NCBI GenBank assembly: GCA_965226885.1
Contig: CBDDEL010000010.1
Location: 224,001-288,000 of the forward strand
DNA length: 64,000 nt
From: Opitutales bacterium
GTDB taxonomy: Bacteria > Verrucomicrobiota > Verrucomicrobiia > Opitutales > UBA2987
Direction: 5' to 3'
Shown: piece by piece, positions 1-64,000 of the stretch
Layout: the number at the start of each line of letters is the position of its first letter
How positions within the stretch are numbered: position 1 is the first letter of the stretch
The notes under the pieces: model-generated
Told to the model about the DNA's origin: nothing
What the model saw: only the letters and a program-made list of their open reading frames with translations
Database searches by the model: none
Program-made: the position numbers and the translations under genes

Positions 1-146
1 ACAATACCCTGCGCCAACGACTGGGTCGTTTCACACGCAAAACCCTCTCCTTTTCCAAGCTTAAGAGTATGCATGAAACCTGTCTGAGACTTTTCATTCA
101 TCAATATAATCAAGAATTAGCCACCATTCCTACTTAATACACTACC
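1..146 (+). mobile_element. IS1-family element, right end only (3' end of insB plus IR); runs off the window start
   Basis: Identical to 32192-32337. Ends in IR ATACACTACC; insB stop TAA at 135-137. Confidence 0.93.
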
Positions 147-280
147 TCGGATCCTTGCCGTGCTTGATGATGTGATCGCTTCCGCATTGAGGACATTTTA
201 CTGTGATATGGATCATTCCCAGTTTACAGCATAATCACGCTGAAAAGTACAGCTTAAACATTCAAAATGTTAACACTACC
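147..280 (-). mobile_element. Left end of a second, different IS1-family element, interrupted by the IS1 at 1-146
   Basis: Minus strand begins GGTAGTGTTAAC (IS1-type IR) and encodes MIHITVKCPQCGSDHIIKHGKDP, an InsA-like CxxC zinc-finger start. Confidence 0.8.
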
Positions 281-521
281 CATTATTCAAGAGATTGTGG
301 ATGATGCTGAGATTTCTTCGTTCGTTGTGCCGACCACACTTAAGAATGTTGGCGATACTGTTTCTGTGAGTGTTACAGTTGAAAATTTGGGAACAACGAC
401 ACGTTCATTTTGGATTGGATTAAGTTTCAAAGGGCCAAATGCCGGGAAATGGCCTAATGGGTGGGTCGATGTTTCACCTCTTGAAAGCAGCACTATAGTC
501 ATGATCAAACGGATACTGTAA
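281..521 (+). pseudogene. 5'-truncated Ig-like (CARDB-like) domain fragment; frameshifted upstream part of the 548-2059 gene
   Basis: VGDTVSVSVTVENLG beta-sandwich pattern. A frame change near 497-500 continues as SHDQTDTVTFEFDIPVWMEIGQY into the next ORF. The MLTLP start is IS-derived. Confidence 0.6.
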
Positions 522-547
522 CATTTGAATTCGATATACCGGTTTGG

Positions 548-2059
548 ATGGAAATCGGTCAATACACTGCGGTCACAGCTGTCTGGGACGAATATGACGC
601 AGACGAAGATATATTGCTCACACAATTTGCTACCCAGGAAAAAGAAGCTTTTATTGTTTCCGATACGGGATTAGACGATGATCCTTATGATATTGGGGAT
701 TTTGATGAGACAGGGCTATTTAGCCAGATACCTAAAAATAGTCGAGCAAACCTCTCTGACCTTGTAGATCATCTAAACAACCCTCTGGTAAATCACTTAG
801 ATGAAGACAGTCAGCTCACTCCATCAAATGATCGTGTTTTGGTACTGATTCATGGTTGGAACCCGGAACGCGTTGAGAAGCCGTTAGAAGTTGAACAGTT
901 CGGGGATCTGGTCAATAACCTAACACAGGACAACAAATTGACTAACGATTGGTCTCTGGTGCTCTACGATTGGAGTGACGACGCAGCGACAGGGACAGAT
1001 CTTATCCCAATTTTACCACTTGCTGAGAAAAATTTGGGAATGGTTCCTTTTGGAGGCGAACCTTCAACAATAAGTCTACTTCAATTGTTACTGGCGGGTG
1101 GAGCCTTACAGTTTACCGCAGAAAACTTTGCCACTACTGCCGCCGAGCGCGCTCTTCAACACGGTATTGTCCTTGGAAAACAACTCGTCGATCAAATTGG
1201 AATTAATGCGTTAAAGCAGGTTCACCTAATCGCCCACAGTGCTGGCAGTTGGGCAGCCTTCGCAGCGATGCGTTATATTAGGGCTCAATCTCCCGAAGTT
1301 GAGGTGATGGTTACTTATTTGGATCCTTTCATCCCGAATGAGGCGGCTTGGTACAAAAATAATCCATTTCTTAGTCATCCGTTTACCAGCTCGGTGTTGG
1401 AATCTACTCTTCAATATGTGGGTCCACCCAAGACACCAGGGGCGATGAGCGCTGAGGCTTACTACACATCGAACGATGAAACGGAAATATTGGCACTCTT
1501 TGGTTTGATTTCAAATGCAAAAACGGTCGTTTGGGATACTTGGGACCGCTCCAATGGGGGTTTGGTTTACAGAACTGGCAATCTTGGATTACATCCATAT
1601 GATGGGCATTCCGGGCCGATCCAGTTTTATGCGGATTCAATAGAACCGCCGGGGAGTTCCACTTTCGAGGGACTGGCATGGAATCTATCGCTTGCTTCTA
1701 ATACTATGATCGGTCTATCGGATGTTTTCAGAGGTGAACCTATCAATGGGTTTCCCGAATGGATGGCCTCACGGTGGTATAAGAATTATAATGTCGATTT
1801 ATGGCCCTGGATTTATCATGACGAGCATGGTTGGCAGTTTGTAGACTCCGGGAGTACCGAGGATGTGATATATGTTTGGGATTTGGGTTTGGGAGATTGG
1901 ATCTTCTTTAATGAACAGGCATATCGATGGTTATTCAGGTTTGGGTTAAACAAAGGATGGATTTTTCCTTTTGCAGATAATAAACCTGGCAGCAGGTTTT
2001 TTCAGAGGCTTGACGATGGGAGTATTTTCAGTATTCCGCCCGGGTTGCTGGTTGAGTGA
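548..2059 (+). CDS. Secreted alpha/beta-hydrolase (lipase-like) with Trp-rich C-terminal domain; probably the 3' part of a truncated gene
   Basis: VLIHGW oxyanion motif, AHSAG nucleophile elbow, LDP, and C-terminal WPWIYHDEHGW...WDLGLGDW domain. Confidence 0.7.
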   Translation: MEIGQYTAVTAVWDEYDADEDILLTQFATQEKEAFIVSDTGLDDDPYDIGDFDETGLFSQIPKNSRANLSDLVDHLNNPLVNHLDEDSQLTPSNDRVLVLIHGWNPERVEKPLEVEQFGDLVNNLTQDNKLTNDWSLVLYDWSDDAATGTDLIPILPLAEKNLGMVPFGGEPSTISLLQLLLAGGALQFTAENFATTAAERALQHGIVLGKQLVDQIGINALKQVHLIAHSAGSWAAFAAMRYIRAQSPEVEVMVTYLDPFIPNEAAWYKNNPFLSHPFTSSVLESTLQYVGPPKTPGAMSAEAYYTSNDETEILALFGLISNAKTVVWDTWDRSNGGLVYRTGNLGLHPYDGHSGPIQFYADSIEPPGSSTFEGLAWNLSLASNTMIGLSDVFRGEPINGFPEWMASRWYKNYNVDLWPWIYHDEHGWQFVDSGSTEDVIYVWDLGLGDWIFFNEQAYRWLFRFGLNKGWIFPFADNKPGSRFFQRLDDGSIFSIPPGLLVE

Positions 2060-2062
2060 ATT

Positions 2063-3298
2063 TTAGAGGCTGGTTTCCAGGAATGTGGTGTAGACTTGGC
2101 TGGTGCGGTGGAGGTTTTTGGTGGTGGTGTGTTCGTTGGCGGCGTGGTGGTTGCTGCCTAGCGGGCCGTAGCCGATGGTGGGGATTTTCAGGTCCAGGCC
2201 GAAAAATCTTGAGTCGTTGAATCCGGTGGAGACGGAGTATTCCACTTTGTCGGGATAAATCGCCTGGATGGCTTGGGCGAATGATTTTGGTAGTGGGTGG
2301 TTTTCGGAAATCAGGTAGGGTTGGGCGAAAAATAATCGTTTAATTTCGAATTCGAATTTGGAATTTTTTTCGGCGAATGATTGTATTCGTTGGCATAGTT
2401 CCCGCTCCGCCACGTCGCAATTTTCGTTGGGAAGGACCCGGCGGTCGATGGTGAACCAGGCGTTTTCCGGAACGGTGTTGATTTTTGCGCCTTCACCTTG
2501 TCCGAAGGTCCCGCCCAGGTTGAGGGTCGGGCGCATGATTTTTCCGTCGGGTGGATGAAATTCGATTTTGTTCAGTTTATCTCCGAATAATTGCAGGTCT
2601 ACGGCCAGTTCGGCCATGATGGCAAAGGCGTTGAGGCCATTGTCGGGTGTGGAGGCGTGAGCGGCCCGGCCTTTAATTTTCACTTCCAGCCAGATGACTC
2701 CGTTATGGCCGACCCCGACGCGATGTCCGCCAGCTCCTTCCCCCACGATGACAAAGTCGGCCTGGGGCAGTTTGTTTTCGGCAATGTATCCGGCTCCTAA
2801 TCTTCCGCCCGTTTCTTCATCGCAGACGAAGGAAACTTCGACATTGGAGCCCGGTTGCAACCTGGCGCGTTGAAATGCTTTCAAGGAATGGATAAAGGCC
2901 GCTATGGCGCCCTTCATGTCGGCGGCGCCGCGACCGAAAATATTTCCATCCTTGCAAAAACCGGAAAAGGGCGGATGGGTCCAGCCGGAGGAGACCGGAA
3001 CGACATCGTAGTGGGCGTTGTAATGGATCGTTTGGGGAGCGCCAAGATCGAGAAAACCGAAAACGTTATAGCGAGGGTAATCGGCTGCCTCAGGGAGCGC
3101 TTTGAGGGCTTCACTTGGGGGGACTTCCAGTATTTTGGACTTAAAACCAAGTTTTGTCAGCGCCGAGTGCAGAAAGGTGGCGCATTGCCGGTAATTTTGT
3201 CCGGGAGGGTTGACCGTGGCAATATTGACCAACTGCGTGAGGAAGGAGAGCATCTCTTCCTGGTTTTCCTGCAATGAGCGTTCGAGAGCCGGGTGCAT
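2063..3298 (-). CDS. M20 family metallopeptidase/deacylase (ArgE/DapE-like)
   Basis: HYDVVP, GRGAADMKG, DEE, G-AAHAS and terminal HAANE motifs. Confidence 0.9.
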   Translation of the reverse strand: MHPALERSLQENQEEMLSFLTQLVNIATVNPPGQNYRQCATFLHSALTKLGFKSKILEVPPSEALKALPEAADYPRYNVFGFLDLGAPQTIHYNAHYDVVPVSSGWTHPPFSGFCKDGNIFGRGAADMKGAIAAFIHSLKAFQRARLQPGSNVEVSFVCDEETGGRLGAGYIAENKLPQADFVIVGEGAGGHRVGVGHNGVIWLEVKIKGRAAHASTPDNGLNAFAIMAELAVDLQLFGDKLNKIEFHPPDGKIMRPTLNLGGTFGQGEGAKINTVPENAWFTIDRRVLPNENCDVAERELCQRIQSFAEKNSKFEFEIKRLFFAQPYLISENHPLPKSFAQAIQAIYPDKVEYSVSTGFNDSRFFGLDLKIPTIGYGPLGSNHHAANEHTTTKNLHRTSQVYTTFLETSL

Positions 3299-3406
3299 TC
3301 AGATGTTCGCGATGGGGTTTGGCACTCTTTCTTTATCGACTTACGGGGTTTTGCAATGAGGTTTGAGCTCTTCTACAGTATCTATGCGTGAGTTGGGTGA
3401 GGGGGT

Positions 3407-3463
3407 CGTTAACGTTAAAGAGGAGGCACGCCTTCAGGCGTTGCCTCCCTCGGCTGGTTATGC
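3407..3463 (-). other. attC site (57 bp)
   Basis: Minus strand: R'' GCATAAC (overlaps the gene's TAA), CAGCC, L'' GAGGGAGG, CAACGCC TGAA GGCGTG, L' CCTCCTC, TTTAAC, R' GTTAACG. Two extrahelical bases in the expected positions. Confidence 0.85.
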
Positions 3464-3898
3464 TCCCGTGTGTCCAATATATTCCTTAATTGATCGGATT
3501 CTGAAGCCCTTTGATGCGTCTCCAAATGTGTTTCCTTTATACCAAAATGTGATCGATACGTTGTAGTTCGCGTCGCAACTAAATCCAAATCGCAAAGGAC
3601 GTTGAGGCCCATCAACCATGACGCGAAAAACTGCATAAGTTTCCATAACTAGACTTCCCTCCTCATCGTAAACTTTGATTCGAGGTGAGTTTGGGATATC
3701 CCATTTTCCTACTTTTTCAGGGTATTCGACATCAATTTCGATTACGCCATCCTTTTTCTCTATTTCTATGCGAAATCCAAGATCTATTGCATTCTTCGGG
3801 GACAATTCTTCGATCTCAGGAGGTGGCGGAGTCGCTATGCAAAAATACGGAAAGGTCCAGACAACACACAGGCCCACGAAATTTCTTATTTTCTGCAT
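3458..3898 (-). CDS. Hypothetical exported protein (146 aa), integron gene cassette
   Basis: ATG lies inside GTTATGC and the stop inside the complementary GCATAAC. Hydrophobic N-terminus; lower GC than flanks. Confidence 0.75.
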   Translation of the reverse strand: MQKIRNFVGLCVVWTFPYFCIATPPPPEIEELSPKNAIDLGFRIEIEKKDGVIEIDVEYPEKVGKWDIPNSPRIKVYDEEGSLVMETYAVFRVMVDGPQRPLRFGFSCDANYNVSITFWYKGNTFGDASKGFRIRSIKEYIGHTGA

Positions 3899-3936
3899 AA
3901 CATATTGTAGGCAGCGTCTACTCAGCCTGTGGTTGG
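3895..3936 (-). other. Putative attI-like cassette docking site, truncated upstream by IS21
   Basis: GCTGAGTAGACGCTGCCTACAATAT|GTTATGC; the 25 nt upstream of the core are 21/25 identical to those at 55522-55553. Confidence 0.55.
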
Positions 3937-4109
3937 TGTAAACGCCGGGATGAAACCGGTACGGGGGTCGGGGTAAAACCGGTACGCTTGGAATAAGGTT
4001 TAGGTTAGTAATTGCAGGTACGTCAAGGTTTAGGGTTTGGGAGTTGGTTTTGGGGATTGGCTTGGGGTCGGTGAGGAGGCCGGAGGCCGACGAGCCGGGC
4101 CCAAGGCGT

Positions 4110-4877
4110 TTATTGTTTTGTGCCACGGCGACGGCGTCGAGCATCGCGCAAGCGGTAGCTTTGCCCGTTGGCTTCGAGGATATGCACCCGATGGGTGAGT
4201 CGGTCCAGCAGAGCTCCGGTGAGCCGTTCGGAACCGAGCACTTCGATCCAGTTCTCAAAGGGCAGGTTGGTGGTGACGATGAGACTGGTGCGCTCGTAAG
4301 CGCGGCTGACCACGTCGAAGAGCAGTTCGGAACCGGTCTTGGAAAAAGGGACGTAACCGAGTTCGTCGAGGATGAGTAGGTCGAGCCTTTCGAGTTGCTT
4401 CATGAAGCGCTGCAGGTCGTGGTTGTCGCGTTGCTCGAGCATATGGGTAACCAGGGCGGTGACCCCGAAGAAACGGATCCGCCGGCCCTGGGCACAGGCG
4501 GCAAAGCCCAGGGCGGTGGCCAGGTGCGTTTTACCGGTACCGGCGTTACCGAGGAGCAGCACGTTTTCGCGCTGGTCGACATACTCCCCGCGCATGAGCT
4601 CTCGGATGAGCGCTTCGTTGATCGAGGGCTGCGCTTCAAAGGCGAAGCTCTCGAGGGTCTTGAGCACGGGGAAACGGGCGTTTTTGATCCGCCGCTGGGC
4701 GGCCCGCTGTTCGCGTTCAATGAGCTCCCGTTCGACCAGATGCAACAAAAAGGCGGCGTAATCGAGCCGGTCCCGGGAACAAGCCGCGGCCACCGCCGGC
4801 CATTCGCGCAGGATGGTGGGCAACTTCAGTTTCTTGAGGTGATGGTGTAACAGCAGCTGGTTTTTTTCTTCCTTCAT
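4110..4877 (-). CDS. istB: IS21 helper ATPase IstB
   Basis: GNAGTGKT Walker A, LLILDELGY Walker B, LLDRLTH motif. Confidence 0.95.
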   Translation of the reverse strand: MKEEKNQLLLHHHLKKLKLPTILREWPAVAAACSRDRLDYAAFLLHLVERELIEREQRAAQRRIKNARFPVLKTLESFAFEAQPSINEALIRELMRGEYVDQRENVLLLGNAGTGKTHLATALGFAACAQGRRIRFFGVTALVTHMLEQRDNHDLQRFMKQLERLDLLILDELGYVPFSKTGSELLFDVVSRAYERTSLIVTTNLPFENWIEVLGSERLTGALLDRLTHRVHILEANGQSYRLRDARRRRRGTKQ

Positions 4878-6379
4878 AAAGCCCCTCCTGGAATCTTGAG
4901 CAGTTCGCTGTAGGCACCGAGGTCAGGGGCGGCCACACGGACGTGACGCAGGTGTGGATGGCCGTCCAGCCGGAAGGTTCTGCTCCCGTAGTCTTCCTGA
5001 GGATAGAGATACTGGGCGATGGCCTCACGAGTCAGTCCCCCCACCCGCAGGGCCGAGACGACGGCCTGCTGCAAGGCCGCCATGGGGTGTTTCTCCAACA
5101 GCCGCAGCACCCGGATATACTCCCGGGTGCCTTCGCCCCCGCATTGGCTTTCGAGCCGGCGTCTGAGGACCTGCAGGCACTGCGGCAACTGCCAGCCCGA
5201 GAGTGGGCGGGCGAAGTCCAAAGCGCCCGGTTTTTTCTCCAGCAAAGCCAGGTAGTGCACCGGCTCGAAAGAGACTTGCTCTTTATCCCAAATGCGGCGG
5301 TGCCGGGCCACCTCTTGGCCCCCACAGAAGATCACCACCTGCCGACAGGACCCTTCCACCACCACCGGATGGTGGGCGCAGCGCACCGGCACCGAATAGT
5401 CGTTGCACTCGAAGCGCACCAGCGAGAGGCTGCTGACGCAGGTCGAGCGTTTGCGGCTCGCTTCAAAGGGTATGGGCGGCAACGGCAGCATGACGGCGCG
5501 CTCCTCGGCCAGCAGTTCCTTTTTCACCGCCCTTTTCCCGCGTAATTTACGCTCCATGTCCCGCTCACATGCCTCCAACAGCTTTGCGTTGAGTTCCTCC
5601 AGGTCCCGAACCTGCGGTACCGGTACCAGGAAGTTGGCCCGGGCATAACGCACGATCCCCTCGACCACGCCCTTCTCGTTGGGCCGGGCGGGCAGACAGA
5701 AGTGTTCCTCGAACAGGTAATGGCTCTGTAGCTGCAGAAACCCGTCGGTCAGCTTGCGTTCACGCGAACCGATAATCTTACCCACCGCCACCTTCGAGTT
5801 GTCATAGCTGATGCGCCGGGGCACCGCCCCGAAAAACTCAAAAGCTCGCAGGTGCCCCTCCCAGAAGCTCTCCGTGCACTCCCGTTCGAACACCTGCACG
5901 AAAAAGGCATCGCTGTAGGGCAGGCTCATGGCAAAAAATGGCCGCCTACGCAATTGCCCCGCCTCCTTCACCAGGGCATGACCGAAGTCCACCTGTCCCT
6001 CCCCGGGGCGGTGCTCCAGCGGCACGAACACTTCCCGCCGCCTCGCTCGCAGCTCGGCCACCACCTCCTTGACCGCCGTGTAGCCCCCTTGGTAGCCCTT
6101 CTCCCGACCCAAACGCTGGTAGATCCGTTTGGCCGTATGGCGCTGCTTCTTGGGCACGTTCCGGTCCGCTTTGAGCACCTCCTCGATCCAGCCCACATAC
6201 GGATCGATCTTGCGCTCTCGCCTCTTCTTGCGCCGGTATCCCGGCGGCTGGGAATAGGCCAGCATCTTTCCCAGGGTCTCCCAGTGCAGTCCCTCTTCTC
6301 GCATTACAGAGCGCTTGCTCTGCTTGTCCCGCAGCACTTTGTGCCGCACTCTTGTCCATTGCTTCATATCTCGATACAC
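4874..6379 (-). CDS. istA: IS21 transposase IstA
   Basis: GEGQVDFG, YDN and NEKGVVE DDE motifs; strong RBS; ATGA overlap with istB. Confidence 0.95.
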   Translation of the reverse strand: MYRDMKQWTRVRHKVLRDKQSKRSVMREEGLHWETLGKMLAYSQPPGYRRKKRRERKIDPYVGWIEEVLKADRNVPKKQRHTAKRIYQRLGREKGYQGGYTAVKEVVAELRARRREVFVPLEHRPGEGQVDFGHALVKEAGQLRRRPFFAMSLPYSDAFFVQVFERECTESFWEGHLRAFEFFGAVPRRISYDNSKVAVGKIIGSRERKLTDGFLQLQSHYLFEEHFCLPARPNEKGVVEGIVRYARANFLVPVPQVRDLEELNAKLLEACERDMERKLRGKRAVKKELLAEERAVMLPLPPIPFEASRKRSTCVSSLSLVRFECNDYSVPVRCAHHPVVVEGSCRQVVIFCGGQEVARHRRIWDKEQVSFEPVHYLALLEKKPGALDFARPLSGWQLPQCLQVLRRRLESQCGGEGTREYIRVLRLLEKHPMAALQQAVVSALRVGGLTREAIAQYLYPQEDYGSRTFRLDGHPHLRHVRVAAPDLGAYSELLKIPGGAL

Positions 6380-6453
6380 TCCTCCTTTCTAGGATAAGCG
6401 TACCGGTTTTAAAGCGCCCTCTTTACCGTACCGGTTTTTCCCCGGCGTTTACA

Positions 6454-8422
6454 CGGCAGGACGCCGCCGGAAACCGCGGTGGCGCCGTGGCAGCCGATGC
6501 AATTTCTTCCGTAGAGGCTTTGGCCGTTGGCGATAGCCGCCTCATCCCCGATCTCCGCGGGCGGTTCCGGCGGCGGCGCGCGCTCTGGGATGGGTGGCAA
6601 AACGATGTCGCCGTCCAGTTTGAAGGCCATTACGCGGCTGATATTCCGCTTTGTCCCGTCGGGGTTGAGGTCCGGGCCCATTATCAGCGCAGAACTTGAC
6701 CCCCAACCCGGCAGAACCGCCACATACTGCTCTCCGCCCGCCTTATACGCAACGGGCGCGGCAGTTATCGCGGCAGTTATACCAGATTGCGCATCGCTGG
6801 CCCATAGCCGTTCGCCTGTGGCGGCGTCATAGGCGACGAAATCGCCGTCCGCATTGCCCTGAAAGAGGAGATTCCCTGCGGTTGAGAGCAGACCGCCATC
6901 GTGCGAACTCGGTTGCGGCAGGCGCCAGACTTCCTTTTGCGTGACGGGATTCCAGGCGAGCAGATGGCCCTGAACGTCGGGGCCGAACTCGGGTCCCAGT
7001 TCATTGGCGGGGTCCACCTCATCCCAGTAGTTCACGCCCAGGTTTTCGCCAAGGGGCCCGGGCCGAAAATTTGTCGTCCAGATAATAAATGAAGGGCTCT
7101 TGCTTCGCCGGAATGTAAACGAGGCCGGTATCCGGATTATAAGACATGGGCTGCCAGTTGTGCGCGCCCCCCGGGCCGGGCGAGATCTTGACCGGCACAC
7201 CGGTCTCATCATATCGCGCGAACGGCGTCTCTACCGGCCGCCCGGTTTCCATATCCACATGGGTCGCCCAGTTGATCGGCATGATTTTTTCGGCGGACAG
7301 AAGCTCGCCGGTGGCGCGATCGATCACGTAGAAAAAGCCGTTCTTCGGCGCCTGCATGATCACTTTGCGCATGCGGCCACCGATCTCCAGATCGGCCAGG
7401 ATCATGTGCTGGACAGCCGTATAATCCCAGGTGTCGCCCGGTACGGTCTGGTAATGCCATACATATTCGCCCGTTTCCGGACGAACGGCGACAATCGACG
7501 CCAGAAACAAATTGTCCCCGCCGCCAGGGCTTCGGATGGCGCGCGACCAGGGCGATCCGTTGCCGACGCCGATATAAAGAAGATCAAGCTCAGGATCGAA
7601 GGCGAAGGAATCCCAGGCCGTGCCGCCGCCGCCATATTTCCACCATTCGCCGGTCCAGGTTTCGGCGGCCATCTCCATCGTCTCGTTTTCAAAACCCTCT
7701 GCTGGATTGCCGGGCACCGCATAGAACCGCCACACTTGCTCGCCCGTCTCGGCGTCATAGGCCGTGACATATCCGCGAACGCCGTATTCAGCGCCCCCAT
7801 TGCCGATAATGACTTTGCCTTTGATTACTCTGGGCGCTCCGGTGATGGAGTAGGGCTTGGCGGGGTCGGTCGTTTGAACCTTCCAATCGACTTCGCCGCT
7901 CTCTGCATCAAGCGCGATGAGGCGACCATCAAGCGCGCCGACATAGACGCGTCCGAGCCAGACCGCTACACCACGGTTTTGAACCCCGCAGCAGGATTTG
8001 ACGTCCCATTCCTTGGGGACTTCCGGATCGAACTGCCAAAGGAGCTCGCCAGTGGCGGCGACGATTGCCTGCACTTTGCTCCAGGCGCTGGTCGAGTACA
8101 TGACGCCGTCGACAACAATGGCCGTTGCCTGCTGACCGCGGTTGGTGTCTAGATCCAAATACCACGCAAGTCCCAGATCGCCGACATTTTCCGTATTGAT
8201 TTGATCGAGAGGGCTGTATCTCTGTTCGGAATAGGTGCGGCCATGGGTGAGCCAATTCTGCGGCTCTGCGTCCGCATTCGCGATCCGCTCGCCGTCGACC
8301 CAAGCCGTTTGCGCCTCTTCACTTTGGCGGTTTCCCGCGTGTCTCGTTGCCGGTTGCCCGCATGCGGCCAACATTGCGGTGCCGAAAAATAAGATTATAG
8401 AGTTTGCAGGTTTGATACGCAT
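6454..8422 (-). pseudogene. PQQ-dependent quinohemoprotein alcohol dehydrogenase (type II), frameshifted and IS-truncated
   Basis: Lipoprotein-like leader, vicinal CC (SCCG), PQQ propeller motifs, GAHNW, CIGCH heme motif. +1 T near 7066-7069, a 12-bp duplication at 6757-6780, and cut by IS21 shortly after CXXCH. Confidence 0.88.
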
Positions 8423-8776
8423 CTTTTCGTTCTCCCTCCATCCAACTGTTTGAGTCCGCCTAACTATACGTAGGTGGAAAATCCGCCGCGACAATTACGT
8501 AGATTAATACTTACGACCGGTATTTACAAGAATATTTGTAATTTTTTGTCTGAGAATAGGATCGCGAAGTATTTCTTGAAATGGAGTGAAATAAGGATGA
8601 ATTTATTTCTCTCATGGAGGCTCGGAGGGGACTGGATGGGTCGGTGTTTTTGGTTTGGGGTTGAAGTGGCTGGCGGATTGTGTCTTTGTGCTTATTTCTT
8701 CTACTTGTTTGGGGTAGAGGGTATGTAATCTATTTATTTTTACTATTGGCATGGCATCAGGCATGGCATCATTTAG

Positions 8777-10207
8777 ATGAAGAGGAATTTATTTGAGAAG
8801 GTTTGGGCGGCCCATAGCGCGGGGCGGCTGTCGAATGGCAGCACGCATCTGGTGATTGGGACGCATCTGATTCACGAGGTGACGAGTCCGCAGGCTTTCG
8901 GGATGTTGCGGGAGCTTGGGCTGAGGGTGCGCCACCCGGAGCGCACTTTTGCCACGGTGGACCATATTGTGCCGACCCATTCGCAGTCGGAGCCGTTCAG
9001 CGATCCTATGGCCGATGAGATGATTCGGGAATTGCGGCGCAATTGTGAGGATTTCGGGATCACTTTTTTCGACCTGCCGTCGGGTAAACAGGGGATCGTC
9101 CATATCGTGGGGCCTGAATTGGGCATCACGCAGCCAGGGACGACGATTGCCTGCGGAGATTCCCACACGTCCACCCACGGGGCTTTCGGAGCCATCGCTT
9201 TCGGCATCGGGACTACCCAGGTGCGGGACGTGCTGGCCACGCAGACCATCGCCATGGACAAGCTGAAGGTGCGCCGGATCAATGTGAACGGCCGCCTGGC
9301 GCCGGGGGTCTATGCCAAGGATGTGATTTTGCACATCATCCGCACTTTGGGGGTGAAGGGCGGCATCGGATTTGCCTACGAATACGGGGGAGAGGTTTTC
9401 GAGCGGTTTACGATGGAGGAGCGTATGACGGTCTGCAATATGTCCATCGAGGGAGCGGCCCGCTGCGGTTATGTGAATCCCGACGAGACCACTTTTGATT
9501 ATTTAAAGGGACGGCCGTATTGCCCTGTGGGGCAGGATTGGGAGGAGGCGGTTGCAGGATGGCGCTCGATGGCGTCGGATGCCGGTTGTTCCTACGACGA
9601 TGTGGTGGAAATCGACGCGGGCGACATCGGGCCGACGGTGACGTGGGGGATCAATCCCGGACAGGCGGTCTTTATCGATGAAAATATTCCCGATCCGGAT
9701 ACCCTGTCCAACGGCGACCGGGAGACGGCCAGGGAAGCCATTGCCCACATGAAATTGAGGCCCGGTCAGCCGATCGCGGGAACGCCCATTGATGTGGCTT
9801 TTATCGGAAGCTGCACCAATGGCCGTATTTCGGACTTGCAGGAGGCGGCCCTTTTCCTGCCGGGGCACCATGTTTCGCCGGGAGTCAAGGCCATCGTGGT
9901 GCCGGGTTCGCAACTGGTCAGCGTGATGGCCGAAAATCAGGGCCTGGACAAGATTTTCATTGAGGCCGGTTTTGAATGGCGCAGGGCAGGCTGCTCGATG
10001 TGCCTGGCCATGAATCCGGACAAGCTGGTGGGCGATCAACTTTGCGCCAGCGCCAGCAACCGCAATTTCAAGGGGCGGCAGGGCAGCCCGACCGGCCGTA
10101 CCGTGCTGATGAGCCCGTTGATGGTGGCGGCCGCCGCGGTAACAGGGAAAATCAGCGACGCGCGGGAGGTATTCGACCTAAAAAGCACAGCCGCCGGTGA
10201 AAATTAA
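8777..10207 (+). CDS. leuC: 3-isopropylmalate dehydratase large subunit
   Basis: [36 protein letters not shown] and NRNFKGRQG motifs. Confidence 0.97.
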
Positions 10208-10252
10208 GCTCCAACTTTTAACCACGGAACCACGGATAAATTTAGAAAAATC

Positions 10253-10855
10253 ATGGCATTAGCGAAAATAACGGAAATTACCGGTCGGGGTATCCACTTG
10301 GGGGGGGATGAGGTCGATACGGACCGCATCATCCCAGCGCGCTACCTTAAAAGCATCACTTTCGATGGTTTGGGGGAATTCGCATTTTACGATGAGCGGT
10401 TCGATGGAGAGGGCCATGAAAAGCCGCACCCGATGAACGATGAGCGTTTCAAGAATGCCTCGATCCTACTCGTGGGGTCGAATTTCGGCTGTGGCAGCTC
10501 GCGGGAACATGCTCCTCAGTCGCTGTATCGTTACGGCATTCGGGCCATCCTGGGGGTGAGTTTTGCGGAAATATTTTACGGAAACTCGATCCAGTTGGGC
10601 ATGCCTTGCCTGACCCTGGCGAAAGAAGATATCGAAAAAATCGCGTCTGCCGTGGAGGAAAATCCGGATACGCAGATTCGTGTCAATATCGCTGCTAACG
10701 CCGTTTCGTGTAATGGGGAGGTTTACCCGGCAGGTTTGCCCAGGGGGTCGCAGTCAAGCCTGGTCGAAGGCCGCTGGGATCCCATCGGAGAGTTGCTCGA
10801 AAATGGCGAGAGTGTTGACAGGGTGATTGGCTCCCTTCCCTATATGAATTTATGA
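10253..10855 (+). CDS. leuD: 3-isopropylmalate dehydratase small subunit
   Basis: DTDRIIPARYL and NFGCGSSREHAP motifs; follows leuC. Confidence 0.96.
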   Translation: MALAKITEITGRGIHLGGDEVDTDRIIPARYLKSITFDGLGEFAFYDERFDGEGHEKPHPMNDERFKNASILLVGSNFGCGSSREHAPQSLYRYGIRAILGVSFAEIFYGNSIQLGMPCLTLAKEDIEKIASAVEENPDTQIRVNIAANAVSCNGEVYPAGLPRGSQSSLVEGRWDPIGELLENGESVDRVIGSLPYMNL

Positions 10856-10938
10856 ATTAATCAGGAATGGTTTCCCGATTCTTTTTTTCAACGCCCCTGA
10901 TTCCTCTGCCATGAGCATCCAAAACGACCCATCCTGCC

Positions 10939-11520
10939 ATGATTAATCTGATCGAGGGTGCGGGTATTTTTATTTGGCCGCTGGGGCTGTGCTCTATATT
11001 TGGGTTATTTATTATTGTGGAAAGGTTTTATGCCTTGATGCCGGGCAAAATAATGCCACTGCATATTGTGGACAGCCTGATCGAGGGCAAAATCCCCGAG
11101 GTAGCCGACGATTCGGTGGGAGGCCGAATTTTGCAGTATTATCTGCGGAATAAGCCCGATGCTGAGCAATTGAAGGCCTTCGCCCGGTTTGAAGTCACCC
11201 GCATGGAGCGGGGGTTGTTTATCCTCGAGATCGTGGTTTCGGCGGCTCCCCTGATCGGTTTGCTGGGCACGGTGACGGGCCTGGTTAAAGTGTTCGCCAA
11301 TATCTCTATAGATACCGGGATGCCCGATCCGGGAACCTTCATTGAGGGCATCGCCTTGGCTTTAACCACCACCATGCTGGGTCTCTCTATCGCCATTCCG
11401 GCCCTCGTTGGCAATCACATGCTGATTCGGCGGATCGATACCCTGGCGGCGCGGCTCAGCGTGGGCGTCGAGCGTTTGATAGATTTGGGCAATAACAATA
11501 ATAAAGAGGACGAGGAATGA
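10939..11520 (+). CDS. MotA/TolQ/ExbB proton channel protein
   Basis: APLIGLLGTVTG and GIALALTTT..GL.IAIP transmembrane motifs. Confidence 0.9.
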   Translation: MINLIEGAGIFIWPLGLCSIFGLFIIVERFYALMPGKIMPLHIVDSLIEGKIPEVADDSVGGRILQYYLRNKPDAEQLKAFARFEVTRMERGLFILEIVVSAAPLIGLLGTVTGLVKVFANISIDTGMPDPGTFIEGIALALTTTMLGLSIAIPALVGNHMLIRRIDTLAARLSVGVERLIDLGNNNNKEDEE

Positions 11521-11915
11521 GCTTGGTCCTGCGCCCCCATCGGCGCAAGCCGGAGATCAACATCGTGCCGTTGGTCGATGTGCTCATTGTGCTGATTTTC
11601 TTTTTCCTCGTTTCGATGCAGTTTCGTAACCTCACCACCCTCAATTTGGTGCTACCCAAAATCGAGACGGCGGGGAAAAACAAGCTGGTCGAGCAAATCG
11701 AAATAGCGGTCGATGCGGAAGGCCAATTCTATTTCAGCGGCAGTCTTGTCTCCAAAGAGGCCCTGCGGGCGGCCGTAAAAATTCAGGCCAGCATCGACAA
11801 AGAGGTGCCGGTTCTGGTCATGGCCGATGAGGAGACGTACCTCAAAAGCGTGACCTTTATCATGGATATTTGCCGGGAGGCGGGACTGGAGAAAATCCGG
11901 CTGCAATCGCGCTGA
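11517..11915 (+). CDS. ExbD/TolR biopolymer transport protein
   Basis: INIVPLVDVLIVLIFFF motif; ATGA-coupled to the ExbB-like gene. Confidence 0.9.
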   Translation: MSLVLRPHRRKPEINIVPLVDVLIVLIFFFLVSMQFRNLTTLNLVLPKIETAGKNKLVEQIEIAVDAEGQFYFSGSLVSKEALRAAVKIQASIDKEVPVLVMADEETYLKSVTFIMDICREAGLEKIRLQSR

Positions 11916-11935
11916 GGCTGGCAGGTTTTCGGGAG

Positions 11936-13120
11936 TCAGGCTTCGAAATCCACTTCCGGTTCGGTCTCGGCCTCATAATCGACCCCCTTCAACCCAAAAC
12001 CGAAGAGCCTCAAAAAATCTTCCCGGTATCCGGCGAAATCCGAAAAATCGTCGAGGTTTTCAGTAACGGCCTTATCCCAATGGGATTGGGCCACTTTCTG
12101 CACCTCAGGCCTCATTTCCAGATCGTCCAGGCGCACCCGCCCCGCATCGTCGAACTGGGGTCTGGAGCCATTGAACATTTGGTCCCGGTATAGACGGTAA
12201 ATTTGCTCGATGCAGCCCTCGTGGGTGCCATTTTCTTTCATAACCTTGAAAAGCAGTGAGATATAGAGGGGCACAACCGGAATGGCGGAACTGGATTGGG
12301 TGACGACCGCTTTGTTGACGGAGATAAAAGCGCCGCCGCCAGCCTTTAACCGGCTGTCGATTTTGCGGGCGGATGCCTCCAAATCTTCCTTGGCCATGCC
12401 GATGGTTCCATTTTTGTAAACCGGCCAGGTAACTTCCGGCCCGATGTAGGAATAGGCAATGGAACGGGCGCCGTCCGCCAGGACGCCGGCATCGAAAAGG
12501 GCGGATATCCACATCTCCCAATCTTCACCTCCCATAACCGCTTTGGTGGCGGCGATTTCATCCTCGCTGGCCGGGTTGATGATTACCTCGGCAACCCTCT
12601 TCTTGTCCGTATTGAGGGTCTTGGCCGTAAACGGCTGGCCAATTGGCTTGAGGACAGCTCTGAAATTTTCCCCCGTTTTGGGGTGGGTGCGCCGAGGAGA
12701 GGCCAGACTGTAAATTACCAGGTCCACCATTCCCGGACCGTTTTTAATCACCTCGATCGTTTGACCCTTAATCTCGTCGGAAAATGCGTCGCCGTTTACG
12801 CTGGCAGCAAATAACCCGGCCTCTTTCGCTTTTTTCTCAATGGCGATAGAATTATACCAGCCCGCAGAGGCCGTCCGGCCGTTTATGGAAGGGCGCTCAA
12901 AAAAAACGCCCACCGTGCCCGCCCGGCAAGCGAATGCACTTGCAATCCTGGAAGCCAGCCCATAACCGGTGGAGGCTCCGATTATTAACACGTTTTTGGG
13001 TCCCTCGCTAAGAGGGCCTTGCGTTTTAATGTAATCGATTTGTTCCTGCACATTGGCGGCGCATCCCTCGGGATGGGCGGTCACACAAACAAATCCGCGA
13101 ATTTTGGGTTTGATGATCAT
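11936..13120 (-). CDS. fabV: Enoyl-ACP/trans-2-enoyl-CoA reductase FabV
   Basis: MIIKPKIRGFVCVTAHP, GASTGYGLASR, YSLASPRR and TIG.AK motifs. Confidence 0.93.
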   Translation of the reverse strand: MIIKPKIRGFVCVTAHPEGCAANVQEQIDYIKTQGPLSEGPKNVLIIGASTGYGLASRIASAFACRAGTVGVFFERPSINGRTASAGWYNSIAIEKKAKEAGLFAASVNGDAFSDEIKGQTIEVIKNGPGMVDLVIYSLASPRRTHPKTGENFRAVLKPIGQPFTAKTLNTDKKRVAEVIINPASEDEIAATKAVMGGEDWEMWISALFDAGVLADGARSIAYSYIGPEVTWPVYKNGTIGMAKEDLEASARKIDSRLKAGGGAFISVNKAVVTQSSSAIPVVPLYISLLFKVMKENGTHEGCIEQIYRLYRDQMFNGSRPQFDDAGRVRLDDLEMRPEVQKVAQSHWDKAVTENLDDFSDFAGYREDFLRLFGFGLKGVDYEAETEPEVDFEA

Positions 13121-13236
13121 GGCGCTGACGACTTCCAGTTTCCCTAAGTTAGGCAAACTTCATCCCAATTCAAAGGAAAAAGATGAGAAAGATTCTTGCC
13201 TATGATAGGCGGAATGCAAACAATCGGCCCTACCTG

Positions 13237-14556
13237 ATGAAATTGGAAATTCTAAATCCCCTCCGTTGGAAATTTCACTGGCAGATACTGGCCGCTCTGT
13301 TTCTGGCCGCCATCTCGGGCTCAGTCCTGAACGGGGTCGATACCGCGGCAAGCGCCGTTGCAGGAGGGTTCCTGGAAACCTGCGTGTTTCTCGGCGACCT
13401 TTTCATGAACGCACTCAAAATGGTCGTCGTTCCCCTCATTGTCTCGTCCATCATCAGTGGGATAATGAGTCTGGGTTCGGAACGCGATTTCGGGCGCATG
13501 GGCCTGAAAACCCTGATTTATTATACCGTTACCGGCCTGTTGGCCATATGTGTGGGGCTTATCGCGGTCAACACTATCCGTCCGGGAAATGTCGATCTCG
13601 CCACGGCCGAAAAAATAATCGGGCAACAGGAGGTTTCGGATGCCTTCATAGCTAAATTCGAGGGCCGCAGCAGCGGGGAGATGGTCGATATCTTCAAACG
13701 AATGCTACCGCCCAATATCTTCCTTGCGGCGACCGATAATGGACAACTGCTGGGGTTGATCTGCTTCAGCCTCCTGTTTGGTTATTTTATCGGGAAATTG
13801 CCCGGCACTCAGCGGGAATTTCAAAAAAACCTCTGGGAAAGCATCCAGAGGGTGATGATGCTGATCACCGATTTGATTATCCGTTTTGCCCCCATCGGCG
13901 TGTTCGGGCTGGTCACTCCAGTCATTGCCAGGACCGGATTAGAGGTATTTCAACCCCTGGCCTGGTTTCTCCTGACGGTTCTCATTTCCCTTGGTTTCCA
14001 TCTTTTCGTTACCTTGGGTCTGCTCCTGAAATTTGTCGGAAAAATCAATCCGGCCAAACATTACAAAGCCATGGCTCCGGTCTTTTTAATGGCATTTTCG
14101 ACCGCTTCCTCGGCCTCCACCCTGCCAATTACGCTGGAAACGGTGGAAAGAGACGCCGGGGTCTCCAACCGCACGGCCAGTTTTACCCTGCCCCTCGGAG
14201 CCACCGTGAATATGGACGGCACGGCCCTCTATGAATGTGTTGTGGTCATTTTTATCGCCCAGTTTTACGGTGTCGTGCATGGATTTGAGATCGGCTTCGC
14301 CCAGCAATTCACGGTCGTGCTACTCGCTTTGCTGACATCGGTTGGAGTGGCGGGGATACCCTCTGCCAGCCTTGTCGCCATTACGGTCATTTTGGGTGTG
14401 GTCGGATTGCCTTTGGAGGCCGTGGGACTGGTTTGGGTAACGGACCGTATTCTGGACATGTGCCGGACCTCCGTTAATGTATTCAGCGACACTTGCGGCG
14501 CGGTCATCATCGGGCGGACAGAAGGAGAGACAGGCATTTACCCGGAAACGGGTTGA
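13237..14556 (+). CDS. Dicarboxylate/amino acid:cation symporter (DAACS)
   Basis: AFSTASSASTLP, LPLGATVNMDGTALY and DRILDMCRT motifs. Confidence 0.92.
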   Translation: MKLEILNPLRWKFHWQILAALFLAAISGSVLNGVDTAASAVAGGFLETCVFLGDLFMNALKMVVVPLIVSSIISGIMSLGSERDFGRMGLKTLIYYTVTGLLAICVGLIAVNTIRPGNVDLATAEKIIGQQEVSDAFIAKFEGRSSGEMVDIFKRMLPPNIFLAATDNGQLLGLICFSLLFGYFIGKLPGTQREFQKNLWESIQRVMMLITDLIIRFAPIGVFGLVTPVIARTGLEVFQPLAWFLLTVLISLGFHLFVTLGLLLKFVGKINPAKHYKAMAPVFLMAFSTASSASTLPITLETVERDAGVSNRTASFTLPLGATVNMDGTALYECVVVIFIAQFYGVVHGFEIGFAQQFTVVLLALLTSVGVAGIPSASLVAITVILGVVGLPLEAVGLVWVTDRILDMCRTSVNVFSDTCGAVIIGRTEGETGIYPETG

Positions 14557-14591
14557 TCCGGGCCGGGCTACAGGTCACATTTTCCGCAGGC

Positions 14592-16670
14592 ATGTCGAAG
14601 CCATTCCAGCTCCGGGCCGACTACAAGCCCACTGGTGATCAGCCGGAGGCCATCAAGGCGCTTGTGCGCTCCATTAAATCGGGCCATCGCTACCAGACGC
14701 TGCTCGGGGTGACCGGCTCGGGCAAGACTTTCACGGTGGCCAACCTCATTGAGCGGACGCAGCGGCCCACCCTTGTCATTTCCCATAACAAAACCCTGGC
14801 CGCCCAGTTGTATTCCGAGTTTAAAAACTTTTTCCCCCACAACGCGGTCGAATACTTTGTCAGCTATTACGATTATTATCAGCCGGAGGCTTATATCCCG
14901 CAATCCGACACCTATATCGAAAAGGATTCCTCCATTAACGACGAAATCGAGCGGCTCCGCATCTCCGCCACCAGCGCCCTCATCAGCCGCCGGGACGTCA
15001 TCGTGGTGGCCAGCGTTTCCTGCATCTACGGGCTCGGTTCTCCCGACGATTTCAAGGAAATGATGATTGCCATCAACCCCGGCGCCGAACTGCCCAGGGA
15101 CGCCTTTCTCCAGCGGCTGGTGGAAAATCTTTATCAGCGCAACGACATTGCCTTTGAGCGGGGCTGCTTCCGGGTGCGGGGCGAAGTGGTGGACGTCTTT
15201 CCCGCCTACATGGAAAGCGCCATCCGCATCGAGTTCTGGGGCGACGAAGTGGAAGCGGTCAAGGAACTCAACCCCCTGACCGGTGAAACGGGGGCCGTTT
15301 TGGAGCATTTTCATCTCTATCCGGCCAATCAATACATAACGCCCAGAAACAAAATCGAACGGGCCGTCGGCGCCATCAAAGCGGAACTTGCCGAGCGGAT
15401 CAGCTATTTTGAGAGGGAAAACAAGCTGATCGAGGCCCAGCGCATCCGCATGCGCACCGATTACGATCTCGAACTTTTGCAGGAAATGGGTTTTTGCACC
15501 GGCATCGAAAATTATTCCCGGCACCTCTCCGGCCGCCGGGAAGGGGAGCGGCCCTTTTGCCTGATCGATTTCTTCCCACAGGATTTCCTTCTTGTGATGG
15601 ACGAAAGCCATGCCACCGTTCCCCAGATCGGGGCCATGTACAAAGGCGACCGCTCGCGCAAGGAACGGCTCGTCGAATACGGATTCCGCCTGCCTTCGGC
15701 CCTCGACAATCGGCCTCTGCGGGCGGAGGAGTTCGAGGCCGTCACCGGACAGACCGTTTTCATGTCCGCCACTCCCTCGCCCCGCGAGTTGGAATTGTCT
15801 TCCGTGGTGGCAGAGCAGGTCATCCGCCCCACCGGATTGCTCGACCCGGAACTCGAAATCCGCCCCTCCGATGGGCAGGTCGAGGATTTGATTGGAGAAA
15901 TTTATCAATGCGTCGAGGAAAATGAACGCGTCCTCGTCACCACATTGACCAAACGCATGTCGGAAGACCTCTCCGATTATTTGCGGGAGCGGAAAATCCG
16001 CGTGGAATACCTACACAGCGACATCGACGCCATCGAGCGCATTGAAATCCTCCGCAACCTGCGCCGGGGCGATTTCGACGTGCTGGTGGGCATCAATCTC
16101 CTGCGCGAGGGCCTCGACCTGCCCGAAGTGGCCCTGGTGGCCATCCTCGACGCCGACAAAGAGGGTTTTCTGCGCAGCCGCACCAGCCTTATACAGACGG
16201 CAGGCCGGGCCGCCCGCCACGAGAAAGGCCGCGTCATATTCTACGCCAACAAAATGACCAATTCAGTCCGGTCGGCGGAAGACGTCACCCTTGGCCGGAG
16301 GGAAAAACAGCTCGCCTACAACCGGGAACACGGCATCACCCCCAAAGGCGTCAAACGGGCGGTGCAGGCCAGTCTTCATTATGGCCGCAAAGAGGAGGAA
16401 ATCGACCCCATCTGTGTGTCCGAGGCTGGAGGAGACGAAGAGGTGGCCGTCGTCATCGCGGAACTGGAGGAGGAAATGATCGCCGCCGCCAACGACCTCC
16501 AATTCGAGCGCGCGGCCCTCCTCCGCGACCAGGTGGAAGCCCTCCGCAAAGGTGACTTCGGCGACGGCAAAGCAAAGCGCCGCTATGGCTCAACCTATCA
16601 AAGAAGCCCCATCAAACGCCGAGCCAAAAAAGTCCACAAAGGCAAAACCTACAAACCGAGACGCAGGTAA
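14592..16670 (+). CDS. uvrB: Excinuclease ABC subunit B
   Basis: GVTGSGKT, YYDYYQPEAY, DESH, INLLREGLD and C-terminal UVR motif. Confidence 0.97.
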   Translation: MSKPFQLRADYKPTGDQPEAIKALVRSIKSGHRYQTLLGVTGSGKTFTVANLIERTQRPTLVISHNKTLAAQLYSEFKNFFPHNAVEYFVSYYDYYQPEAYIPQSDTYIEKDSSINDEIERLRISATSALISRRDVIVVASVSCIYGLGSPDDFKEMMIAINPGAELPRDAFLQRLVENLYQRNDIAFERGCFRVRGEVVDVFPAYMESAIRIEFWGDEVEAVKELNPLTGETGAVLEHFHLYPANQYITPRNKIERAVGAIKAELAERISYFERENKLIEAQRIRMRTDYDLELLQEMGFCTGIENYSRHLSGRREGERPFCLIDFFPQDFLLVMDESHATVPQIGAMYKGDRSRKERLVEYGFRLPSALDNRPLRAEEFEAVTGQTVFMSATPSPRELELSSVVAEQVIRPTGLLDPELEIRPSDGQVEDLIGEIYQCVEENERVLVTTLTKRMSEDLSDYLRERKIRVEYLHSDIDAIERIEILRNLRRGDFDVLVGINLLREGLDLPEVALVAILDADKEGFLRSRTSLIQTAGRAARHEKGRVIFYANKMTNSVRSAEDVTLGRREKQLAYNREHGITPKGVKRAVQASLHYGRKEEEIDPICVSEAGGDEEVAVVIAELEEEMIAAANDLQFERAALLRDQVEALRKGDFGDGKAKRRYGSTYQRSPIKRRAKKVHKGKTYKPRRR

Positions 16671-16813
16671 AATAGGCATGCTAATCCTGGATTTGGGTGA
16701 GAAATTGATAAAGGCAGGTTGAGCGGGCTTCTACCGGCACGTTTTTTGATTTCGCGGCTAACTCAGTCCTGCCAGTGGTTACCGCCATGGAATGGCGGTG
16801 AAATGCCTTGAAA

Positions 16814-17101
16814 TCAGGCTGGGAGCGCTTTTTTGACTTTGATCCGGGATGCGTTTTTCTCGGCTTGGGCGAGGTCATAATCCATTTGTATGCCGAGCCA
16901 GACTTCGGGGCTGCTGCCAAATGCCTTGGACAGACGGATGGCCATTTCCGGGGATACGCCGTTCTTGCCATTGACAAGATTGCTCAGGGTAAGGCGGGTT
17001 ACACCGAGAATCTCAGCGGCTTTGGTAATGCTCAGGCCGAGCGGTTCCAGGCATTCGTGCCTGACAAGTCTTCCGGGATGAGGCGGGTTTTTCATTCTCA
17101 T
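16814..17101 (-). CDS. higA: HigA family antitoxin
   Basis: MKNPPHPG start, HTH, WLGIQ..YDL motif. Confidence 0.9.
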   Translation of the reverse strand: MRMKNPPHPGRLVRHECLEPLGLSITKAAEILGVTRLTLSNLVNGKNGVSPEMAIRLSKAFGSSPEVWLGIQMDYDLAQAEKNASRIKVKKALPA

Positions 17102-17117
17102 GGTTTTTTCTTCCTAA

Positions 17118-17396
17118 TTAATGGTAGTCTATTAAATCCACATCGTGAGCGTGGCCTTGCTTAATCCTGAAAATGACACGCCAGTTGCGGCCTACGGTGA
17201 CGGACCAGAAGCCTTTGAGTTCGCCTTTTAGCGGGTGCAGGTTGAAACCTGGAAAGGCCATGTGCTCCGGTTTCGCGGTACGATTCAAGGCGACAAGGAT
17301 ATGTTCGAGTTTTTTCACATGCTGAGCTGATATTTTGCTTCGGTCTGCGTTCTCAAACAGGAGTTGCAGCCCTTTGTGTCGGAAGTTCTGTATCAC
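17118..17396 (-). CDS. higB: HigB (RelE-like) toxin
   Basis: GTG start, IQNFRHKGL...LHPLKG.LKG.WSVTV..NWRVIFR...DYH; lies upstream of the antitoxin. Confidence 0.88.
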   Translation of the reverse strand: MIQNFRHKGLQLLFENADRSKISAQHVKKLEHILVALNRTAKPEHMAFPGFNLHPLKGELKGFWSVTVGRNWRVIFRIKQGHAHDVDLIDYH

Positions 17397-17404
17397 AATA
17401 CGGC

Positions 17405-17431
17405 TGTATATGGCATATATGCACTTGTCAA
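17405..17431 (-). promoter_or_regulatory. Putative higBA promoter (-35 TTGACA) overlapped by an imperfect palindromic operator
   Basis: TTGACA on the minus strand at 17431-17426; TGTATAT-N5-ATATGCA inverted repeat at 17405-17423; -10 box weak. Confidence 0.45.
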
Positions 17432-17538
17432 TCGTCAATCGATTCCCGATTTTTTCTTTTTGATTGCCATCGAAAGTGTAATTTTTTTGTTGTTTCTGGC
17501 ACAATCGAGATAGAGGCTCTGGCGTTGGGAAACGGAAG

Positions 17539-19302
17539 ATGACGGAATTGGAAACGGAAAAACCATTGTGGAAGCGGCCGGGGCGGTGGGTTTCTTTTTT
17601 GGGCGTGTGTTTGGGGGTTTGTTTGTTTTTCTGGATGCTGCCGGCGAATCCTGCGGTGGTTCCGGAGGGTCGGGCGGTGGGGCATTGGTCGTCCATTCTG
17701 CCACCTGTTTTTGCTGTTGTGGTGGCATTGCATTTTCGCACTTTGATTTGGGCGCTTTCTTCGGCTTTTGTCCTGGGGACCTTTTTGTCTTATGCGCCGG
17801 ATTATGTCTGGGCCCTGCCGCTGGGGGTGAAGAATTTCATCTGGGTGAATTTTACCCAACAGTTCAACCTCTACATTTTCGCTTTTCTGTTTTCCTTGGT
17901 GGGACTGATCCATGTGGCCTATCGGTGCGGGGGCATTCATGGGCTTGTGACCAAGATCAACCGGGTGGCGCGCGGGCCGCGTTCAACCAAGCTGGCCACT
18001 TCGCTGGCCGGGCTGGCCATTTTTTTCGACGATTATTCGAATACCGTGGTAGTCGGCTCAACCATGCGGGCACTGTCGGACAAGTGGAAGATTTCACGGG
18101 AAAAACTGGCCTACCTGGTCGATTCGACGACCGCGCCCATCGCGGGGGTGGCCCTGCTCTCCACCTGGATCGCTTTCGAGGTGCTTCTTTTCAACCAGGT
18201 ATCCAGTCATTTGGGTCTGCATGAGGGCGGCTATGCCATGTTCGTGAAAATCCTGCCCTATCGTTTTTATTGTTGGGGGACATTGCTATTCGTATTTTTC
18301 ACCTCGGCCCTGGGGAGGGATTTCGGGCCCATGTACCAGGCTGAAAAACGGGCCGCCCTGGAAGGCAAAGTGATCGCAGACGGGGCCCGCCTGCTGACGC
18401 ATGAAAAAGGCGGCGCTCTGGAGCCGGTTGAGGGCAAACCCCAACGCTGGATCAACGCGGTCCTCCCGTTAATCATCGTGATCGGCGGAACCCTGGGCGG
18501 CATCCTGCTGGTGGGGCGCTCCAAGGTGCTGGCCGACGGGGGCAGTTTTTACTTTTCCAGCATGGGCGATTTGCGGGCCGCCTTCGGCATGGTGACCGAT
18601 CCTTACCGAACACCGGGCGGGGCCATGAGAATTCTGTTTATTGCTTCGTTTAGCGGGGGAGTGGTCGTTGTGGCTATGGCGTTGAGCCAGAAAATCCTGT
18701 CCTTTCGGGAAGCGGGCAAAGCCTATATGCAGGCCCTGCCGACGCTCTGGATGGCCTTTTTCATCCTCATCATGGCCTGGGGAATGAGCAAAATCTGCAC
18801 CGACGGCGTGCATACCGACACCTATCTGATTTCTCTATTGGGTGGGCGTATGGAACTGGTTTTCCTGCCCTTGTCGGTATTTCTGGTGGCCTCCGGAATG
18901 TCTTTTGCCACGGGCACGAGTTTCGGCACCATGGGGATACTGATTCCGGTCATATTGCCGCTCTCCTATGCCTTGGGCGCTTATGAGGAAGGGAACCAGA
19001 TCATTTTCTGGCTGACGGCGGCGGCCATCATGGACGGGGCTATTTTTGGCGACCATTGCAGCCCCATCAGCGATACCACCGTGCTCTCCTCGATATCGGC
19101 CGGTTGCGATCATATCGACCACGTCAGCACGCAAATGGCCTACGCTTTGACTACTATGGTGATAGCCGCATCCGCCGGTTACCTGGCGGTGGCATCGGGC
19201 ATGCCGGGATGGCTTTACTTTCTGATTTTCCCCGCCTGCACCCTGGGGATACTCCTGATCATCGGGAAAAAAGTGCCTGCGCCTAAATTAGACAATCCCT
19301 AG
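17539..19302 (+). CDS. Na+/H+ antiporter NhaC family protein
   Basis: IFFDDYSN, SREKLAYLVDSTTAP, FATGTSFGTM and GAIFGDHCSPISDTT motifs. Confidence 0.9.
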   Translation: MTELETEKPLWKRPGRWVSFLGVCLGVCLFFWMLPANPAVVPEGRAVGHWSSILPPVFAVVVALHFRTLIWALSSAFVLGTFLSYAPDYVWALPLGVKNFIWVNFTQQFNLYIFAFLFSLVGLIHVAYRCGGIHGLVTKINRVARGPRSTKLATSLAGLAIFFDDYSNTVVVGSTMRALSDKWKISREKLAYLVDSTTAPIAGVALLSTWIAFEVLLFNQVSSHLGLHEGGYAMFVKILPYRFYCWGTLLFVFFTSALGRDFGPMYQAEKRAALEGKVIADGARLLTHEKGGALEPVEGKPQRWINAVLPLIIVIGGTLGGILLVGRSKVLADGGSFYFSSMGDLRAAFGMVTDPYRTPGGAMRILFIASFSGGVVVVAMALSQKILSFREAGKAYMQALPTLWMAFFILIMAWGMSKICTDGVHTDTYLISLLGGRMELVFLPLSVFLVASGMSFATGTSFGTMGILIPVILPLSYALGAYEEGNQIIFWLTAAAIMDGAIFGDHCSPISDTTVLSSISAGCDHIDHVSTQMAYALTTMVIAASAGYLAVASGMPGWLYFLIFPACTLGILLIIGKKVPAPKLDNP

Positions 19303-20102
19303 AGATCGTTTTCGTAGGCGGATACTTCGGTAAAGCGGCTATTCCCCCGTAGCAAACGCCCCAAACGCGGGTTGCGGTTGTTATAAACTTCCACCGCGTC
19401 CGCATCGGCATAACGTAGAAAGAGGACGCGGCGGTCTCGATCCTGTGAAAAATTACCGTCCGATTTGTGAAGCATCCAGCAATTGAAGATGAGGCATTGG
19501 CCGGGCTTCATGGCCATGGGCACAGCCTCGCTTTCATCGGGATCGTCTTGAATGGTCAACCGGCTCTTTTTCTCTTCCATCGATAATCCTGCGTGCAATC
19601 GCCCTTGCTTGTGGCTGCCGGGAATGATCCAGAGGCAGCCGTTGGACCGGTCGGCCGCATCGAAGGAAGTCAGGCAGCTTATGGCGTTGTAGGGGTCGAG
19701 TTCTCCATAGCCGTTGTCCTGATGCCAGTGGAAAGGTTTGTCGTTCCCTCGCATTTTGAAGGTTAATTGCGAAGTTACGCCTTTGAGGTCGGGTCCGATA
19801 ATCTGCCCGGCGATATCGACCAGCGGTCCTTCAAAATAATAATCCCTGACCATTTTTGAATGATGGTGGATATTGGGGAGCAGGGCATTCTCCAGCCATG
19901 TATGGCCGGGATCAAAATCTCCTTTTTCCGACCTCCAGGCATTCATGGCTTCGGATACCATGATCTCGAGGCCTTGAGGGGTTAATATTTCGTCGATCAG
20001 GAGATAGCCATTCTCCTCATAAAATGCCAGTTCCTCCCGCCTCAAGAGGCGAAAGTTAAAGTATGGGGCGAGGTTACTCGACTGAACTTGGGACGCTTTC
20101 AT
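19299..20102 (-). CDS. Phytanoyl-CoA dioxygenase family (Fe/2OG) protein
   Basis: WHQD, NGCLWIIPGSH and H.S..N motifs. Confidence 0.88.
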   Translation of the reverse strand: MKASQVQSSNLAPYFNFRLLRREELAFYEENGYLLIDEILTPQGLEIMVSEAMNAWRSEKGDFDPGHTWLENALLPNIHHHSKMVRDYYFEGPLVDIAGQIIGPDLKGVTSQLTFKMRGNDKPFHWHQDNGYGELDPYNAISCLTSFDAADRSNGCLWIIPGSHKQGRLHAGLSMEEKKSRLTIQDDPDESEAVPMAMKPGQCLIFNCWMLHKSDGNFSQDRDRRVLFLRYADADAVEVYNNRNPRLGRLLRGNSRFTEVSAYENDL

Positions 20103-20145
20103 ATTACTCCAATTGCATCCGGCCGGATTTGCGTGGGGAGACCCT

Positions 20146-22227
20146 TTACACCTCTTTTCCTATTTTATTCTGATGGATGACTTTTTGTTCGAAGTCCCGC
20201 TGCATTTCTTCGTAGTGGCTGAACTCTTCGCTGTGTATGCCCCTGCCGCCGGTGAGTGACCGCAGGGTTGTCGAGTAACGGTAAATTTCCATTTGGGGCA
20301 CCTGGGCATTGACGATCTGAAATCCATCCTTGGAGTCCATGCCCTGGATGCGGCCTCGGCGGGAAGAAATGTCGCCCATGACGTCCCCCAGGTTTTCTTC
20401 CGGGACTTTAATCTCGATATTGTAAATGGGCTCCAGGAGATAGGGTTTGGCACTCAAGAAAGCCTCCCGGAAGGCGTGTTTGCCGGCGATCTGGAAGGCG
20501 ACATCCTTGGAGTCGACGGGGTGCATTTTCCCATCGTAAAAATTGATCTTCAGGTCCACCACCCGAAAACCGGCCAAAATGCCCTCCGTGGCGGCGGAGT
20601 TGACGCCTTTTTCCACTGAGGGGACAAAAACCCTGTCCACATTCTGGCCGACGAGGGAATGGGTGAATTCCAGACCGGTATCCCGTGGTTTGGGTTCGAT
20701 GCGCATCCATACCTCGGCGAATTGCCCGGCCCCACCGGTTTGTTTTTTATGCCGGTATTTGGCCTCCCCGGGGGTGTGGATGGTCTCCCGGTAGGGAATC
20801 TTCGGCTCGATCAGCTCAATGGACACATTGAAGCGTCTTTTCAATTCGTCGATGATTACCTTTAGGTGCAGTTCCCCTTGACCGGAGAGAATGGTTTGCC
20901 CTATTTCGGGATCGGCGCGGTATTGAAAAGCGGGGTCCTCCTTGTGCAGGGTGGCCAGGCCGGTGGCGATTTTGTCTTCATCTCCCTTCGATTTGAGGAC
21001 CAGGGCGCCATGAATGTTGGGGTTCGGGTAATCGGCGCGTGGCAGATCGAGGATGTTTTTGGAATCGCAGAGGGTATCGCCGGTGTGGGTATTTTTCAAT
21101 TTGACAAAGGCGCCGATGTCGCCGCCGTGGAGCACTTCCACATTGGTCCGGTTATTGCCGTTCATGATAAAAATCTGCCCGACGCGCTCGGTCAAATTAT
21201 GGGTGCTGTTGTAAAGTTCGAGCCCGCTTTTGATGGTTCCGGAAAAGATACGAAAATAGGACAGGTCACCTACATGGGCCTCGCTGACAGTTTTGAATAC
21301 TTGTGCCACGGGTTTGGCCCCTTTGAGGTCCACTTCCACTTCGGCTTCGTTTTGGTCGCGGGCAACGGCCTTGCCGTGGTCGAGGGGGCTGTACCCGAAT
21401 TTGGCGATAAAATCCATCAAGCGGGCAACGCCGATGTTGGTCTCCCCTGCGGTTGCGAAAAGCGGGATGAATGACTCGTTTTTGACCGCTTCGTGCATGC
21501 CGGCCCGCATCTCGTCTTCCGACAGTCCGCCCTCATCGAAGAACTTCTCCAGCAGTGAATCGTCGGACTCCGCCACATACTCGATCAATTCCTGGTGGAG
21601 CTGCTCGACTTGATCGGCCCATTCTTCGGAGGGGTCCGATTCGGTGTATTTGCCGCTGCCGTTGGTTTGATAGGTGACCACCTTTCGCCTGAGTACATCG
21701 AGTGTTTGATTGAATCCGATGCCCGCATCGATGGGAACCGTCATGGGGAACACTTTTCTCCCGAACCGGCTTCTGATATCTTCCAGGACGGAGGCAAAAT
21801 CCGCATGCTCGCGGTCCAGTGCGTTGACAATCAAAATCCTGGGAATACCGCGTCGTTTGGTAAACTCCCACATCTGGCTGGCGCCAACCTCGACCCCCTG
21901 CCCGGCATGAACGACAACGAGGGCAAAATCGCTGATTTGGAGTGCGCCGAGTCCATCGCTCAAAAAATCCAGATAACCGGGGGTGTCGGCAAAATTCAAT
22001 TTTTTACCCAGCCACTCGGCATGAAGGAGGGAGGTGTGGATCGAAATCCGCCTCTTCTTCTCCTCCTCGTGATAATCGGAAACGGTGGTGCCGTTGAGTG
22101 TGCTGCCCAATCTGCCAATGACCCCGCTGCAAGCGAGCATGGATTCGGCGAGCATGGTTTTGCCCGAAGATCCATGGCCGACAATGGCAAAATTTCGCAA
22201 ATCTTCTGTTTTGTATTCCTTCTTCAA
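20146..22227 (-). CDS. fusA: Elongation factor G paralog (EF-G-like, outside the str operon)
   Basis: GHGSSGKT, DTPGY, GELHL, KKQTGGAGQF and DGKMHPVDS motifs; divergent G1 motif. Confidence 0.85.
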   Translation of the reverse strand: MKKEYKTEDLRNFAIVGHGSSGKTMLAESMLACSGVIGRLGSTLNGTTVSDYHEEEKKRRISIHTSLLHAEWLGKKLNFADTPGYLDFLSDGLGALQISDFALVVVHAGQGVEVGASQMWEFTKRRGIPRILIVNALDREHADFASVLEDIRSRFGRKVFPMTVPIDAGIGFNQTLDVLRRKVVTYQTNGSGKYTESDPSEEWADQVEQLHQELIEYVAESDDSLLEKFFDEGGLSEDEMRAGMHEAVKNESFIPLFATAGETNIGVARLMDFIAKFGYSPLDHGKAVARDQNEAEVEVDLKGAKPVAQVFKTVSEAHVGDLSYFRIFSGTIKSGLELYNSTHNLTERVGQIFIMNGNNRTNVEVLHGGDIGAFVKLKNTHTGDTLCDSKNILDLPRADYPNPNIHGALVLKSKGDEDKIATGLATLHKEDPAFQYRADPEIGQTILSGQGELHLKVIIDELKRRFNVSIELIEPKIPYRETIHTPGEAKYRHKKQTGGAGQFAEVWMRIEPKPRDTGLEFTHSLVGQNVDRVFVPSVEKGVNSAATEGILAGFRVVDLKINFYDGKMHPVDSKDVAFQIAGKHAFREAFLSAKPYLLEPIYNIEIKVPEENLGDVMGDISSRRGRIQGMDSKDGFQIVNAQVPQMEIYRYSTTLRSLTGGRGIHSEEFSHYEEMQRDFEQKVIHQNKIGKEV

Positions 22228-22329
22228 ATCAATCCCTTGGGTTTCAGGAGACGGGTGTCAGGGCGCTGGTTTCCCAGATTCCGACTACTTTCTCCTGTAT
22301 TTTGTTTTCCGATACCAATTTTGCCTGGT

Positions 22330-22830
22330 TTAAGCAAAAACACGGTTTTTAAGAGGTTTTTTGTCCAGGCGGTCGGTGAAACTTAAAATTTTCGGCTGCA
22401 CGAGGCGTTCAAAATCTTTGTAGGGCAACTTGATCAAGTCCGTGTGCGAGCCAGCATTGAAGGCAATATCTTCGTCTTCAGTCAGGCTTTGAGCGACATA
22501 AACTTCCACCCCGTATAAATTGCCGAAAGGGGGCATCGCTCCCACTTCACAATCGGGAAATTTTTCTTTGAATTCGCTTTCCGAAGCCAGGTAAACATCA
22601 AATGTGCCCATGGCCAGGGCGAGCCGGTTGAAGTCGATATGGTAACTGGCCGGCAGCACTGCCATAGCCAGTTCGCCATTTACATTTACCATCACCGGTT
22701 TGGCCATTTCCCGCCCCGGGATATGCGTCATGGCAGCTATTTCCTGGGCGCTGAAAGAGGCCGAGTGGCTGATAACTACATATTTTACAGAATTTTCATC
22801 TAGGTATTTCCTCAGTTTTTTTATGACCAT
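22330..22830 (-). CDS. YbaK/EbsC family aminoacyl-tRNA editing protein
   Basis: AK.V, DCEVGAMPPFG and FNAGSH motifs. Confidence 0.88.
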   Translation of the reverse strand: MVIKKLRKYLDENSVKYVVISHSASFSAQEIAAMTHIPGREMAKPVMVNVNGELAMAVLPASYHIDFNRLALAMGTFDVYLASESEFKEKFPDCEVGAMPPFGNLYGVEVYVAQSLTEDEDIAFNAGSHTDLIKLPYKDFERLVQPKILSFTDRLDKKPLKNRVFA

Positions 22831-23085
22831 AATTTCAAGTATTGGGTTGATGGGTATCGATTGTTCGTTGAGTGTTCAATCGGAAAAATTTCGAGCGGAC
22901 CGGCTACCGGTGCCCCGGTTGTCATACGCGAAGTATTCGGTCTTGGTATGCCGAATGAGGCCTGGTACGGCAGGCTCGTTCTCAATGGGATGATGTTTGC
23001 TCTCGCGACCACAAATAATGACAAGGAGAAATCATGTTGTCCGCCGCATCGGCGATGGCAAATTTTTTTTCTTTTTTTTCAAAAA

Positions 23086-24765
23086 TTAACCAATTAACCT
23101 TATATGGGTTTCGGCGGCATGATTTTGCAAATCCGGGTGGTCTTTTTCTTTCAATCGGATTCCATTGGATTCCATTTCGGAATTGTCTGAGAACATTTCT
23201 CGGGTCAGCAGCTTTTCTTTCAGGAAAATCAGTTCTGCCCACATTGGGCGGTCAAATTTCCAGATCAGGGCAAGCGTAACGGACGCAAAAAGCCCGATTC
23301 CAATGACGATTTCCGCAATCCACCCAGGAGAGCCCGGAGGTATGGCCCATTTTACGGGCTGGTAAAGAAGCGCCGCCACAGCGGATGCTATGAGGGGGAG
23401 ACAGAAAATTCTAGCCAACGATAATAAACTCCCTTTGCTAAAACCCAAGGCCAGCAACAGATTAATAATTGGGCAGATGATGTATACCAAACTGATGGCG
23501 ATAACGAATTCCCGGAGGCCGATTTGCACCGCTGGCAAGGTCAGCAGGAAAAACAAAATGCATTGGATAATACTGGCCAATAAAAGACGACGGAATTTCT
23601 TTTGTGAGTTCAGGTAGGACCCGGCGATGCTGCCGGAAGCCCGGAAAGCCATGCTCACAGCCAATATTTGCAAAAGGGGGATGGCCGACAGCCATTTGTC
23701 CGCATAAATGAGACGAACGAGAGGATCGGCCAGGGCGGAAATGAGCATGCTTACGGGTATCGCCAGCAAGGCCAGAACACGGCTGGCCCGCAGGAAAGCA
23801 TTCCGCTGCCTGGCCGGATCGAATTGGATTTTGCTTAATATTGGAAATAGAATGCCGGTTAAATTCTTGCTGATCAGCATGATGGATTGCACGGACAAGG
23901 AATAGGCAAAAAAATACAGCCCCACCGTTTTATTTTCGAAGAAGGCTCCCAATATGAGGTAATCTCCCCTGTTGACGATCTTGCCGAATATGGCCGTGAT
24001 TAAAATAAGGACCGACAGTCGAAAAATCGATCGCCAATGCGAAAATTCAAACCGCCAATGAATGGGCGGGCGCACCAGCAGGTATAATGTCAGGGCGCGC
24101 AATGGGCTTATGATGAGCAAGGGTAGGACGAAACTGTAGGCCCCAAAACCAGCCCACGCAAACAGGACTGACAGGGCCATTCTGCCAACCAGGAATGACA
24201 CATTGAACAAAGCCAAGGTTCGGAACTTCAAATCTATCGATAAACGCGCTCTGGAAACCGTCCCCATAGCCTGGAAAGGAGTAGCCATCGCCATAACAAT
24301 GAGCATGCCTACCAACTCCGGGCTGTTCCACAAACGGGTCGCCAAGGGGGCGCACAGCAGCATGATCCCGGATGCCGCCAGGCCCGTGAAAACGGAATAC
24401 CAGAATCCGGCGTTGGCATAGCGGTTGTATTCATCCTGCCTGGTAACAAGGAATATATTCAATCCGGTGGTCTGCACGATTTTGGCGAAACCCTGAATTG
24501 AATAGGCCAGTCCTATGATGCCGAAGTGCTCCGGCTCCAGCAACCAAGCTAGGGTAATTTGGGTGGCTAACCCAGCCACCCGCGTCACCGTCGCCCTGCT
24601 CAGCATCCACATGAACCCTTGCATGGTACGTTGCGTGAGCGAGAGGGTAGGTGCCGCAGCGGGCGAACCCTGGTTTTCCTTTTCCTGTTGCAAAGATGAC
24701 CCTTGGATAAGAATGCGATTATTTTTTTTCGGCAGTGGGGTGATTTCCGATCCTGTTTGTTTCAA
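23086..24765 (-). CDS. Polysaccharide flippase (Wzx/WzxC-like); start codon uncertain
   Basis: Multiple TM helices; LAWLLEPEHFG, D.LILG and VGLY..AY motifs. Confidence 0.85.
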   Translation of the reverse strand: MKQTGSEITPLPKKNNRILIQGSSLQQEKENQGSPAAAPTLSLTQRTMQGFMWMLSRATVTRVAGLATQITLAWLLEPEHFGIIGLAYSIQGFAKIVQTTGLNIFLVTRQDEYNRYANAGFWYSVFTGLAASGIMLLCAPLATRLWNSPELVGMLIVMAMATPFQAMGTVSRARLSIDLKFRTLALFNVSFLVGRMALSVLFAWAGFGAYSFVLPLLIISPLRALTLYLLVRPPIHWRFEFSHWRSIFRLSVLILITAIFGKIVNRGDYLILGAFFENKTVGLYFFAYSLSVQSIMLISKNLTGILFPILSKIQFDPARQRNAFLRASRVLALLAIPVSMLISALADPLVRLIYADKWLSAIPLLQILAVSMAFRASGSIAGSYLNSQKKFRRLLLASIIQCILFFLLTLPAVQIGLREFVIAISLVYIICPIINLLLALGFSKGSLLSLARIFCLPLIASAVAALLYQPVKWAIPPGSPGWIAEIVIGIGLFASVTLALIWKFDRPMWAELIFLKEKLLTREMFSDNSEMESNGIRLKEKDHPDLQNHAAETHIRLIG

Positions 24766-24867
24766 ACCTCTAAACTTCTATAATGGGGTCAAAAAAAATT
24801 GCAATTGCAGATGCATAAAATCCCGATCATAGGTTGATATAAATAAGTATCTGCTTCATTTTCTATC

Positions 24868-25464
24868 ATGATCGATAAAACCAGACCCGAAGCTCTCGCC
24901 CTGCTTCATGAATACACGAAAGGAGTAAGTCTGATCAAACACGGCTTGGCGGTGGAAGCAGCCATGCGCTGGTACGCCCACCATTTTAAGTTGGACCAGG
25001 GAGAAGAGGAATTGTGGGGCTTGACCGGCCTTCTGCATGATTTCGATTACGAGCAAAATCCTTTTCTCGGTGATAATGGCCACCCCTACGTGGGCTGCCG
25101 GATTCTACGCCAGCAAGGCTACCCGGAGGTCATGATCGAAGCCATTCTGGGCCACGCCACCTATTCGGGAGTGCCGCGCAAGACCCAAATGGCCAAGGCG
25201 CTTTTTGCCTGCGATGAATTGACCGGCCTGCTTACAGCCTCAGCTCTGGTCAGACCGGACAAGTCCCTGCACTCGTTAAAGTTGAAATCGGTTAAGAAGA
25301 AATTCAAAGACAAGGCCTTCGCCAAAACGATCAATCGGGAGGACATCCGCATCGGGGCCGAGGAGCTGGGCATTGAACTCGGCCCGCACATCGAAAACGT
25401 AATCGCGGGAATGCAAACCATCGCAGCCGACCTCGGACTGAACGGAAAAGAGGCCGCCAAATAA
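24868..25464 (+). CDS. HD-domain (HDIG-type) phosphohydrolase
   Basis: H..AVE, LLHDFDYE, AILGH and ACDELTG motifs. Confidence 0.88.
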   Translation: MIDKTRPEALALLHEYTKGVSLIKHGLAVEAAMRWYAHHFKLDQGEEELWGLTGLLHDFDYEQNPFLGDNGHPYVGCRILRQQGYPEVMIEAILGHATYSGVPRKTQMAKALFACDELTGLLTASALVRPDKSLHSLKLKSVKKKFKDKAFAKTINREDIRIGAEELGIELGPHIENVIAGMQTIAADLGLNGKEAAK

Positions 25465-25486
25465 CAAGCTTTATTGCCCCGGACCC

Positions 25487-26921
25487 TCAGCGCCAGCCGC
25501 GTTGGCCGGTTAGGTCGCGATTGGGCGTGGGTTGAAATTCCTTGTCCGGCTCTCCTACCAATCCACCATTTTTGACCCATTTGAGATCGCTGCCGTAGAG
25601 GTTTTCCAGCAGCAGGCCACTCAATTGATCGAGGGTTGATTGGTGTTCCGCCTCGGAAGATAGGTCGCAGAGTTCGTGCGGGTCGTTTTGCAGGTCGAAT
25701 AGCTGGAGACGGTTGCCGATAGGATACCAAATCAACTTGAAGCGTTTATCGCGGACCATGCGCATGGAACGATCATCCTCGAAATGTTCGCAATAGAGGT
25801 GGTCCCGGCTGGAATCCGAGATTAAGGAATGCCCTTCAACCGTTTCTGGAATGGGTATATGGCAGAGGTCCAGGAGCGTCGGCATGACGTCCCTTAATTC
25901 CGAAAGACGATTGTCCGTGCGATGATGGCCGACCTCTGAATTATCCGCCGTGGGAATGAGGATCATGGGGATTCGGGCCGATCCCTCGTGCATGTTCGAC
26001 TTGGCCCATATGTTGTGATTGCCGAGCATGTCCCCGTGGTCGGAGACGAACATGATGACGGTATTGTCGAGAAGGCCCTCCTCCCGCAAGGTGCCGATCA
26101 AGAGCCGAATCTGGTGATCGATATAGGTACACTGGGCATAAAACCCCATGCGGGCCAGCTTGAGGTCCCGGTCATTTAAATGGGGCCGGCGGGCATTGTG
26201 TTTTTTCAAGGCGTAGGGAAGATTTTCCAGATCCCGGGCCCATTGGCCGATGAATGGATCGTCAACCCCGAGGTGGTAATACATGTCGAGGTAATCCTTG
26301 GGGGGGGGTGATCGGCGGATGCACCCCGATGTAGGAACAATACCAGAAAGCCGGGCGGGTGGGGTCGCGGCGTTTTATCGTAAAACACATCTCGCGGGTC
26401 GTCCAATTGGCCGGATGGCAGTGTTCGGGCAGGTGCCAGGGCCGCACGGTGTAGGTGTTGGTGCCCATGGCATGAGTCAATTCCTCCCCGGTAAATCCCT
26501 CCCTTTCGAGAAAGTATTCGAAGTCATCCTTGACCCCGCCGTGTTGGTGGCGGCCCTCTTCGCAGAGAATCACTTCATCGAAACCGATGCGGTTCCGTTG
26601 CGGATAAACATGGAGTTTCCCCACCGCATAGGCTTGATAGCCCGCCTCCCGAAAGACCTGCGGCATGGTCGGCAATTCAGGATCCATTTTCAATTGATTG
26701 TTGAACACGCGATCTCCGTGCGTCTTGGCGGTAGTTCCGGTCATCAAAGCCCTCCGGGCCGGAATGCAGGTGGGGGTGGATGTATAGGCCTGTGTGTAAA
26801 GAACGCCACAACGGGCCAATTCATCAAGGGTTGGCGTCATTATGTGCGAATGCCCGGCAATTCCCAGCAGGGAGCCCGGCCAATGGTCAACGCATATTAA
26901 TAAAACGTTAGGCTCACTCAT
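25487..26921 (-). pseudogene. Sulfatase (Cys-type FGly), frameshifted at a G9 run
   Basis: CIPAR motif, GKLH and SDHGDMLG. ORFs 26262-26951 and 25487-26284 join if the G9 at 26300-26308 were G8; could be a sequencing error. Confidence 0.8.
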
Positions 26922-27044
26922 GTGATGTTTCCCTTCCTTTGAGGAATTCAAAGTATTAGGGAATTAATTATGAATACCGGACAAGATAACCATGATCAAT
27001 AGTATAATCCTTCGATCTCTAGTGCGATTGTGTTCCGCCCTCGA

Positions 27045-29303
27045 TTAAAACCGGAAAGTCCAGGAGAGCTTGGTGCTGATTTCCGACGAAGATGGGTAGC
27101 CAACCGGCGTTGGACGTGTCCACTACCTGGTTGAAGACCAGGAAGAGGTCGTTGCCGGGCCTGATGGTCCAGCGAATGCGGCTGTTGAGCCCGAAGGTAT
27201 CCGAAACATTATCCCATTGGGTAACGATGTTCCAGGTAAGACTGGGTGAAAAGAGAATATTGAGATTCATGGTGGCGATGTTCACGTCGAAATTTCCATG
27301 AGGCAGCCGGATCATGTTTTTGCCGTATTCGGCCAGAAGGTTGAAATGAGGCGTTGGCCGCCAGCCGACCGTAGTGCCGATGTAGGTGCGGGATCCATCG
27401 TAAAAATCCCCGCCGGAAAAATTAACTGTGGCATTGAGGGAACGATGGTCGGAGGTGCCGGCATCGATAAAGAAGCGCCGAGTGCGGTAGTCTCCGGCCG
27501 GAATTACCACCCCGTCGGTAATTTCAAAAGATTCGAATATCTGTTCGCGTCCCAATTGCAGTGGAGAGGTGGCGAGCCAATCCTGGGAATTGCTTTCGAT
27601 GAAAATGTAGGGCAAATTCCACCAGGTGGAATCGACTTCCCCATTCAGGTTTATGGACAGGTTGTTAAATAATTCCAAATAGATGGAATCGAGAAAATCC
27701 GGCCTCCAGCGGCGGCCGATCCAGGCAATAGTGTCGTGCACACCGGTCTGGGCAATAAAACCGAGGGCGGGGTTGAAGTCCTTGCCGAATCGGCGGTAAA
27801 AAATGGCCCATTCCCATTTGTCGTTGGGGTATTCCAGGTTTATTCCCAGCGCGGTATCATCGCCATGTTCACCATCGGTAATAGATTTTTGCAAATAGAT
27901 GTTGCCCTGCAATGTCTGGCCAGACCCTCGAAAATCGGAATTTTTGTAGTTGAAATCCAATCCACCCAAAAAATGGCTGCCGTTGGTGTGCGGGTCGCCA
28001 CTGGTAAAAATCATGCCGACCGAGGATTCGTCGAGAATATTGAGCGAGGCCCGGCCGATCGACAGGGTTTTTGATTCCAGCGTATCCGTTTTCTCCACTT
28101 GCACACTGAGGAGGCCAGAAATTAACCGCTCCGGTGCGGCCGGTCACCTTGAGGCCGCCGATGATGTCTATGGGCCGGCCATCGGGACCCAGACCGATTT
28201 TTCGGGAGTGAAACGGCAGTGGATTTTGTTGAATGCCGCCGAATCGGAAAATGGTGGCATCCTGCAAAAAGAAATCCCTTTTCTCCGCGAAAAAAAGCGG
28301 AAAACGCGAAAGATTAACCCTTCTATCATCGATTTCCGCTTCCGCAAAATCGGTGTTCAAGGTGAGAGCGGCCGTAATGGCCGGGGTGATTTTGTAAAAG
28401 AGGTCAAAGCCTGATTTGAGGTCAAAATCATTGCTTCCGCCATTGGCGCTCTGGTGAATGCCTTTCATGGTGGCGTAGGGAATAAAATCCAGACCGAAGC
28501 CTTGATTGAGGCCGCTCAAATTTTGCAACTCTCCCGCCACGCCCATGGAGGATATGTTGCTGTTGCGGGAGGCCCCGGCCCACCGAACCGTTTCGTTTTT
28601 TCGCTGGATGGACCTTTCCACATTGAACCCCCAGGTGTCAATTTTCGGATCGAAACTGACCGATTTCATGGGAATCGCCATTTCCGCCGACCAGCCATGG
28701 TCATCAATGGAAGATTTCCCATACCAGATACCATCCCATTCCTCTTTGTAGCCTTCGTCCTCCAAATCGGCCGAAATAAGGCCGTCCCGCCGTGCTCCCA
28801 GCGGGTTGATTTGAAAATAATAGCCGTTGCGCTGATCGTGAAAGGTGTCCAGGGTCACACTAACCGAGTCTTCGGAACCCAGAAATACGTCCCGCTGCAT
28901 TTTTTTGGCCACGATGCGCTCCGGTTCGGAATCGTAAGCCCGGATGCCGACATAAAGAAAATTTGAATCGTATAAAAGCCGGATATAGGTTTCCTCCGTG
29001 GCATTTGAACATTCATCCGGCTCCTCCTGGGTAAAGTTGGAAATGAGGGGCGCATCCGACTATTCCCCATCGTCGAGAACTCCATCGATCTTGGGAGGCT
29101 GATCGGTTCTCGTCATCTTCAGACGAGGTTTCCCCCCCTCCATCCAGGATTTTTTGGCGATTTCTTCGGTGACAAAATCATCCGCCCATATGTCGGCGAT
29201 TCCATTGCCCGCAAAAAAGGCGAGTATTAAAATGAATTTACCGTGCGCCGGGAAACGGCATCCGGAAAATCCGGCTGTGTATTTTAGATGAAAACAATTT
29301 CAT
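27045..29303 (-). pseudogene. Carbohydrate-binding family 9-like / DUF5916 outer-membrane protein, multiply disrupted
   Basis: PKIDGVLDDGE*SDAP (TAG at 29060-29062 where Trp is expected); NTDFAEAEIDD..VNLSRF.LFF.EKR.FF; frameshifts near 28117 and 27095; terminal TFRF in a third frame. Confidence 0.82.
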
Positions 29304-29672
29304 GCAGGGGCGCTATTAATGGTTTCTCCTTATGGTTACCGGTTGCACAGTCCAGAGGTTACAAAATTCCAAGGTTTTTGTTTTTCCTCGTTACATTTTC
29401 CATTAAATCGGGATGAGGATTTTGTAGATTCCAGGCAGTTTTTGACTAATGAAAAGATCCTGACCGTCTTGTGCATAAATTATGCCAAAGAGATGATTAA
29501 ATGTGTATCACGCTATGAACAAACAAGATACGGAAAAGATCTCTTTCCAAGACTCCAATCCGTAAAAGAGGTGTTGCTATATCGGAACACTCCTCGTCCC
29601 GTTTATGGGACGATCGTCAGGCCCTCTTTAGCTCTCTCCACGGCCGGGAAAAATATCGGCATCCCGCGAGTG

Positions 29673-30467
29673 TCAATTTGCCGTTAGGGCGCGGGTCAAG
29701 TCATCGACATTGAAAACGTAACCGAAGTTTAAGGCGACCCTCCAGAGAGCGTTCTCCTTGCCCAGTTGCTGGCGGGCCGTTTCCTTGTTTTCCACGGCGG
29801 TGACAGCCTGTCTTAGGGCGGAGCACATGAGGCCGTGTTTTTTCATTTCGGCCATGCCGCCGGGACTGAGCAATAAGCACCAGTTAATGGCAAAACCAGC
29901 GTAAATCAGGTGGTTAATCTCGAACTCCTTGCACAGAGCGAACAATTGCCGGGCATTTTCCGCAATACCCTCTTCACCTTGGGGCCGGGCCTCTTTGGCA
30001 ACATCCAGATTTTTAAAACCGCTTTCGATATCCTCGATATTATGTGCACCTAGATCGTCTTTGAAGCGGCGAAGATTTTCCAGAATAGGGTCGCTGGCAA
30101 TTTGCTCGAATTTTTCCGATTCCGGCCCGGCCAGCCGCTGGGCTAGCTTATAACCCGCGAAATGGCGGTAGTGATCACCTTTTAATACTACATGAAACAG
30201 TTGCATTGGCGATGCCCGCACGGTCGAAAGCAGGGACGGAAAAACCTCGCGGCATATTTCCTGGGCGCGAATCAAGAATTCCGCTTTTCGGTACCAGCCG
30301 GGATATTGTTCAATGGTTCCGGCATCCCAGGCATGCATGACAACGAGAGCGGTATGCCGGGGGTCGATTTCCAAATCAGCGCAACGCCATCCCTGGAAGC
30401 CTTCGGCGGGAACGCCCAAGGAGTAGTCTGCATCAAATTGATTGTAAAAAAATGCGCGCAGTTTCAT
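29673..30467 (-). CDS. Isochorismatase/cysteine-hydrolase-like protein
   Basis: TALVVM..W and LIYAGFAINWC motifs; ATGA-coupled to the upstream gene. Confidence 0.6.
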   Translation of the reverse strand: MKLRAFFYNQFDADYSLGVPAEGFQGWRCADLEIDPRHTALVVMHAWDAGTIEQYPGWYRKAEFLIRAQEICREVFPSLLSTVRASPMQLFHVVLKGDHYRHFAGYKLAQRLAGPESEKFEQIASDPILENLRRFKDDLGAHNIEDIESGFKNLDVAKEARPQGEEGIAENARQLFALCKEFEINHLIYAGFAINWCLLLSPGGMAEMKKHGLMCSALRQAVTAVENKETARQQLGKENALWRVALNFGYVFNVDDLTRALTAN

Positions 30468-31462
30468 CTCCACGGCATTTTTCTTTTTGTATATTGGCGG
30501 CCGATTTCGGCTGCGTCCTCTCTGCGGCCAGCACCGATCATGACTCCTTTGTCAAGACGCTTGACAACGTTGTCGGGCAATACGTTGTCCAGAAAATAAA
30601 CACCGTTGGCTTTACAGGCTGCCAGCACCCTGTCCCCCGCGGCGGCGACCTCAGGCAGGACCGGTGGATCCGCCCGCCCTTCCAGGGACCCATAGGCGAG
30701 GCCCAGGTCGCGCGGTCCATGCTCGGCGAAACAGATTCCTGGCACGTCGATGCTTTCCTCTGTGTTTTTGAGGGCTTCCTGGTCTTCGAGCTTGATTCCG
30801 AGCATGATCTCGCCATCCGGGTTCAACGGCCAAACATCGGCTTTTTGCAGGTATTCCTTCTTATCAATGCCCCAGACCCAGGCCGCAAATATATGGCTTC
30901 CCCAGCCCCGAAGACCCGTCCCGAGAACCTCCACCGATTGCTTGTGAATGGGATAGCGGGCCGCCTGCACATACCGTTTAACGGCCTCCGTGTCACGAGC
31001 CCGGGCCAGGTGGATGCCGTGGACGCCCTGGGCCAGGGCCTGTTGGATCATCCAGGAACCTCCCATGAAAGTGTCTTCATCCAGACCGAGCACGGGGAGG
31101 GAGACAATAACCGTAGGGGTGCGGTGCCCGCTGGGCGTCGGTCCGCCGTCCACGAGGCCTTTCATGAACTCGCGCAGGAGCGTAAAATCAAGCGGGCTGT
31201 GCTCCATATTGTAAATTATGTAATCCCCCCAGGTGCCGGCCATGTTTTTGCCCTCCTCGTAACCGCCGTAAGCGGCTGCGTAGTAAATGGGCTGACCGGC
31301 CGCCAGCAACTCGATGCATTTATTAACCCGCCGCGGCTCCCAGGCCGGGGCGTCCTCCTTCGCCTTCAATGCCTCTTCCGCCCGCGCCAGGGAAACAGCC
31401 GCCATTACAGACATAAGGGCCGGTATTAACCATTTAGTTCCGAAAAGTGAGTCCAATTTCAT
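30464..31462 (-). CDS. HpcH/HpaI aldolase/citrate lyase family protein with signal peptide
   Basis: MEH, LAQGVHGI, RYP...G.RG.G, KLED and GPRDL motifs; N-terminal signal peptide. Confidence 0.8.
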   Translation of the reverse strand: MKLDSLFGTKWLIPALMSVMAAVSLARAEEALKAKEDAPAWEPRRVNKCIELLAAGQPIYYAAAYGGYEEGKNMAGTWGDYIIYNMEHSPLDFTLLREFMKGLVDGGPTPSGHRTPTVIVSLPVLGLDEDTFMGGSWMIQQALAQGVHGIHLARARDTEAVKRYVQAARYPIHKQSVEVLGTGLRGWGSHIFAAWVWGIDKKEYLQKADVWPLNPDGEIMLGIKLEDQEALKNTEESIDVPGICFAEHGPRDLGLAYGSLEGRADPPVLPEVAAAGDRVLAACKANGVYFLDNVLPDNVVKRLDKGVMIGAGRREDAAEIGRQYTKRKMPWR

Positions 31463-31535
31463 TAACAGCCAACAGGTAATTAACAGCCAACAGGTAATCT
31501 ATAGGCGCAGATAGGCAAGAAGATATAGAATTTTG

Positions 31536-32337
31536 GGTAGTGTATAAAAAAAGAATGTTATTTTGTATTTTTAGCTGTACAAATAGCGTTAGGCAGTTTA
31601 TTCTTAGTGCATGGTTACTAAAATTATTAATTGTCGGCACTGTGGAAGTGAAAATATCATTAAATTTGGCAAGACGCCCAACCATAGACAGCGCTACCGC
31701 TGCCATGATTGTGGTAAACAAAGCCGCGAAAACCCCACAGTGAAATACACCGAAGAGCAAAAAGAAATGATCCTTCGAGTCTATCAGGAACGCAGCAGTC
31801 TACGCGGTTTACAGCGCGCCTTCGGGGTGAGTCCCAACACCGTTTTGAGTTGGTTAAAAAAAACGACAATCGCTGCGACCGCTCAAAAGCACGATTCTTG
31901 CGGCCCGCCGCCATGATGTCATTGAACTGGACGAACTGTGGTCTTTTGTGGGGCGCAAGAGCGATGCCCAATGGGTTTGGATCGCTCTTTGCCGACGCAC
32001 CCGTCAAATCCTCTCCTATGCCATTGGGCCTCGGGATTGGTATCGTTGCCGGGAACTTTACGAGCGTCTGCCACGGGCCTACAAAAGATGTGCCACCTAC
32101 AGCGACTTTTGGAGCACTTATGATGAAGTCTTTCCTCATAACCGATCCGTGGGAAAAGAAACCGGTGAAACGGCCCATGTGGAACGATGGAACAATACCC
32201 TGCGCCAACGACTGGGTCGTTTCACACGCAAAACCCTCTCCTTTTCCAAGCTTAAGAGTATGCATGAAACCTGTCTGAGACTTTTCATTCATCAATATAA
32301 TCAAGAATTAGCCACCATTCCTACTTAATACACTACC
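31536..32337 (+). mobile_element. IS1-family element (802 bp)
   Basis: IRs GGTAGTGTAT/ATACACTACC; 8-bp TSD GAATTTTG at 31528-31535 and 32338-32345. Confidence 0.95.
31611..32328 (+). CDS. IS1 transposase InsA (31611-31916) / InsB (to 32328), joined by a frameshift at an A8 run
   Basis: CRHC...CHDC zinc finger and HTH; InsB ELDELWSFV, YSDFW and VERWNNTLR motifs. Confidence 0.9.
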
Positions 32338-32345
32338 GAATTTTG

Positions 32346-32616
32346 CTATTCCTGCATGAAAGTTTCCACACCAGCCTCACCACCTCCGTTGAAGAGGCAA
32401 TAGACCTTACCGTCCTCATCTACGACAACTTCGGATTCGGAGTGTTCTTTGGCGGAATAGGACCAGCCACAAATGAAATCACCGTTGTTATTGTATTTCA
32501 TGATGCTATAATACCCTTCGTCCCCTCGCTGGATGGCACCGTCATAACCTTCCTTATTGCGGACAGACAGGTAGGCGTTTCCCCATTTGTCTCCGGCCAC
32601 ACTGTGGAAATAGCTA
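32346..32616 (-). pseudogene. C-terminal fragment of the NHL-repeat protein (N-terminal part at 50985-52057)
   Basis: Joins in frame as HGDPPNGPS|YFHSVAGDKWGN once the intervening block and duplications are removed. Confidence 0.88.
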
Positions 32617-32756
32617 GAGGCTGTCCCAAAAATATAAAGATTTTATAGTCAACTGGATGACGTTGATAAAAAGAGCCGGAAAGAGCAAGTTTTTGCTCGA
32701 TCCGGCCAAAAAAGGGTTCTATAATTGAGTTAGCGAAAATCAATATAGCCCTTTCT

Positions 32757-34244
32757 ATGTCTATGAAAAATATAGCCATCCAATGCCTCCTGCGTCCAGC
32801 TTTAACTGTGGTCGACCGGTGCCTCGATTACGATAACTTCCGCGCCACCATTGATCGAATCGATCGGCTGCTGATCGACTCGGAGGTGGAATCGCAGGCC
32901 ATTGAGCTGGCCTTGGAGGGGTGGCAGCCAATGGGTCTAAAGGCCCGGCGGCAGCGGGCCAGTTTTGCCATCAAGGCACTGCGCATGGATACGCTGGGCC
33001 GTCTGCTCGGAGGGATTTCGTTTCGGCATTTGTCGCGGGCTCTGGGCAGCAGCGATCTGTTGGCCGACTTTTGCCGTGTCCGGCAGATCGATGGCATCAG
33101 GGGCATCTCCAAAAGCACCCTGGAGCGGGCCTCGAAGTTTTTCAGCGAAGAGCAGTTGAGGGCCTTGCACCGGACCTTGACTGAGGTGGTGGGCGATGCC
33201 CTTCTGGCCCGGCAGGTGGGATTGGACAAGCCGATTGACACCACCATTTGCCTGATCGACGGCACCTGTTTGGAGGCTAACATTCATTGGCCGACGGACT
33301 GGGTATTACTCAAGGATGTAGCCGGCACGTTGCTCAAAGCGATCCGGCTGATCCGCGAGAAGGCCGGTTTGCGCCATCGCATGCCGATCGAACCGAAGCC
33401 CTTGGCTCGGCAGATGAATCGGCTGTGCATACAGATGACCCACAGCCGGCGGCGAAAGGACAGCGCGCGGCAGCGCAAGGGTATCTTGAGGCAGATGAAA
33501 AAGCTGCTCAAACGGATCGGGGAGCATGCCCGCAGTCACCGGGAATTATTGCAAGCCTGCTGGGAGCAAAGCGATTACAGCGAAAAACAGGTCCAACAGA
33601 TCCTCGCCCGGATGGAGCGCATGAGCGAGCAAATCCCGGTGGTCATCAAACAGGCGCACGAGCGGATCATTGGCGGCCGCCAGGTGAAAAACGCAGAGAA
33701 AGTCTTGAGTGTTTACGAACTCGATGGGCAGGTGATTGTGCGAGGTAAAGCGGGCCAAGAGGTCGAGTTCGGCAACACCCTGTTTTTGGGAGAAAGCGTT
33801 GAAGGGTACCTGCTGGACTGGAAACTCTACGGCAGCCGAACTCCAAGCGAAAATGAACAAATGCAAGAGAGTTTGCAAAGACAGAACCGCTTCAACCTGG
33901 AAGAACCCATAGCGGCCATGTGCGCGGACCGGGGATTTGCCTCCCAGCGGGCCCGCCGGCAGTTAGCCCAGGAGGGAATCTACGACGCGCTCTGTCCACG
34001 CGATCCGAAGCAGTTGAAAAAACGGATGGAGGAACCACTGTTCAGACAATTGCAAAAGCGCCGGGCCAGCACCGAAGGGCGAATCGGGGTATTGAAGAAT
34101 CGCTGGCAGGCCGGGCGGTTGCGCAGCAAAGGCTTTGCCAACCGCTCGATCAGCGTAGCCTGGTCGGTACTCTCGCACAACCTATGGAAAGTAGCCAAGA
34201 TGCTGGCCCAGCAAGACGAACTAAAAACCAAAGCGGCGGCCTAG
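32757..34244 (+). CDS. DDE transposase (IS5/ISNCY-like)
   Basis: IDGTCLEANIHWPTD, VRGKAG..VEFG, ADRGF and R...EGRIG.LK motifs. Confidence 0.9.
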   Translation: MSMKNIAIQCLLRPALTVVDRCLDYDNFRATIDRIDRLLIDSEVESQAIELALEGWQPMGLKARRQRASFAIKALRMDTLGRLLGGISFRHLSRALGSSDLLADFCRVRQIDGIRGISKSTLERASKFFSEEQLRALHRTLTEVVGDALLARQVGLDKPIDTTICLIDGTCLEANIHWPTDWVLLKDVAGTLLKAIRLIREKAGLRHRMPIEPKPLARQMNRLCIQMTHSRRRKDSARQRKGILRQMKKLLKRIGEHARSHRELLQACWEQSDYSEKQVQQILARMERMSEQIPVVIKQAHERIIGGRQVKNAEKVLSVYELDGQVIVRGKAGQEVEFGNTLFLGESVEGYLLDWKLYGSRTPSENEQMQESLQRQNRFNLEEPIAAMCADRGFASQRARRQLAQEGIYDALCPRDPKQLKKRMEEPLFRQLQKRRASTEGRIGVLKNRWQAGRLRSKGFANRSISVAWSVLSHNLWKVAKMLAQQDELKTKAAA

Positions 34245-35811
34245 CCCGGATATTTCATGAAGGGTAAAGTTTGGCTCGTTATTGCTATTGGAGATGGATT
34301 TCTTTGTATTTTGAGCAGATCGTCTTGATTTTTAGGTGTTTTTCAGGGTGTAGAGACACTGCCCCCTTTCCCCCATTGGTTCGGTAGTGCCGGGGGCAGC
34401 ACCAATGCACCCTTTAGGTTGGCACCAATCGGCGGGCCGCATGGTTGAAAAGACTGGCCCAAGGATAACTCTCACTTAGGTGAAAGTGAATCGTTCGGGT
34501 GTTGCGCACGATGACCGCTCCGATCTTGATTAATTTGAGCCGCAGGGTGTGGCATTGGGCCCGCGCCCACTTCGTCCCTTTTAAGGCTAACCGGCGCATG
34601 GCTTCCATCAAGGTGTAGGCCAGCGCCGACAAGAGCAATCGCCACTGATTGGCCCACCATTGATGGGCGCTGGTGCGCTCGCTGAACAATTGCATCTGTT
34701 CCTTGATTCGGTTCTCCATTTCACCGCGGCCACAGTATACCTTGTCGTAAAGCTCCTGGGGATCGCCCGGCAGGTTCGTCACCACGAAGCGCGGGTTGGA
34801 CCCCTGTGCGGTGTGTTCGGCTTTATGGATGACCAACCGCAGCCATCGCCACGAATCGGCAGCATAGACGAAGTCCTGGAATAACCGTTGTTTTTTACCC
34901 CTTAGTTCGAACCATTCTTTGGCCTGCTTTTGCAACTGCTGGGCGTCTTGCTGCAAGCGTGCATTGCGAGCCATCCCCACGATGTAACTAACTTCGTTGC
35001 GGTCGCACCAAGAGAGTATCCGGTCTCGACAAAATCCACTGTCGGCGCGCCAAATAATCCGCGTACGGGGCCAGCTTTGGCGAATCCGTTTAACCAGCAA
35101 TTTGAGGATGGCCCCGGCATGCTTGCTGGCATCGATCTTGCTCGGCCGCAGGTAGGCCACCAGCAGCTGATCACCGCAAAAAACATATAGCGGCAGAAAA
35201 CAGTAATGATCATAATAACCGTGGAAAAAACGTCCCTCCTGGAGCCCGTGCACCGGATTGTCGGTGGCGTCAAAGTCCAGGATGATCTCTTCGGGTTCCT
35301 CGGCAAAGGAGCCCATGAACTGTTCGACCAACAGCTCGTTTACCGCAAAGGCCGCCCGCCGATCCTGCCCGTTTTCAAAACGACACAAAGTCGGCGCGCT
35401 GGCCAACGTTTCAATGCGCCCCGTTACCGTTTGCAACAATGGATCGTGGCGCAGGGTATCAAAGTCGTTCAAATCCTCATAGCCCGCCACCAGCCCGTAA
35501 ACGCGCTGCCGCAGCATCCCCAATACCTCATGGCGTACTTTGCCCTTCTGCCGTTTGTCCACTAACTGTCGGGCCGCTCGTTCGGTCAAGCCCAACTGCC
35601 GATCCACTTCCCGGATCAAAAGCAGTCCGGCATCCGAAGTAACCTCTCCGCCCTTGAAATCAACCCGCACACGGCGGCCTTTTACCCTTGTCAACTGTAG
35701 CTTTAATTGTTTACCTTTTGTCATCGCTGATATTGCTTTAATTATTGATCTATCCTGCTGTATATCAGCAGTTAAGCATATCAACGATACTTTTTTTACG
35801 AAATATCCGGG
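34245..35811 (-). mobile_element. IS1380-family element, copy A (1567 bp)
   Basis: IRs CCCGGATATTTC; TSD CTAG. Confidence 0.95.
34414..35724 (-). CDS. IS1380 family transposase
   Basis: F.GG..TSDAG, GYEDLND, LDFDATD..HG.QE..FF.GYY, RADSGF and RGEMENRIKE motifs. Confidence 0.95.
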   Translation of the reverse strand: MTKGKQLKLQLTRVKGRRVRVDFKGGEVTSDAGLLLIREVDRQLGLTERAARQLVDKRQKGKVRHEVLGMLRQRVYGLVAGYEDLNDFDTLRHDPLLQTVTGRIETLASAPTLCRFENGQDRRAAFAVNELLVEQFMGSFAEEPEEIILDFDATDNPVHGLQEGRFFHGYYDHYCFLPLYVFCGDQLLVAYLRPSKIDASKHAGAILKLLVKRIRQSWPRTRIIWRADSGFCRDRILSWCDRNEVSYIVGMARNARLQQDAQQLQKQAKEWFELRGKKQRLFQDFVYAADSWRWLRLVIHKAEHTAQGSNPRFVVTNLPGDPQELYDKVYCGRGEMENRIKEQMQLFSERTSAHQWWANQWRLLLSALAYTLMEAMRRLALKGTKWARAQCHTLRLKLIKIGAVIVRNTRTIHFHLSESYPWASLFNHAARRLVPT

Positions 35812-36033
35812 CTAGAGAGCGGGGCGGCCTAGAGAGCGGAAAAGCAAGGACAATACTTTTTCACAGCCGTACTGTCGGCTCATACAAAGAAAACCAGGCA
35901 GCCGGACCCCAAAACCAGTATCCTAACGTTATAGGAGAGCAAAGTTGATACTCTCCCAAATGCAAATACCTCTAAAATGAGCGCCTATCAAAAGCCCTCG
36001 CAAAAATCACCCTTTTGGGACAGCCTCTAATTA

Positions 36034-36139
36034 GAGGCTGTCAAAATAGAGGCTGTCAAAAAATATAAAGATTTTGTACTCAATTATATGACGTTTATAA
36101 GAATAGACTTAAAGAGCAAGTTTTTGCTCGATCCGGCCA
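36034..36139 (+). mobile_element. Diverged left-end relic of a relative of the IS5/ISNCY-like element
   Basis: Diverged but alignable to 32617-32708; begins GAGGCTGTCAAAA with a 15-bp tandem duplication. Confidence 0.7.
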
Positions 36140-36901
36140 CTACCCGAAGAGATAATGGAATATTCTCTGGTTGGGATTTAAATCGAAAAATCCCTACTGA
36201 AACGCCCGACCATCACCCCATGCGATAGACGAACAGGTCAATCGGCTCAATAATCGGCTCCAGATTCGATTCCTTTTTCAAATCCGCAGCCATGCTTTTC
36301 AACCCAGTCGAAAATTCATCATCCGAAATCGCCGCAAGCTCAGATAATGCTCGATGCTTAACCTTCTCATACATCGCTTGGAAATTCTCGGCAAATTCAC
36401 TTTCGATCACATCGTGGGCGATCAAATCAAATCCTTGGTCTGAAAAGACGCTCTTCAGATTATATGCAGATGGTAGCATTTCCAAATCGACAACCCCTGC
36501 TCCCGGGAAATAATCCAAAATGCAGCCCGATTCAATAATTCCACTGTTGGGTTGCGCACACACGCGTAACCACCATTTCTCAACACTCTTTGGAATTCCT
36601 GCAATGCGCGGTCAACATCCACAATGTGGTGCCATACCATTGAAAGGAAAACCAAATCCACCGTTCCGTCACCAATCGGAATATCTTCTGCCGATCCCTT
36701 TTTGAATACGAACCTTTCCCCCACCAAAGACTCGATTGCCTGCGTCAGCATTCTGGTAGACGGATCAATCCCGATCAGTCGTGCATCAAACCGCTCTGAC
36801 AAAGCTTCAGAAAACCTTCCTGTTCCACATCCCAAATCAAGAATCGACTCAATCTCAGAAGGATCGATGTGCCGTTCAATCGCATCCATCCACAGAGCTA
36901 G

Positions 36902-38469
36902 CCCGGATATTTTGTAAAAAAAGTATCGTTGATATGCTTAACTGCTGATATACAGCAGGATAGATCAATAATTAAAGCAATATCAGCGATGACAAAAGGT
37001 AAACAATTAAAGCTACAGTTGACAAGGGTAAAAGGCCGCCGTGTGCGGGTTGATTTCAAGGGCGGAGAGGTTACTTCGGATGCCGGACTGCTTTTGATCC
37101 GGGAAGTGGATCGGCAGTTGGGCTTGACCGAACGAGCGGCCCGACAGTTAGTGGACAAACGGCAGAAGGGCAAAGTACGCCATGAGGTATTGGGGATGCT
37201 GCGGCAGCGCGTTTACGGGCTGGTGGCGGGCTATGAGGATTTGAACGACTTTGATACCCTGCGCCACGATCCATTGTTGCAAACGGTAACGGGGCGCATT
37301 GAAACGTTGGCCAGCGCGCCGACTTTGTGTCGTTTTGAAAACGGGCAGGATCGGCGGGCGGCCTTTGCGGTAAACGAGCTGTTGGTCGAACAGTTCATGG
37401 GCTCCTTTGCCGAGGAACCCGAAGAGATCATCCTGGACTTTGACGCCACCGACAATCCGGTGCACGGGCTCCAGGAGGGACGTTTTTTTCCACGGTTATT
37501 ATGATCATTACTGTTTTCTGCCGCTATATGTTTTTTGCGGTGATCAGCTGCTGGTGGCCTACCTGCGGCCGAGCAAGATCGATGCCAGCAAGCATGCCGG
37601 GGCCATCCTCAAATTGCTGGTTAAACGGATTCGCCAAAGCTGGCCCCGTACGCGGATTATTTGGCGCGCCGACAGTGGATTTTGTCGAGACCGGATACTC
37701 TCTTGGTGCGACCGCAACGAAGTTAGTTACATCGTGGGGATGGCTCGCAATGCACGCTTGCAGCAAGACGCCCAGCAGTTGCAAAAGCAGGCCAAAGAAT
37801 GGTTCGAACTAAGGGGTAAAAAACAACGGTTATTCCAGGACTTCGTCTATGCTGCCGATTCGTGGCGATGGCTGCGGTTGGTCATCCATAAAGCCGAACA
37901 CACCGCACAGGGGTCCAACCCGCGCTTCGTGGTGACGAACCTGCCGGGCGATCCCCAGGAGCTTTACGACAAGGTATACTGTGGCCGCGGTGAAATGGAG
38001 AACCGAATCAAGGAACAGATGCAATTGTTCAGCGAGCGCACCAGCGCCCATCAATGGTGGGCCAATCAGTGGCGATTGCTCTTGTCGGCGCTGGCCTACA
38101 CCTTGATGGAAGCCATGCGCCGGTTAGCCTTAAAAGGGACGAAGTGGGCGCGGGCCCAATGCCACACCCTGCGGCTCAAATTAATCAAGATCGGAGCGGT
38201 CATCGTGCGCAACACCCGAACGATTCACTTTCACCTAAGTGAGAGTTATCCTTGGGCCAGTCTTTTCAACCATGCGGCCCGCCGATTGGTGCCAACCTAA
38301 AGGGTGCATTGGTGCTGCCCCCGGCACTACCGAACCAATGGGGGAAAGGGGGCAGTGTCTCTACACCCTGAAAAACACCTAAAAATCAAGACGATCTGCT
38401 CAAAATACAAAGAAATCCATCTCCAATAGCAATAACGAGCCAAACTTTACCCTTCATGAAATATCCGGG
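36902..38469 (+). mobile_element. IS1380-family element, copy B (transposase 36989-38300 frameshifted at a T run near 37483-37489)
   Basis: Near-identical to copy A; flanks CTAG and TTAG. Confidence 0.93.
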
Positions 38470-38473
38470 TTAG

Positions 38474-40042
38474 CCCGGATATTTCGTAAAAAAAGTATCG
38501 TTGATATGCTTAACTGCTGATATACAGCAGGATAGATCAATAATTAAAGCAATATCAGCGATGACAAAAGGTAAACAATTAAAGCTACAGTTGACAAGGG
38601 TAAAAGGCCGCCGTGTGCGGGTTGATTTCAAGGGCGGAGAGGTTACTTCGGATGCCGGACTGCTTTTGATCCGGGAAGTGGATCGGCAGTTGGGCTTGAC
38701 CGAACGAGCGGCCCGACAGTTAGTGGACAAACGGCAGAAGGGCAAAGTACGCCATGAGGTATTGGGGATGCTGCGGCAGCGCGTTTACGGGCTGGTGGCG
38801 GGCTATGAGGATTTGAACGACTTTGATACCCTGCGCCACGATCCATTGTTGCAAACGGTAACGGGGCGCATTGAAACGTTGGCCAGCGCGCCGACTGTGT
38901 GTCGTTTTGAAAACGGGGCAGGATCGGCGGGCGGCCTTTGCGGTAAACGAGCTGTTGGTCGAACAGTTCATGGGCTCCTTTGCCGAGGAACCCGAAGAGA
39001 TCATCCTGGACTTTGACGCCACCGACAATCCGGTGCACGGGCTCCAGGAGGGACGTTTTTTCCACGGTTATTATGATCATTACTGTTTTCTGCCGCTATA
39101 TGTTTTTTGCGGTGATCAGCTGCTGGTGGCCTACCTGCGGCCGAGCAAGATCGATGCCAGCAAGCATGCCGGGGCCATCCTCAAATTGCTGGTTAAACGG
39201 ATGCGCCAAAGCTGGCCCCGTACGCGGATTATTTGGCGCGCCGACAGTGGATTTTGTCGAGACCGGATACTCTCTTGGTGCGACCGCTACGAAGTTAGTT
39301 ACATCGTGGGGATGGCTCGCAATGCACGCTTGCAGCAAGACGCCCAGCAGTTGCAAAAGCAGGCCAAAGAATGGTTCGAACTAAGGGGTAAAAAACAACG
39401 GTTATTCCAGGACTTCGTCTATGCTGTCGATTCGTGGCGATGGCTGCGGTTGGTCATCCATAAAGCCGAACACACCGCACAGGGGTCCAACCCGCGCTTC
39501 GTGGTGACGAACCTGCCGGGCGATCCCCAGGAGCTTTACGACAAGGTATACTGTGGCCGCGGTGAAATGGAGAACCGAATCAAGGAACAGATGCAATTGT
39601 TCAGCGAGCGCACCAGCGCCCATCAATGGTGGGCCAATCAGTGGCGATTGCTCTTGTCGGCGCTGGCCTACACCTTGATGGAAGCCATGCGCCGGTTAGC
39701 CTTAAAAGGGACGAAGTGGGCGCGGGCCCAATGGCACACCCTGCGGCTCAAATTAATCAAGATCGGAGCGGTCATCGTGCGCAACACCCGAACGATTCAC
39801 TTTCACCTAAGTGAGAGTTATCCTTGGGCCAGTCTTTTCAACCATGCGGCCCGCCGATTGGTGCCAACCTAAAGGGTGCATTGGTGCTGCCCCCCGGCAC
39901 TACCGAACCAATGGGGGAAAGGGGGCAGTGTCTCTACACCCTGAAAAACACCTAAAAATCAAGACGATCTGCTCAAAATACAAAGAAATCCATCTCCAAT
40001 AGCAATAACGAGCCAAACTTTACCCTTCATGAAATATCCGGG
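38474..40042 (+). mobile_element. IS1380-family element, copy C (transposase 38561-39872 frameshifted near 38915)
   Basis: Tandem with copy B via a TTAG spacer; right flank CTAG. Confidence 0.93.
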
Positions 40043-40207
40043 CTAGTCCCGCGTCCCCTATTTCGCGTCCCTTCTTGTAGGATTCAGGAATTGTTGTTTG
40101 ATCGTAGTCCATCGCCATTAACCTGTAAAAGTCAGGATTTGACCTGACGTGTACTGGATTTGTTGGACACGGGATTCTCTTATATTCATTGTTTATTGAT
40201 TAGTGTG

Positions 40208-41125
40208 TCAGGCGGCTTGTTTTGGTAAAGGGTTTTGTTTTCTCGTTGCCCCCCATGGGGGGCAAATATTTTCCTCGAATTGGACTGGGCTTTGGTAACT
40301 CAGAGAGGAATGTTTGCGATATCGGTTGTAGAAGATTTCCACGTATTCGAAGACAGTTGATCGCAGTTCGCGCTCGTCGGCAAAGTGGCGGCCTCGAATC
40401 GTGCTGGTCTTGAAGCGGCCGTAGAACGATTCCATGGCCGCGTTGTCGTAGCAGTTGCCTTGGGCGCTCATGCTCGGCTTCATGCCTAGTTCAGAGACCA
40501 GCCTCTGATAGTCGTCGCTGGCGTAGGGGCTGCCCCGATCGCTGTGATGAATAATCCCGGTGCGCAGTGTGCCGCGGGTCATGGCCGCGGCTTTGAGGGC
40601 CTTGCCAACCAGCTTCGCGTCGTTGTGGTTGGAAACGCTCCAGCCCAGCAGGCGTCGGCTGAACAGGTCCATCACCGTGGCCAAGTACATCCAACCGGCC
40701 AGGGTCCGTAGGTAGGTCGTGTCCGCCACCCAGACCTCGTCGATATGGGTCGGCTGGCCATGCTTTTTAAGCACATTGGGGCTGTAACCATAGGGATGGT
40801 TACTGTTGGTTTTTAATGGCTTAAAGCGTTTACTCTGGGTGCTTTTGATTCCCATTTCACGCATCAGACGCAGAGCCCGGTCACGGCCGCAATCGATGCC
40901 CTCATCATCCTTCAGATGGCGGTGCATTGGCCGATGCCCATAGCGGCCCTTGGCCTCTTTGTGTACCTTCAGGATCGCCCCCTTGATTCCCTCGTCCTCG
41001 ATCCGCCGGGCCGAGGGCGCTCGGTGCCTCCAGCAGTAATAGCCACTGCGACAAATCCCCATCGCCGAGCATATTTCCTCGATCTTGAAGCGCCCCTCGT
41101 TGTCTTTGACAAACTGGTACTTCAT
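40208..41125 (-). CDS. IS3 transposase OrfB (integrase core)
   Basis: WVADTTY, HHSDRGSPY and GNCYDNAAMESF motifs; -1 frame relative to orfA with an A8 slippery site. Confidence 0.92.
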   Translation of the reverse strand: MKYQFVKDNEGRFKIEEICSAMGICRSGYYCWRHRAPSARRIEDEGIKGAILKVHKEAKGRYGHRPMHRHLKDDEGIDCGRDRALRLMREMGIKSTQSKRFKPLKTNSNHPYGYSPNVLKKHGQPTHIDEVWVADTTYLRTLAGWMYLATVMDLFSRRLLGWSVSNHNDAKLVGKALKAAAMTRGTLRTGIIHHSDRGSPYASDDYQRLVSELGMKPSMSAQGNCYDNAAMESFYGRFKTSTIRGRHFADERELRSTVFEYVEIFYNRYRKHSSLSYQSPVQFEENICPPWGATRKQNPLPKQAA

Positions 41126-41433
41126 TGTTCGTCCTTGGCAAAGTAGCCCACCGTTTTTTTTAGTATCTGGTTGATCCGCTCCGAGCGGCGCAGCTCTTTG
41201 CGAAGACGATCTATCTCGGCCGCCATCTCCTTCGGACTGCTCTGTCGCTTTGAGGTGGCTTCGCCCTGCTGATCGTCCAGATAGAGCCTCTTCCACCTAT
41301 ACAATTGGTTGGTGTTGACCCCAAGTTTGGTCGATACCTCGGTGGCGCTCAGACCATCGAGTATCATCAGTTGAACTGCCTCATTTTTGAACTCTATACT
41401 AAAGCGTCTTCTTCCCATGCTTCGATTCTCCAT
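41122..41433 (-). CDS. IS3 transposase OrfA
   Basis: RRRFS.EFK.EAV, HTH and coiled coil ending ILKK. Confidence 0.9.
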   Translation of the reverse strand: MENRSMGRRRFSIEFKNEAVQLMILDGLSATEVSTKLGVNTNQLYRWKRLYLDDQQGEATSKRQSSPKEMAAEIDRLRKELRRSERINQILKKTVGYFAKDEQ

Positions 41434-42088
41434 TTAGGAGAATCTCGTGTCCACTTTTTCCAGTGCACATCAACCCAACAGCCAATGTCTGTCTTTGTTG
41501 GAGTGGTCGTTAACATAACAATAGTGGTTTCAGGTTATCTGACGCTGTCCGATAGGTCAAGTAGCGGCAACTACAAGTTATTGCCGGGTAAGAAGTCTTT
41601 GCCCTCATCCCGCCTCTCAAACCTCACATCGCCACCATCCATAACTGCGAATTCCGGATTAACGTTCAAAAACCAGCTTCCCTCCGATAAAAGTTTTTTT
41701 CGACCTTGATATCCTTTATAAAGTCAAGTGGGGTATGAGTTGGATCATCCGTGAGCATCACGAAATCGGCCAGTTTTCCGTTGGTAATCGAGCCTTTGAT
41801 CTTTTCGTCAAACGAGGCCAACGCGCTTCCCATAGTCCAAATCCAGAGCGCTTCCTGGACAGAGATTTTTTGTTTGGCTCCATAGACTTTGCCTTCCGCT
41901 GATTTGCGTGTTACTAAACTCTGAATCCGCAGCATCGGATCGGCCGCGCTGACGCCGTAATCGGAGTTGCCAGCCACAACGATGCCCAAATCCAGGGCCG
42001 ACCGGTTGGCGTGCATCATGTTCCAACGCCTTTCACCGTATTCTTCCATTTTGTCCCCGTGTTCGTAGATATAAGAATGAAGAGCTAA

Positions 42089-43657
42089 CCCGGATATTTC
42101 GTAAAAAAAGTATCGTTGATATGCTTAACTGCTGATATACAGCAGGATAGATCAATAATTAAAGCAATATCAGCGATGACAAAAGGTAAACAATTAAAGC
42201 TACAGTTGACAAGGGTAAAAGGCCGCCGTGTGCGGGTTGATTTCAAGGGCGGAGAGGTTACTTCGGATGCCGGACTGCTTTTGATCCGGGAAGTGGATCG
42301 GCAGTTGGGCTTGACCGAACGAGCGGCCCGACAGTTAGTGGACAAACGGCAGAAGGGCAAAGTACGCCATGAGGTATTGGGGATGCTGCGGCAGCGCGTT
42401 TACGGGCTGGTGGCGGGCTATGAGGATTTGAACGACTTTGATACCCTGCGCCACGATCCATTGTTGCAAACGGTAACGGGGCGCATTGAAACGTTGGCCA
42501 GCGCGCCGACTTTGTGTCGTTTTGAAAACGGGCAGGATCGGCGGGCGGCCTTTGCGGTAAACGAGCTGTTGGTCGAACAGTTCATGGGCTCCTTTGCCGA
42601 GGAACCCGAAGAGATCATCCTGGACTTTGACGCCACCGACACTCCGGTGCACGGGCTCCAGGAGGGACGTTTTTTCCACGGTTATTATGATCATTACTGT
42701 TTTCTGCCGCTATATGTTTTTTGCGGTGATCAGCTGCTGGTGGCCTACCTGCGGCCGAGCAAGATCGATGCCAGCAAGCATGCCGGGGCCATCCTCAAAT
42801 TGCTGGTTAAACGGATTCGCCAAAGCTGGCCCCGTACGCGGATTATTTGGCGCGCCGACAGTGGATTTTGTCGAGACCGGATACTCTCTTGGTGCGACCG
42901 CAACGAAGGTTAGTTACATCGTGGGGATGGCTCGCAATGCACGCTTGCAGCAAGACGCCCAGCAGTTGCAAAAGCAGGCCAAAGAATGGTTCGAACTAAG
43001 GGGTAAAAAACAACGGTTATTCCAGGACTTCGTCTATGCTGCCGATTCGTGGCGATGGCTGCGGTTGGTCATCCATAAAGCCGAACACACCGCACAGGGG
43101 TCCAACCCGCGCTTCGTGGTGACGAACCTGCCGGGCGATCCCCAGGAGCTTTACGACAAGGTATACTGTGGCCGCGGTGAAATGGAGAACCGAATCAAGG
43201 AACAGATGCAATTGTTCAGCGAGCGCACCAGCGCCCATCAATGGTGGGCCAATCAGTGGCCGATTGCTCTTGTCGGCGCTGGCCTACACCTTGATGGAAG
43301 CCATGCGCCGGTTAGCCTTAAAAGGGACGAAGTGGGCGCGGGCCCAATGCCACACCCTGCGGCTCAAATTAATCAAGATCGGAGCGGTCATCGTGCGCAA
43401 CACCCGAACGATTCACTTTCACCTAAGTGAGAGTTATCCTTGGGCCAGTCTTTTCAACCATGCGGCCCGCCGATTGGTGCCAACCTAAAGGGTGCATTGG
43501 TGCTGCCCCCGGCACTACCGAACCAATGGGGGAAAGGGGGCAGTGTCTCTACACCCTGAAAAACACCTAAAAATCAAGACGATCTGCTCAAAATACAAAG
43601 AAATCCATCTCCAATAGCAATAACGAGCCAAACTTTACCCTTCATGAAATATCCGGG
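42089..43657 (+). mobile_element. IS1380-family element, copy D (transposase 42176-43488 with two +1 frameshifts)
   Basis: Near-identical to copy A; extra G near 42908 and extra C near 43260. Confidence 0.93.
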
Positions 43658-44003
43658 CTAAAGGGTGCATTGGTGCTGCCCCCGGCACTACCGAACCAAT
43701 GGGGGAAAGGGGGCAGTGTCTCTACACCCTGAAAAACACCTAAAAATCAAGACGATCTGCTCAAAATACAAAGAAATCCATCTCCAATAGCAATAACGAG
43801 CCAAACTTTACCCTTCATGAAATATCCGGGCTAAAGGGTGCATTGGTGCTGCCCCCGGCACTACCGAACCAATGGGGGAAAGGGGGCAGTGTCTCTACAC
43901 CCTGAAAAACACCTAAAAATCAAGACGATCTGCTCAAAATACAAAGAAATCCATCTCCAATAGCAATAACGAGCCAAACTTTACCCTTCATGAAATATCC
44001 GGG
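43485..44003 (+). repeat. 3 x 173-bp tandem repeat of the IS1380 right end
   Basis: Units 43485-43657, 43658-43830 and 43831-44003, each CTAAAGGGTG...GAAATATCCGGG. Confidence 0.95.
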
Positions 44004-44478
44004 TTAGTTGTGTCCTGGGCAACACCCTGTCCTTGGGCGTACATCTGCCCTAGAGTGAGTTGCGCCATCGGATAATCCTGGTCTGCTGACCGTTGAATCC
44101 AATTAAGTGCCAGTTCTAAATCCTGATCCACGCCATCACCGTTGAGGTAGATTACACCGAGATTGTATTGGGCAACGGAGTAACCTTGCTCAGCCGCATG
44201 GGTAAACCATTGAAGCGCTTTTTTATAATTGCGGGATACGCCCTCGCCCTCGAAATACATCCAGGCCACATCCCGTTGGGCTTCCAGATGACCTTGATCG
44301 GCCGCATGGCGAAACCATTTGAGCGCGGCTCGATAATTTCTGGATCCACCTTCGCCAATGTAAAACATCAAAGCAATATTTACCTGTGCCTCCGGGTAGC
44401 CCTGCTTGGCTGCTCTTAAAAACCACTTTTGGGCTAGTTTGAAATCCTGCGGCACACCTTCGCCCTCATAATACAATA
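44004..44478 (-). pseudogene. Internal fragment of a Sel1-like (SLR) repeat protein
   Basis: Repeated A..W...AA.QG...AQ..LG.MY..G.GV..D/N units; cut by IS ends on both sides. Confidence 0.88.
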
Positions 44479-44677
44479 GAGGCTGTCCCAAAAGGGTGAT
44501 TTTTGCGAGGGCTTTTGATAGGCGCTCATTTTAGAGGTATTTGCATTTGGGAGAGTATCAACTTTGCTCTCCTATGACGTTAGGATACTGGTTTTGGGGT
44601 CCGGTTGCCTGGTTTTCTTTGTATGAGCCGACAGTACGGCTGTGAAAAAGTATTGTCCTTGCTTTTCCGCTCTCTAA
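44479..44677 (-). mobile_element. Right-end fragment of the IS5/ISNCY-like element
   Basis: Reverse complement of 49212-49410; ends at the transposase stop site, where an IS1380 is inserted. Confidence 0.9.
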
Positions 44678-46244
44678 CCCGGATATTTCGTAAAAAAAGT
44701 ATCGTTGATATGCTTAACTGCTGATATACAGCAGGATAGATCAATAATTAAAGCAATATCAGCGATGACAAAAGGTAAACAATTAAAGCTACAGTTGACA
44801 AGGGTAAAAGGCCGCCGTGTGCGGGTTGATTTCAAGGGCGGAGAGGTTACTTCGGATGCCGGACTGCTTTTGATCCGGGAAGTGGATCGGCAGTTGGGCT
44901 TGACCGAACGAGCGGCCCGACAGTTAGTGGACAAACGGCAGAAGGGCAAAGTACGCCATGAGGTATTGGGGATGCTGCGGCAGCGCGTTTACGGGCTGGT
45001 GGCGGGCTATGAGGATTTGAACGACTTTGATACCCTGCGCCACGATCCATTGTTGCAAACGGTAACGGGGCGCATTGAAACGTTGGCCAGCGCGCCGACT
45101 TTGTGTCGTTTTGAAAACGGGCAGGATCGGCGGGCGGCCTTTGCGGTAAACGAGCTGTTGGTCGAACAGTTCATGGGCTCCTTTGCCGAGGAACCCGAAG
45201 AGATCATCCTGGACTTTGACGCCACCGACAATCCGGTGCACGGGCTCCAGGAGGGACGTTTTTTCCACGGTTATTATGATCATTACTGTTTTCTGCCGCT
45301 ATATGTTTTTTGCGGTGATCAGCTGCTGGTGGCCTACCTGCGGCCGAGCAAGATCGATGCCAGCAAGCATGCCGGGGCCATCCTCAAATTGCTGGTTAAA
45401 CGGATTCGCCAAAGCTGGCCCCGTAAGCGGATTATTTGGCGCGCCGACAGTGGATTTTGTCGAGACCGGATACTCTCTTGGTGCGACCGCAACGAAGTTA
45501 GTTACATCGTGGGGATGGCTCGCAATGCACGCTTGCAGCAAGACGCCCAGCAGTTGCAAAAGCAGGCCAAAGAATGGTTCGAACTAAGGGGTAAAAAACA
45601 ACGGTTATTCCAGGACTTCGTCTATGCTGCCGATTCGTGGCGATGGCTGCGGTTGGTCATCCATAAAGCCGAACACACCGCACAGGGGTCCAACCCGCGC
45701 TTCGTGGTGACGAACCTGCCGGGCGATCCCCAGGAGCTTTACGACAAGGTATACTGTGGCCGCGGTGAAATGGAGAACCGAATCAAGGAACAGATGCAAT
45801 TGTTCAGCGAGCGCACCAGCGCCCATCAATGGTGGGCCAATCAGTGGCGATTGCTCTTGTCGGCGCTGGCCTACACCTTGATGGAAGCCATGCGCCGGCT
45901 AGCCTTAAAAGGGACGAAGTGGGCGCGGGCCCAATGCCACACCCTGCGGCTCAAATTAATCAAGATCGGAGCGGTCATCGTGCGCAACACCCGAACGATT
46001 CACTTTCACCTAAGTGAGAGTTATCCTTGGGCCAGTCTTTTCAACCATGCGGCCCGCCGATTGGTGCCAACCTAAAGGGTGCATTGGTGCTGCCCCCGGC
46101 ACTACCGAACCAATGGGGGAAAGGGGGCAGTGTCTCTACACCCTGAAAAACACCTAAAAATCAAGACGATCTGCTCAAAATACAAAGAAATCCATCTCCA
46201 ATAGCAATAACGAGCCAAACTTTACCCTTCATGAAATATCCGGG
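44678..46244 (+). mobile_element. IS1380-family element, copy F (1567 bp)
   Basis: IRs CCCGGATATTTC; flanks CTAA and CTAA. Confidence 0.95.
44765..46075 (+). CDS. IS1380 family transposase (intact)
   Basis: One substitution (T to K) relative to copy A. Confidence 0.94.
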   Translation: MTKGKQLKLQLTRVKGRRVRVDFKGGEVTSDAGLLLIREVDRQLGLTERAARQLVDKRQKGKVRHEVLGMLRQRVYGLVAGYEDLNDFDTLRHDPLLQTVTGRIETLASAPTLCRFENGQDRRAAFAVNELLVEQFMGSFAEEPEEIILDFDATDNPVHGLQEGRFFHGYYDHYCFLPLYVFCGDQLLVAYLRPSKIDASKHAGAILKLLVKRIRQSWPRKRIIWRADSGFCRDRILSWCDRNEVSYIVGMARNARLQQDAQQLQKQAKEWFELRGKKQRLFQDFVYAADSWRWLRLVIHKAEHTAQGSNPRFVVTNLPGDPQELYDKVYCGRGEMENRIKEQMQLFSERTSAHQWWANQWRLLLSALAYTLMEAMRRLALKGTKWARAQCHTLRLKLIKIGAVIVRNTRTIHFHLSESYPWASLFNHAARRLVPT

Positions 46245-47593
46245 CTAATACAACCCCCAGATCCTTGATCCGTTGGAGAATACGGTCGCTTACTATGCTG
46301 CAGTGTTCGATCCTGTGCCGATGATCTTCTCGCGGCGTTTTCTGCAAGGCTTTTTCGATGGCATTAAGCACCATATCGATTTCCCGGTCGCCATTGGAAT
46401 GAACGGCGATTTGAAAACCCGCTGCATGAATATCGCTGAACAATTCAGTTAGTTTTTCCTGCGACCGTGCAGGCGGTATTCCATAGTAATCCTTTTTGCC
46501 AGTTCTCGGATTTATCCTCTCGTAGGGTTCGTACAACCAACATGTGCGGCCGGATAATGAATTTCCATGGCGCACTTTAATCGGACCGATTTTTAGCCGG
46601 CTGTTTCCAAACTTCGTGTGAATGTTCAACTTTTTCAAATCGGGAAAATATTTTTCACGAATCATCATGTTGATGCGAAGCGGCATTCCTGCTTCGACCA
46701 ATTCCTGATATACACGGATTTTACCTGGATTAACGCCGGCATCGCCAATGCTGGTAATTCCTTTTCGCATGAACTCGTGGAAACAACGTTGATAACCCTC
46801 CAGTTCTTCTTTGCGGGAAGCTTCCGGCATGGGGGGGCCGCCATCTCGAACAAGCCCTCCGGCGCCTTCGCGGCAGATTCCATTCGGTTCCCCGCTATCA
46901 TCGCGATCGAATGCTCCACCAGGCGGATCCGGTGTATCCTGAGTGATGTTTGCCGCCCGCAAAGCGTACGAGTTTACGACGCTTAAATGACCGCTCGAAT
47001 GGCCAATCCAGATGGGATGATCGGTAGATGCCCGATCTAAATCCCAGCGGTTGGGACTTCGACCCAATTTAGTGCCCTGGTAACGACTTCCCCGAATCCA
47101 TTGTCCCTTCGGCGTTATTTCCGCTTTGGCTTTTAAGGCAGCAACAAGTCCCTCCATTGTTTTGACGGCGGCGGGTGACAAATCGACACTGCCTAACCTG
47201 TGCGTCCATAAGTATATCGACCTGGGATGAAGGTGGACATCGATGAAACCAGGTGTAATCGTTTTGCCTTCTGCCTCGATGACCGTAGTATTCTTGCCAA
47301 TCAGCGATCTAACGTCGCCATTCGTACCCACAGCGACAAATATTCCATCTCGAATCGCAAATGCTTCCGCTTGCGATTGGTCTTTATCAACCGTGATTAC
47401 ATTCGCATTGGTTACTACAAGATCAGCGAATAGCGGATCGCCATAAATGGGCATAGAATATATTCCCAGCATAATTATGGTTAAAACGTGGATCAGGATA
47501 CTTAAACTAGAATTCATAGTTTGTTTTGTTAATTTTTTAAATATTCGCTTTTTCGCCGTAGCGAGATCAATGGGGCCGTGGGCCACCTATTTA

Positions 47594-49410
47594 GAGGCTG
47601 TCCCAAAAATATAAAGATTTTATAGTCAACTGGATGACGTTGATAAAAAGAGCCGGAAAGAGCAAGTTTTTGCTCGATCCGGCCAAAAAAGGGTTCTATA
47701 ATTGAGTTAGCGAAAATCAATATAGCCCTTTCTATGAAAAATATAGCCATCCAATGCCTCCTGCGTCCAGCTTTAACTGTGGTCGACCGGTGCCTCGATT
47801 ACGATAACTTCCGCGCCACCATTGATCGAATCGATCGGCTGCTGATCGACTCGGAGGTGGAATCGCAGGCCATTGAGCTGGCCTTGGAGGGGTGGCCGCC
47901 AATGGGTCTAAAGGCCCGGCGGCAGCGGGCCAGTTTTGCCATCAAGGCACTGCGCATGGATACGCTGGGCCGTCTGCTCGGAGGGATTTCGTTTCGGCAT
48001 TTGTCGCGGGCTCTGGGCAGCAGCGATCTGTTGGCCGACTTTTGCCGTGTCCGGCAGATCGATGGCATCAGGGGCATCTCCAAAAGCACCCTGGAGCGGG
48101 CCTCGAAGTTTTTCAGCGAAGAGCAGTTGAGGGCCTTGCACCGGACCTTGACTGAGGTGGTGGGCGATGCCCTTCTGGCCCGGCAGGTGGGATTGGACAA
48201 GCCGATTGACACCACCATTTGCCTGATCGACGGCACCTGTTTGGAGGCTAACATTCATTGGCCGACGGACTGGGTATTACTCAAGGATGTAGCCGGCACG
48301 TTGCTCAAAGCGATCCGGCTGATCCGCGAGAAGGCCGGTTTGCGCCATCGCATGCCGATCGAACCGGAGCCCTTGGCTCGGCAGATGAATCGGCTGTGCA
48401 TACAAATGACCCACAGCCGGCGGCGAAAGGACAGCGCGCGGCAGCGCAAGGGTATCTTGAGGCAGATGAAAAAGCTGCTCAAACGGATCGGGGAGCATGC
48501 CCGCAGTCACCGGGAATTATTGCAAGCCTGCTGGGAGCAAAGCGATTACAGCGAAAAACAGGTCCAACAGATCCTCGCCCGGATGGAGCGCATGAGCGAG
48601 CAAATCCCGGTGGTCATCAAACAGGCGCACGAGCGGATCATTGGCCGCCGCCAGGTGAAAAACGCAGAGAAAGTCTTGAGTGTTTACGAACTCGATGGGC
48701 AGGTGATTGTGCGAGGTAAAGCGGGCCAAGAGGTCGAGTTCGGCAACACCCTGTTTTTGGGAGAAAGCGTTGAAGGGTACCTGCTGGACTGGAAACTCTA
48801 CGGCAGCCGAACTCCAAGCGAAAATGAACAAATGCAAGAGAGTTTGCAAAGACAGAACCGCTTCAACCTGGAAGAACCCATAGCGGCCATGTGCGCGGAC
48901 CGGGGATTTGCCTCCCAGCGGGCCCGCCGGCAGTTAGCCCAGGAGGGAATCTACGACGCGCTCTGTCCACGCGATCCGAAGCAGTTGAAAAAACGGATGG
49001 AGGAACCACTGTTCAGACAATTGCAAAAGCGCCGGGCCAGCACCGAAGGGCGGATCGGGGTATTGAAGAATCGCTGGCAGGCCGGGCGGTTGCGCAGCAA
49101 AGGCTTTGCCAACCGCTCGATCAGCGTAGCCTGGTCGGTACTCTCGCACAACCTATGGAAAGTAGCCAAGATGCTGGCCCAGCAAGACGAACTAAAAACC
49201 AAAGCGGCGGCCTAGAGAGCGGAAAAGCAAGGACAATACTTTTTCACAGCCGTACTGTCGGCTCATACAAAGAAAACCAGGCAACCGGACCCCAAAACCA
49301 GTATCCTAACGTCATAGGAGAGCAAAGTTGATACTCTCCCAAATGCAAATACCTCTAAAATGAGCGCCTATCAAAAGCCCTCGCAAAAATCACCCTTTTG
49401 GGACAGCCTC
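47594..49410 (+). mobile_element. IS5/ISNCY-like element copy 2 (intact, 1817 bp)
   Basis: IRs GAGGCTGTCCCAAAA; flanks TATTTA and TAGCTA. Confidence 0.93.
47734..49215 (+). CDS. DDE transposase (IS5/ISNCY-like)
   Basis: Near-identical to 32757-34244. Confidence 0.92.
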   Translation: MKNIAIQCLLRPALTVVDRCLDYDNFRATIDRIDRLLIDSEVESQAIELALEGWPPMGLKARRQRASFAIKALRMDTLGRLLGGISFRHLSRALGSSDLLADFCRVRQIDGIRGISKSTLERASKFFSEEQLRALHRTLTEVVGDALLARQVGLDKPIDTTICLIDGTCLEANIHWPTDWVLLKDVAGTLLKAIRLIREKAGLRHRMPIEPEPLARQMNRLCIQMTHSRRRKDSARQRKGILRQMKKLLKRIGEHARSHRELLQACWEQSDYSEKQVQQILARMERMSEQIPVVIKQAHERIIGRRQVKNAEKVLSVYELDGQVIVRGKAGQEVEFGNTLFLGESVEGYLLDWKLYGSRTPSENEQMQESLQRQNRFNLEEPIAAMCADRGFASQRARRQLAQEGIYDALCPRDPKQLKKRMEEPLFRQLQKRRASTEGRIGVLKNRWQAGRLRSKGFANRSISVAWSVLSHNLWKVAKMLAQQDELKTKAAA

Positions 49411-49417
49411 TAGCTAG

Positions 49418-50984
49418 CCCGGATATTTCATGAAGGGTAAAGTTTGGCTCGTTATTGCTATTGGAGATGGATTTCTTTGTATTTTGAGCAGATCGTCTTG
49501 ATTTTTAGGTGTTTTTCAGGGTGTAGAGACACTGCCCCCTTTCCCCCATTGGTTCGGTAGTGCCGGGGGCAGCACCAATGCACCCTTTAGGTTGGCACCA
49601 ATCGGCGGGCCGCATGGTTGAAAAGACTGGCCCAAGGATAACTCTCACTTAGGTGAAAGTGAATCGTTCGGGTGTTGCGCACGATGACCGCTCCGATCTT
49701 GATTAATTTGAGCCGCAGGGTGTGGCATTGGGCCCGCGCCCACTTCGTCCCTTTTAAGGCTAACCGGCGCATGGCTTCCATCAAGGTGTAGGCCAGCGCC
49801 GACAAGAGCAATCGCCACTGATTGGCCCACCATTGATGGGCGCTGGTGCGCTCGCTGAACAATTGCATCTGTTCCTTGATTCGGTTCTCCATTTCACCGC
49901 GGCCACAGTATACCTTGTCGTAAAGCTCCTGGGGATCGCCCGGCAGGTTCGTCACCACGAAGCGCGGGTTGGACCCCTGTGCGGTGTGTTCGGCTTTATG
50001 GATGACCAACCGCAGCCATCGCCACGAATCGGCAGCATAGACGAAGTCCTGGAATAACCGTTGTTTTTTACCCCTTAGTTCGAACCATTCTTTGGCCTGC
50101 TTTTGCAACTGCTGGGCGTCTTGCTGCAAGCGTGCATTGCGAGCCATCCCCACGATGTAACTAACTTCGTTGCGGTCGCACCAAGAGAGTATCCGGTCTC
50201 GACAAAATCCACTGTCGGCGCGCCAAATAATCCGCGTACGGGGCCAGCTTTGGCGAATCCGTTTAACCAGCAATTTGAGGATGGCCCCGGCATGCTTGCT
50301 GGCATCGATCTTGCTCGGCCGCAGGTAGGCCACCAGCAGCTGATCACCGCAAAAAACATATAGCGGCAGAAAACAGTAATGATCATAATAACCGTGGAAA
50401 AAACGTCCCTCCTGGAGCCCGTGCACCGGATTGTCGGTGGCGTCAAAGTCCAGGATGATCTCTTCGGGTTCCTCGGCAAAGGAGCCCATGAACTGTTCGA
50501 CCAACAGCTCGTTTACCGCAAAGGCCGCCCGCCGATCCTGCCCGTTTTCAAAACGACACAAAGTCGGCGCGCTGGCCAACGTTTCAATGCGCCCCGTTAC
50601 CGTTTGCAACAATGGATCGTGGCGCAGGGTATCAAAGTCGTTCAAATCCTCATAGCCCGCCACCAGCCCGTAAACGCGCTGCCGCAGCATCCCCAATACC
50701 TCATGGCGTACTTTGCCCTTCTGCCGTTTGTCCACTAACTGTCGGGCCGCTCGTTCGGTCAAGCCCAACTGCCGATCCACTTCCCGGATCAAAAGCAGTC
50801 CGGCATCCGAAGTAACCTCTCCGCCCTTGAAATCAACCCGCACACGGCGGCCTTTTACCCTTGTCAACTGTAGCTTTAATTGTTTACCTTTTGTCATCGC
50901 TGATATTGCTTTAATTATTGATCTATCCTGCTGTATATCAGCAGTTAAGCATATCAACGATACTTTTTTTACGAAATATCCGGG
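49418..50984 (-). mobile_element. IS1380-family element, copy E (1567 bp)
   Basis: TSD CTAG at 49414-49417 and 50985-50988. Confidence 0.95.
49587..50897 (-). CDS. IS1380 family transposase (intact)
   Basis: Same protein as copy A. Confidence 0.94.
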   Translation of the reverse strand: MTKGKQLKLQLTRVKGRRVRVDFKGGEVTSDAGLLLIREVDRQLGLTERAARQLVDKRQKGKVRHEVLGMLRQRVYGLVAGYEDLNDFDTLRHDPLLQTVTGRIETLASAPTLCRFENGQDRRAAFAVNELLVEQFMGSFAEEPEEIILDFDATDNPVHGLQEGRFFHGYYDHYCFLPLYVFCGDQLLVAYLRPSKIDASKHAGAILKLLVKRIRQSWPRTRIIWRADSGFCRDRILSWCDRNEVSYIVGMARNARLQQDAQQLQKQAKEWFELRGKKQRLFQDFVYAADSWRWLRLVIHKAEHTAQGSNPRFVVTNLPGDPQELYDKVYCGRGEMENRIKEQMQLFSERTSAHQWWANQWRLLLSALAYTLMEAMRRLALKGTKWARAQCHTLRLKLIKIGAVIVRNTRTIHFHLSESYPWASLFNHAARRLVPT

Positions 50985-52057
50985 CTAGGCCCATTGGGCG
51001 GGTCACCATGAGCAAAGACGGTCACAAATTCGCCGAAGCCATTGAATTTCTGGGTGGGGCCATAGTAGCCTGTCACGATGACATCGTTACTGCGGTCAAC
51101 GAATAAGCCGTGGGGCGCATTGAACTGACCGGGCAGGAGGCCTTCCGTGCCCCAGTCGCGGAGGGACTTGCCATGCTGGTCGTAAACATTGACCCGCATG
51201 TTGTCCACGTCCACCACGTAGAGATTTCGCGCCGTATCGTGGTCCATGCCGTGGGCGCGCAGGAGCATGCCGGGTAAACGGCCTTTCTCAGCGAAAATCT
51301 GCAGAAACTCCCCTTCATGGGTGAAGACCTGAATCCTCGGCCGGTCACCCTTGCTGTCGGAAACAAAAATGCGCCCTTCGACATCAATGGTTACTTCACG
51401 AGGGGCGGTAATTTCACCAGGGAGAGCCCCCGCGCCTTTACCCACGTTATTGATAAACACACCCTCTCGCGAATAACGGGGCACCTCGGAATTGCCCATA
51501 TCCGCAATCAGGATATTGCCCTCTTTATCCATGCCGATACCGTGGGGCGCGGAAAGGTGAGCGCCCTCTTCACCCGGTTTCTCTGCCCAAATATGAATGG
51601 ACTTATACGTGATGGGCGCAACGCCAATGATTACCGTGGCAAAGAGGTGTTGATTCGCCGCAGATGGAATGTGGGCCCCAATATGAATTTCACGGGGTGA
51701 CGGCATAACGGCAGGCGCTGTGTAAACGCCCATACCATCAATCGTGCCCCAAACGGCATTGCCGTCAGGCACATCGTTTACGGACCACTTTACCTCATCC
51801 GGCACTTCTGCCGCCATTAATCGGGTGGCCAACATGACAGATGTGAATTTTTGCTGCTCGCCCGGATTCAAATGGATCAAAGAGGGGCTGATCGTAGCCC
51901 GACGATAGCGGAGATCACTGTAATTGAGGGCGCTGCGTCCGATAGAATCAGTATAGGGTCCAACACTATAGGCAATGCCCCCCATTACGGTTAACAAGGT
52001 AAAAATAAGCGCCGCCGTGCGTGTGAATCTGTTTGTTGTCATACTGTTTATAGTCAT
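50985..52057 (-). pseudogene. NHL-repeat (beta-propeller) exported protein with an Ig-like N-domain; N-terminal part
   Basis: PHGI..D.EGNI.IAD, PRE..ID.EGRIFVSD and PGQFNAPHGLFVD repeats; C-terminus displaced to 32346-32616. Confidence 0.88.
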
Positions 52058-52320
52058 GTCCTTATAATTGTGGCCATAATGAATTTCCGCAAGCGTCGCA
52101 AAAACAATTGATGAAAAATATTGCACGAAATCCGTTATTTAGCAAATAACCGAAATGGGTGTCGATGATATCACCTATGCGACTGGATGCCACTCCTTAA
52201 AGTCCATGGCAATCCATACATCGTCTGCGAACCGGGCCACCAACATTTCTACAACATTTTCGGGGTCCGATCCCTTCGCCCACGAACAATTAGTATGGCG
52301 CGGTATCACATGCTGATTCA

Positions 52321-52389
52321 GGCTAACGCTGAATTGAGCTATTTCGAGGTGCGCAAATCCTCGAAATTAGCACAAGTGTTTTGTTCGCC
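52321..52389 (-). other. attC site (69 bp)
   Basis: Minus strand, 1 nt after the peptidase stop: R'' GGCGAAC, AAAAC, L'' ACTTGTGC, TAATTTCGAGG ATTTGCGCA CCTCGAAATA, L' GCTCAAT, TCAGC, R' GTTAGCC. Confidence 0.8.
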
Positions 52390-52921
52390 TTTACTCTTGC
52401 CTAAATAATTCATGAATCTTTTTTGTGTCCTGGCTTCGGACATCATGCAAGAGGCCAAGTTCTTTTAATCTAATTTCAATTACTGTTTTGGACGCTCGAT
52501 ATATCTCCCGGAGTTTGATAGCAACCGCATGAAAATTCGAGATCGAGATATTGCAATTTTGATTGTCGAGATAAATAATCCCATAAAACTTCGTAAGGCC
52601 TAAGCTCGAAATGGCTTCGCTAAAGGCTTCTTTAACTGTCGATAGAGGTAGCAAAACGGAAGATGCAAACTTATTCGCCTGCCATTCCATCCAATCAGAT
52701 GGACCACGAGGTCTCGAAATTCGATCTTCAAGATTCTCATCAGTGTCATCTAGGATATTTTGAATTTTCACATTTCTATGATAGACTAGGTGACCCAACT
52801 CATGAATGAGAGTAAAATTCCATCTATCCGAAGATGGCTCAAGCGAGCTATCAACAAAAATCATCCTTGGGTTGAATCTGTATTTCCCGAGAATTTTCTT
52901 GCCGGATGCTGAAGTGCCTAG

Positions 52922-54488
52922 CCCGGATATTTCATGAAGGGTAAAGTTTGGCTCGTTATTGCTATTGGAGATGGATTTCTTTGTATTTTGAGCAGATCGT
53001 CTTGATTTTTAGGTGTTTTTCAGGGTGTAGAGACACTGCCCCCTTTCCCCCATTGGTTCGGTAGTGCCGGGGGCAGCACCAATGCACCCTTTAGGTTGGC
53101 ACCAATCGGCGGGCCGCATGGTTGAAAAGACTGGCCCAAGGATAACTCTCACTTAGGTGAAAGTGAATCGTTCGGGTGTTGCGCACGATGACCGCTCCGA
53201 TCTTGATTAATTTGAGCCGCAGGGTGTGGCATTGGGCCCGCGCCCACTTCGTCCCTTTTAAGGCTAACCGGCGCATGGCTTCCATCAAGGTGTAGGCCAG
53301 CGCCGACAAGAGCAATCGGCACTGATTGGCCCACCATTGATGGGCGCTGGTGCGCTCGCTGAACAATTGCATCTGTTCCTTGATTCGGTTCTCCATTTCA
53401 CCGCGGCCACAGTATACCTTGTCGTAAAGCTCCTGGGGATCGCCCGGCAGGTTCGTCACCACGAAGCGCGGGTTGGACCCCTGTGCGGTGTGTTCGGCTT
53501 TATGGATGACCAACCGCAGCCATCGCCACGAATCGGCAGCATAGACGAAGTCCTGGAATAACCGTTGTTTTTTACCCCTTAGTTCGAACCATTCTTTGGC
53601 CTGCTTTTGCAACTGCTGGGCGTCTTGCTGCAAGCGTGCATTGCGAGCCATCCCCACGATGTAACTAACTTCGTTGCGGTCGCACCAAGAGAGTATCCGG
53701 TCTCGACAAAATCCACTGTCGGCGCGCCAAATAATCCGCGTACGGGGCCAGCTTTGGCGAATCCGTTTAACCAGCAATTTGAGGATGGCCCCGGCATGCT
53801 TGCTGGCATCGATCTTGCTCGGCCGCAGGTAGGCCACCAGCAGCTGATCACCGCAAAAAACATATAGCGGCAGAAAACAGTAATGATCATAATAACCGTG
53901 GAAAAAACGTCCCTCCTGGAGCCCGTGCACCGGATTGTCGGTGGCGTCAAAGTCCAGGATGATCTCTTCGGGTTCCTCGGCAAAAGAGCCCATGAACTGT
54001 TCGACCAACAGCTCGTTTACCGCAAAGGCCGCCCGCCGATCCTGCCCGTTTTCAAAACGACACAAAGTCGGCGCGCTGGCCAACGTTTCAATGCGCCCCG
54101 TTACCGTTTGCAACAATGGATCGTGGCGCAGGGTATCAAAGTCGTTCAAATCCTCATAGCCCGCCACCAGCCCGTAAACGCGCTGCCGCAGCATCCCCAA
54201 TACCTCATGGCGTACTTTGCCCTTCTGCCGTTTGTCCACTAACTGTCGGGCCGCTCGTTCGGTCAAGCCCAACTGCCGATCCACTTCCCGGATCAAAAGC
54301 AGTCCGGCATCCGAAGTAACCTCTCCGCCCTTGAAATCAACCCGCACACGGCGGCCTTTTACCCTTGTCAACTGTAGCTTTAATTGTTTACCTTTTGTCA
54401 TCGCTGATATTGCTTTAATTATTGATCTATCCTGCTGTATATCAGCAGTTAAGCATATCAACGATACTTTTTTTACGAAATATCCGGG
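52922..54488 (-). mobile_element. IS1380-family element, copy G (1567 bp)
   Basis: TSD CTAG. Confidence 0.95.
53091..54401 (-). CDS. IS1380 family transposase (intact, one W to C change)
   Basis: Near-identical to copy A. Confidence 0.94.
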   Translation of the reverse strand: MTKGKQLKLQLTRVKGRRVRVDFKGGEVTSDAGLLLIREVDRQLGLTERAARQLVDKRQKGKVRHEVLGMLRQRVYGLVAGYEDLNDFDTLRHDPLLQTVTGRIETLASAPTLCRFENGQDRRAAFAVNELLVEQFMGSFAEEPEEIILDFDATDNPVHGLQEGRFFHGYYDHYCFLPLYVFCGDQLLVAYLRPSKIDASKHAGAILKLLVKRIRQSWPRTRIIWRADSGFCRDRILSWCDRNEVSYIVGMARNARLQQDAQQLQKQAKEWFELRGKKQRLFQDFVYAADSWRWLRLVIHKAEHTAQGSNPRFVVTNLPGDPQELYDKVYCGRGEMENRIKEQMQLFSERTSAHQWWANQCRLLLSALAYTLMEAMRRLALKGTKWARAQCHTLRLKLIKIGAVIVRNTRTIHFHLSESYPWASLFNHAARRLVPT

Positions 54489-54689
54489 CTAGTTCCTGAT
54501 CAAAAATGAATGGTATTTTGTACCTTTCATTTATTTGTATTTGATTAGCTATTAGCTATTTGAAGAATCGGCGTACGTTGGGGAGAATCTAGGCACGACT
54601 CGTCGAAAAATCTTATGAACTCTTCGGCCTTATTTTCGATGTCATTTCTATTTACAACAGGAATGCCAAACTTATCTGTATCGTAATTT

Positions 54690-55491
54690 GGTAGTGTATT
54701 AAGTAGGAATGGTGCCTAATTCTTGATTATATTGATGAATGAAAAGTCTCAGACAGGTTTCATGCATACTCTTAAGCTTGGAAAAGGAGAGGGTTTTGCG
54801 TGTGAAACGACCCAGTCGTTGGCGCAGGGTATTGTTCCATCGTTCCACATGGGCCGTTTCACCGGTTTCTTTTCCCACGGATCGGTTATGAGGAAAGACT
54901 TCATCATAAGTGCTCCAAAAGTCGCTGTAGGTGGCACATCTTTTGTAGGCCCGTGGCAGACGCTCGTAAAGTTCCCGGCAACGATACCAATCCCGAGGCC
55001 CAATGGCATAGGAGAGGATTTGACGGGTGCGTCGGCAAAGAGCGATCCAAACCCATTGGGCATCGCTCTTGCGCCCCACAAAAGACCACAGTTCGTCCAG
55101 TTCAATGACATCATGGCGGCGGGCCGCAAGAATCGTGCTTTTGAGCGGTCGCAGCGATTGTCGTTTTTTTTAACCAACTCAAAACGGTGTTGGGACTCAC
55201 CCCGAAGGCGCGCTGTAAACCGCGTAGACTGCTGCGTTCCTGATAGACTCGAAGGATCATTTCTTTTTGCTCTTCGGTGTATTTCACTGTGGGGTTTTCG
55301 CGGCTTTGTTTACCACAATCATGGCAGCGGTAGCGCTGTTTATGGTTGGGCGTCTTGCCAAATCTAATGATATTTTCACTTCCACAGTGCCGCCAATTAA
55401 TAATTTTAGTAACCATGCACTAAGAATAAACTGCCTAACGCTATTTGTACAGCTAAAAATACAAAATAACATTCTTTTTTTATACACTACC
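54690..55491 (-). mobile_element. IS1-family element (802 bp); insA 55111-55416, insB ends at 54699
   Basis: Same IRs as 31536-32337; 8-bp TSD CGTAATTT; first zinc-finger Cys mutated to Trp. Confidence 0.95.
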
Positions 55492-55521
55492 CGTAATTTG
55501 TAGTCATTCTAAAAATATGTG

Positions 55522-55553
55522 GGCTAACACATTGTAAGCAGCGGCTACACAGC
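55522..55553 (-). other. Putative attI-like cassette docking site
   Basis: GCTGTGTAGCCGCTGCTTACAATGT|GTTAGCC. The core is complementary (6/7) to R'' GGCGAAC at the far end of the same cassette. Confidence 0.55.
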
Positions 55554-55647
55554 ATGAGATTAGGGACGATAAAATTTTTGCCGAAATTTGCAAGAAAGTT
55601 TGTAATTCTTTGGCTAAGAAGAGGATTTTTCAATTCTCAGTTTTTTT

Positions 55648-55997
55648 GTCGAGTTTTGAGAATATTGGTTGGGGTGGTTTCCGTAGGCACGTTTTATGAT
55701 GGAGGGAGGGTTGGATTGTTTTTCGTTGCAGGGTGGTGGAATGCAGTTAGATTCTGCCGCTTGTTGAATTGTTATTAAATGAGTGAGCAGAATTCAGAGA
55801 AAGAGAATGCGGCGGCTTCGCCGGATGCTGGGCCGGGGCGTCTCCCTTCGCCTTCTTTGACTCTTCCGCCCGCGCCAGCGAAACGGCGGCCATTACAGAC
55901 ATAAGGGCCGGTATTAACCATTTAATTCCGAAAAATGAGTTCAATTTCATTAACAGCCAACAGATAATCTATAGGCGCAAATAGGCAAGAAGATATA
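55648..55997. repeat. Chimeric relic: diverged copy of the DUF4212 upstream/5' region fused to a diverged copy of the hpcH-like 5' region
   Basis: ~55648-55820 aligns to ~57478-57686; ~55831-55997 aligns to ~31343-31527. Confidence 0.8.
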
Positions 55998-56170
55998 AAA
56001 GAGACGGGCTCTAATTCAAATCGCTCCACCACAGCCGGAGAGGCCGCCGGTGTTGTTTTTATTTGCATCTTGGGTTGAAAACTGGAAATTGCGAAAATTC
56101 ACAGGTTCAAAGTGTTTTATGCCCCATAAAATATGAATTATGAACATTGAGTTCTTTTTACTTTTAGTCG

Positions 56171-56248
56171 GAACCGCCCGGTACGGACCCGTATGCCGGG
56201 TGGTGTGGGACCCGGGCTGGCTTAATCAGTCAGTCCCGGGGACCCGAT
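56171..56248 (+). ncRNA. Group II intron (class IIC) 3' fragment, domains V-VI only
   Basis: GAACCGCCCGG TACG GACC CGTA TG CCGGGTGGTGT (CGC triad, 2-nt bulge); DVI stem CCCGGG/CCCGGG with bulged A; ends CCCGAT. Confidence 0.88.
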
Positions 56249-56275
56249 TAGGTTTTCCACATTCGAATAACCACC

Positions 56276-57016
56276 CTATCTAAGGACTTTGTTTAATGAA
56301 CGCTTTCTTGAAAATATTGAATTGAACCTATCGGAGGCGTAAGAAAAAGCTGTGATTGAAACACCAGTCTCTCCAATTTCAGAGAACCTGCCAGCCCAGA
56401 ATCGAGCGGCATTCGCCATATCACCAGGAGAAAGCAATTTGAATAAATAGGCTACTTCAAGGGCAAAACCGCTTATTAAAATGAGAATAAATGCTGTCTT
56501 GAAAAAAGCCGGTGGTAAAAAAAGCAAAAGCTGCACATCAATTTTATATCCATGTGTTCTCAAGTGAATAAGAACTAATCCAGCACAGCCAAATAATATC
56601 AACAACCAATGACGGCACCTCTGGAAATACCCGAGATTATGAAGCGTGATTTCGTTTTGAACATTTATTTGTTTAATGAAATCGGGGGTTGGTATATCAA
56701 AGAATCTCTGCCCCCAGCTAATTTCTTCAAATGCTAATAATAGTGTCAAAACAAAAAATACTATGAAGCCATTTGCTATTATTCTTTCTTTATAGAAAAT
56801 TCCATGACCGCGTACAATCCTTAAACAATAGAAGGCTGTAGCGAGTAGAAAAAAAAATTGAAACCATTGAATAACGTTATCTTCTCTAGTCAGATTTATC
56901 GCTACAGATCTGTTAAGCAATGCCAAGATCACCCATCCAATATTGATCGTAACTAATAGTCTAGTTACCAGAAAATTAATGACTTTCTGGGAAATGGTAT
57001 ATCGCAAATATGGCAT
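56276..57016 (-). CDS. Uncharacterised multi-pass membrane protein, integron gene cassette
   Basis: Low GC; EEISWGQR...TP...N.QNE.TLHN motif; bounded by GTTAGTT and ACCTA|intron. Confidence 0.8.
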   Translation of the reverse strand: MPYLRYTISQKVINFLVTRLLVTINIGWVILALLNRSVAINLTREDNVIQWFQFFFLLATAFYCLRIVRGHGIFYKERIIANGFIVFFVLTLLLAFEEISWGQRFFDIPTPDFIKQINVQNEITLHNLGYFQRCRHWLLILFGCAGLVLIHLRTHGYKIDVQLLLFLPPAFFKTAFILILISGFALEVAYLFKLLSPGDMANAARFWAGRFSEIGETGVSITAFSYASDRFNSIFSRKRSLNKVLR

Positions 57017-57038
57017 GTCAATCAGACTCCCTCAGTAA

Positions 57039-57105
57039 AACTAACGTCTGGCGCACGAATGCGAGGAGCGGAGCCAACCGCATTTCGTGACGCGCCTTGT
57101 TAGAG
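57039..57105 (-). other. attC site (67 bp)
   Basis: Minus strand: R'' CTCTAAC, AAGGC, L'' GCGTCACG, AAATGCG...CGCATT, L' CGTGCGC, CAGAC, R' GTTAGTT. Two extrahelical bases. Confidence 0.87.
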
Positions 57106-57644
57106 ACCCTATGGTTTTTGATTTTCATCCGGGATTTCGTAAACAGTGGTAGTGTTTTCTGAATCGTTGGCGAGAACTTATTCTACGAACTCTTGAAATT
57201 CTCGCGTAAACACGGTTTTTCTTTCTACCCAATACAGTTTGAATCCGGGTAGGTCCTTCACCATTTGAATATTTCTTGTAAGTGATTCCCGTAATTAACC
57301 GCTAATTTTTAATGATGCGTGGACGCTGCATAAATTGGTACAAAAACGCTGCATAAAATTTTAATTAAATGCGTTGAAGCATCGGTTTCATTGTATATAA
57401 ATGTTTACATATTATGCAATCCACAAATCAGAAACCCAGAATTTTTGTCTTATGTTGTAGTGTTGCCTGGTGGTTTGGTGTCGAGTTTTGATTTTTTGAC
57501 TTTTTCTGTTTAGTTTTTGGGTTTGGTGGTTTGTGTGGTTTGTGTGGTCACGTTTTATGACGGTGGGTGGGTAGGACCGTTTCTCATTGCAGAGCAGGGG
57601 AATGCAGTTAGATTCTGCCGCTTGTTGAATTGAGTTGTAATTGA

Positions 57645-57998
57645 ATGAGTGTGAAGAATTCAGAGAAAGAAAATGCGGCGGCTTCAGGGCCGGACCTTCA
57701 TGATCCCGCGGTTCATGCCTGCCTGGAGCGGTATTGGCGGGCCAACATCAAGTTTACGATTTTCTTAATCGCCTTGTGGGCTTTTGCGGGCTTGGGGTGC
57801 GGGGTTTTGTGGGCGGATTTTTTAAACCGGTATCGGCTGCCCGGGACGGGTTATCCGTTGGGTTTCTGGTTTGCCCAGCAGGGAAGCATCATCGTCTTCG
57901 TGCTGCTCATCCTGGCCTATTGTCTCTTTATGAACCGGCTTGATGCCACGCATCACCGGGAACTGGATGAGATCAAATCGAGAGGGGAGGGTAGCTGA
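57645..57998 (+). CDS. DUF4212 family small membrane subunit of a solute:sodium symporter
   Basis: YW..N, G.PLGFWFAQQGSI..FV..I..Y...MN.LD motifs. Confidence 0.9.
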   Translation: MSVKNSEKENAAASGPDLHDPAVHACLERYWRANIKFTIFLIALWAFAGLGCGVLWADFLNRYRLPGTGYPLGFWFAQQGSIIVFVLLILAYCLFMNRLDATHHRELDEIKSRGEGS

Positions 57999-58001
57999 TT
58001 G

Positions 58002-59855
58002 ATGGGTGTTCAAGGCTGGACTTACCTTTTTGTGATTTTCACTTTCGGTCTTTACCTGACGATTGCCTGGCTGTGCCGCGTGCGCACGACGAAAGGTTTT
58101 TATGTTGCCGGGCAGGGTATTCCCGCGATTGCCAATGGCATGGCTACGGGGGCCGATTGGATGAGCGCCGCTTCATTTATCTCTATGGCGGGGCTGATTT
58201 CGGCCATGGGTTACGCGGGGGGCGTTTACCTGATGGGCTGGACGGGGGGCTATGTGCTGCTGGCGCTCCTGCTGGCGCCCTATCTGCGAAAATTTGGCCA
58301 TTATACGGTGCCGGATTTTATCGGGGACCGCTATGATTCCACCTTTGCCCGGCTGGCCGCGGTGGTTTGCGCGATATTCGTCAGTTTTACCTATGTGGCG
58401 GGACAGATGCGCGGGGTGGGGATCGTTTTTAGCCGGTTTCTGGAAATCGATGTCAATGTGGGCGTGATTGTCGGCATGGCCATTGTCTTTATCTATGCGA
58501 CCCTGGGGGGCATGAAGGGGATCACCTGGACGCAGGTGGTGCAATATTGGGTGCTCATCACGGCGTTCCTTATTCCGGCTATCGCCATCAGCATCAAGTT
58601 GACGGGGATGCCGCTGCCCTCGCTCGGTTTGGGTTCCACCCTCGATCCCGCGGTGGCGGGAGAATCGGGCGTTTACCTTTTAGATAAGCTGAACCAGATC
58701 CAGCAAGACCTGGGTTTCACGAGTTATACGGATACTTTTGTCGGCCATTGGGACAAAGTGAATGTTTTTTGCGTGACCCTGGCCTTGATGGCGGGCACGG
58801 CGGGGCTGCCCCACGTGATTGTTCGGTTTTACACCGTCAAATCGGTCAAGGCCGCCCGGTGGAGCGCATTTTGGGCCTTGTTTTTCATCTCCATGCTTTA
58901 CCTAACGGCTCCCGCCACGGCCGGCTTCGCCCGTTATTACATGATTCGCGGGTTGAATGGGAAAACGGCTGAAGAACTGCCCCAATGGTTTCACAACTGG
59001 AAGGAAACCGGGTTGATTCTGTGGCTCGACGACGGCGATGGCGTCCTCCGTTATTCAGCCTGCGATGACAATGAAGTATTCAGGAACGGAAAACTTTCCG
59101 GGGTGGAAATGGCCGACATACGCACCGCCCACCAGCTCTGGATCGACTCCGGCGGCGTGGGGGGTGTCGATGGGCGGGAAGTTCTCAGGAAGAAGGGCCT
59201 GTCCGGACCGGACCGCGATATCATTGTATTGGCCACGCCGGAAATGGCGGAACTGGCGGACTGGATTATCGCCTTGGTAGCGGCGGGGGGATTGGCCGCG
59301 GCCCTCTCCACGGCGAGCGGATTGCTGCTCGTTATTTCATCAAGTGTGGCCCACGATTTGTATTATCGCGTCATCAATAAGAAGGCGACCGAAAAACAAC
59401 GATTATTGGTGGGCCGGGGGGTCATCGGGATCGCCGTGGTGGTGGCCGGCCTGCTGGGCATTTATCCGCCCGGATTTGTCAGCCAGGTGGTGGCCTTTGC
59501 CTTCGGGTTGGCCGCGGCCAGTTTTTTTCCGGCCATCGTGCTGGGGATATTCAGCAAACAGGTGGGGACCGTGCCCGCGGTTTGCGGGATGTTGGCCGGA
59601 ATCGGTTTTACCGCGTTTTATATCATTGCCTGTGTCTTTTTTGGGATGGAGCCGTGGACTTTCGGGCTTTTCGCCAATGGCATCGACCCCCAGGGGATCG
59701 GATCGGTGGGTATGATTTTGAATTTCGCCGTTACTCTGGGCCTGACGCCGTTTTGCCAGAGTCCGAGTGAAGCCGTGAAGGACATGGTGGATTCGGTGCG
59801 GGAACCCGAAGGGGTGGGGCCGGCCGTCAATAGCGAGTCGGCGCCGGAGCATTGA
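58002..59855 (+). CDS. Sodium:solute symporter (ActP-like cation/acetate symporter)
   Basis: NGMATGADWMSAASFISMAG, GTAGLPHVIVRFYTV and AAGGLAAALSTASGLLL motifs. Confidence 0.92.
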   Translation: MGVQGWTYLFVIFTFGLYLTIAWLCRVRTTKGFYVAGQGIPAIANGMATGADWMSAASFISMAGLISAMGYAGGVYLMGWTGGYVLLALLLAPYLRKFGHYTVPDFIGDRYDSTFARLAAVVCAIFVSFTYVAGQMRGVGIVFSRFLEIDVNVGVIVGMAIVFIYATLGGMKGITWTQVVQYWVLITAFLIPAIAISIKLTGMPLPSLGLGSTLDPAVAGESGVYLLDKLNQIQQDLGFTSYTDTFVGHWDKVNVFCVTLALMAGTAGLPHVIVRFYTVKSVKAARWSAFWALFFISMLYLTAPATAGFARYYMIRGLNGKTAEELPQWFHNWKETGLILWLDDGDGVLRYSACDDNEVFRNGKLSGVEMADIRTAHQLWIDSGGVGGVDGREVLRKKGLSGPDRDIIVLATPEMAELADWIIALVAAGGLAAALSTASGLLLVISSSVAHDLYYRVINKKATEKQRLLVGRGVIGIAVVVAGLLGIYPPGFVSQVVAFAFGLAAASFFPAIVLGIFSKQVGTVPAVCGMLAGIGFTAFYIIACVFFGMEPWTFGLFANGIDPQGIGSVGMILNFAVTLGLTPFCQSPSEAVKDMVDSVREPEGVGPAVNSESAPEH

Positions 59856-60007
59856 GTAGTCCGATTCACCGGCCGAGCCGGGCATCCAGTCGAAAAAACA
59901 AAATTGCTCTAAAAGAGCAAATGTGGTAGAGTGCCTTTTGTTTTTTCACTACTATAGCTACTCAACTGTGGAGACTATGAATCATAAAACCACCCGTTCC
60001 TATTTTA

Positions 60008-61182
60008 GAGGCTGTCCCAAAAGGGTGATTTTTGCGAGGGCTTTTGATAGGCGCTCATTTTAGAGGTATTTGCATTTGGGAGAGTATCAACTTTGCTCTC
60101 CTATGACGTTAGGATACTGGTTTTGGGGTCCGGTTGCCTGGTTTTCTTTGTATGAGCCGACAGTACGGCTGTGAAAAAGTATTGTCCTTGCTTTTCCGCT
60201 CTCTAGGCCACCGCTTTGGTTTTTAGTTCGTCTTGCTGGGCCAGCATCTTGGCTACTTTCCATAGGTTGTGCGAGAGTACCGACCAGGCTACGCTGATCG
60301 AGCGGTTGGCAAAGCCTTTGCTGCGCAACCGCCCGGCCTGCCAGCGATTCTTCAATACCCCGATCCGCCCTTCGGTGCTGGCCCGGCGCTTTTGCAATTG
60401 TCTTTGCAATTGTCTGAACAGTGGTTCCTCCATCCGTTTTTTCAACTGCTTCGGATCGCGTGGACAGAGCGCGTCGTAGATTCCCTCCTGGGCTAACTGC
60501 CGGCGGGCCCGCTGGGAGGCAAATCCCCGGTCCGCGCACATGGCCGCTATGGGTTCTTCCAGGTTGAAGCGGTTCTGTCTTTGCAAACTCTCTTGCATTT
60601 GTTCATTTTCGCTTGGAGTTCGGCTGCCGTAGAGTTTCCAGTCCAGCAGGTACCCTTCAATGCTTTCTCCCAAAAACAGGGTGTTGCCGAACTCGACCTC
60701 TTGGCCCGCTTTACCTCGCACAATCACCTGCCCATCGAGTTCGTAAACACTCAAGACTTTCTCTGCGTTTTTCACCTGGCGGCCGCCAATGATCCGCTCG
60801 TGCGCCTGTTTGATGACCACCGGGATTTGCTCGCTCATGCGCTCCATCCGGGCGAGGATCTGTTGGACCTGTTTTTCGCTGTAATCGCTTTGCTCCCAGC
60901 AGGCTTGCAATAATTCCCGGTGACTGCGGGCATGCTCCCCGATCCGTTTGAGCAGCTTTTTCATCTGCCTCAAGATACCCTTGCGCTGCCGCGCGCTGTC
61001 CTTTCGCCGCCGGCTGTGGGTCATCTGTATGCACAGCCGATTCATCTGCCGAGCCAAGGGCTCCGGTTCGATCGGCATGCGATGGCGCAAATCGGCCTTC
61101 TCGCGGATCAGCCGGATCGCTTTGAGCAACGTGCCGGCTACATCCTTGAGTAATACCCAGTCCGTCGGCCAATGAATGTTAG
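60008..61182 (-). mobile_element. IS5/ISNCY-like element copy 3, right part; transposase 60203-61182 cut by IS1380
   Basis: IR at 60008; interrupted at TTAG 61179-61182; carries a 12-bp in-frame duplication (RQLQRQLQ). Confidence 0.92.
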
Positions 61183-61417
61183 CCCGGATATTTCATGAAG
61201 GGTAAAGTTTGGCTCGTTATTGCTATTGGAGATGGATTTCTTTGTATTTTGAGCAGATCGTCTTGATTTTTAGGTGTTTTTCAGGGTGCAGAGACACTGC
61301 CCCCTTTCCCCCATTGGTTCGGTAGTGCCGGGGGCAGCACCAATGCACCCTTTAGGTTGGCACCAATCGGCGGGCCGCATGGTTGAAAAGACTGGCCCAA
61401 GGATAACTCTCACTTAG
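61183..61417 (-). mobile_element. IS1380 right-end fragment (copy H), itself interrupted by copy I
   Basis: IR plus 3' end of tnp up to the internal TTAG at 61414-61417. Confidence 0.92.
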
Positions 61418-62984
61418 CCCGGATATTTCATGAAGGGTAAAGTTTGGCTCGTTATTGCTATTGGAGATGGATTTCTTTGTATTTTGAGCAGATCGTCTTG
61501 ATTTTTAGGTGTTTTTCAGGGTGTAGAGACACTGCCCCCTTTCCCCCATTGGTTCGGTAGTGCCGGGGGCAGCACCAATGCACCCTTTAGGTTGGCACCA
61601 ATCGGCGGGCCGCATGGTTGAAAAGACTGGCCCAAGGATAACTCTCACTTAGGTGAAAGTGAATCGTTCGGGTGTTGCGCACGATGACCGCTCCGATCTT
61701 GATTAATTTGAGCCGCAGGGTGTGGCATTGGGCCCGCGCCCACTTCGTCCCTTTTAAGGCTAACCGGCGCATGGCTTCCATCAAGGTGTAGGCCAGCGCC
61801 GACAAGAGCAATCGCCACTGATTGGCCCACCATTGATGGGCGCTGGTGCGCTCGCTGAACAATTGCATCTGTTCCTTGATTCGGTTCTCCATTTCACCGC
61901 GGCCACAGTATACCTTGTCGTAAAGCTCCTGGGGATCGCCCGGCAGGTTCGTCACCACGAAGCGCGGGTTGGACCCCTGTGCGGTGTGTTCGGCTTTATG
62001 GATGACCAACCGCAGCCATCGCCACGAATCGGCAGCATAGACGAAGTCCTGGAATAACCGTTGTTTTTTACCCCTTAGTTCGAACCATTCTTTGGCCTGC
62101 TTTTGCAACTGCTGGGCGTCTTGCTGCAAGCGTGCATTGCGAGCCATCCCCACGATGTAACTAACTTCGTTGCGGTCGCACCAAGAGAGTATCCGGTCTC
62201 GACAAAATCCACTGTCGGCGCGCCAAATAATCCGCGTACGGGGCCAGCTTTGGCGAATCCGTTTAACCAGCAATTTGAGGATGGCCCCGGCATGCTTGCT
62301 GGCATCGATCTTGCTCGGCCGCAGGTAGGCCACCAGCAGCTGATCACCGCAAAAAACATATAGCGGCAGAAAACAGTAATGATCATAATAACCGTGGAAA
62401 AAACGTCCCTCCTGGAGCCCGTGCACCGGATTGTCGGTGGCGTCAAAGTCCAGGATGATCTCTTCGGGTTCCTCGGCAAAGGAGCCCATGAACTGTTCGA
62501 CCAACAGCTCGTTTACCGCAAAGGCCGCCCGCCGATCCTGCCCGTTTTCAAAACGACACAAAGTCGGCGCGCTGGCCAACGTTTCAATGCGCCCCGTTAC
62601 CGTTTGCAACAATGGATCGTGGCGCAGGGTATCAAAGTCGTTCAAATCCTCATAGCCCGCCACCAGCCCGTAAACGCGCTGCCGCAGCATCCCCAATACC
62701 TCATGGCGTACTTTGCCCTTCTGCCGTTTGTCCACTAACTGTCGGGCCGCTCGTTCGGTCAAGCCCAACTGCCGATCCACTTCCCGGATCAAAAGCAGTC
62801 CGGCATCCGAAGTAACCTCTCCGCCCTTGAAATCAACCCGCACACGGCGGCCTTTTACCCTTGTCAACTGTAGCTTTAATTGTTTACCTTTTGTCATCGC
62901 TGATATTGCTTTAATTATTGATCTATCCTGCTGTATATCAGCAGTTAAGCATATCAACGATACTTTTTTTACGAAATATCCGGG
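61418..62984 (-). mobile_element. IS1380-family element, copy I (1567 bp)
   Basis: IRs CCCGGATATTTC; flanks TTAG and CTAA. Confidence 0.95.
61587..62897 (-). CDS. IS1380 family transposase (intact)
   Basis: Same protein as copy A. Confidence 0.94.
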   Translation of the reverse strand: MTKGKQLKLQLTRVKGRRVRVDFKGGEVTSDAGLLLIREVDRQLGLTERAARQLVDKRQKGKVRHEVLGMLRQRVYGLVAGYEDLNDFDTLRHDPLLQTVTGRIETLASAPTLCRFENGQDRRAAFAVNELLVEQFMGSFAEEPEEIILDFDATDNPVHGLQEGRFFHGYYDHYCFLPLYVFCGDQLLVAYLRPSKIDASKHAGAILKLLVKRIRQSWPRTRIIWRADSGFCRDRILSWCDRNEVSYIVGMARNARLQQDAQQLQKQAKEWFELRGKKQRLFQDFVYAADSWRWLRLVIHKAEHTAQGSNPRFVVTNLPGDPQELYDKVYCGRGEMENRIKEQMQLFSERTSAHQWWANQWRLLLSALAYTLMEAMRRLALKGTKWARAQCHTLRLKLIKIGAVIVRNTRTIHFHLSESYPWASLFNHAARRLVPT

Positions 62985-62988
62985 CTAA

Positions 62989-64000
62989 CCCGGATATTTC
63001 ATGAAGGGTAAAGTTTGGCTCGTTTTGGCTCGTTATTGCTATTGGAGATGGATTTCTTTGTATTTTGAGCAGATCGTCTTGATTTTTAGGTGTTTTTCAG
63101 GGTGTAGAGACACTGCCCCCTTTCCCCCATTGGTTCGGTAGTGCCGGGGGCAGCACCAATGCACCCTTTAGGTTGGCACCAATCGGCGGGCCGCATGGTT
63201 GAAAAGACTGGCCCAAGGATAACTCTCACTTAGGTGAAAGTGAATCGTTCGGGTGTTGCGCACGATGACCGCTCCGATCTTGATTAATTTGAGCCGCAGG
63301 GTGTGGCATTGGGCCCGCGCCCACTTCGTCCCTTTTAAGGCTAACCGGCGCATGGCTTCCATCAAGGTGTAGGCCAGCGCCGACAAGAGCAATCGCCACT
63401 GATTGGCCCACCATTGATGGGCGCTGGTGCGCTCGCTGAACAATTGCATCTGTTCCTTGATTCGGTTCTCCATTTCACCGCGGCCACAGTATACCTTGTC
63501 GTAAAGCTCCTGGGGATCGCCCGGCAGGTTCGTCACCACGAAGCGCGGGTTGGACCCCTGTGCGGTGTGTTCGGCTTTATGGATGACCAACCGCAGCCAT
63601 CGCCACGAATCGGCAGCATAGACGAAGTCCTGGAATAACCGTTGTTTTTTACCCCTTAGTTCGAACCATTCTTTGGCCTGCTTTTGCAACTGCTGGGCGT
63701 CTTGCTGCAAGCGTGCATTGCGAGCCATCCCCACGATGTAACTAACTTCGTTGCGGTCGCACCAAGAGAGTATCCGGTCTCGACAAAATCCACTGTCGGC
63801 GCGCCAAATAATCCGCGTACGGGGCCAGCTTTGGCGAATCCGTTTAACCAGCAATTTGAGGATGGCCCCGGCATGCTTGCTGGCATCGATCTTGCTCGGC
63901 CGCAGGTAGGCCACCAGCAGCTGATCACCGCAAAAAACATATAGCGGCAGAAAACAGTAATGATCATAATAACCGTGGAAAAAACGTCCCTCCTGGAGCC
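62989..64000 (-). mobile_element. IS1380-family element, copy J (transposase ends at 63168; runs off the window)
   Basis: Tandem with copy I via a 4-bp spacer; 10-bp duplication at 63014-63033. Confidence 0.93.

Follow-up and report, generated by a model that had tools for sequence, protein, structure and literature searches.

In the textbook integron, a single attI site lies beside a single intI gene, and clusters of cassettes without an integrase are usually explained as debris or as insertions at secondary (attG) sites, which require little beyond a short core. The window, i.e., the whole stretch of 64,000 nucleotides from an Opitutales bacterium analyzed here, raises the question why two unrelated cassette genes, about 52 kb apart, are preceded by nearly the same sequence at the crossover core. 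The original prediction took this sequence for an attI-like docking site and proposed either several dedicated satellite attI platforms served in trans, or a shattered or duplicated integron. The existence of such platforms is supported by a family of copies, by a layout shared with the intI-linked site, and by the turnover of cassettes. The motif is likely to be the end at which an orphan attI undergoes crossover: the module to which it belongs, here called LEFT, would be a diverged intI-to-attI copy that was multiplied without intI and is used by an integrase from elsewhere.

The Motif Is the End of a Simple-Site Module

A degenerate 28-mer describing the motif occurs exactly twice in the window (Table 1), where the chance expectation is 0.00 (100 shuffles). 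As predicted, 21 of the 25 nt ahead of GTT are identical at the two loci, and likeness ends within the core: past GTT(A) the loci diverge, the junction core being GTTATGC (3901-3895), followed by the 146-aa ORF, at locus 1, and GTTAGCC (55528-55522) at locus 2. The motif is the 3′ end of the LEFT module, which measures 120-190 nt and terminates in GCCTAC, 5 nt, and GTTRRRY (read as GTTAGGC or GTTAGCC in the copies). This simple-site layout, initially proposed for the motif, recurs across the LEFT copies, and their likeness ends at GTT. LEFT has two inversely oriented boxes in the double-stranded simple-site form, without a hairpin; these boxes are putative integrase-binding sites.

Table 1. 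Features of the two loci, in window coordinates.
Feature	Position	Strand	Evidence
Locus 1: LEFT remnant, last ~38-41 nt, with motif 3899-3926; crossover between G3901 and T3900	3896..3936	(-)	nhmmer profile positions 169-209, E=6.5e-7
Locus 1: IS21-family element (IstA 4874-6376, IstB 4110-4874)	3937..6452	(-)	Pfam IstB_IS21, Mu-transpos_C_2
Locus 1: cassette gene, 146 aa	3458..3898	(-)	ORF; without Pfam family
Locus 1: attC, R″ GCATAAC (3463-3457), R′ GTTAACG (3413-3407)	3407..3463	(-)	Fold z=-2.75; covariance model 57.8 bits (not independent, being one of the model's own building sequences)
Locus 1: RIGHT module, ~100 nt, from last R′ core to just before M20 peptidase gene	3300..3414	(-)	nhmmer E=3.8e-29
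Weak likeness to promoter-like LEFT middle, upstream of PQQ-dehydrogenase gene	8494..8564	(-)	nhmmer E=0.0016, 1e-4
Locus 2: LEFT copy, profile positions 92-208, promoter-like stretch and motif 55526-55553; crossover between G55528 and T55527	55524..55640	(-)	nhmmer E=6.1e-28
Locus 2: cassette with single M78/IrrE-like peptidase gene, interrupted by two ISs	52390..55527	(-)	Pfam and sequence
IS1-like element in locus-2 cassette, repeated aaattac at flanks	~54690-55492
DDE_Tnp_1_4 IS in locus-2 cassette	~52918-54492
Locus 2: attC, R″ GGCGAAC (52389-52383), R′ GTTAGCC (52327-52321)	52321..52389	(-)	Fold z=-2.66; covariance model 16.2 bits, E=0.66
Long LEFT copy, left part (profile 31-103), on remnant of intI promoter region and first bases of intI	57280..57420	(-)	nhmmer E=5.8e-13
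Further attC, R″ CTCTAAC, R′ GTTAGTT	57039..57105	(-)	Covariance model 26.8 bits, E=0.0011
Membrane-protein-like ORF, 246 aa, after the further attC	57016-56276	(-)

When folded as DNA, four LEFT copies had z-scores of -0.27 to -1.56, and the four attC sites folded for comparison had -2.6 to -3.1. LEFT folds no better than shuffled sequence, which agrees with the claim that the motif is not an attC hairpin, and the alignment of copies together with the z-scores argues against the motif being the right arm of a larger attC. A covariance model built from local attC sites has no match on LEFT, and an Rfam search of four LEFT loci returned no family on the module. These properties also bear on the possibility that LEFT is the end site of the preceding unit, i.e., an extended attC or a cassette end of attI type that belongs to the upstream gene. 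Such a reading could draw on locus 2, where an attC and the 246-aa ORF lie between the left and right LEFT parts, on the long form, which repeats the motif imperfectly and in inverted orientation near its left end, and on mobile-integron cassettes with partial attI ends, which are reported in PMC12901181. However, no conserved AAC (R″) is present at the left end of the aligned copies, the fold does not exceed shuffles, different copies have unrelated upstream DNA with no ORF arrangement in common, and contiguity from RIGHT to LEFT is not seen in this genome (G000); this explanation is therefore very improbable.

Some 45 nt upstream of GTT, the copies share conserved TTGCAA/TATCGT-like boxes that resemble -35 and -10 elements. 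The proposed promoter was not called by a sigma-70 consensus scan; 8 of 12 positions match by manual count, and the boxes might constitute a working promoter. This raises the possibility that LEFT is chiefly a portable or regulon-type promoter or 5′ leader with a chance core-like GTTAGGC end, and that the cassettes behind it are secondary-site (attG-like) insertions. Integrase-driven insertion outside att sites has been published (bioRxiv 10.1101/2022.09.11.507474), and a partial LEFT look-alike without an attI-like end precedes the PQQ-dehydrogenase gene, a housekeeping-type gene. Moreover, attC is undetected at more than half of the copies, and the module is retained in genomes in which no intI was found. 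On the other hand, conservation of LEFT peaks in its last ~30 nt rather than in the promoter-like boxes, the simple-site layout equals that of the intI-linked attI, the long form shares homology with intI-proximal DNA, and insertion recurs at the same G/TT in at least 15 copies from four species. We regard the promoter reading as unlikely.

A Family of LEFT Copies in the Genome and the Genus

A scan of the genome for further copies, which the original prediction had called for, yielded seven motif copies at ≤3 mismatches and 25 nhmmer matches to LEFT at E≤6.5e-7; at least seven are followed by attC cassettes on the same strand. All four congeners have LEFT BLAST matches as well (4, 8, 13 and 13), and none of 36 other relatives has one. 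The queried copy is nearer to a copy in the congener G004 (88%) than to any full-length paralogue at home (≤84%), and the copies diverge from it by 11-29%, which implies that they are old. Gene types found behind LEFT are accessory: glyoxalase, tautomerase, GrpB, methyltransferases, HsdM, HamA, Mrr, TIR, and M78. On the favoured reading, the module would have proliferated in the genus, without intI, until it occupied some two dozen positions on the chromosome.

Dispersal could in principle also result from the shattering of a single ordinary integron, whose one attI and array were scattered by IS rearrangements, without any dedicated satellite sites. The IS load is indeed extreme: the genome holds 63 near-full IS21 copies at ≥98.8% identity and 251 long HSPs of DDE_Tnp_1_4, and LEFT or a cassette directly adjoins an IS end at window position 3937, at C16:355841, at C13:343479, at C17:646870, as well as within the locus-2 cassette. 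At locus 1, LEFT is cut to its last ~38 nt because the IS21 element ends at 3937; the element truncates LEFT at one end and the PQQ-dehydrogenase gene at the other, and its flanks lack a target duplication and are unrelated to each other; the unrelated flanks indicate a rearrangement. However, breakage of one integron cannot yield more than 20 attI copies, the copies are old, they occupy orthologous positions in another species, and many have a RIGHT end of their own. Shattering is thus quite unlikely to account for the family.

Kinship With the intI-Linked attI

The sole intI of the genome lies on the same contig (C10:135411-138907), at a distance of 89 kb for locus 1 and 141 kb for locus 2. 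It is interrupted by a 2.5 kb IS21, and the system is therefore probably frozen at present in this strain. Locating intI and its site, as had been suggested, revealed the same ending: the intI-adjacent site and two near-identical copies without intI all finish in GCCTAC, 5 nt, GTT. One of the latter copies heads an array, in which the first three cassettes have exact R″/R′ matches before a fourth begins. LEFT itself departs from the usual position and number of attI, since it is not adjacent to intI and is present in ~25 copies rather than one per integron.

Common descent with the intI-linked attI region is borne out by the left part of LEFT and weakly, in colinear order, by the right part. 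Window positions 57325-57420 are identical to the region upstream of intI at 72 of 100 positions (blastn, E=3e-12), and the homology of the long form to intI-proximal DNA reaches into the opening bases of intI; this left part (57280-57420) is not followed by an integrase gene. Against the intI-attI spacer, the LEFT profile gives a colinear alignment (E=0.0011 in 742 nt), and the likeness of its right half to the intI-linked attI amounts to 6 bits. A genome-wide nhmmer search with the LEFT profile missed the intI-linked copy at E≤10 and recorded the two other type-A copies at E=1.2 and E=2 only. A search for intI at E≤1e-20 in the four congeners (assembly completeness 81-93%) found none, and LEFT is retained there; a recombinase-like gene on contig C311 of the congener G003 has no LEFT likeness in its upstream DNA.

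These relationships suggest that LEFT derives from the integron's own intI-to-attI intergenic region and has since diverged, in which case the long form would read, in order, as a remnant of the intI promoter/operator, a promoter-like stretch facing the cassettes, and the simple site. An integron integrase encoded elsewhere might then act on a circular cassette whose attC is folded and join this attC to LEFT by crossover between G and TT, whereby the captured gene would come to lie directly behind the promoter-like stretch. The LEFT copies are thus probably orphan attI-plus-promoter platforms served in trans.

Cassette Junctions and attC Sites

Of 23 LEFT copies in this genome, seven solid cases and one weak one, both window loci included, have a cassette with an attC joined at G/TT. 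Among the 20 copies examined in relatives, an attC was detected at 8; overall, half of the LEFT copies or more, by rough count, show no detectable attC. Where it occurs, the junction lies at G/TT of GTTRRRY and R″ is complementary to the following bases, as in an attI. The claim that each core complements the R″ of its own attC holds in full at locus 1 (GTTATGC/GCATAAC, 7/7); at locus 2, where the attC sits 3.1 kb downstream of the junction, R″ GGCGAAC and GTTAGCC are complementary at 6/7 positions rather than fully. A single attC belongs to locus 1; in the locus-2 region there are two, separated by 4.7 kb that hold two ISs. At the G003 locus L018, a junction GATATGC is paired with R″ GCATATC; this compensating GAT/ATC change places the crossover after the G.

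An exact complement of the 4 nt past GTT, followed by a hairpin and GTT within 3.5 kb, was found behind 5 of 22 LEFT copies (one of them spurious, inside an IS), compared to 206 of 6000 random GTT sites. The attC covariance model, for which an alignment of nine sites gave six pairs and the AAC/GTT pairs were added by hand, produced 18 distinct matches in 305 kb of loci, nine of which are the model's own sequences; all nine new matches lie on LEFT's strand, downstream of a LEFT or part of one. The model is weak, overlooking the known sites C16:369212, C16:903487 and C15:164632, and its scores in the genome search cover 150 of 904 candidates. RNAalifold had returned no structure for an earlier alignment of 11 attC sites. 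Behind four copies in relatives (HamA, HsdM, TIR, Mrr), no matching R″ was present within 6-9 kb. Two custom attC scanners (AAC...GTT plus hairpin) were discarded, as they performed no better than reversed-sequence controls; their excess came from one stretch inside istB.

Comparison With Known Systems

Like the attI of a chromosomal integron with its Pc promoter, LEFT is a non-hairpin site with a GTTRRRY core behind an imperfect inverted box and a G/TT crossover, has a promoter-like stretch that faces the cassettes, and is homologous to the genome's own intI-linked site. It differs in lying away from intI, in having ~25 diverged paralogues per genome instead of one, and in the RIGHT module at many copies. 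According to Cury et al. (2016; PMC4889954), clusters with a minimum of two attC sites without an integron integrase are termed CALINs, IS elements and rearrangements are one proposed origin of these, and attI is described as unidentified for most integrons and not searchable. LEFT-unit cassettes with attC likewise lie distant from any intI, with ISs and rearrangements close by, but are headed by a recognizable, repeated attI-plus-promoter module, and several hold a single cassette, below the CALIN threshold as given there. Secondary-site insertions (bioRxiv 10.1101/2022.09.11.507474) similarly place chromosomal cassettes outside the integron proper, whereas in LEFT 120-190 nt are conserved and homologous to a true attI region. 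Delta-attI-type cassettes, according to PMC12901181, also carry attI-derived sequence outside its usual position beside intI; those are partial attI in arrays of clinical mobile integrons, in contrast to whole modules across the chromosome of an environmental genus. A full-text literature search found no publication describing the LEFT platform family.

If the platforms operate as proposed, one recombinase would be able to run many expressed capture sites, and every cassette could occupy the promoter-proximal position rather than lie silent far down an array. LEFT would provide a sequence handle for attI discovery, and its diverged copies would offer a natural test set of attI variants for recognition by IntI. 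The persistence of pads where intI is undetected raises the question of whether they depend on integrases arriving with mobile DNA.

The RIGHT Module and Cassette Turnover

On the far side of the cassettes, many sites have a second conserved module of ~100 nt after the last attC (RIGHT), which starts with TTAACG and is present at 10 loci; apart from locus 1, it was found at four further sites in this genome and at six loci in relatives. Its placement suggests that LEFT and RIGHT once formed a continuous empty site; no empty LEFT-RIGHT junction was seen. The idea that RIGHT and LEFT together form one mobile cassette was dropped, RIGHT-to-LEFT contiguity being absent from G000.

Comparison of cassette content across relatives, another of the proposed checks, revealed turnover at an orthologous copy. 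In G004, the orthologue of locus 1 keeps LEFT together with the flank comprising RIGHT and M20 (89% over 1347 nt) and holds a different insert, with 1087 nt separating the two modules compared to 485 nt at locus 1; its upstream flank is not comparable with that of locus 1. The 146-aa ORF of locus 1 has no counterpart in any of the four congeners, and the M20 gene of G003 and G002 has neither LEFT nor RIGHT in its upstream DNA. Another orthologous pair, L047/L032, carries first genes that are unrelated.

Carried further, and tentatively at best, these observations could describe a genus-wide distributed integron, in which a LEFT+RIGHT pad of ~300 nt, comprising an operator remnant, a promoter, attI, and an outward promoter-like end, would have been dispersed in one piece to over 20 sites. 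Every pad would be expressed and would capture cassettes on its own, singly or in short arrays and with defence genes among them; one integrase, encoded elsewhere or transiently present on incoming DNA, would serve them all. One pad of G000 has flanks that correspond to those of two different pads in G004, and recombination between pads may reshuffle the chromosome.

Among contigs from four DNA runs, a single contig of X1 and a single one of X3 connect the 38-nt motif to the flank beyond attC, omitting 500 nt; with the intervening letters unread and a likeness threshold of 85, these contigs may derive from a relative. The palindrome ATGCGT-N2-ACGCAT occurs six times, as often as its reversed control, so that its count is not enriched; it stands out solely for its placement at four platform copies.

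A repeated module at two cassette loci

In the window, the 28-nt motif of the original prediction is found at exactly two places, 3899-3926 and 55526-55553, both on the reverse strand; none is expected by chance (100 shuffles). At each it meets a cassette gene (locus 1 and locus 2; see table). Direct reading confirms that the 25 nt preceding GTT are the same at 21 of 25 positions and that the likeness ends at GTT(A). The further claim that each core complements the R'' of its own attC holds exactly at locus 1, but at locus 2 for only six of seven positions (GGCGAAC vs. GTTAGCC). The locus 2 cassette carries a single gene, for an M78/IrrE-like peptidase, and its attC lies far from the junction because two insertion sequences sit within this gene: an IS1-like element (with repeated aaattac at its flanks) and a DDE_Tnp_1_4 IS.

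The motif forms one end of a longer module, here called LEFT, which by extended alignment of the copies measures ~120 nt in most and ~190 nt in the longest. Locus 2 covers positions 92-208 of the LEFT profile; at locus 1 just the last ~38 nt are kept, next to an IS21-family element that ends at 3937. The other end of this element (~6452) lies inside a PQQ-dehydrogenase gene and a target duplication is absent, which implies that a rearrangement took place. This PQQ-dependent dehydrogenase gene (6409-8494, reverse strand) spans two ORFs that overlap (7019-8494 and 6409-7212), suggestive of a frameshift, and the IS21 end truncates its C-terminal haem-binding part. Upstream of locus 2, ~1.66 kb (55632-57290, reverse strand) separate a left part (profile positions 31-103) from a right part (92-208) of LEFT and contain an attC, the 29-codon remnant of an ORF and a membrane-protein-like ORF of 246 aa; this is either an insertion into one LEFT module or two partial modules.

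Coordinates of junctions, modules and attC sites (C9-C17, contigs of the source genome, with the window on C10; L, extracted loci; G002-G004, congeners)
Feature	Location	Strand	Detail
Locus 1 junction	window 3901-3895	-	GTTATGC, then 146-aa ORF
Locus 1 attC	window 3463-3457 (R''), 3413-3407 (R')	-	R'' GCATAAC, hairpin, R' GTTAACG
RIGHT module	window 3414-3300	-	locus 1
Locus 2 junction	window 55528-55522	-	GTTAGCC
Locus 2 attC	window 52389-52321	-	3.1 kb past junction; R'' GGCGAAC
LEFT copies with well-supported attC, source genome	C10:227899, C10:279526, C16:342568, C16:78050, C16:368796, C16:903900, C16:355841		C16:355841 is IS-truncated
LEFT copy with weak attC, source genome	C14:561757		
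LEFT copies with attC, relatives	G004 L027, L028, L029, L032, L037; G003 L018, L023; G002 L020		
Further attC-like match	C14:54745-54803	-	
Further attC-like match	C15:568813-568875	+	
Further attC-like match	C11:323690-323747	+	
Further attC-like match	C9:43685-43741	-	
Type-A copy without intI	C15:160940-161150		heads cassette array
Type-A copy without intI	C17:647160-646950		IS cuts in after 75 nt
Palindrome sites, source genome	C10:135366, C15:160946, C17:647140, C16:368591		ATGCGT, 2 nt, ACGCAT

A scan of the source genome for the 28-mer, as the original prediction envisaged, returned seven copies at ≤3 mismatches, and a long-form LEFT profile gave 25 matches at E≤6.5e-7. With a 131-nt LEFT copy as BLAST query, four genomes of the same genus yielded 4, 8, 13 and 13 matches, and the 36 other relatives searched yielded none. 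The query is 88% identical to a copy in the congener G004, while no full-length paralogue within the source genome exceeds 84%, which indicates that the LEFT family is older than the species.

LEFT is not itself an attC, in agreement with the original prediction: as single-stranded DNA, four copies fold no better than shuffles (z -0.27, -1.56, -0.47 and -0.87), whereas the end-to-end folds of four local attC sites reach z -2.6 to -3.1. Nor does the alignment of copies show a conserved AAC box at the left end. The module has no match in Rfam.

Cassette junctions

The junction test asked whether the four bases behind GTT recur as an exact complement within 3.5 kb, with a hairpin and a second GTT after it. 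Five of the 22 LEFT copies having a 3' end passed, one of them spuriously (inside an IS copy), as did 206 of 6000 random GTT sites (3.4%). A small covariance model built from nine attC sites and run over 305 kb of loci (E≤5) gave 18 distinct matches; nine are the training sequences, and all nine others share the strand of a LEFT, or of part of one, and lie downstream of it. A well-supported attC follows seven of 23 LEFT copies in the source genome, and an attC follows eight of the 20 distinct copies examined in relatives. At one of the latter (L018), the junction GATATGC is paired with a cassette R'' GCATATC; the two changes compensate and thereby locate the crossover behind the G, the position used in integrons. 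Behind more than half of the LEFT copies an attC went undetected, and the 6-9 kb behind four copies in relatives (those before HamA, HsdM, TIR and Mrr genes) contain no R'' that matches. Four further attC-like covariance matches in the source genome (E 1e-4 to 0.7; see table) each lack a LEFT 3' end (≤3 mismatches) in the 4 kb upstream.

On the far side of the cassettes, a conserved stretch of ~100 nt, RIGHT, comes after the last attC and starts at the R' core, mostly GTTAACG. The source genome has five matches, four closing LEFT-headed units and one following an IS-truncated cassette, and in G002, G003 and G004 another six loci have LEFT-headed units closed by RIGHT. LEFT-to-RIGHT distances range from 485 to 3655 nt, and no empty LEFT-RIGHT junction was seen among these units. 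The layout is as expected if cassettes entered a formerly continuous LEFT+RIGHT site.

Relation to the integron integrase

The source genome has one integron integrase gene (C10 135411-138907), which is split by an IS21 of ~2.5 kb and matches TIGR02249 in two parts (186.7 bits, model positions 1-156; 233.8 bits, positions 155-312); no working integrase is present in this genome. Among the four congeners (assemblies 81-93% complete), no intI was found at E≤1e-20. Upstream of intI, on the opposite strand, a site ends in GCCTAC, 5 nt, GTTAGAT. The whole intI-linked intergenic region has two near-identical copies without intI (together, type-A), and likeness among the three likewise ends at GTT. 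In the array on C15, R'' and R' match exactly in each of the first three cassettes, after which a fourth starts.

Window positions 57325-57420 (forward strand), the left part of a LEFT copy, match the 100 nt directly upstream of intI (first bases of the gene included) at 72 of 100 positions (E=3e-12). The rest of the intI-attI spacer aligns colinearly, though weakly, with the LEFT profile (E=0.0011 in a 742-nt search, 6 bits), and in the genome-wide search the intI-less type-A copies were matched only at E ~1-2. Judged by this sequence likeness, long-form LEFT is a diverged relative of the intI-linked intergenic region. A palindrome that may act as an operator for intI, cassette expression or both sits at the intI-proximal end of each of the three type-A platforms, and also of one long LEFT copy; six such palindromes were counted in all, as many as in the reversed-sequence control.

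Cassette turnover between species

Cassette content differs between genomes at the same site. G004 has an orthologue (89% identical) of the M20 peptidase gene beside locus 1, with a LEFT copy upstream; both genomes have LEFT in common, as well as 1347 nt at 89% from just past the last R' core. Between these shared flanks lie 485 nt with the 146-aa ORF in the source genome vs. 1087 nt with another ORF and an interrupting IS200-like element in G004. None of the four congeners has the 146-aa ORF, and upstream of the M20 gene G003 and G002 have no LEFT, cassette or RIGHT. In a second orthologous pair (C12:273964 and G004 L032), the downstream flank is common; the first genes are unrelated, and an R'-like core stands at the end of each, ahead of that flank. 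At L005 (C16:902400-905427), the upstream flank is 92% identical over 428 nt to that of one G004 platform and the downstream flank 92% over 930 nt to that of a different one (L027 and L029 compared); synteny therefore breaks at the platform, possibly by recombination between platforms. A partial match to the Rfam MISL RNA (RF03079; L005:2673-3028, reverse strand, near 905 kb of C16) is cut by the locus end and scores 250 bits, below the gathering score of 274.6.

The copy family, the junctions between G and TT, the homology to the intI region and the turnover support the original reading of cassette-capture sites away from intI, on which an integrase would act in trans. They point to a multi-copy, integrase-less platform of attI plus putative promoter, a variant form of the known integron platform. 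The promoter in LEFT is proposed purely from conservation, and a consensus scan did not call it. Cury et al. (2016; PMC4889954) define CALIN and note that most integrons have no known attI and that this site could not be included in a search. Cassette insertion outside att sites (bioRxiv 10.1101/2022.09.11.507474) and delta-attI cassettes (PMC12901181) are also reported. Full-text searches of the literature for attI sites described as multiple, orphan, solo or integrase-less returned no paper on such a system.

Insertion sequences and other features

The IS load of the source genome is extreme, with 63 near-full IS21-family copies at least 98.8% identical (the window copy at 3937-6452) and 251 BLAST HSPs of at least 1400 nt for the DDE_Tnp_1_4 IS, which has at least five full copies (456-aa ORFs) plus fragments in the window. 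A sulfatase gene (25487-26948, reverse strand) is split into two ORFs, and an amidohydrolase gene (41666-42046 and 46222-47583, reverse strand) into two pieces ~4 kb apart, between which lie IS copies and a Sel1-repeat gene. Two ORFs of ~495 aa (32757-34244 and 47734-49215, forward strand), with the same nested-ORF pattern and no Pfam family, look like another repeated, possibly mobile, element.
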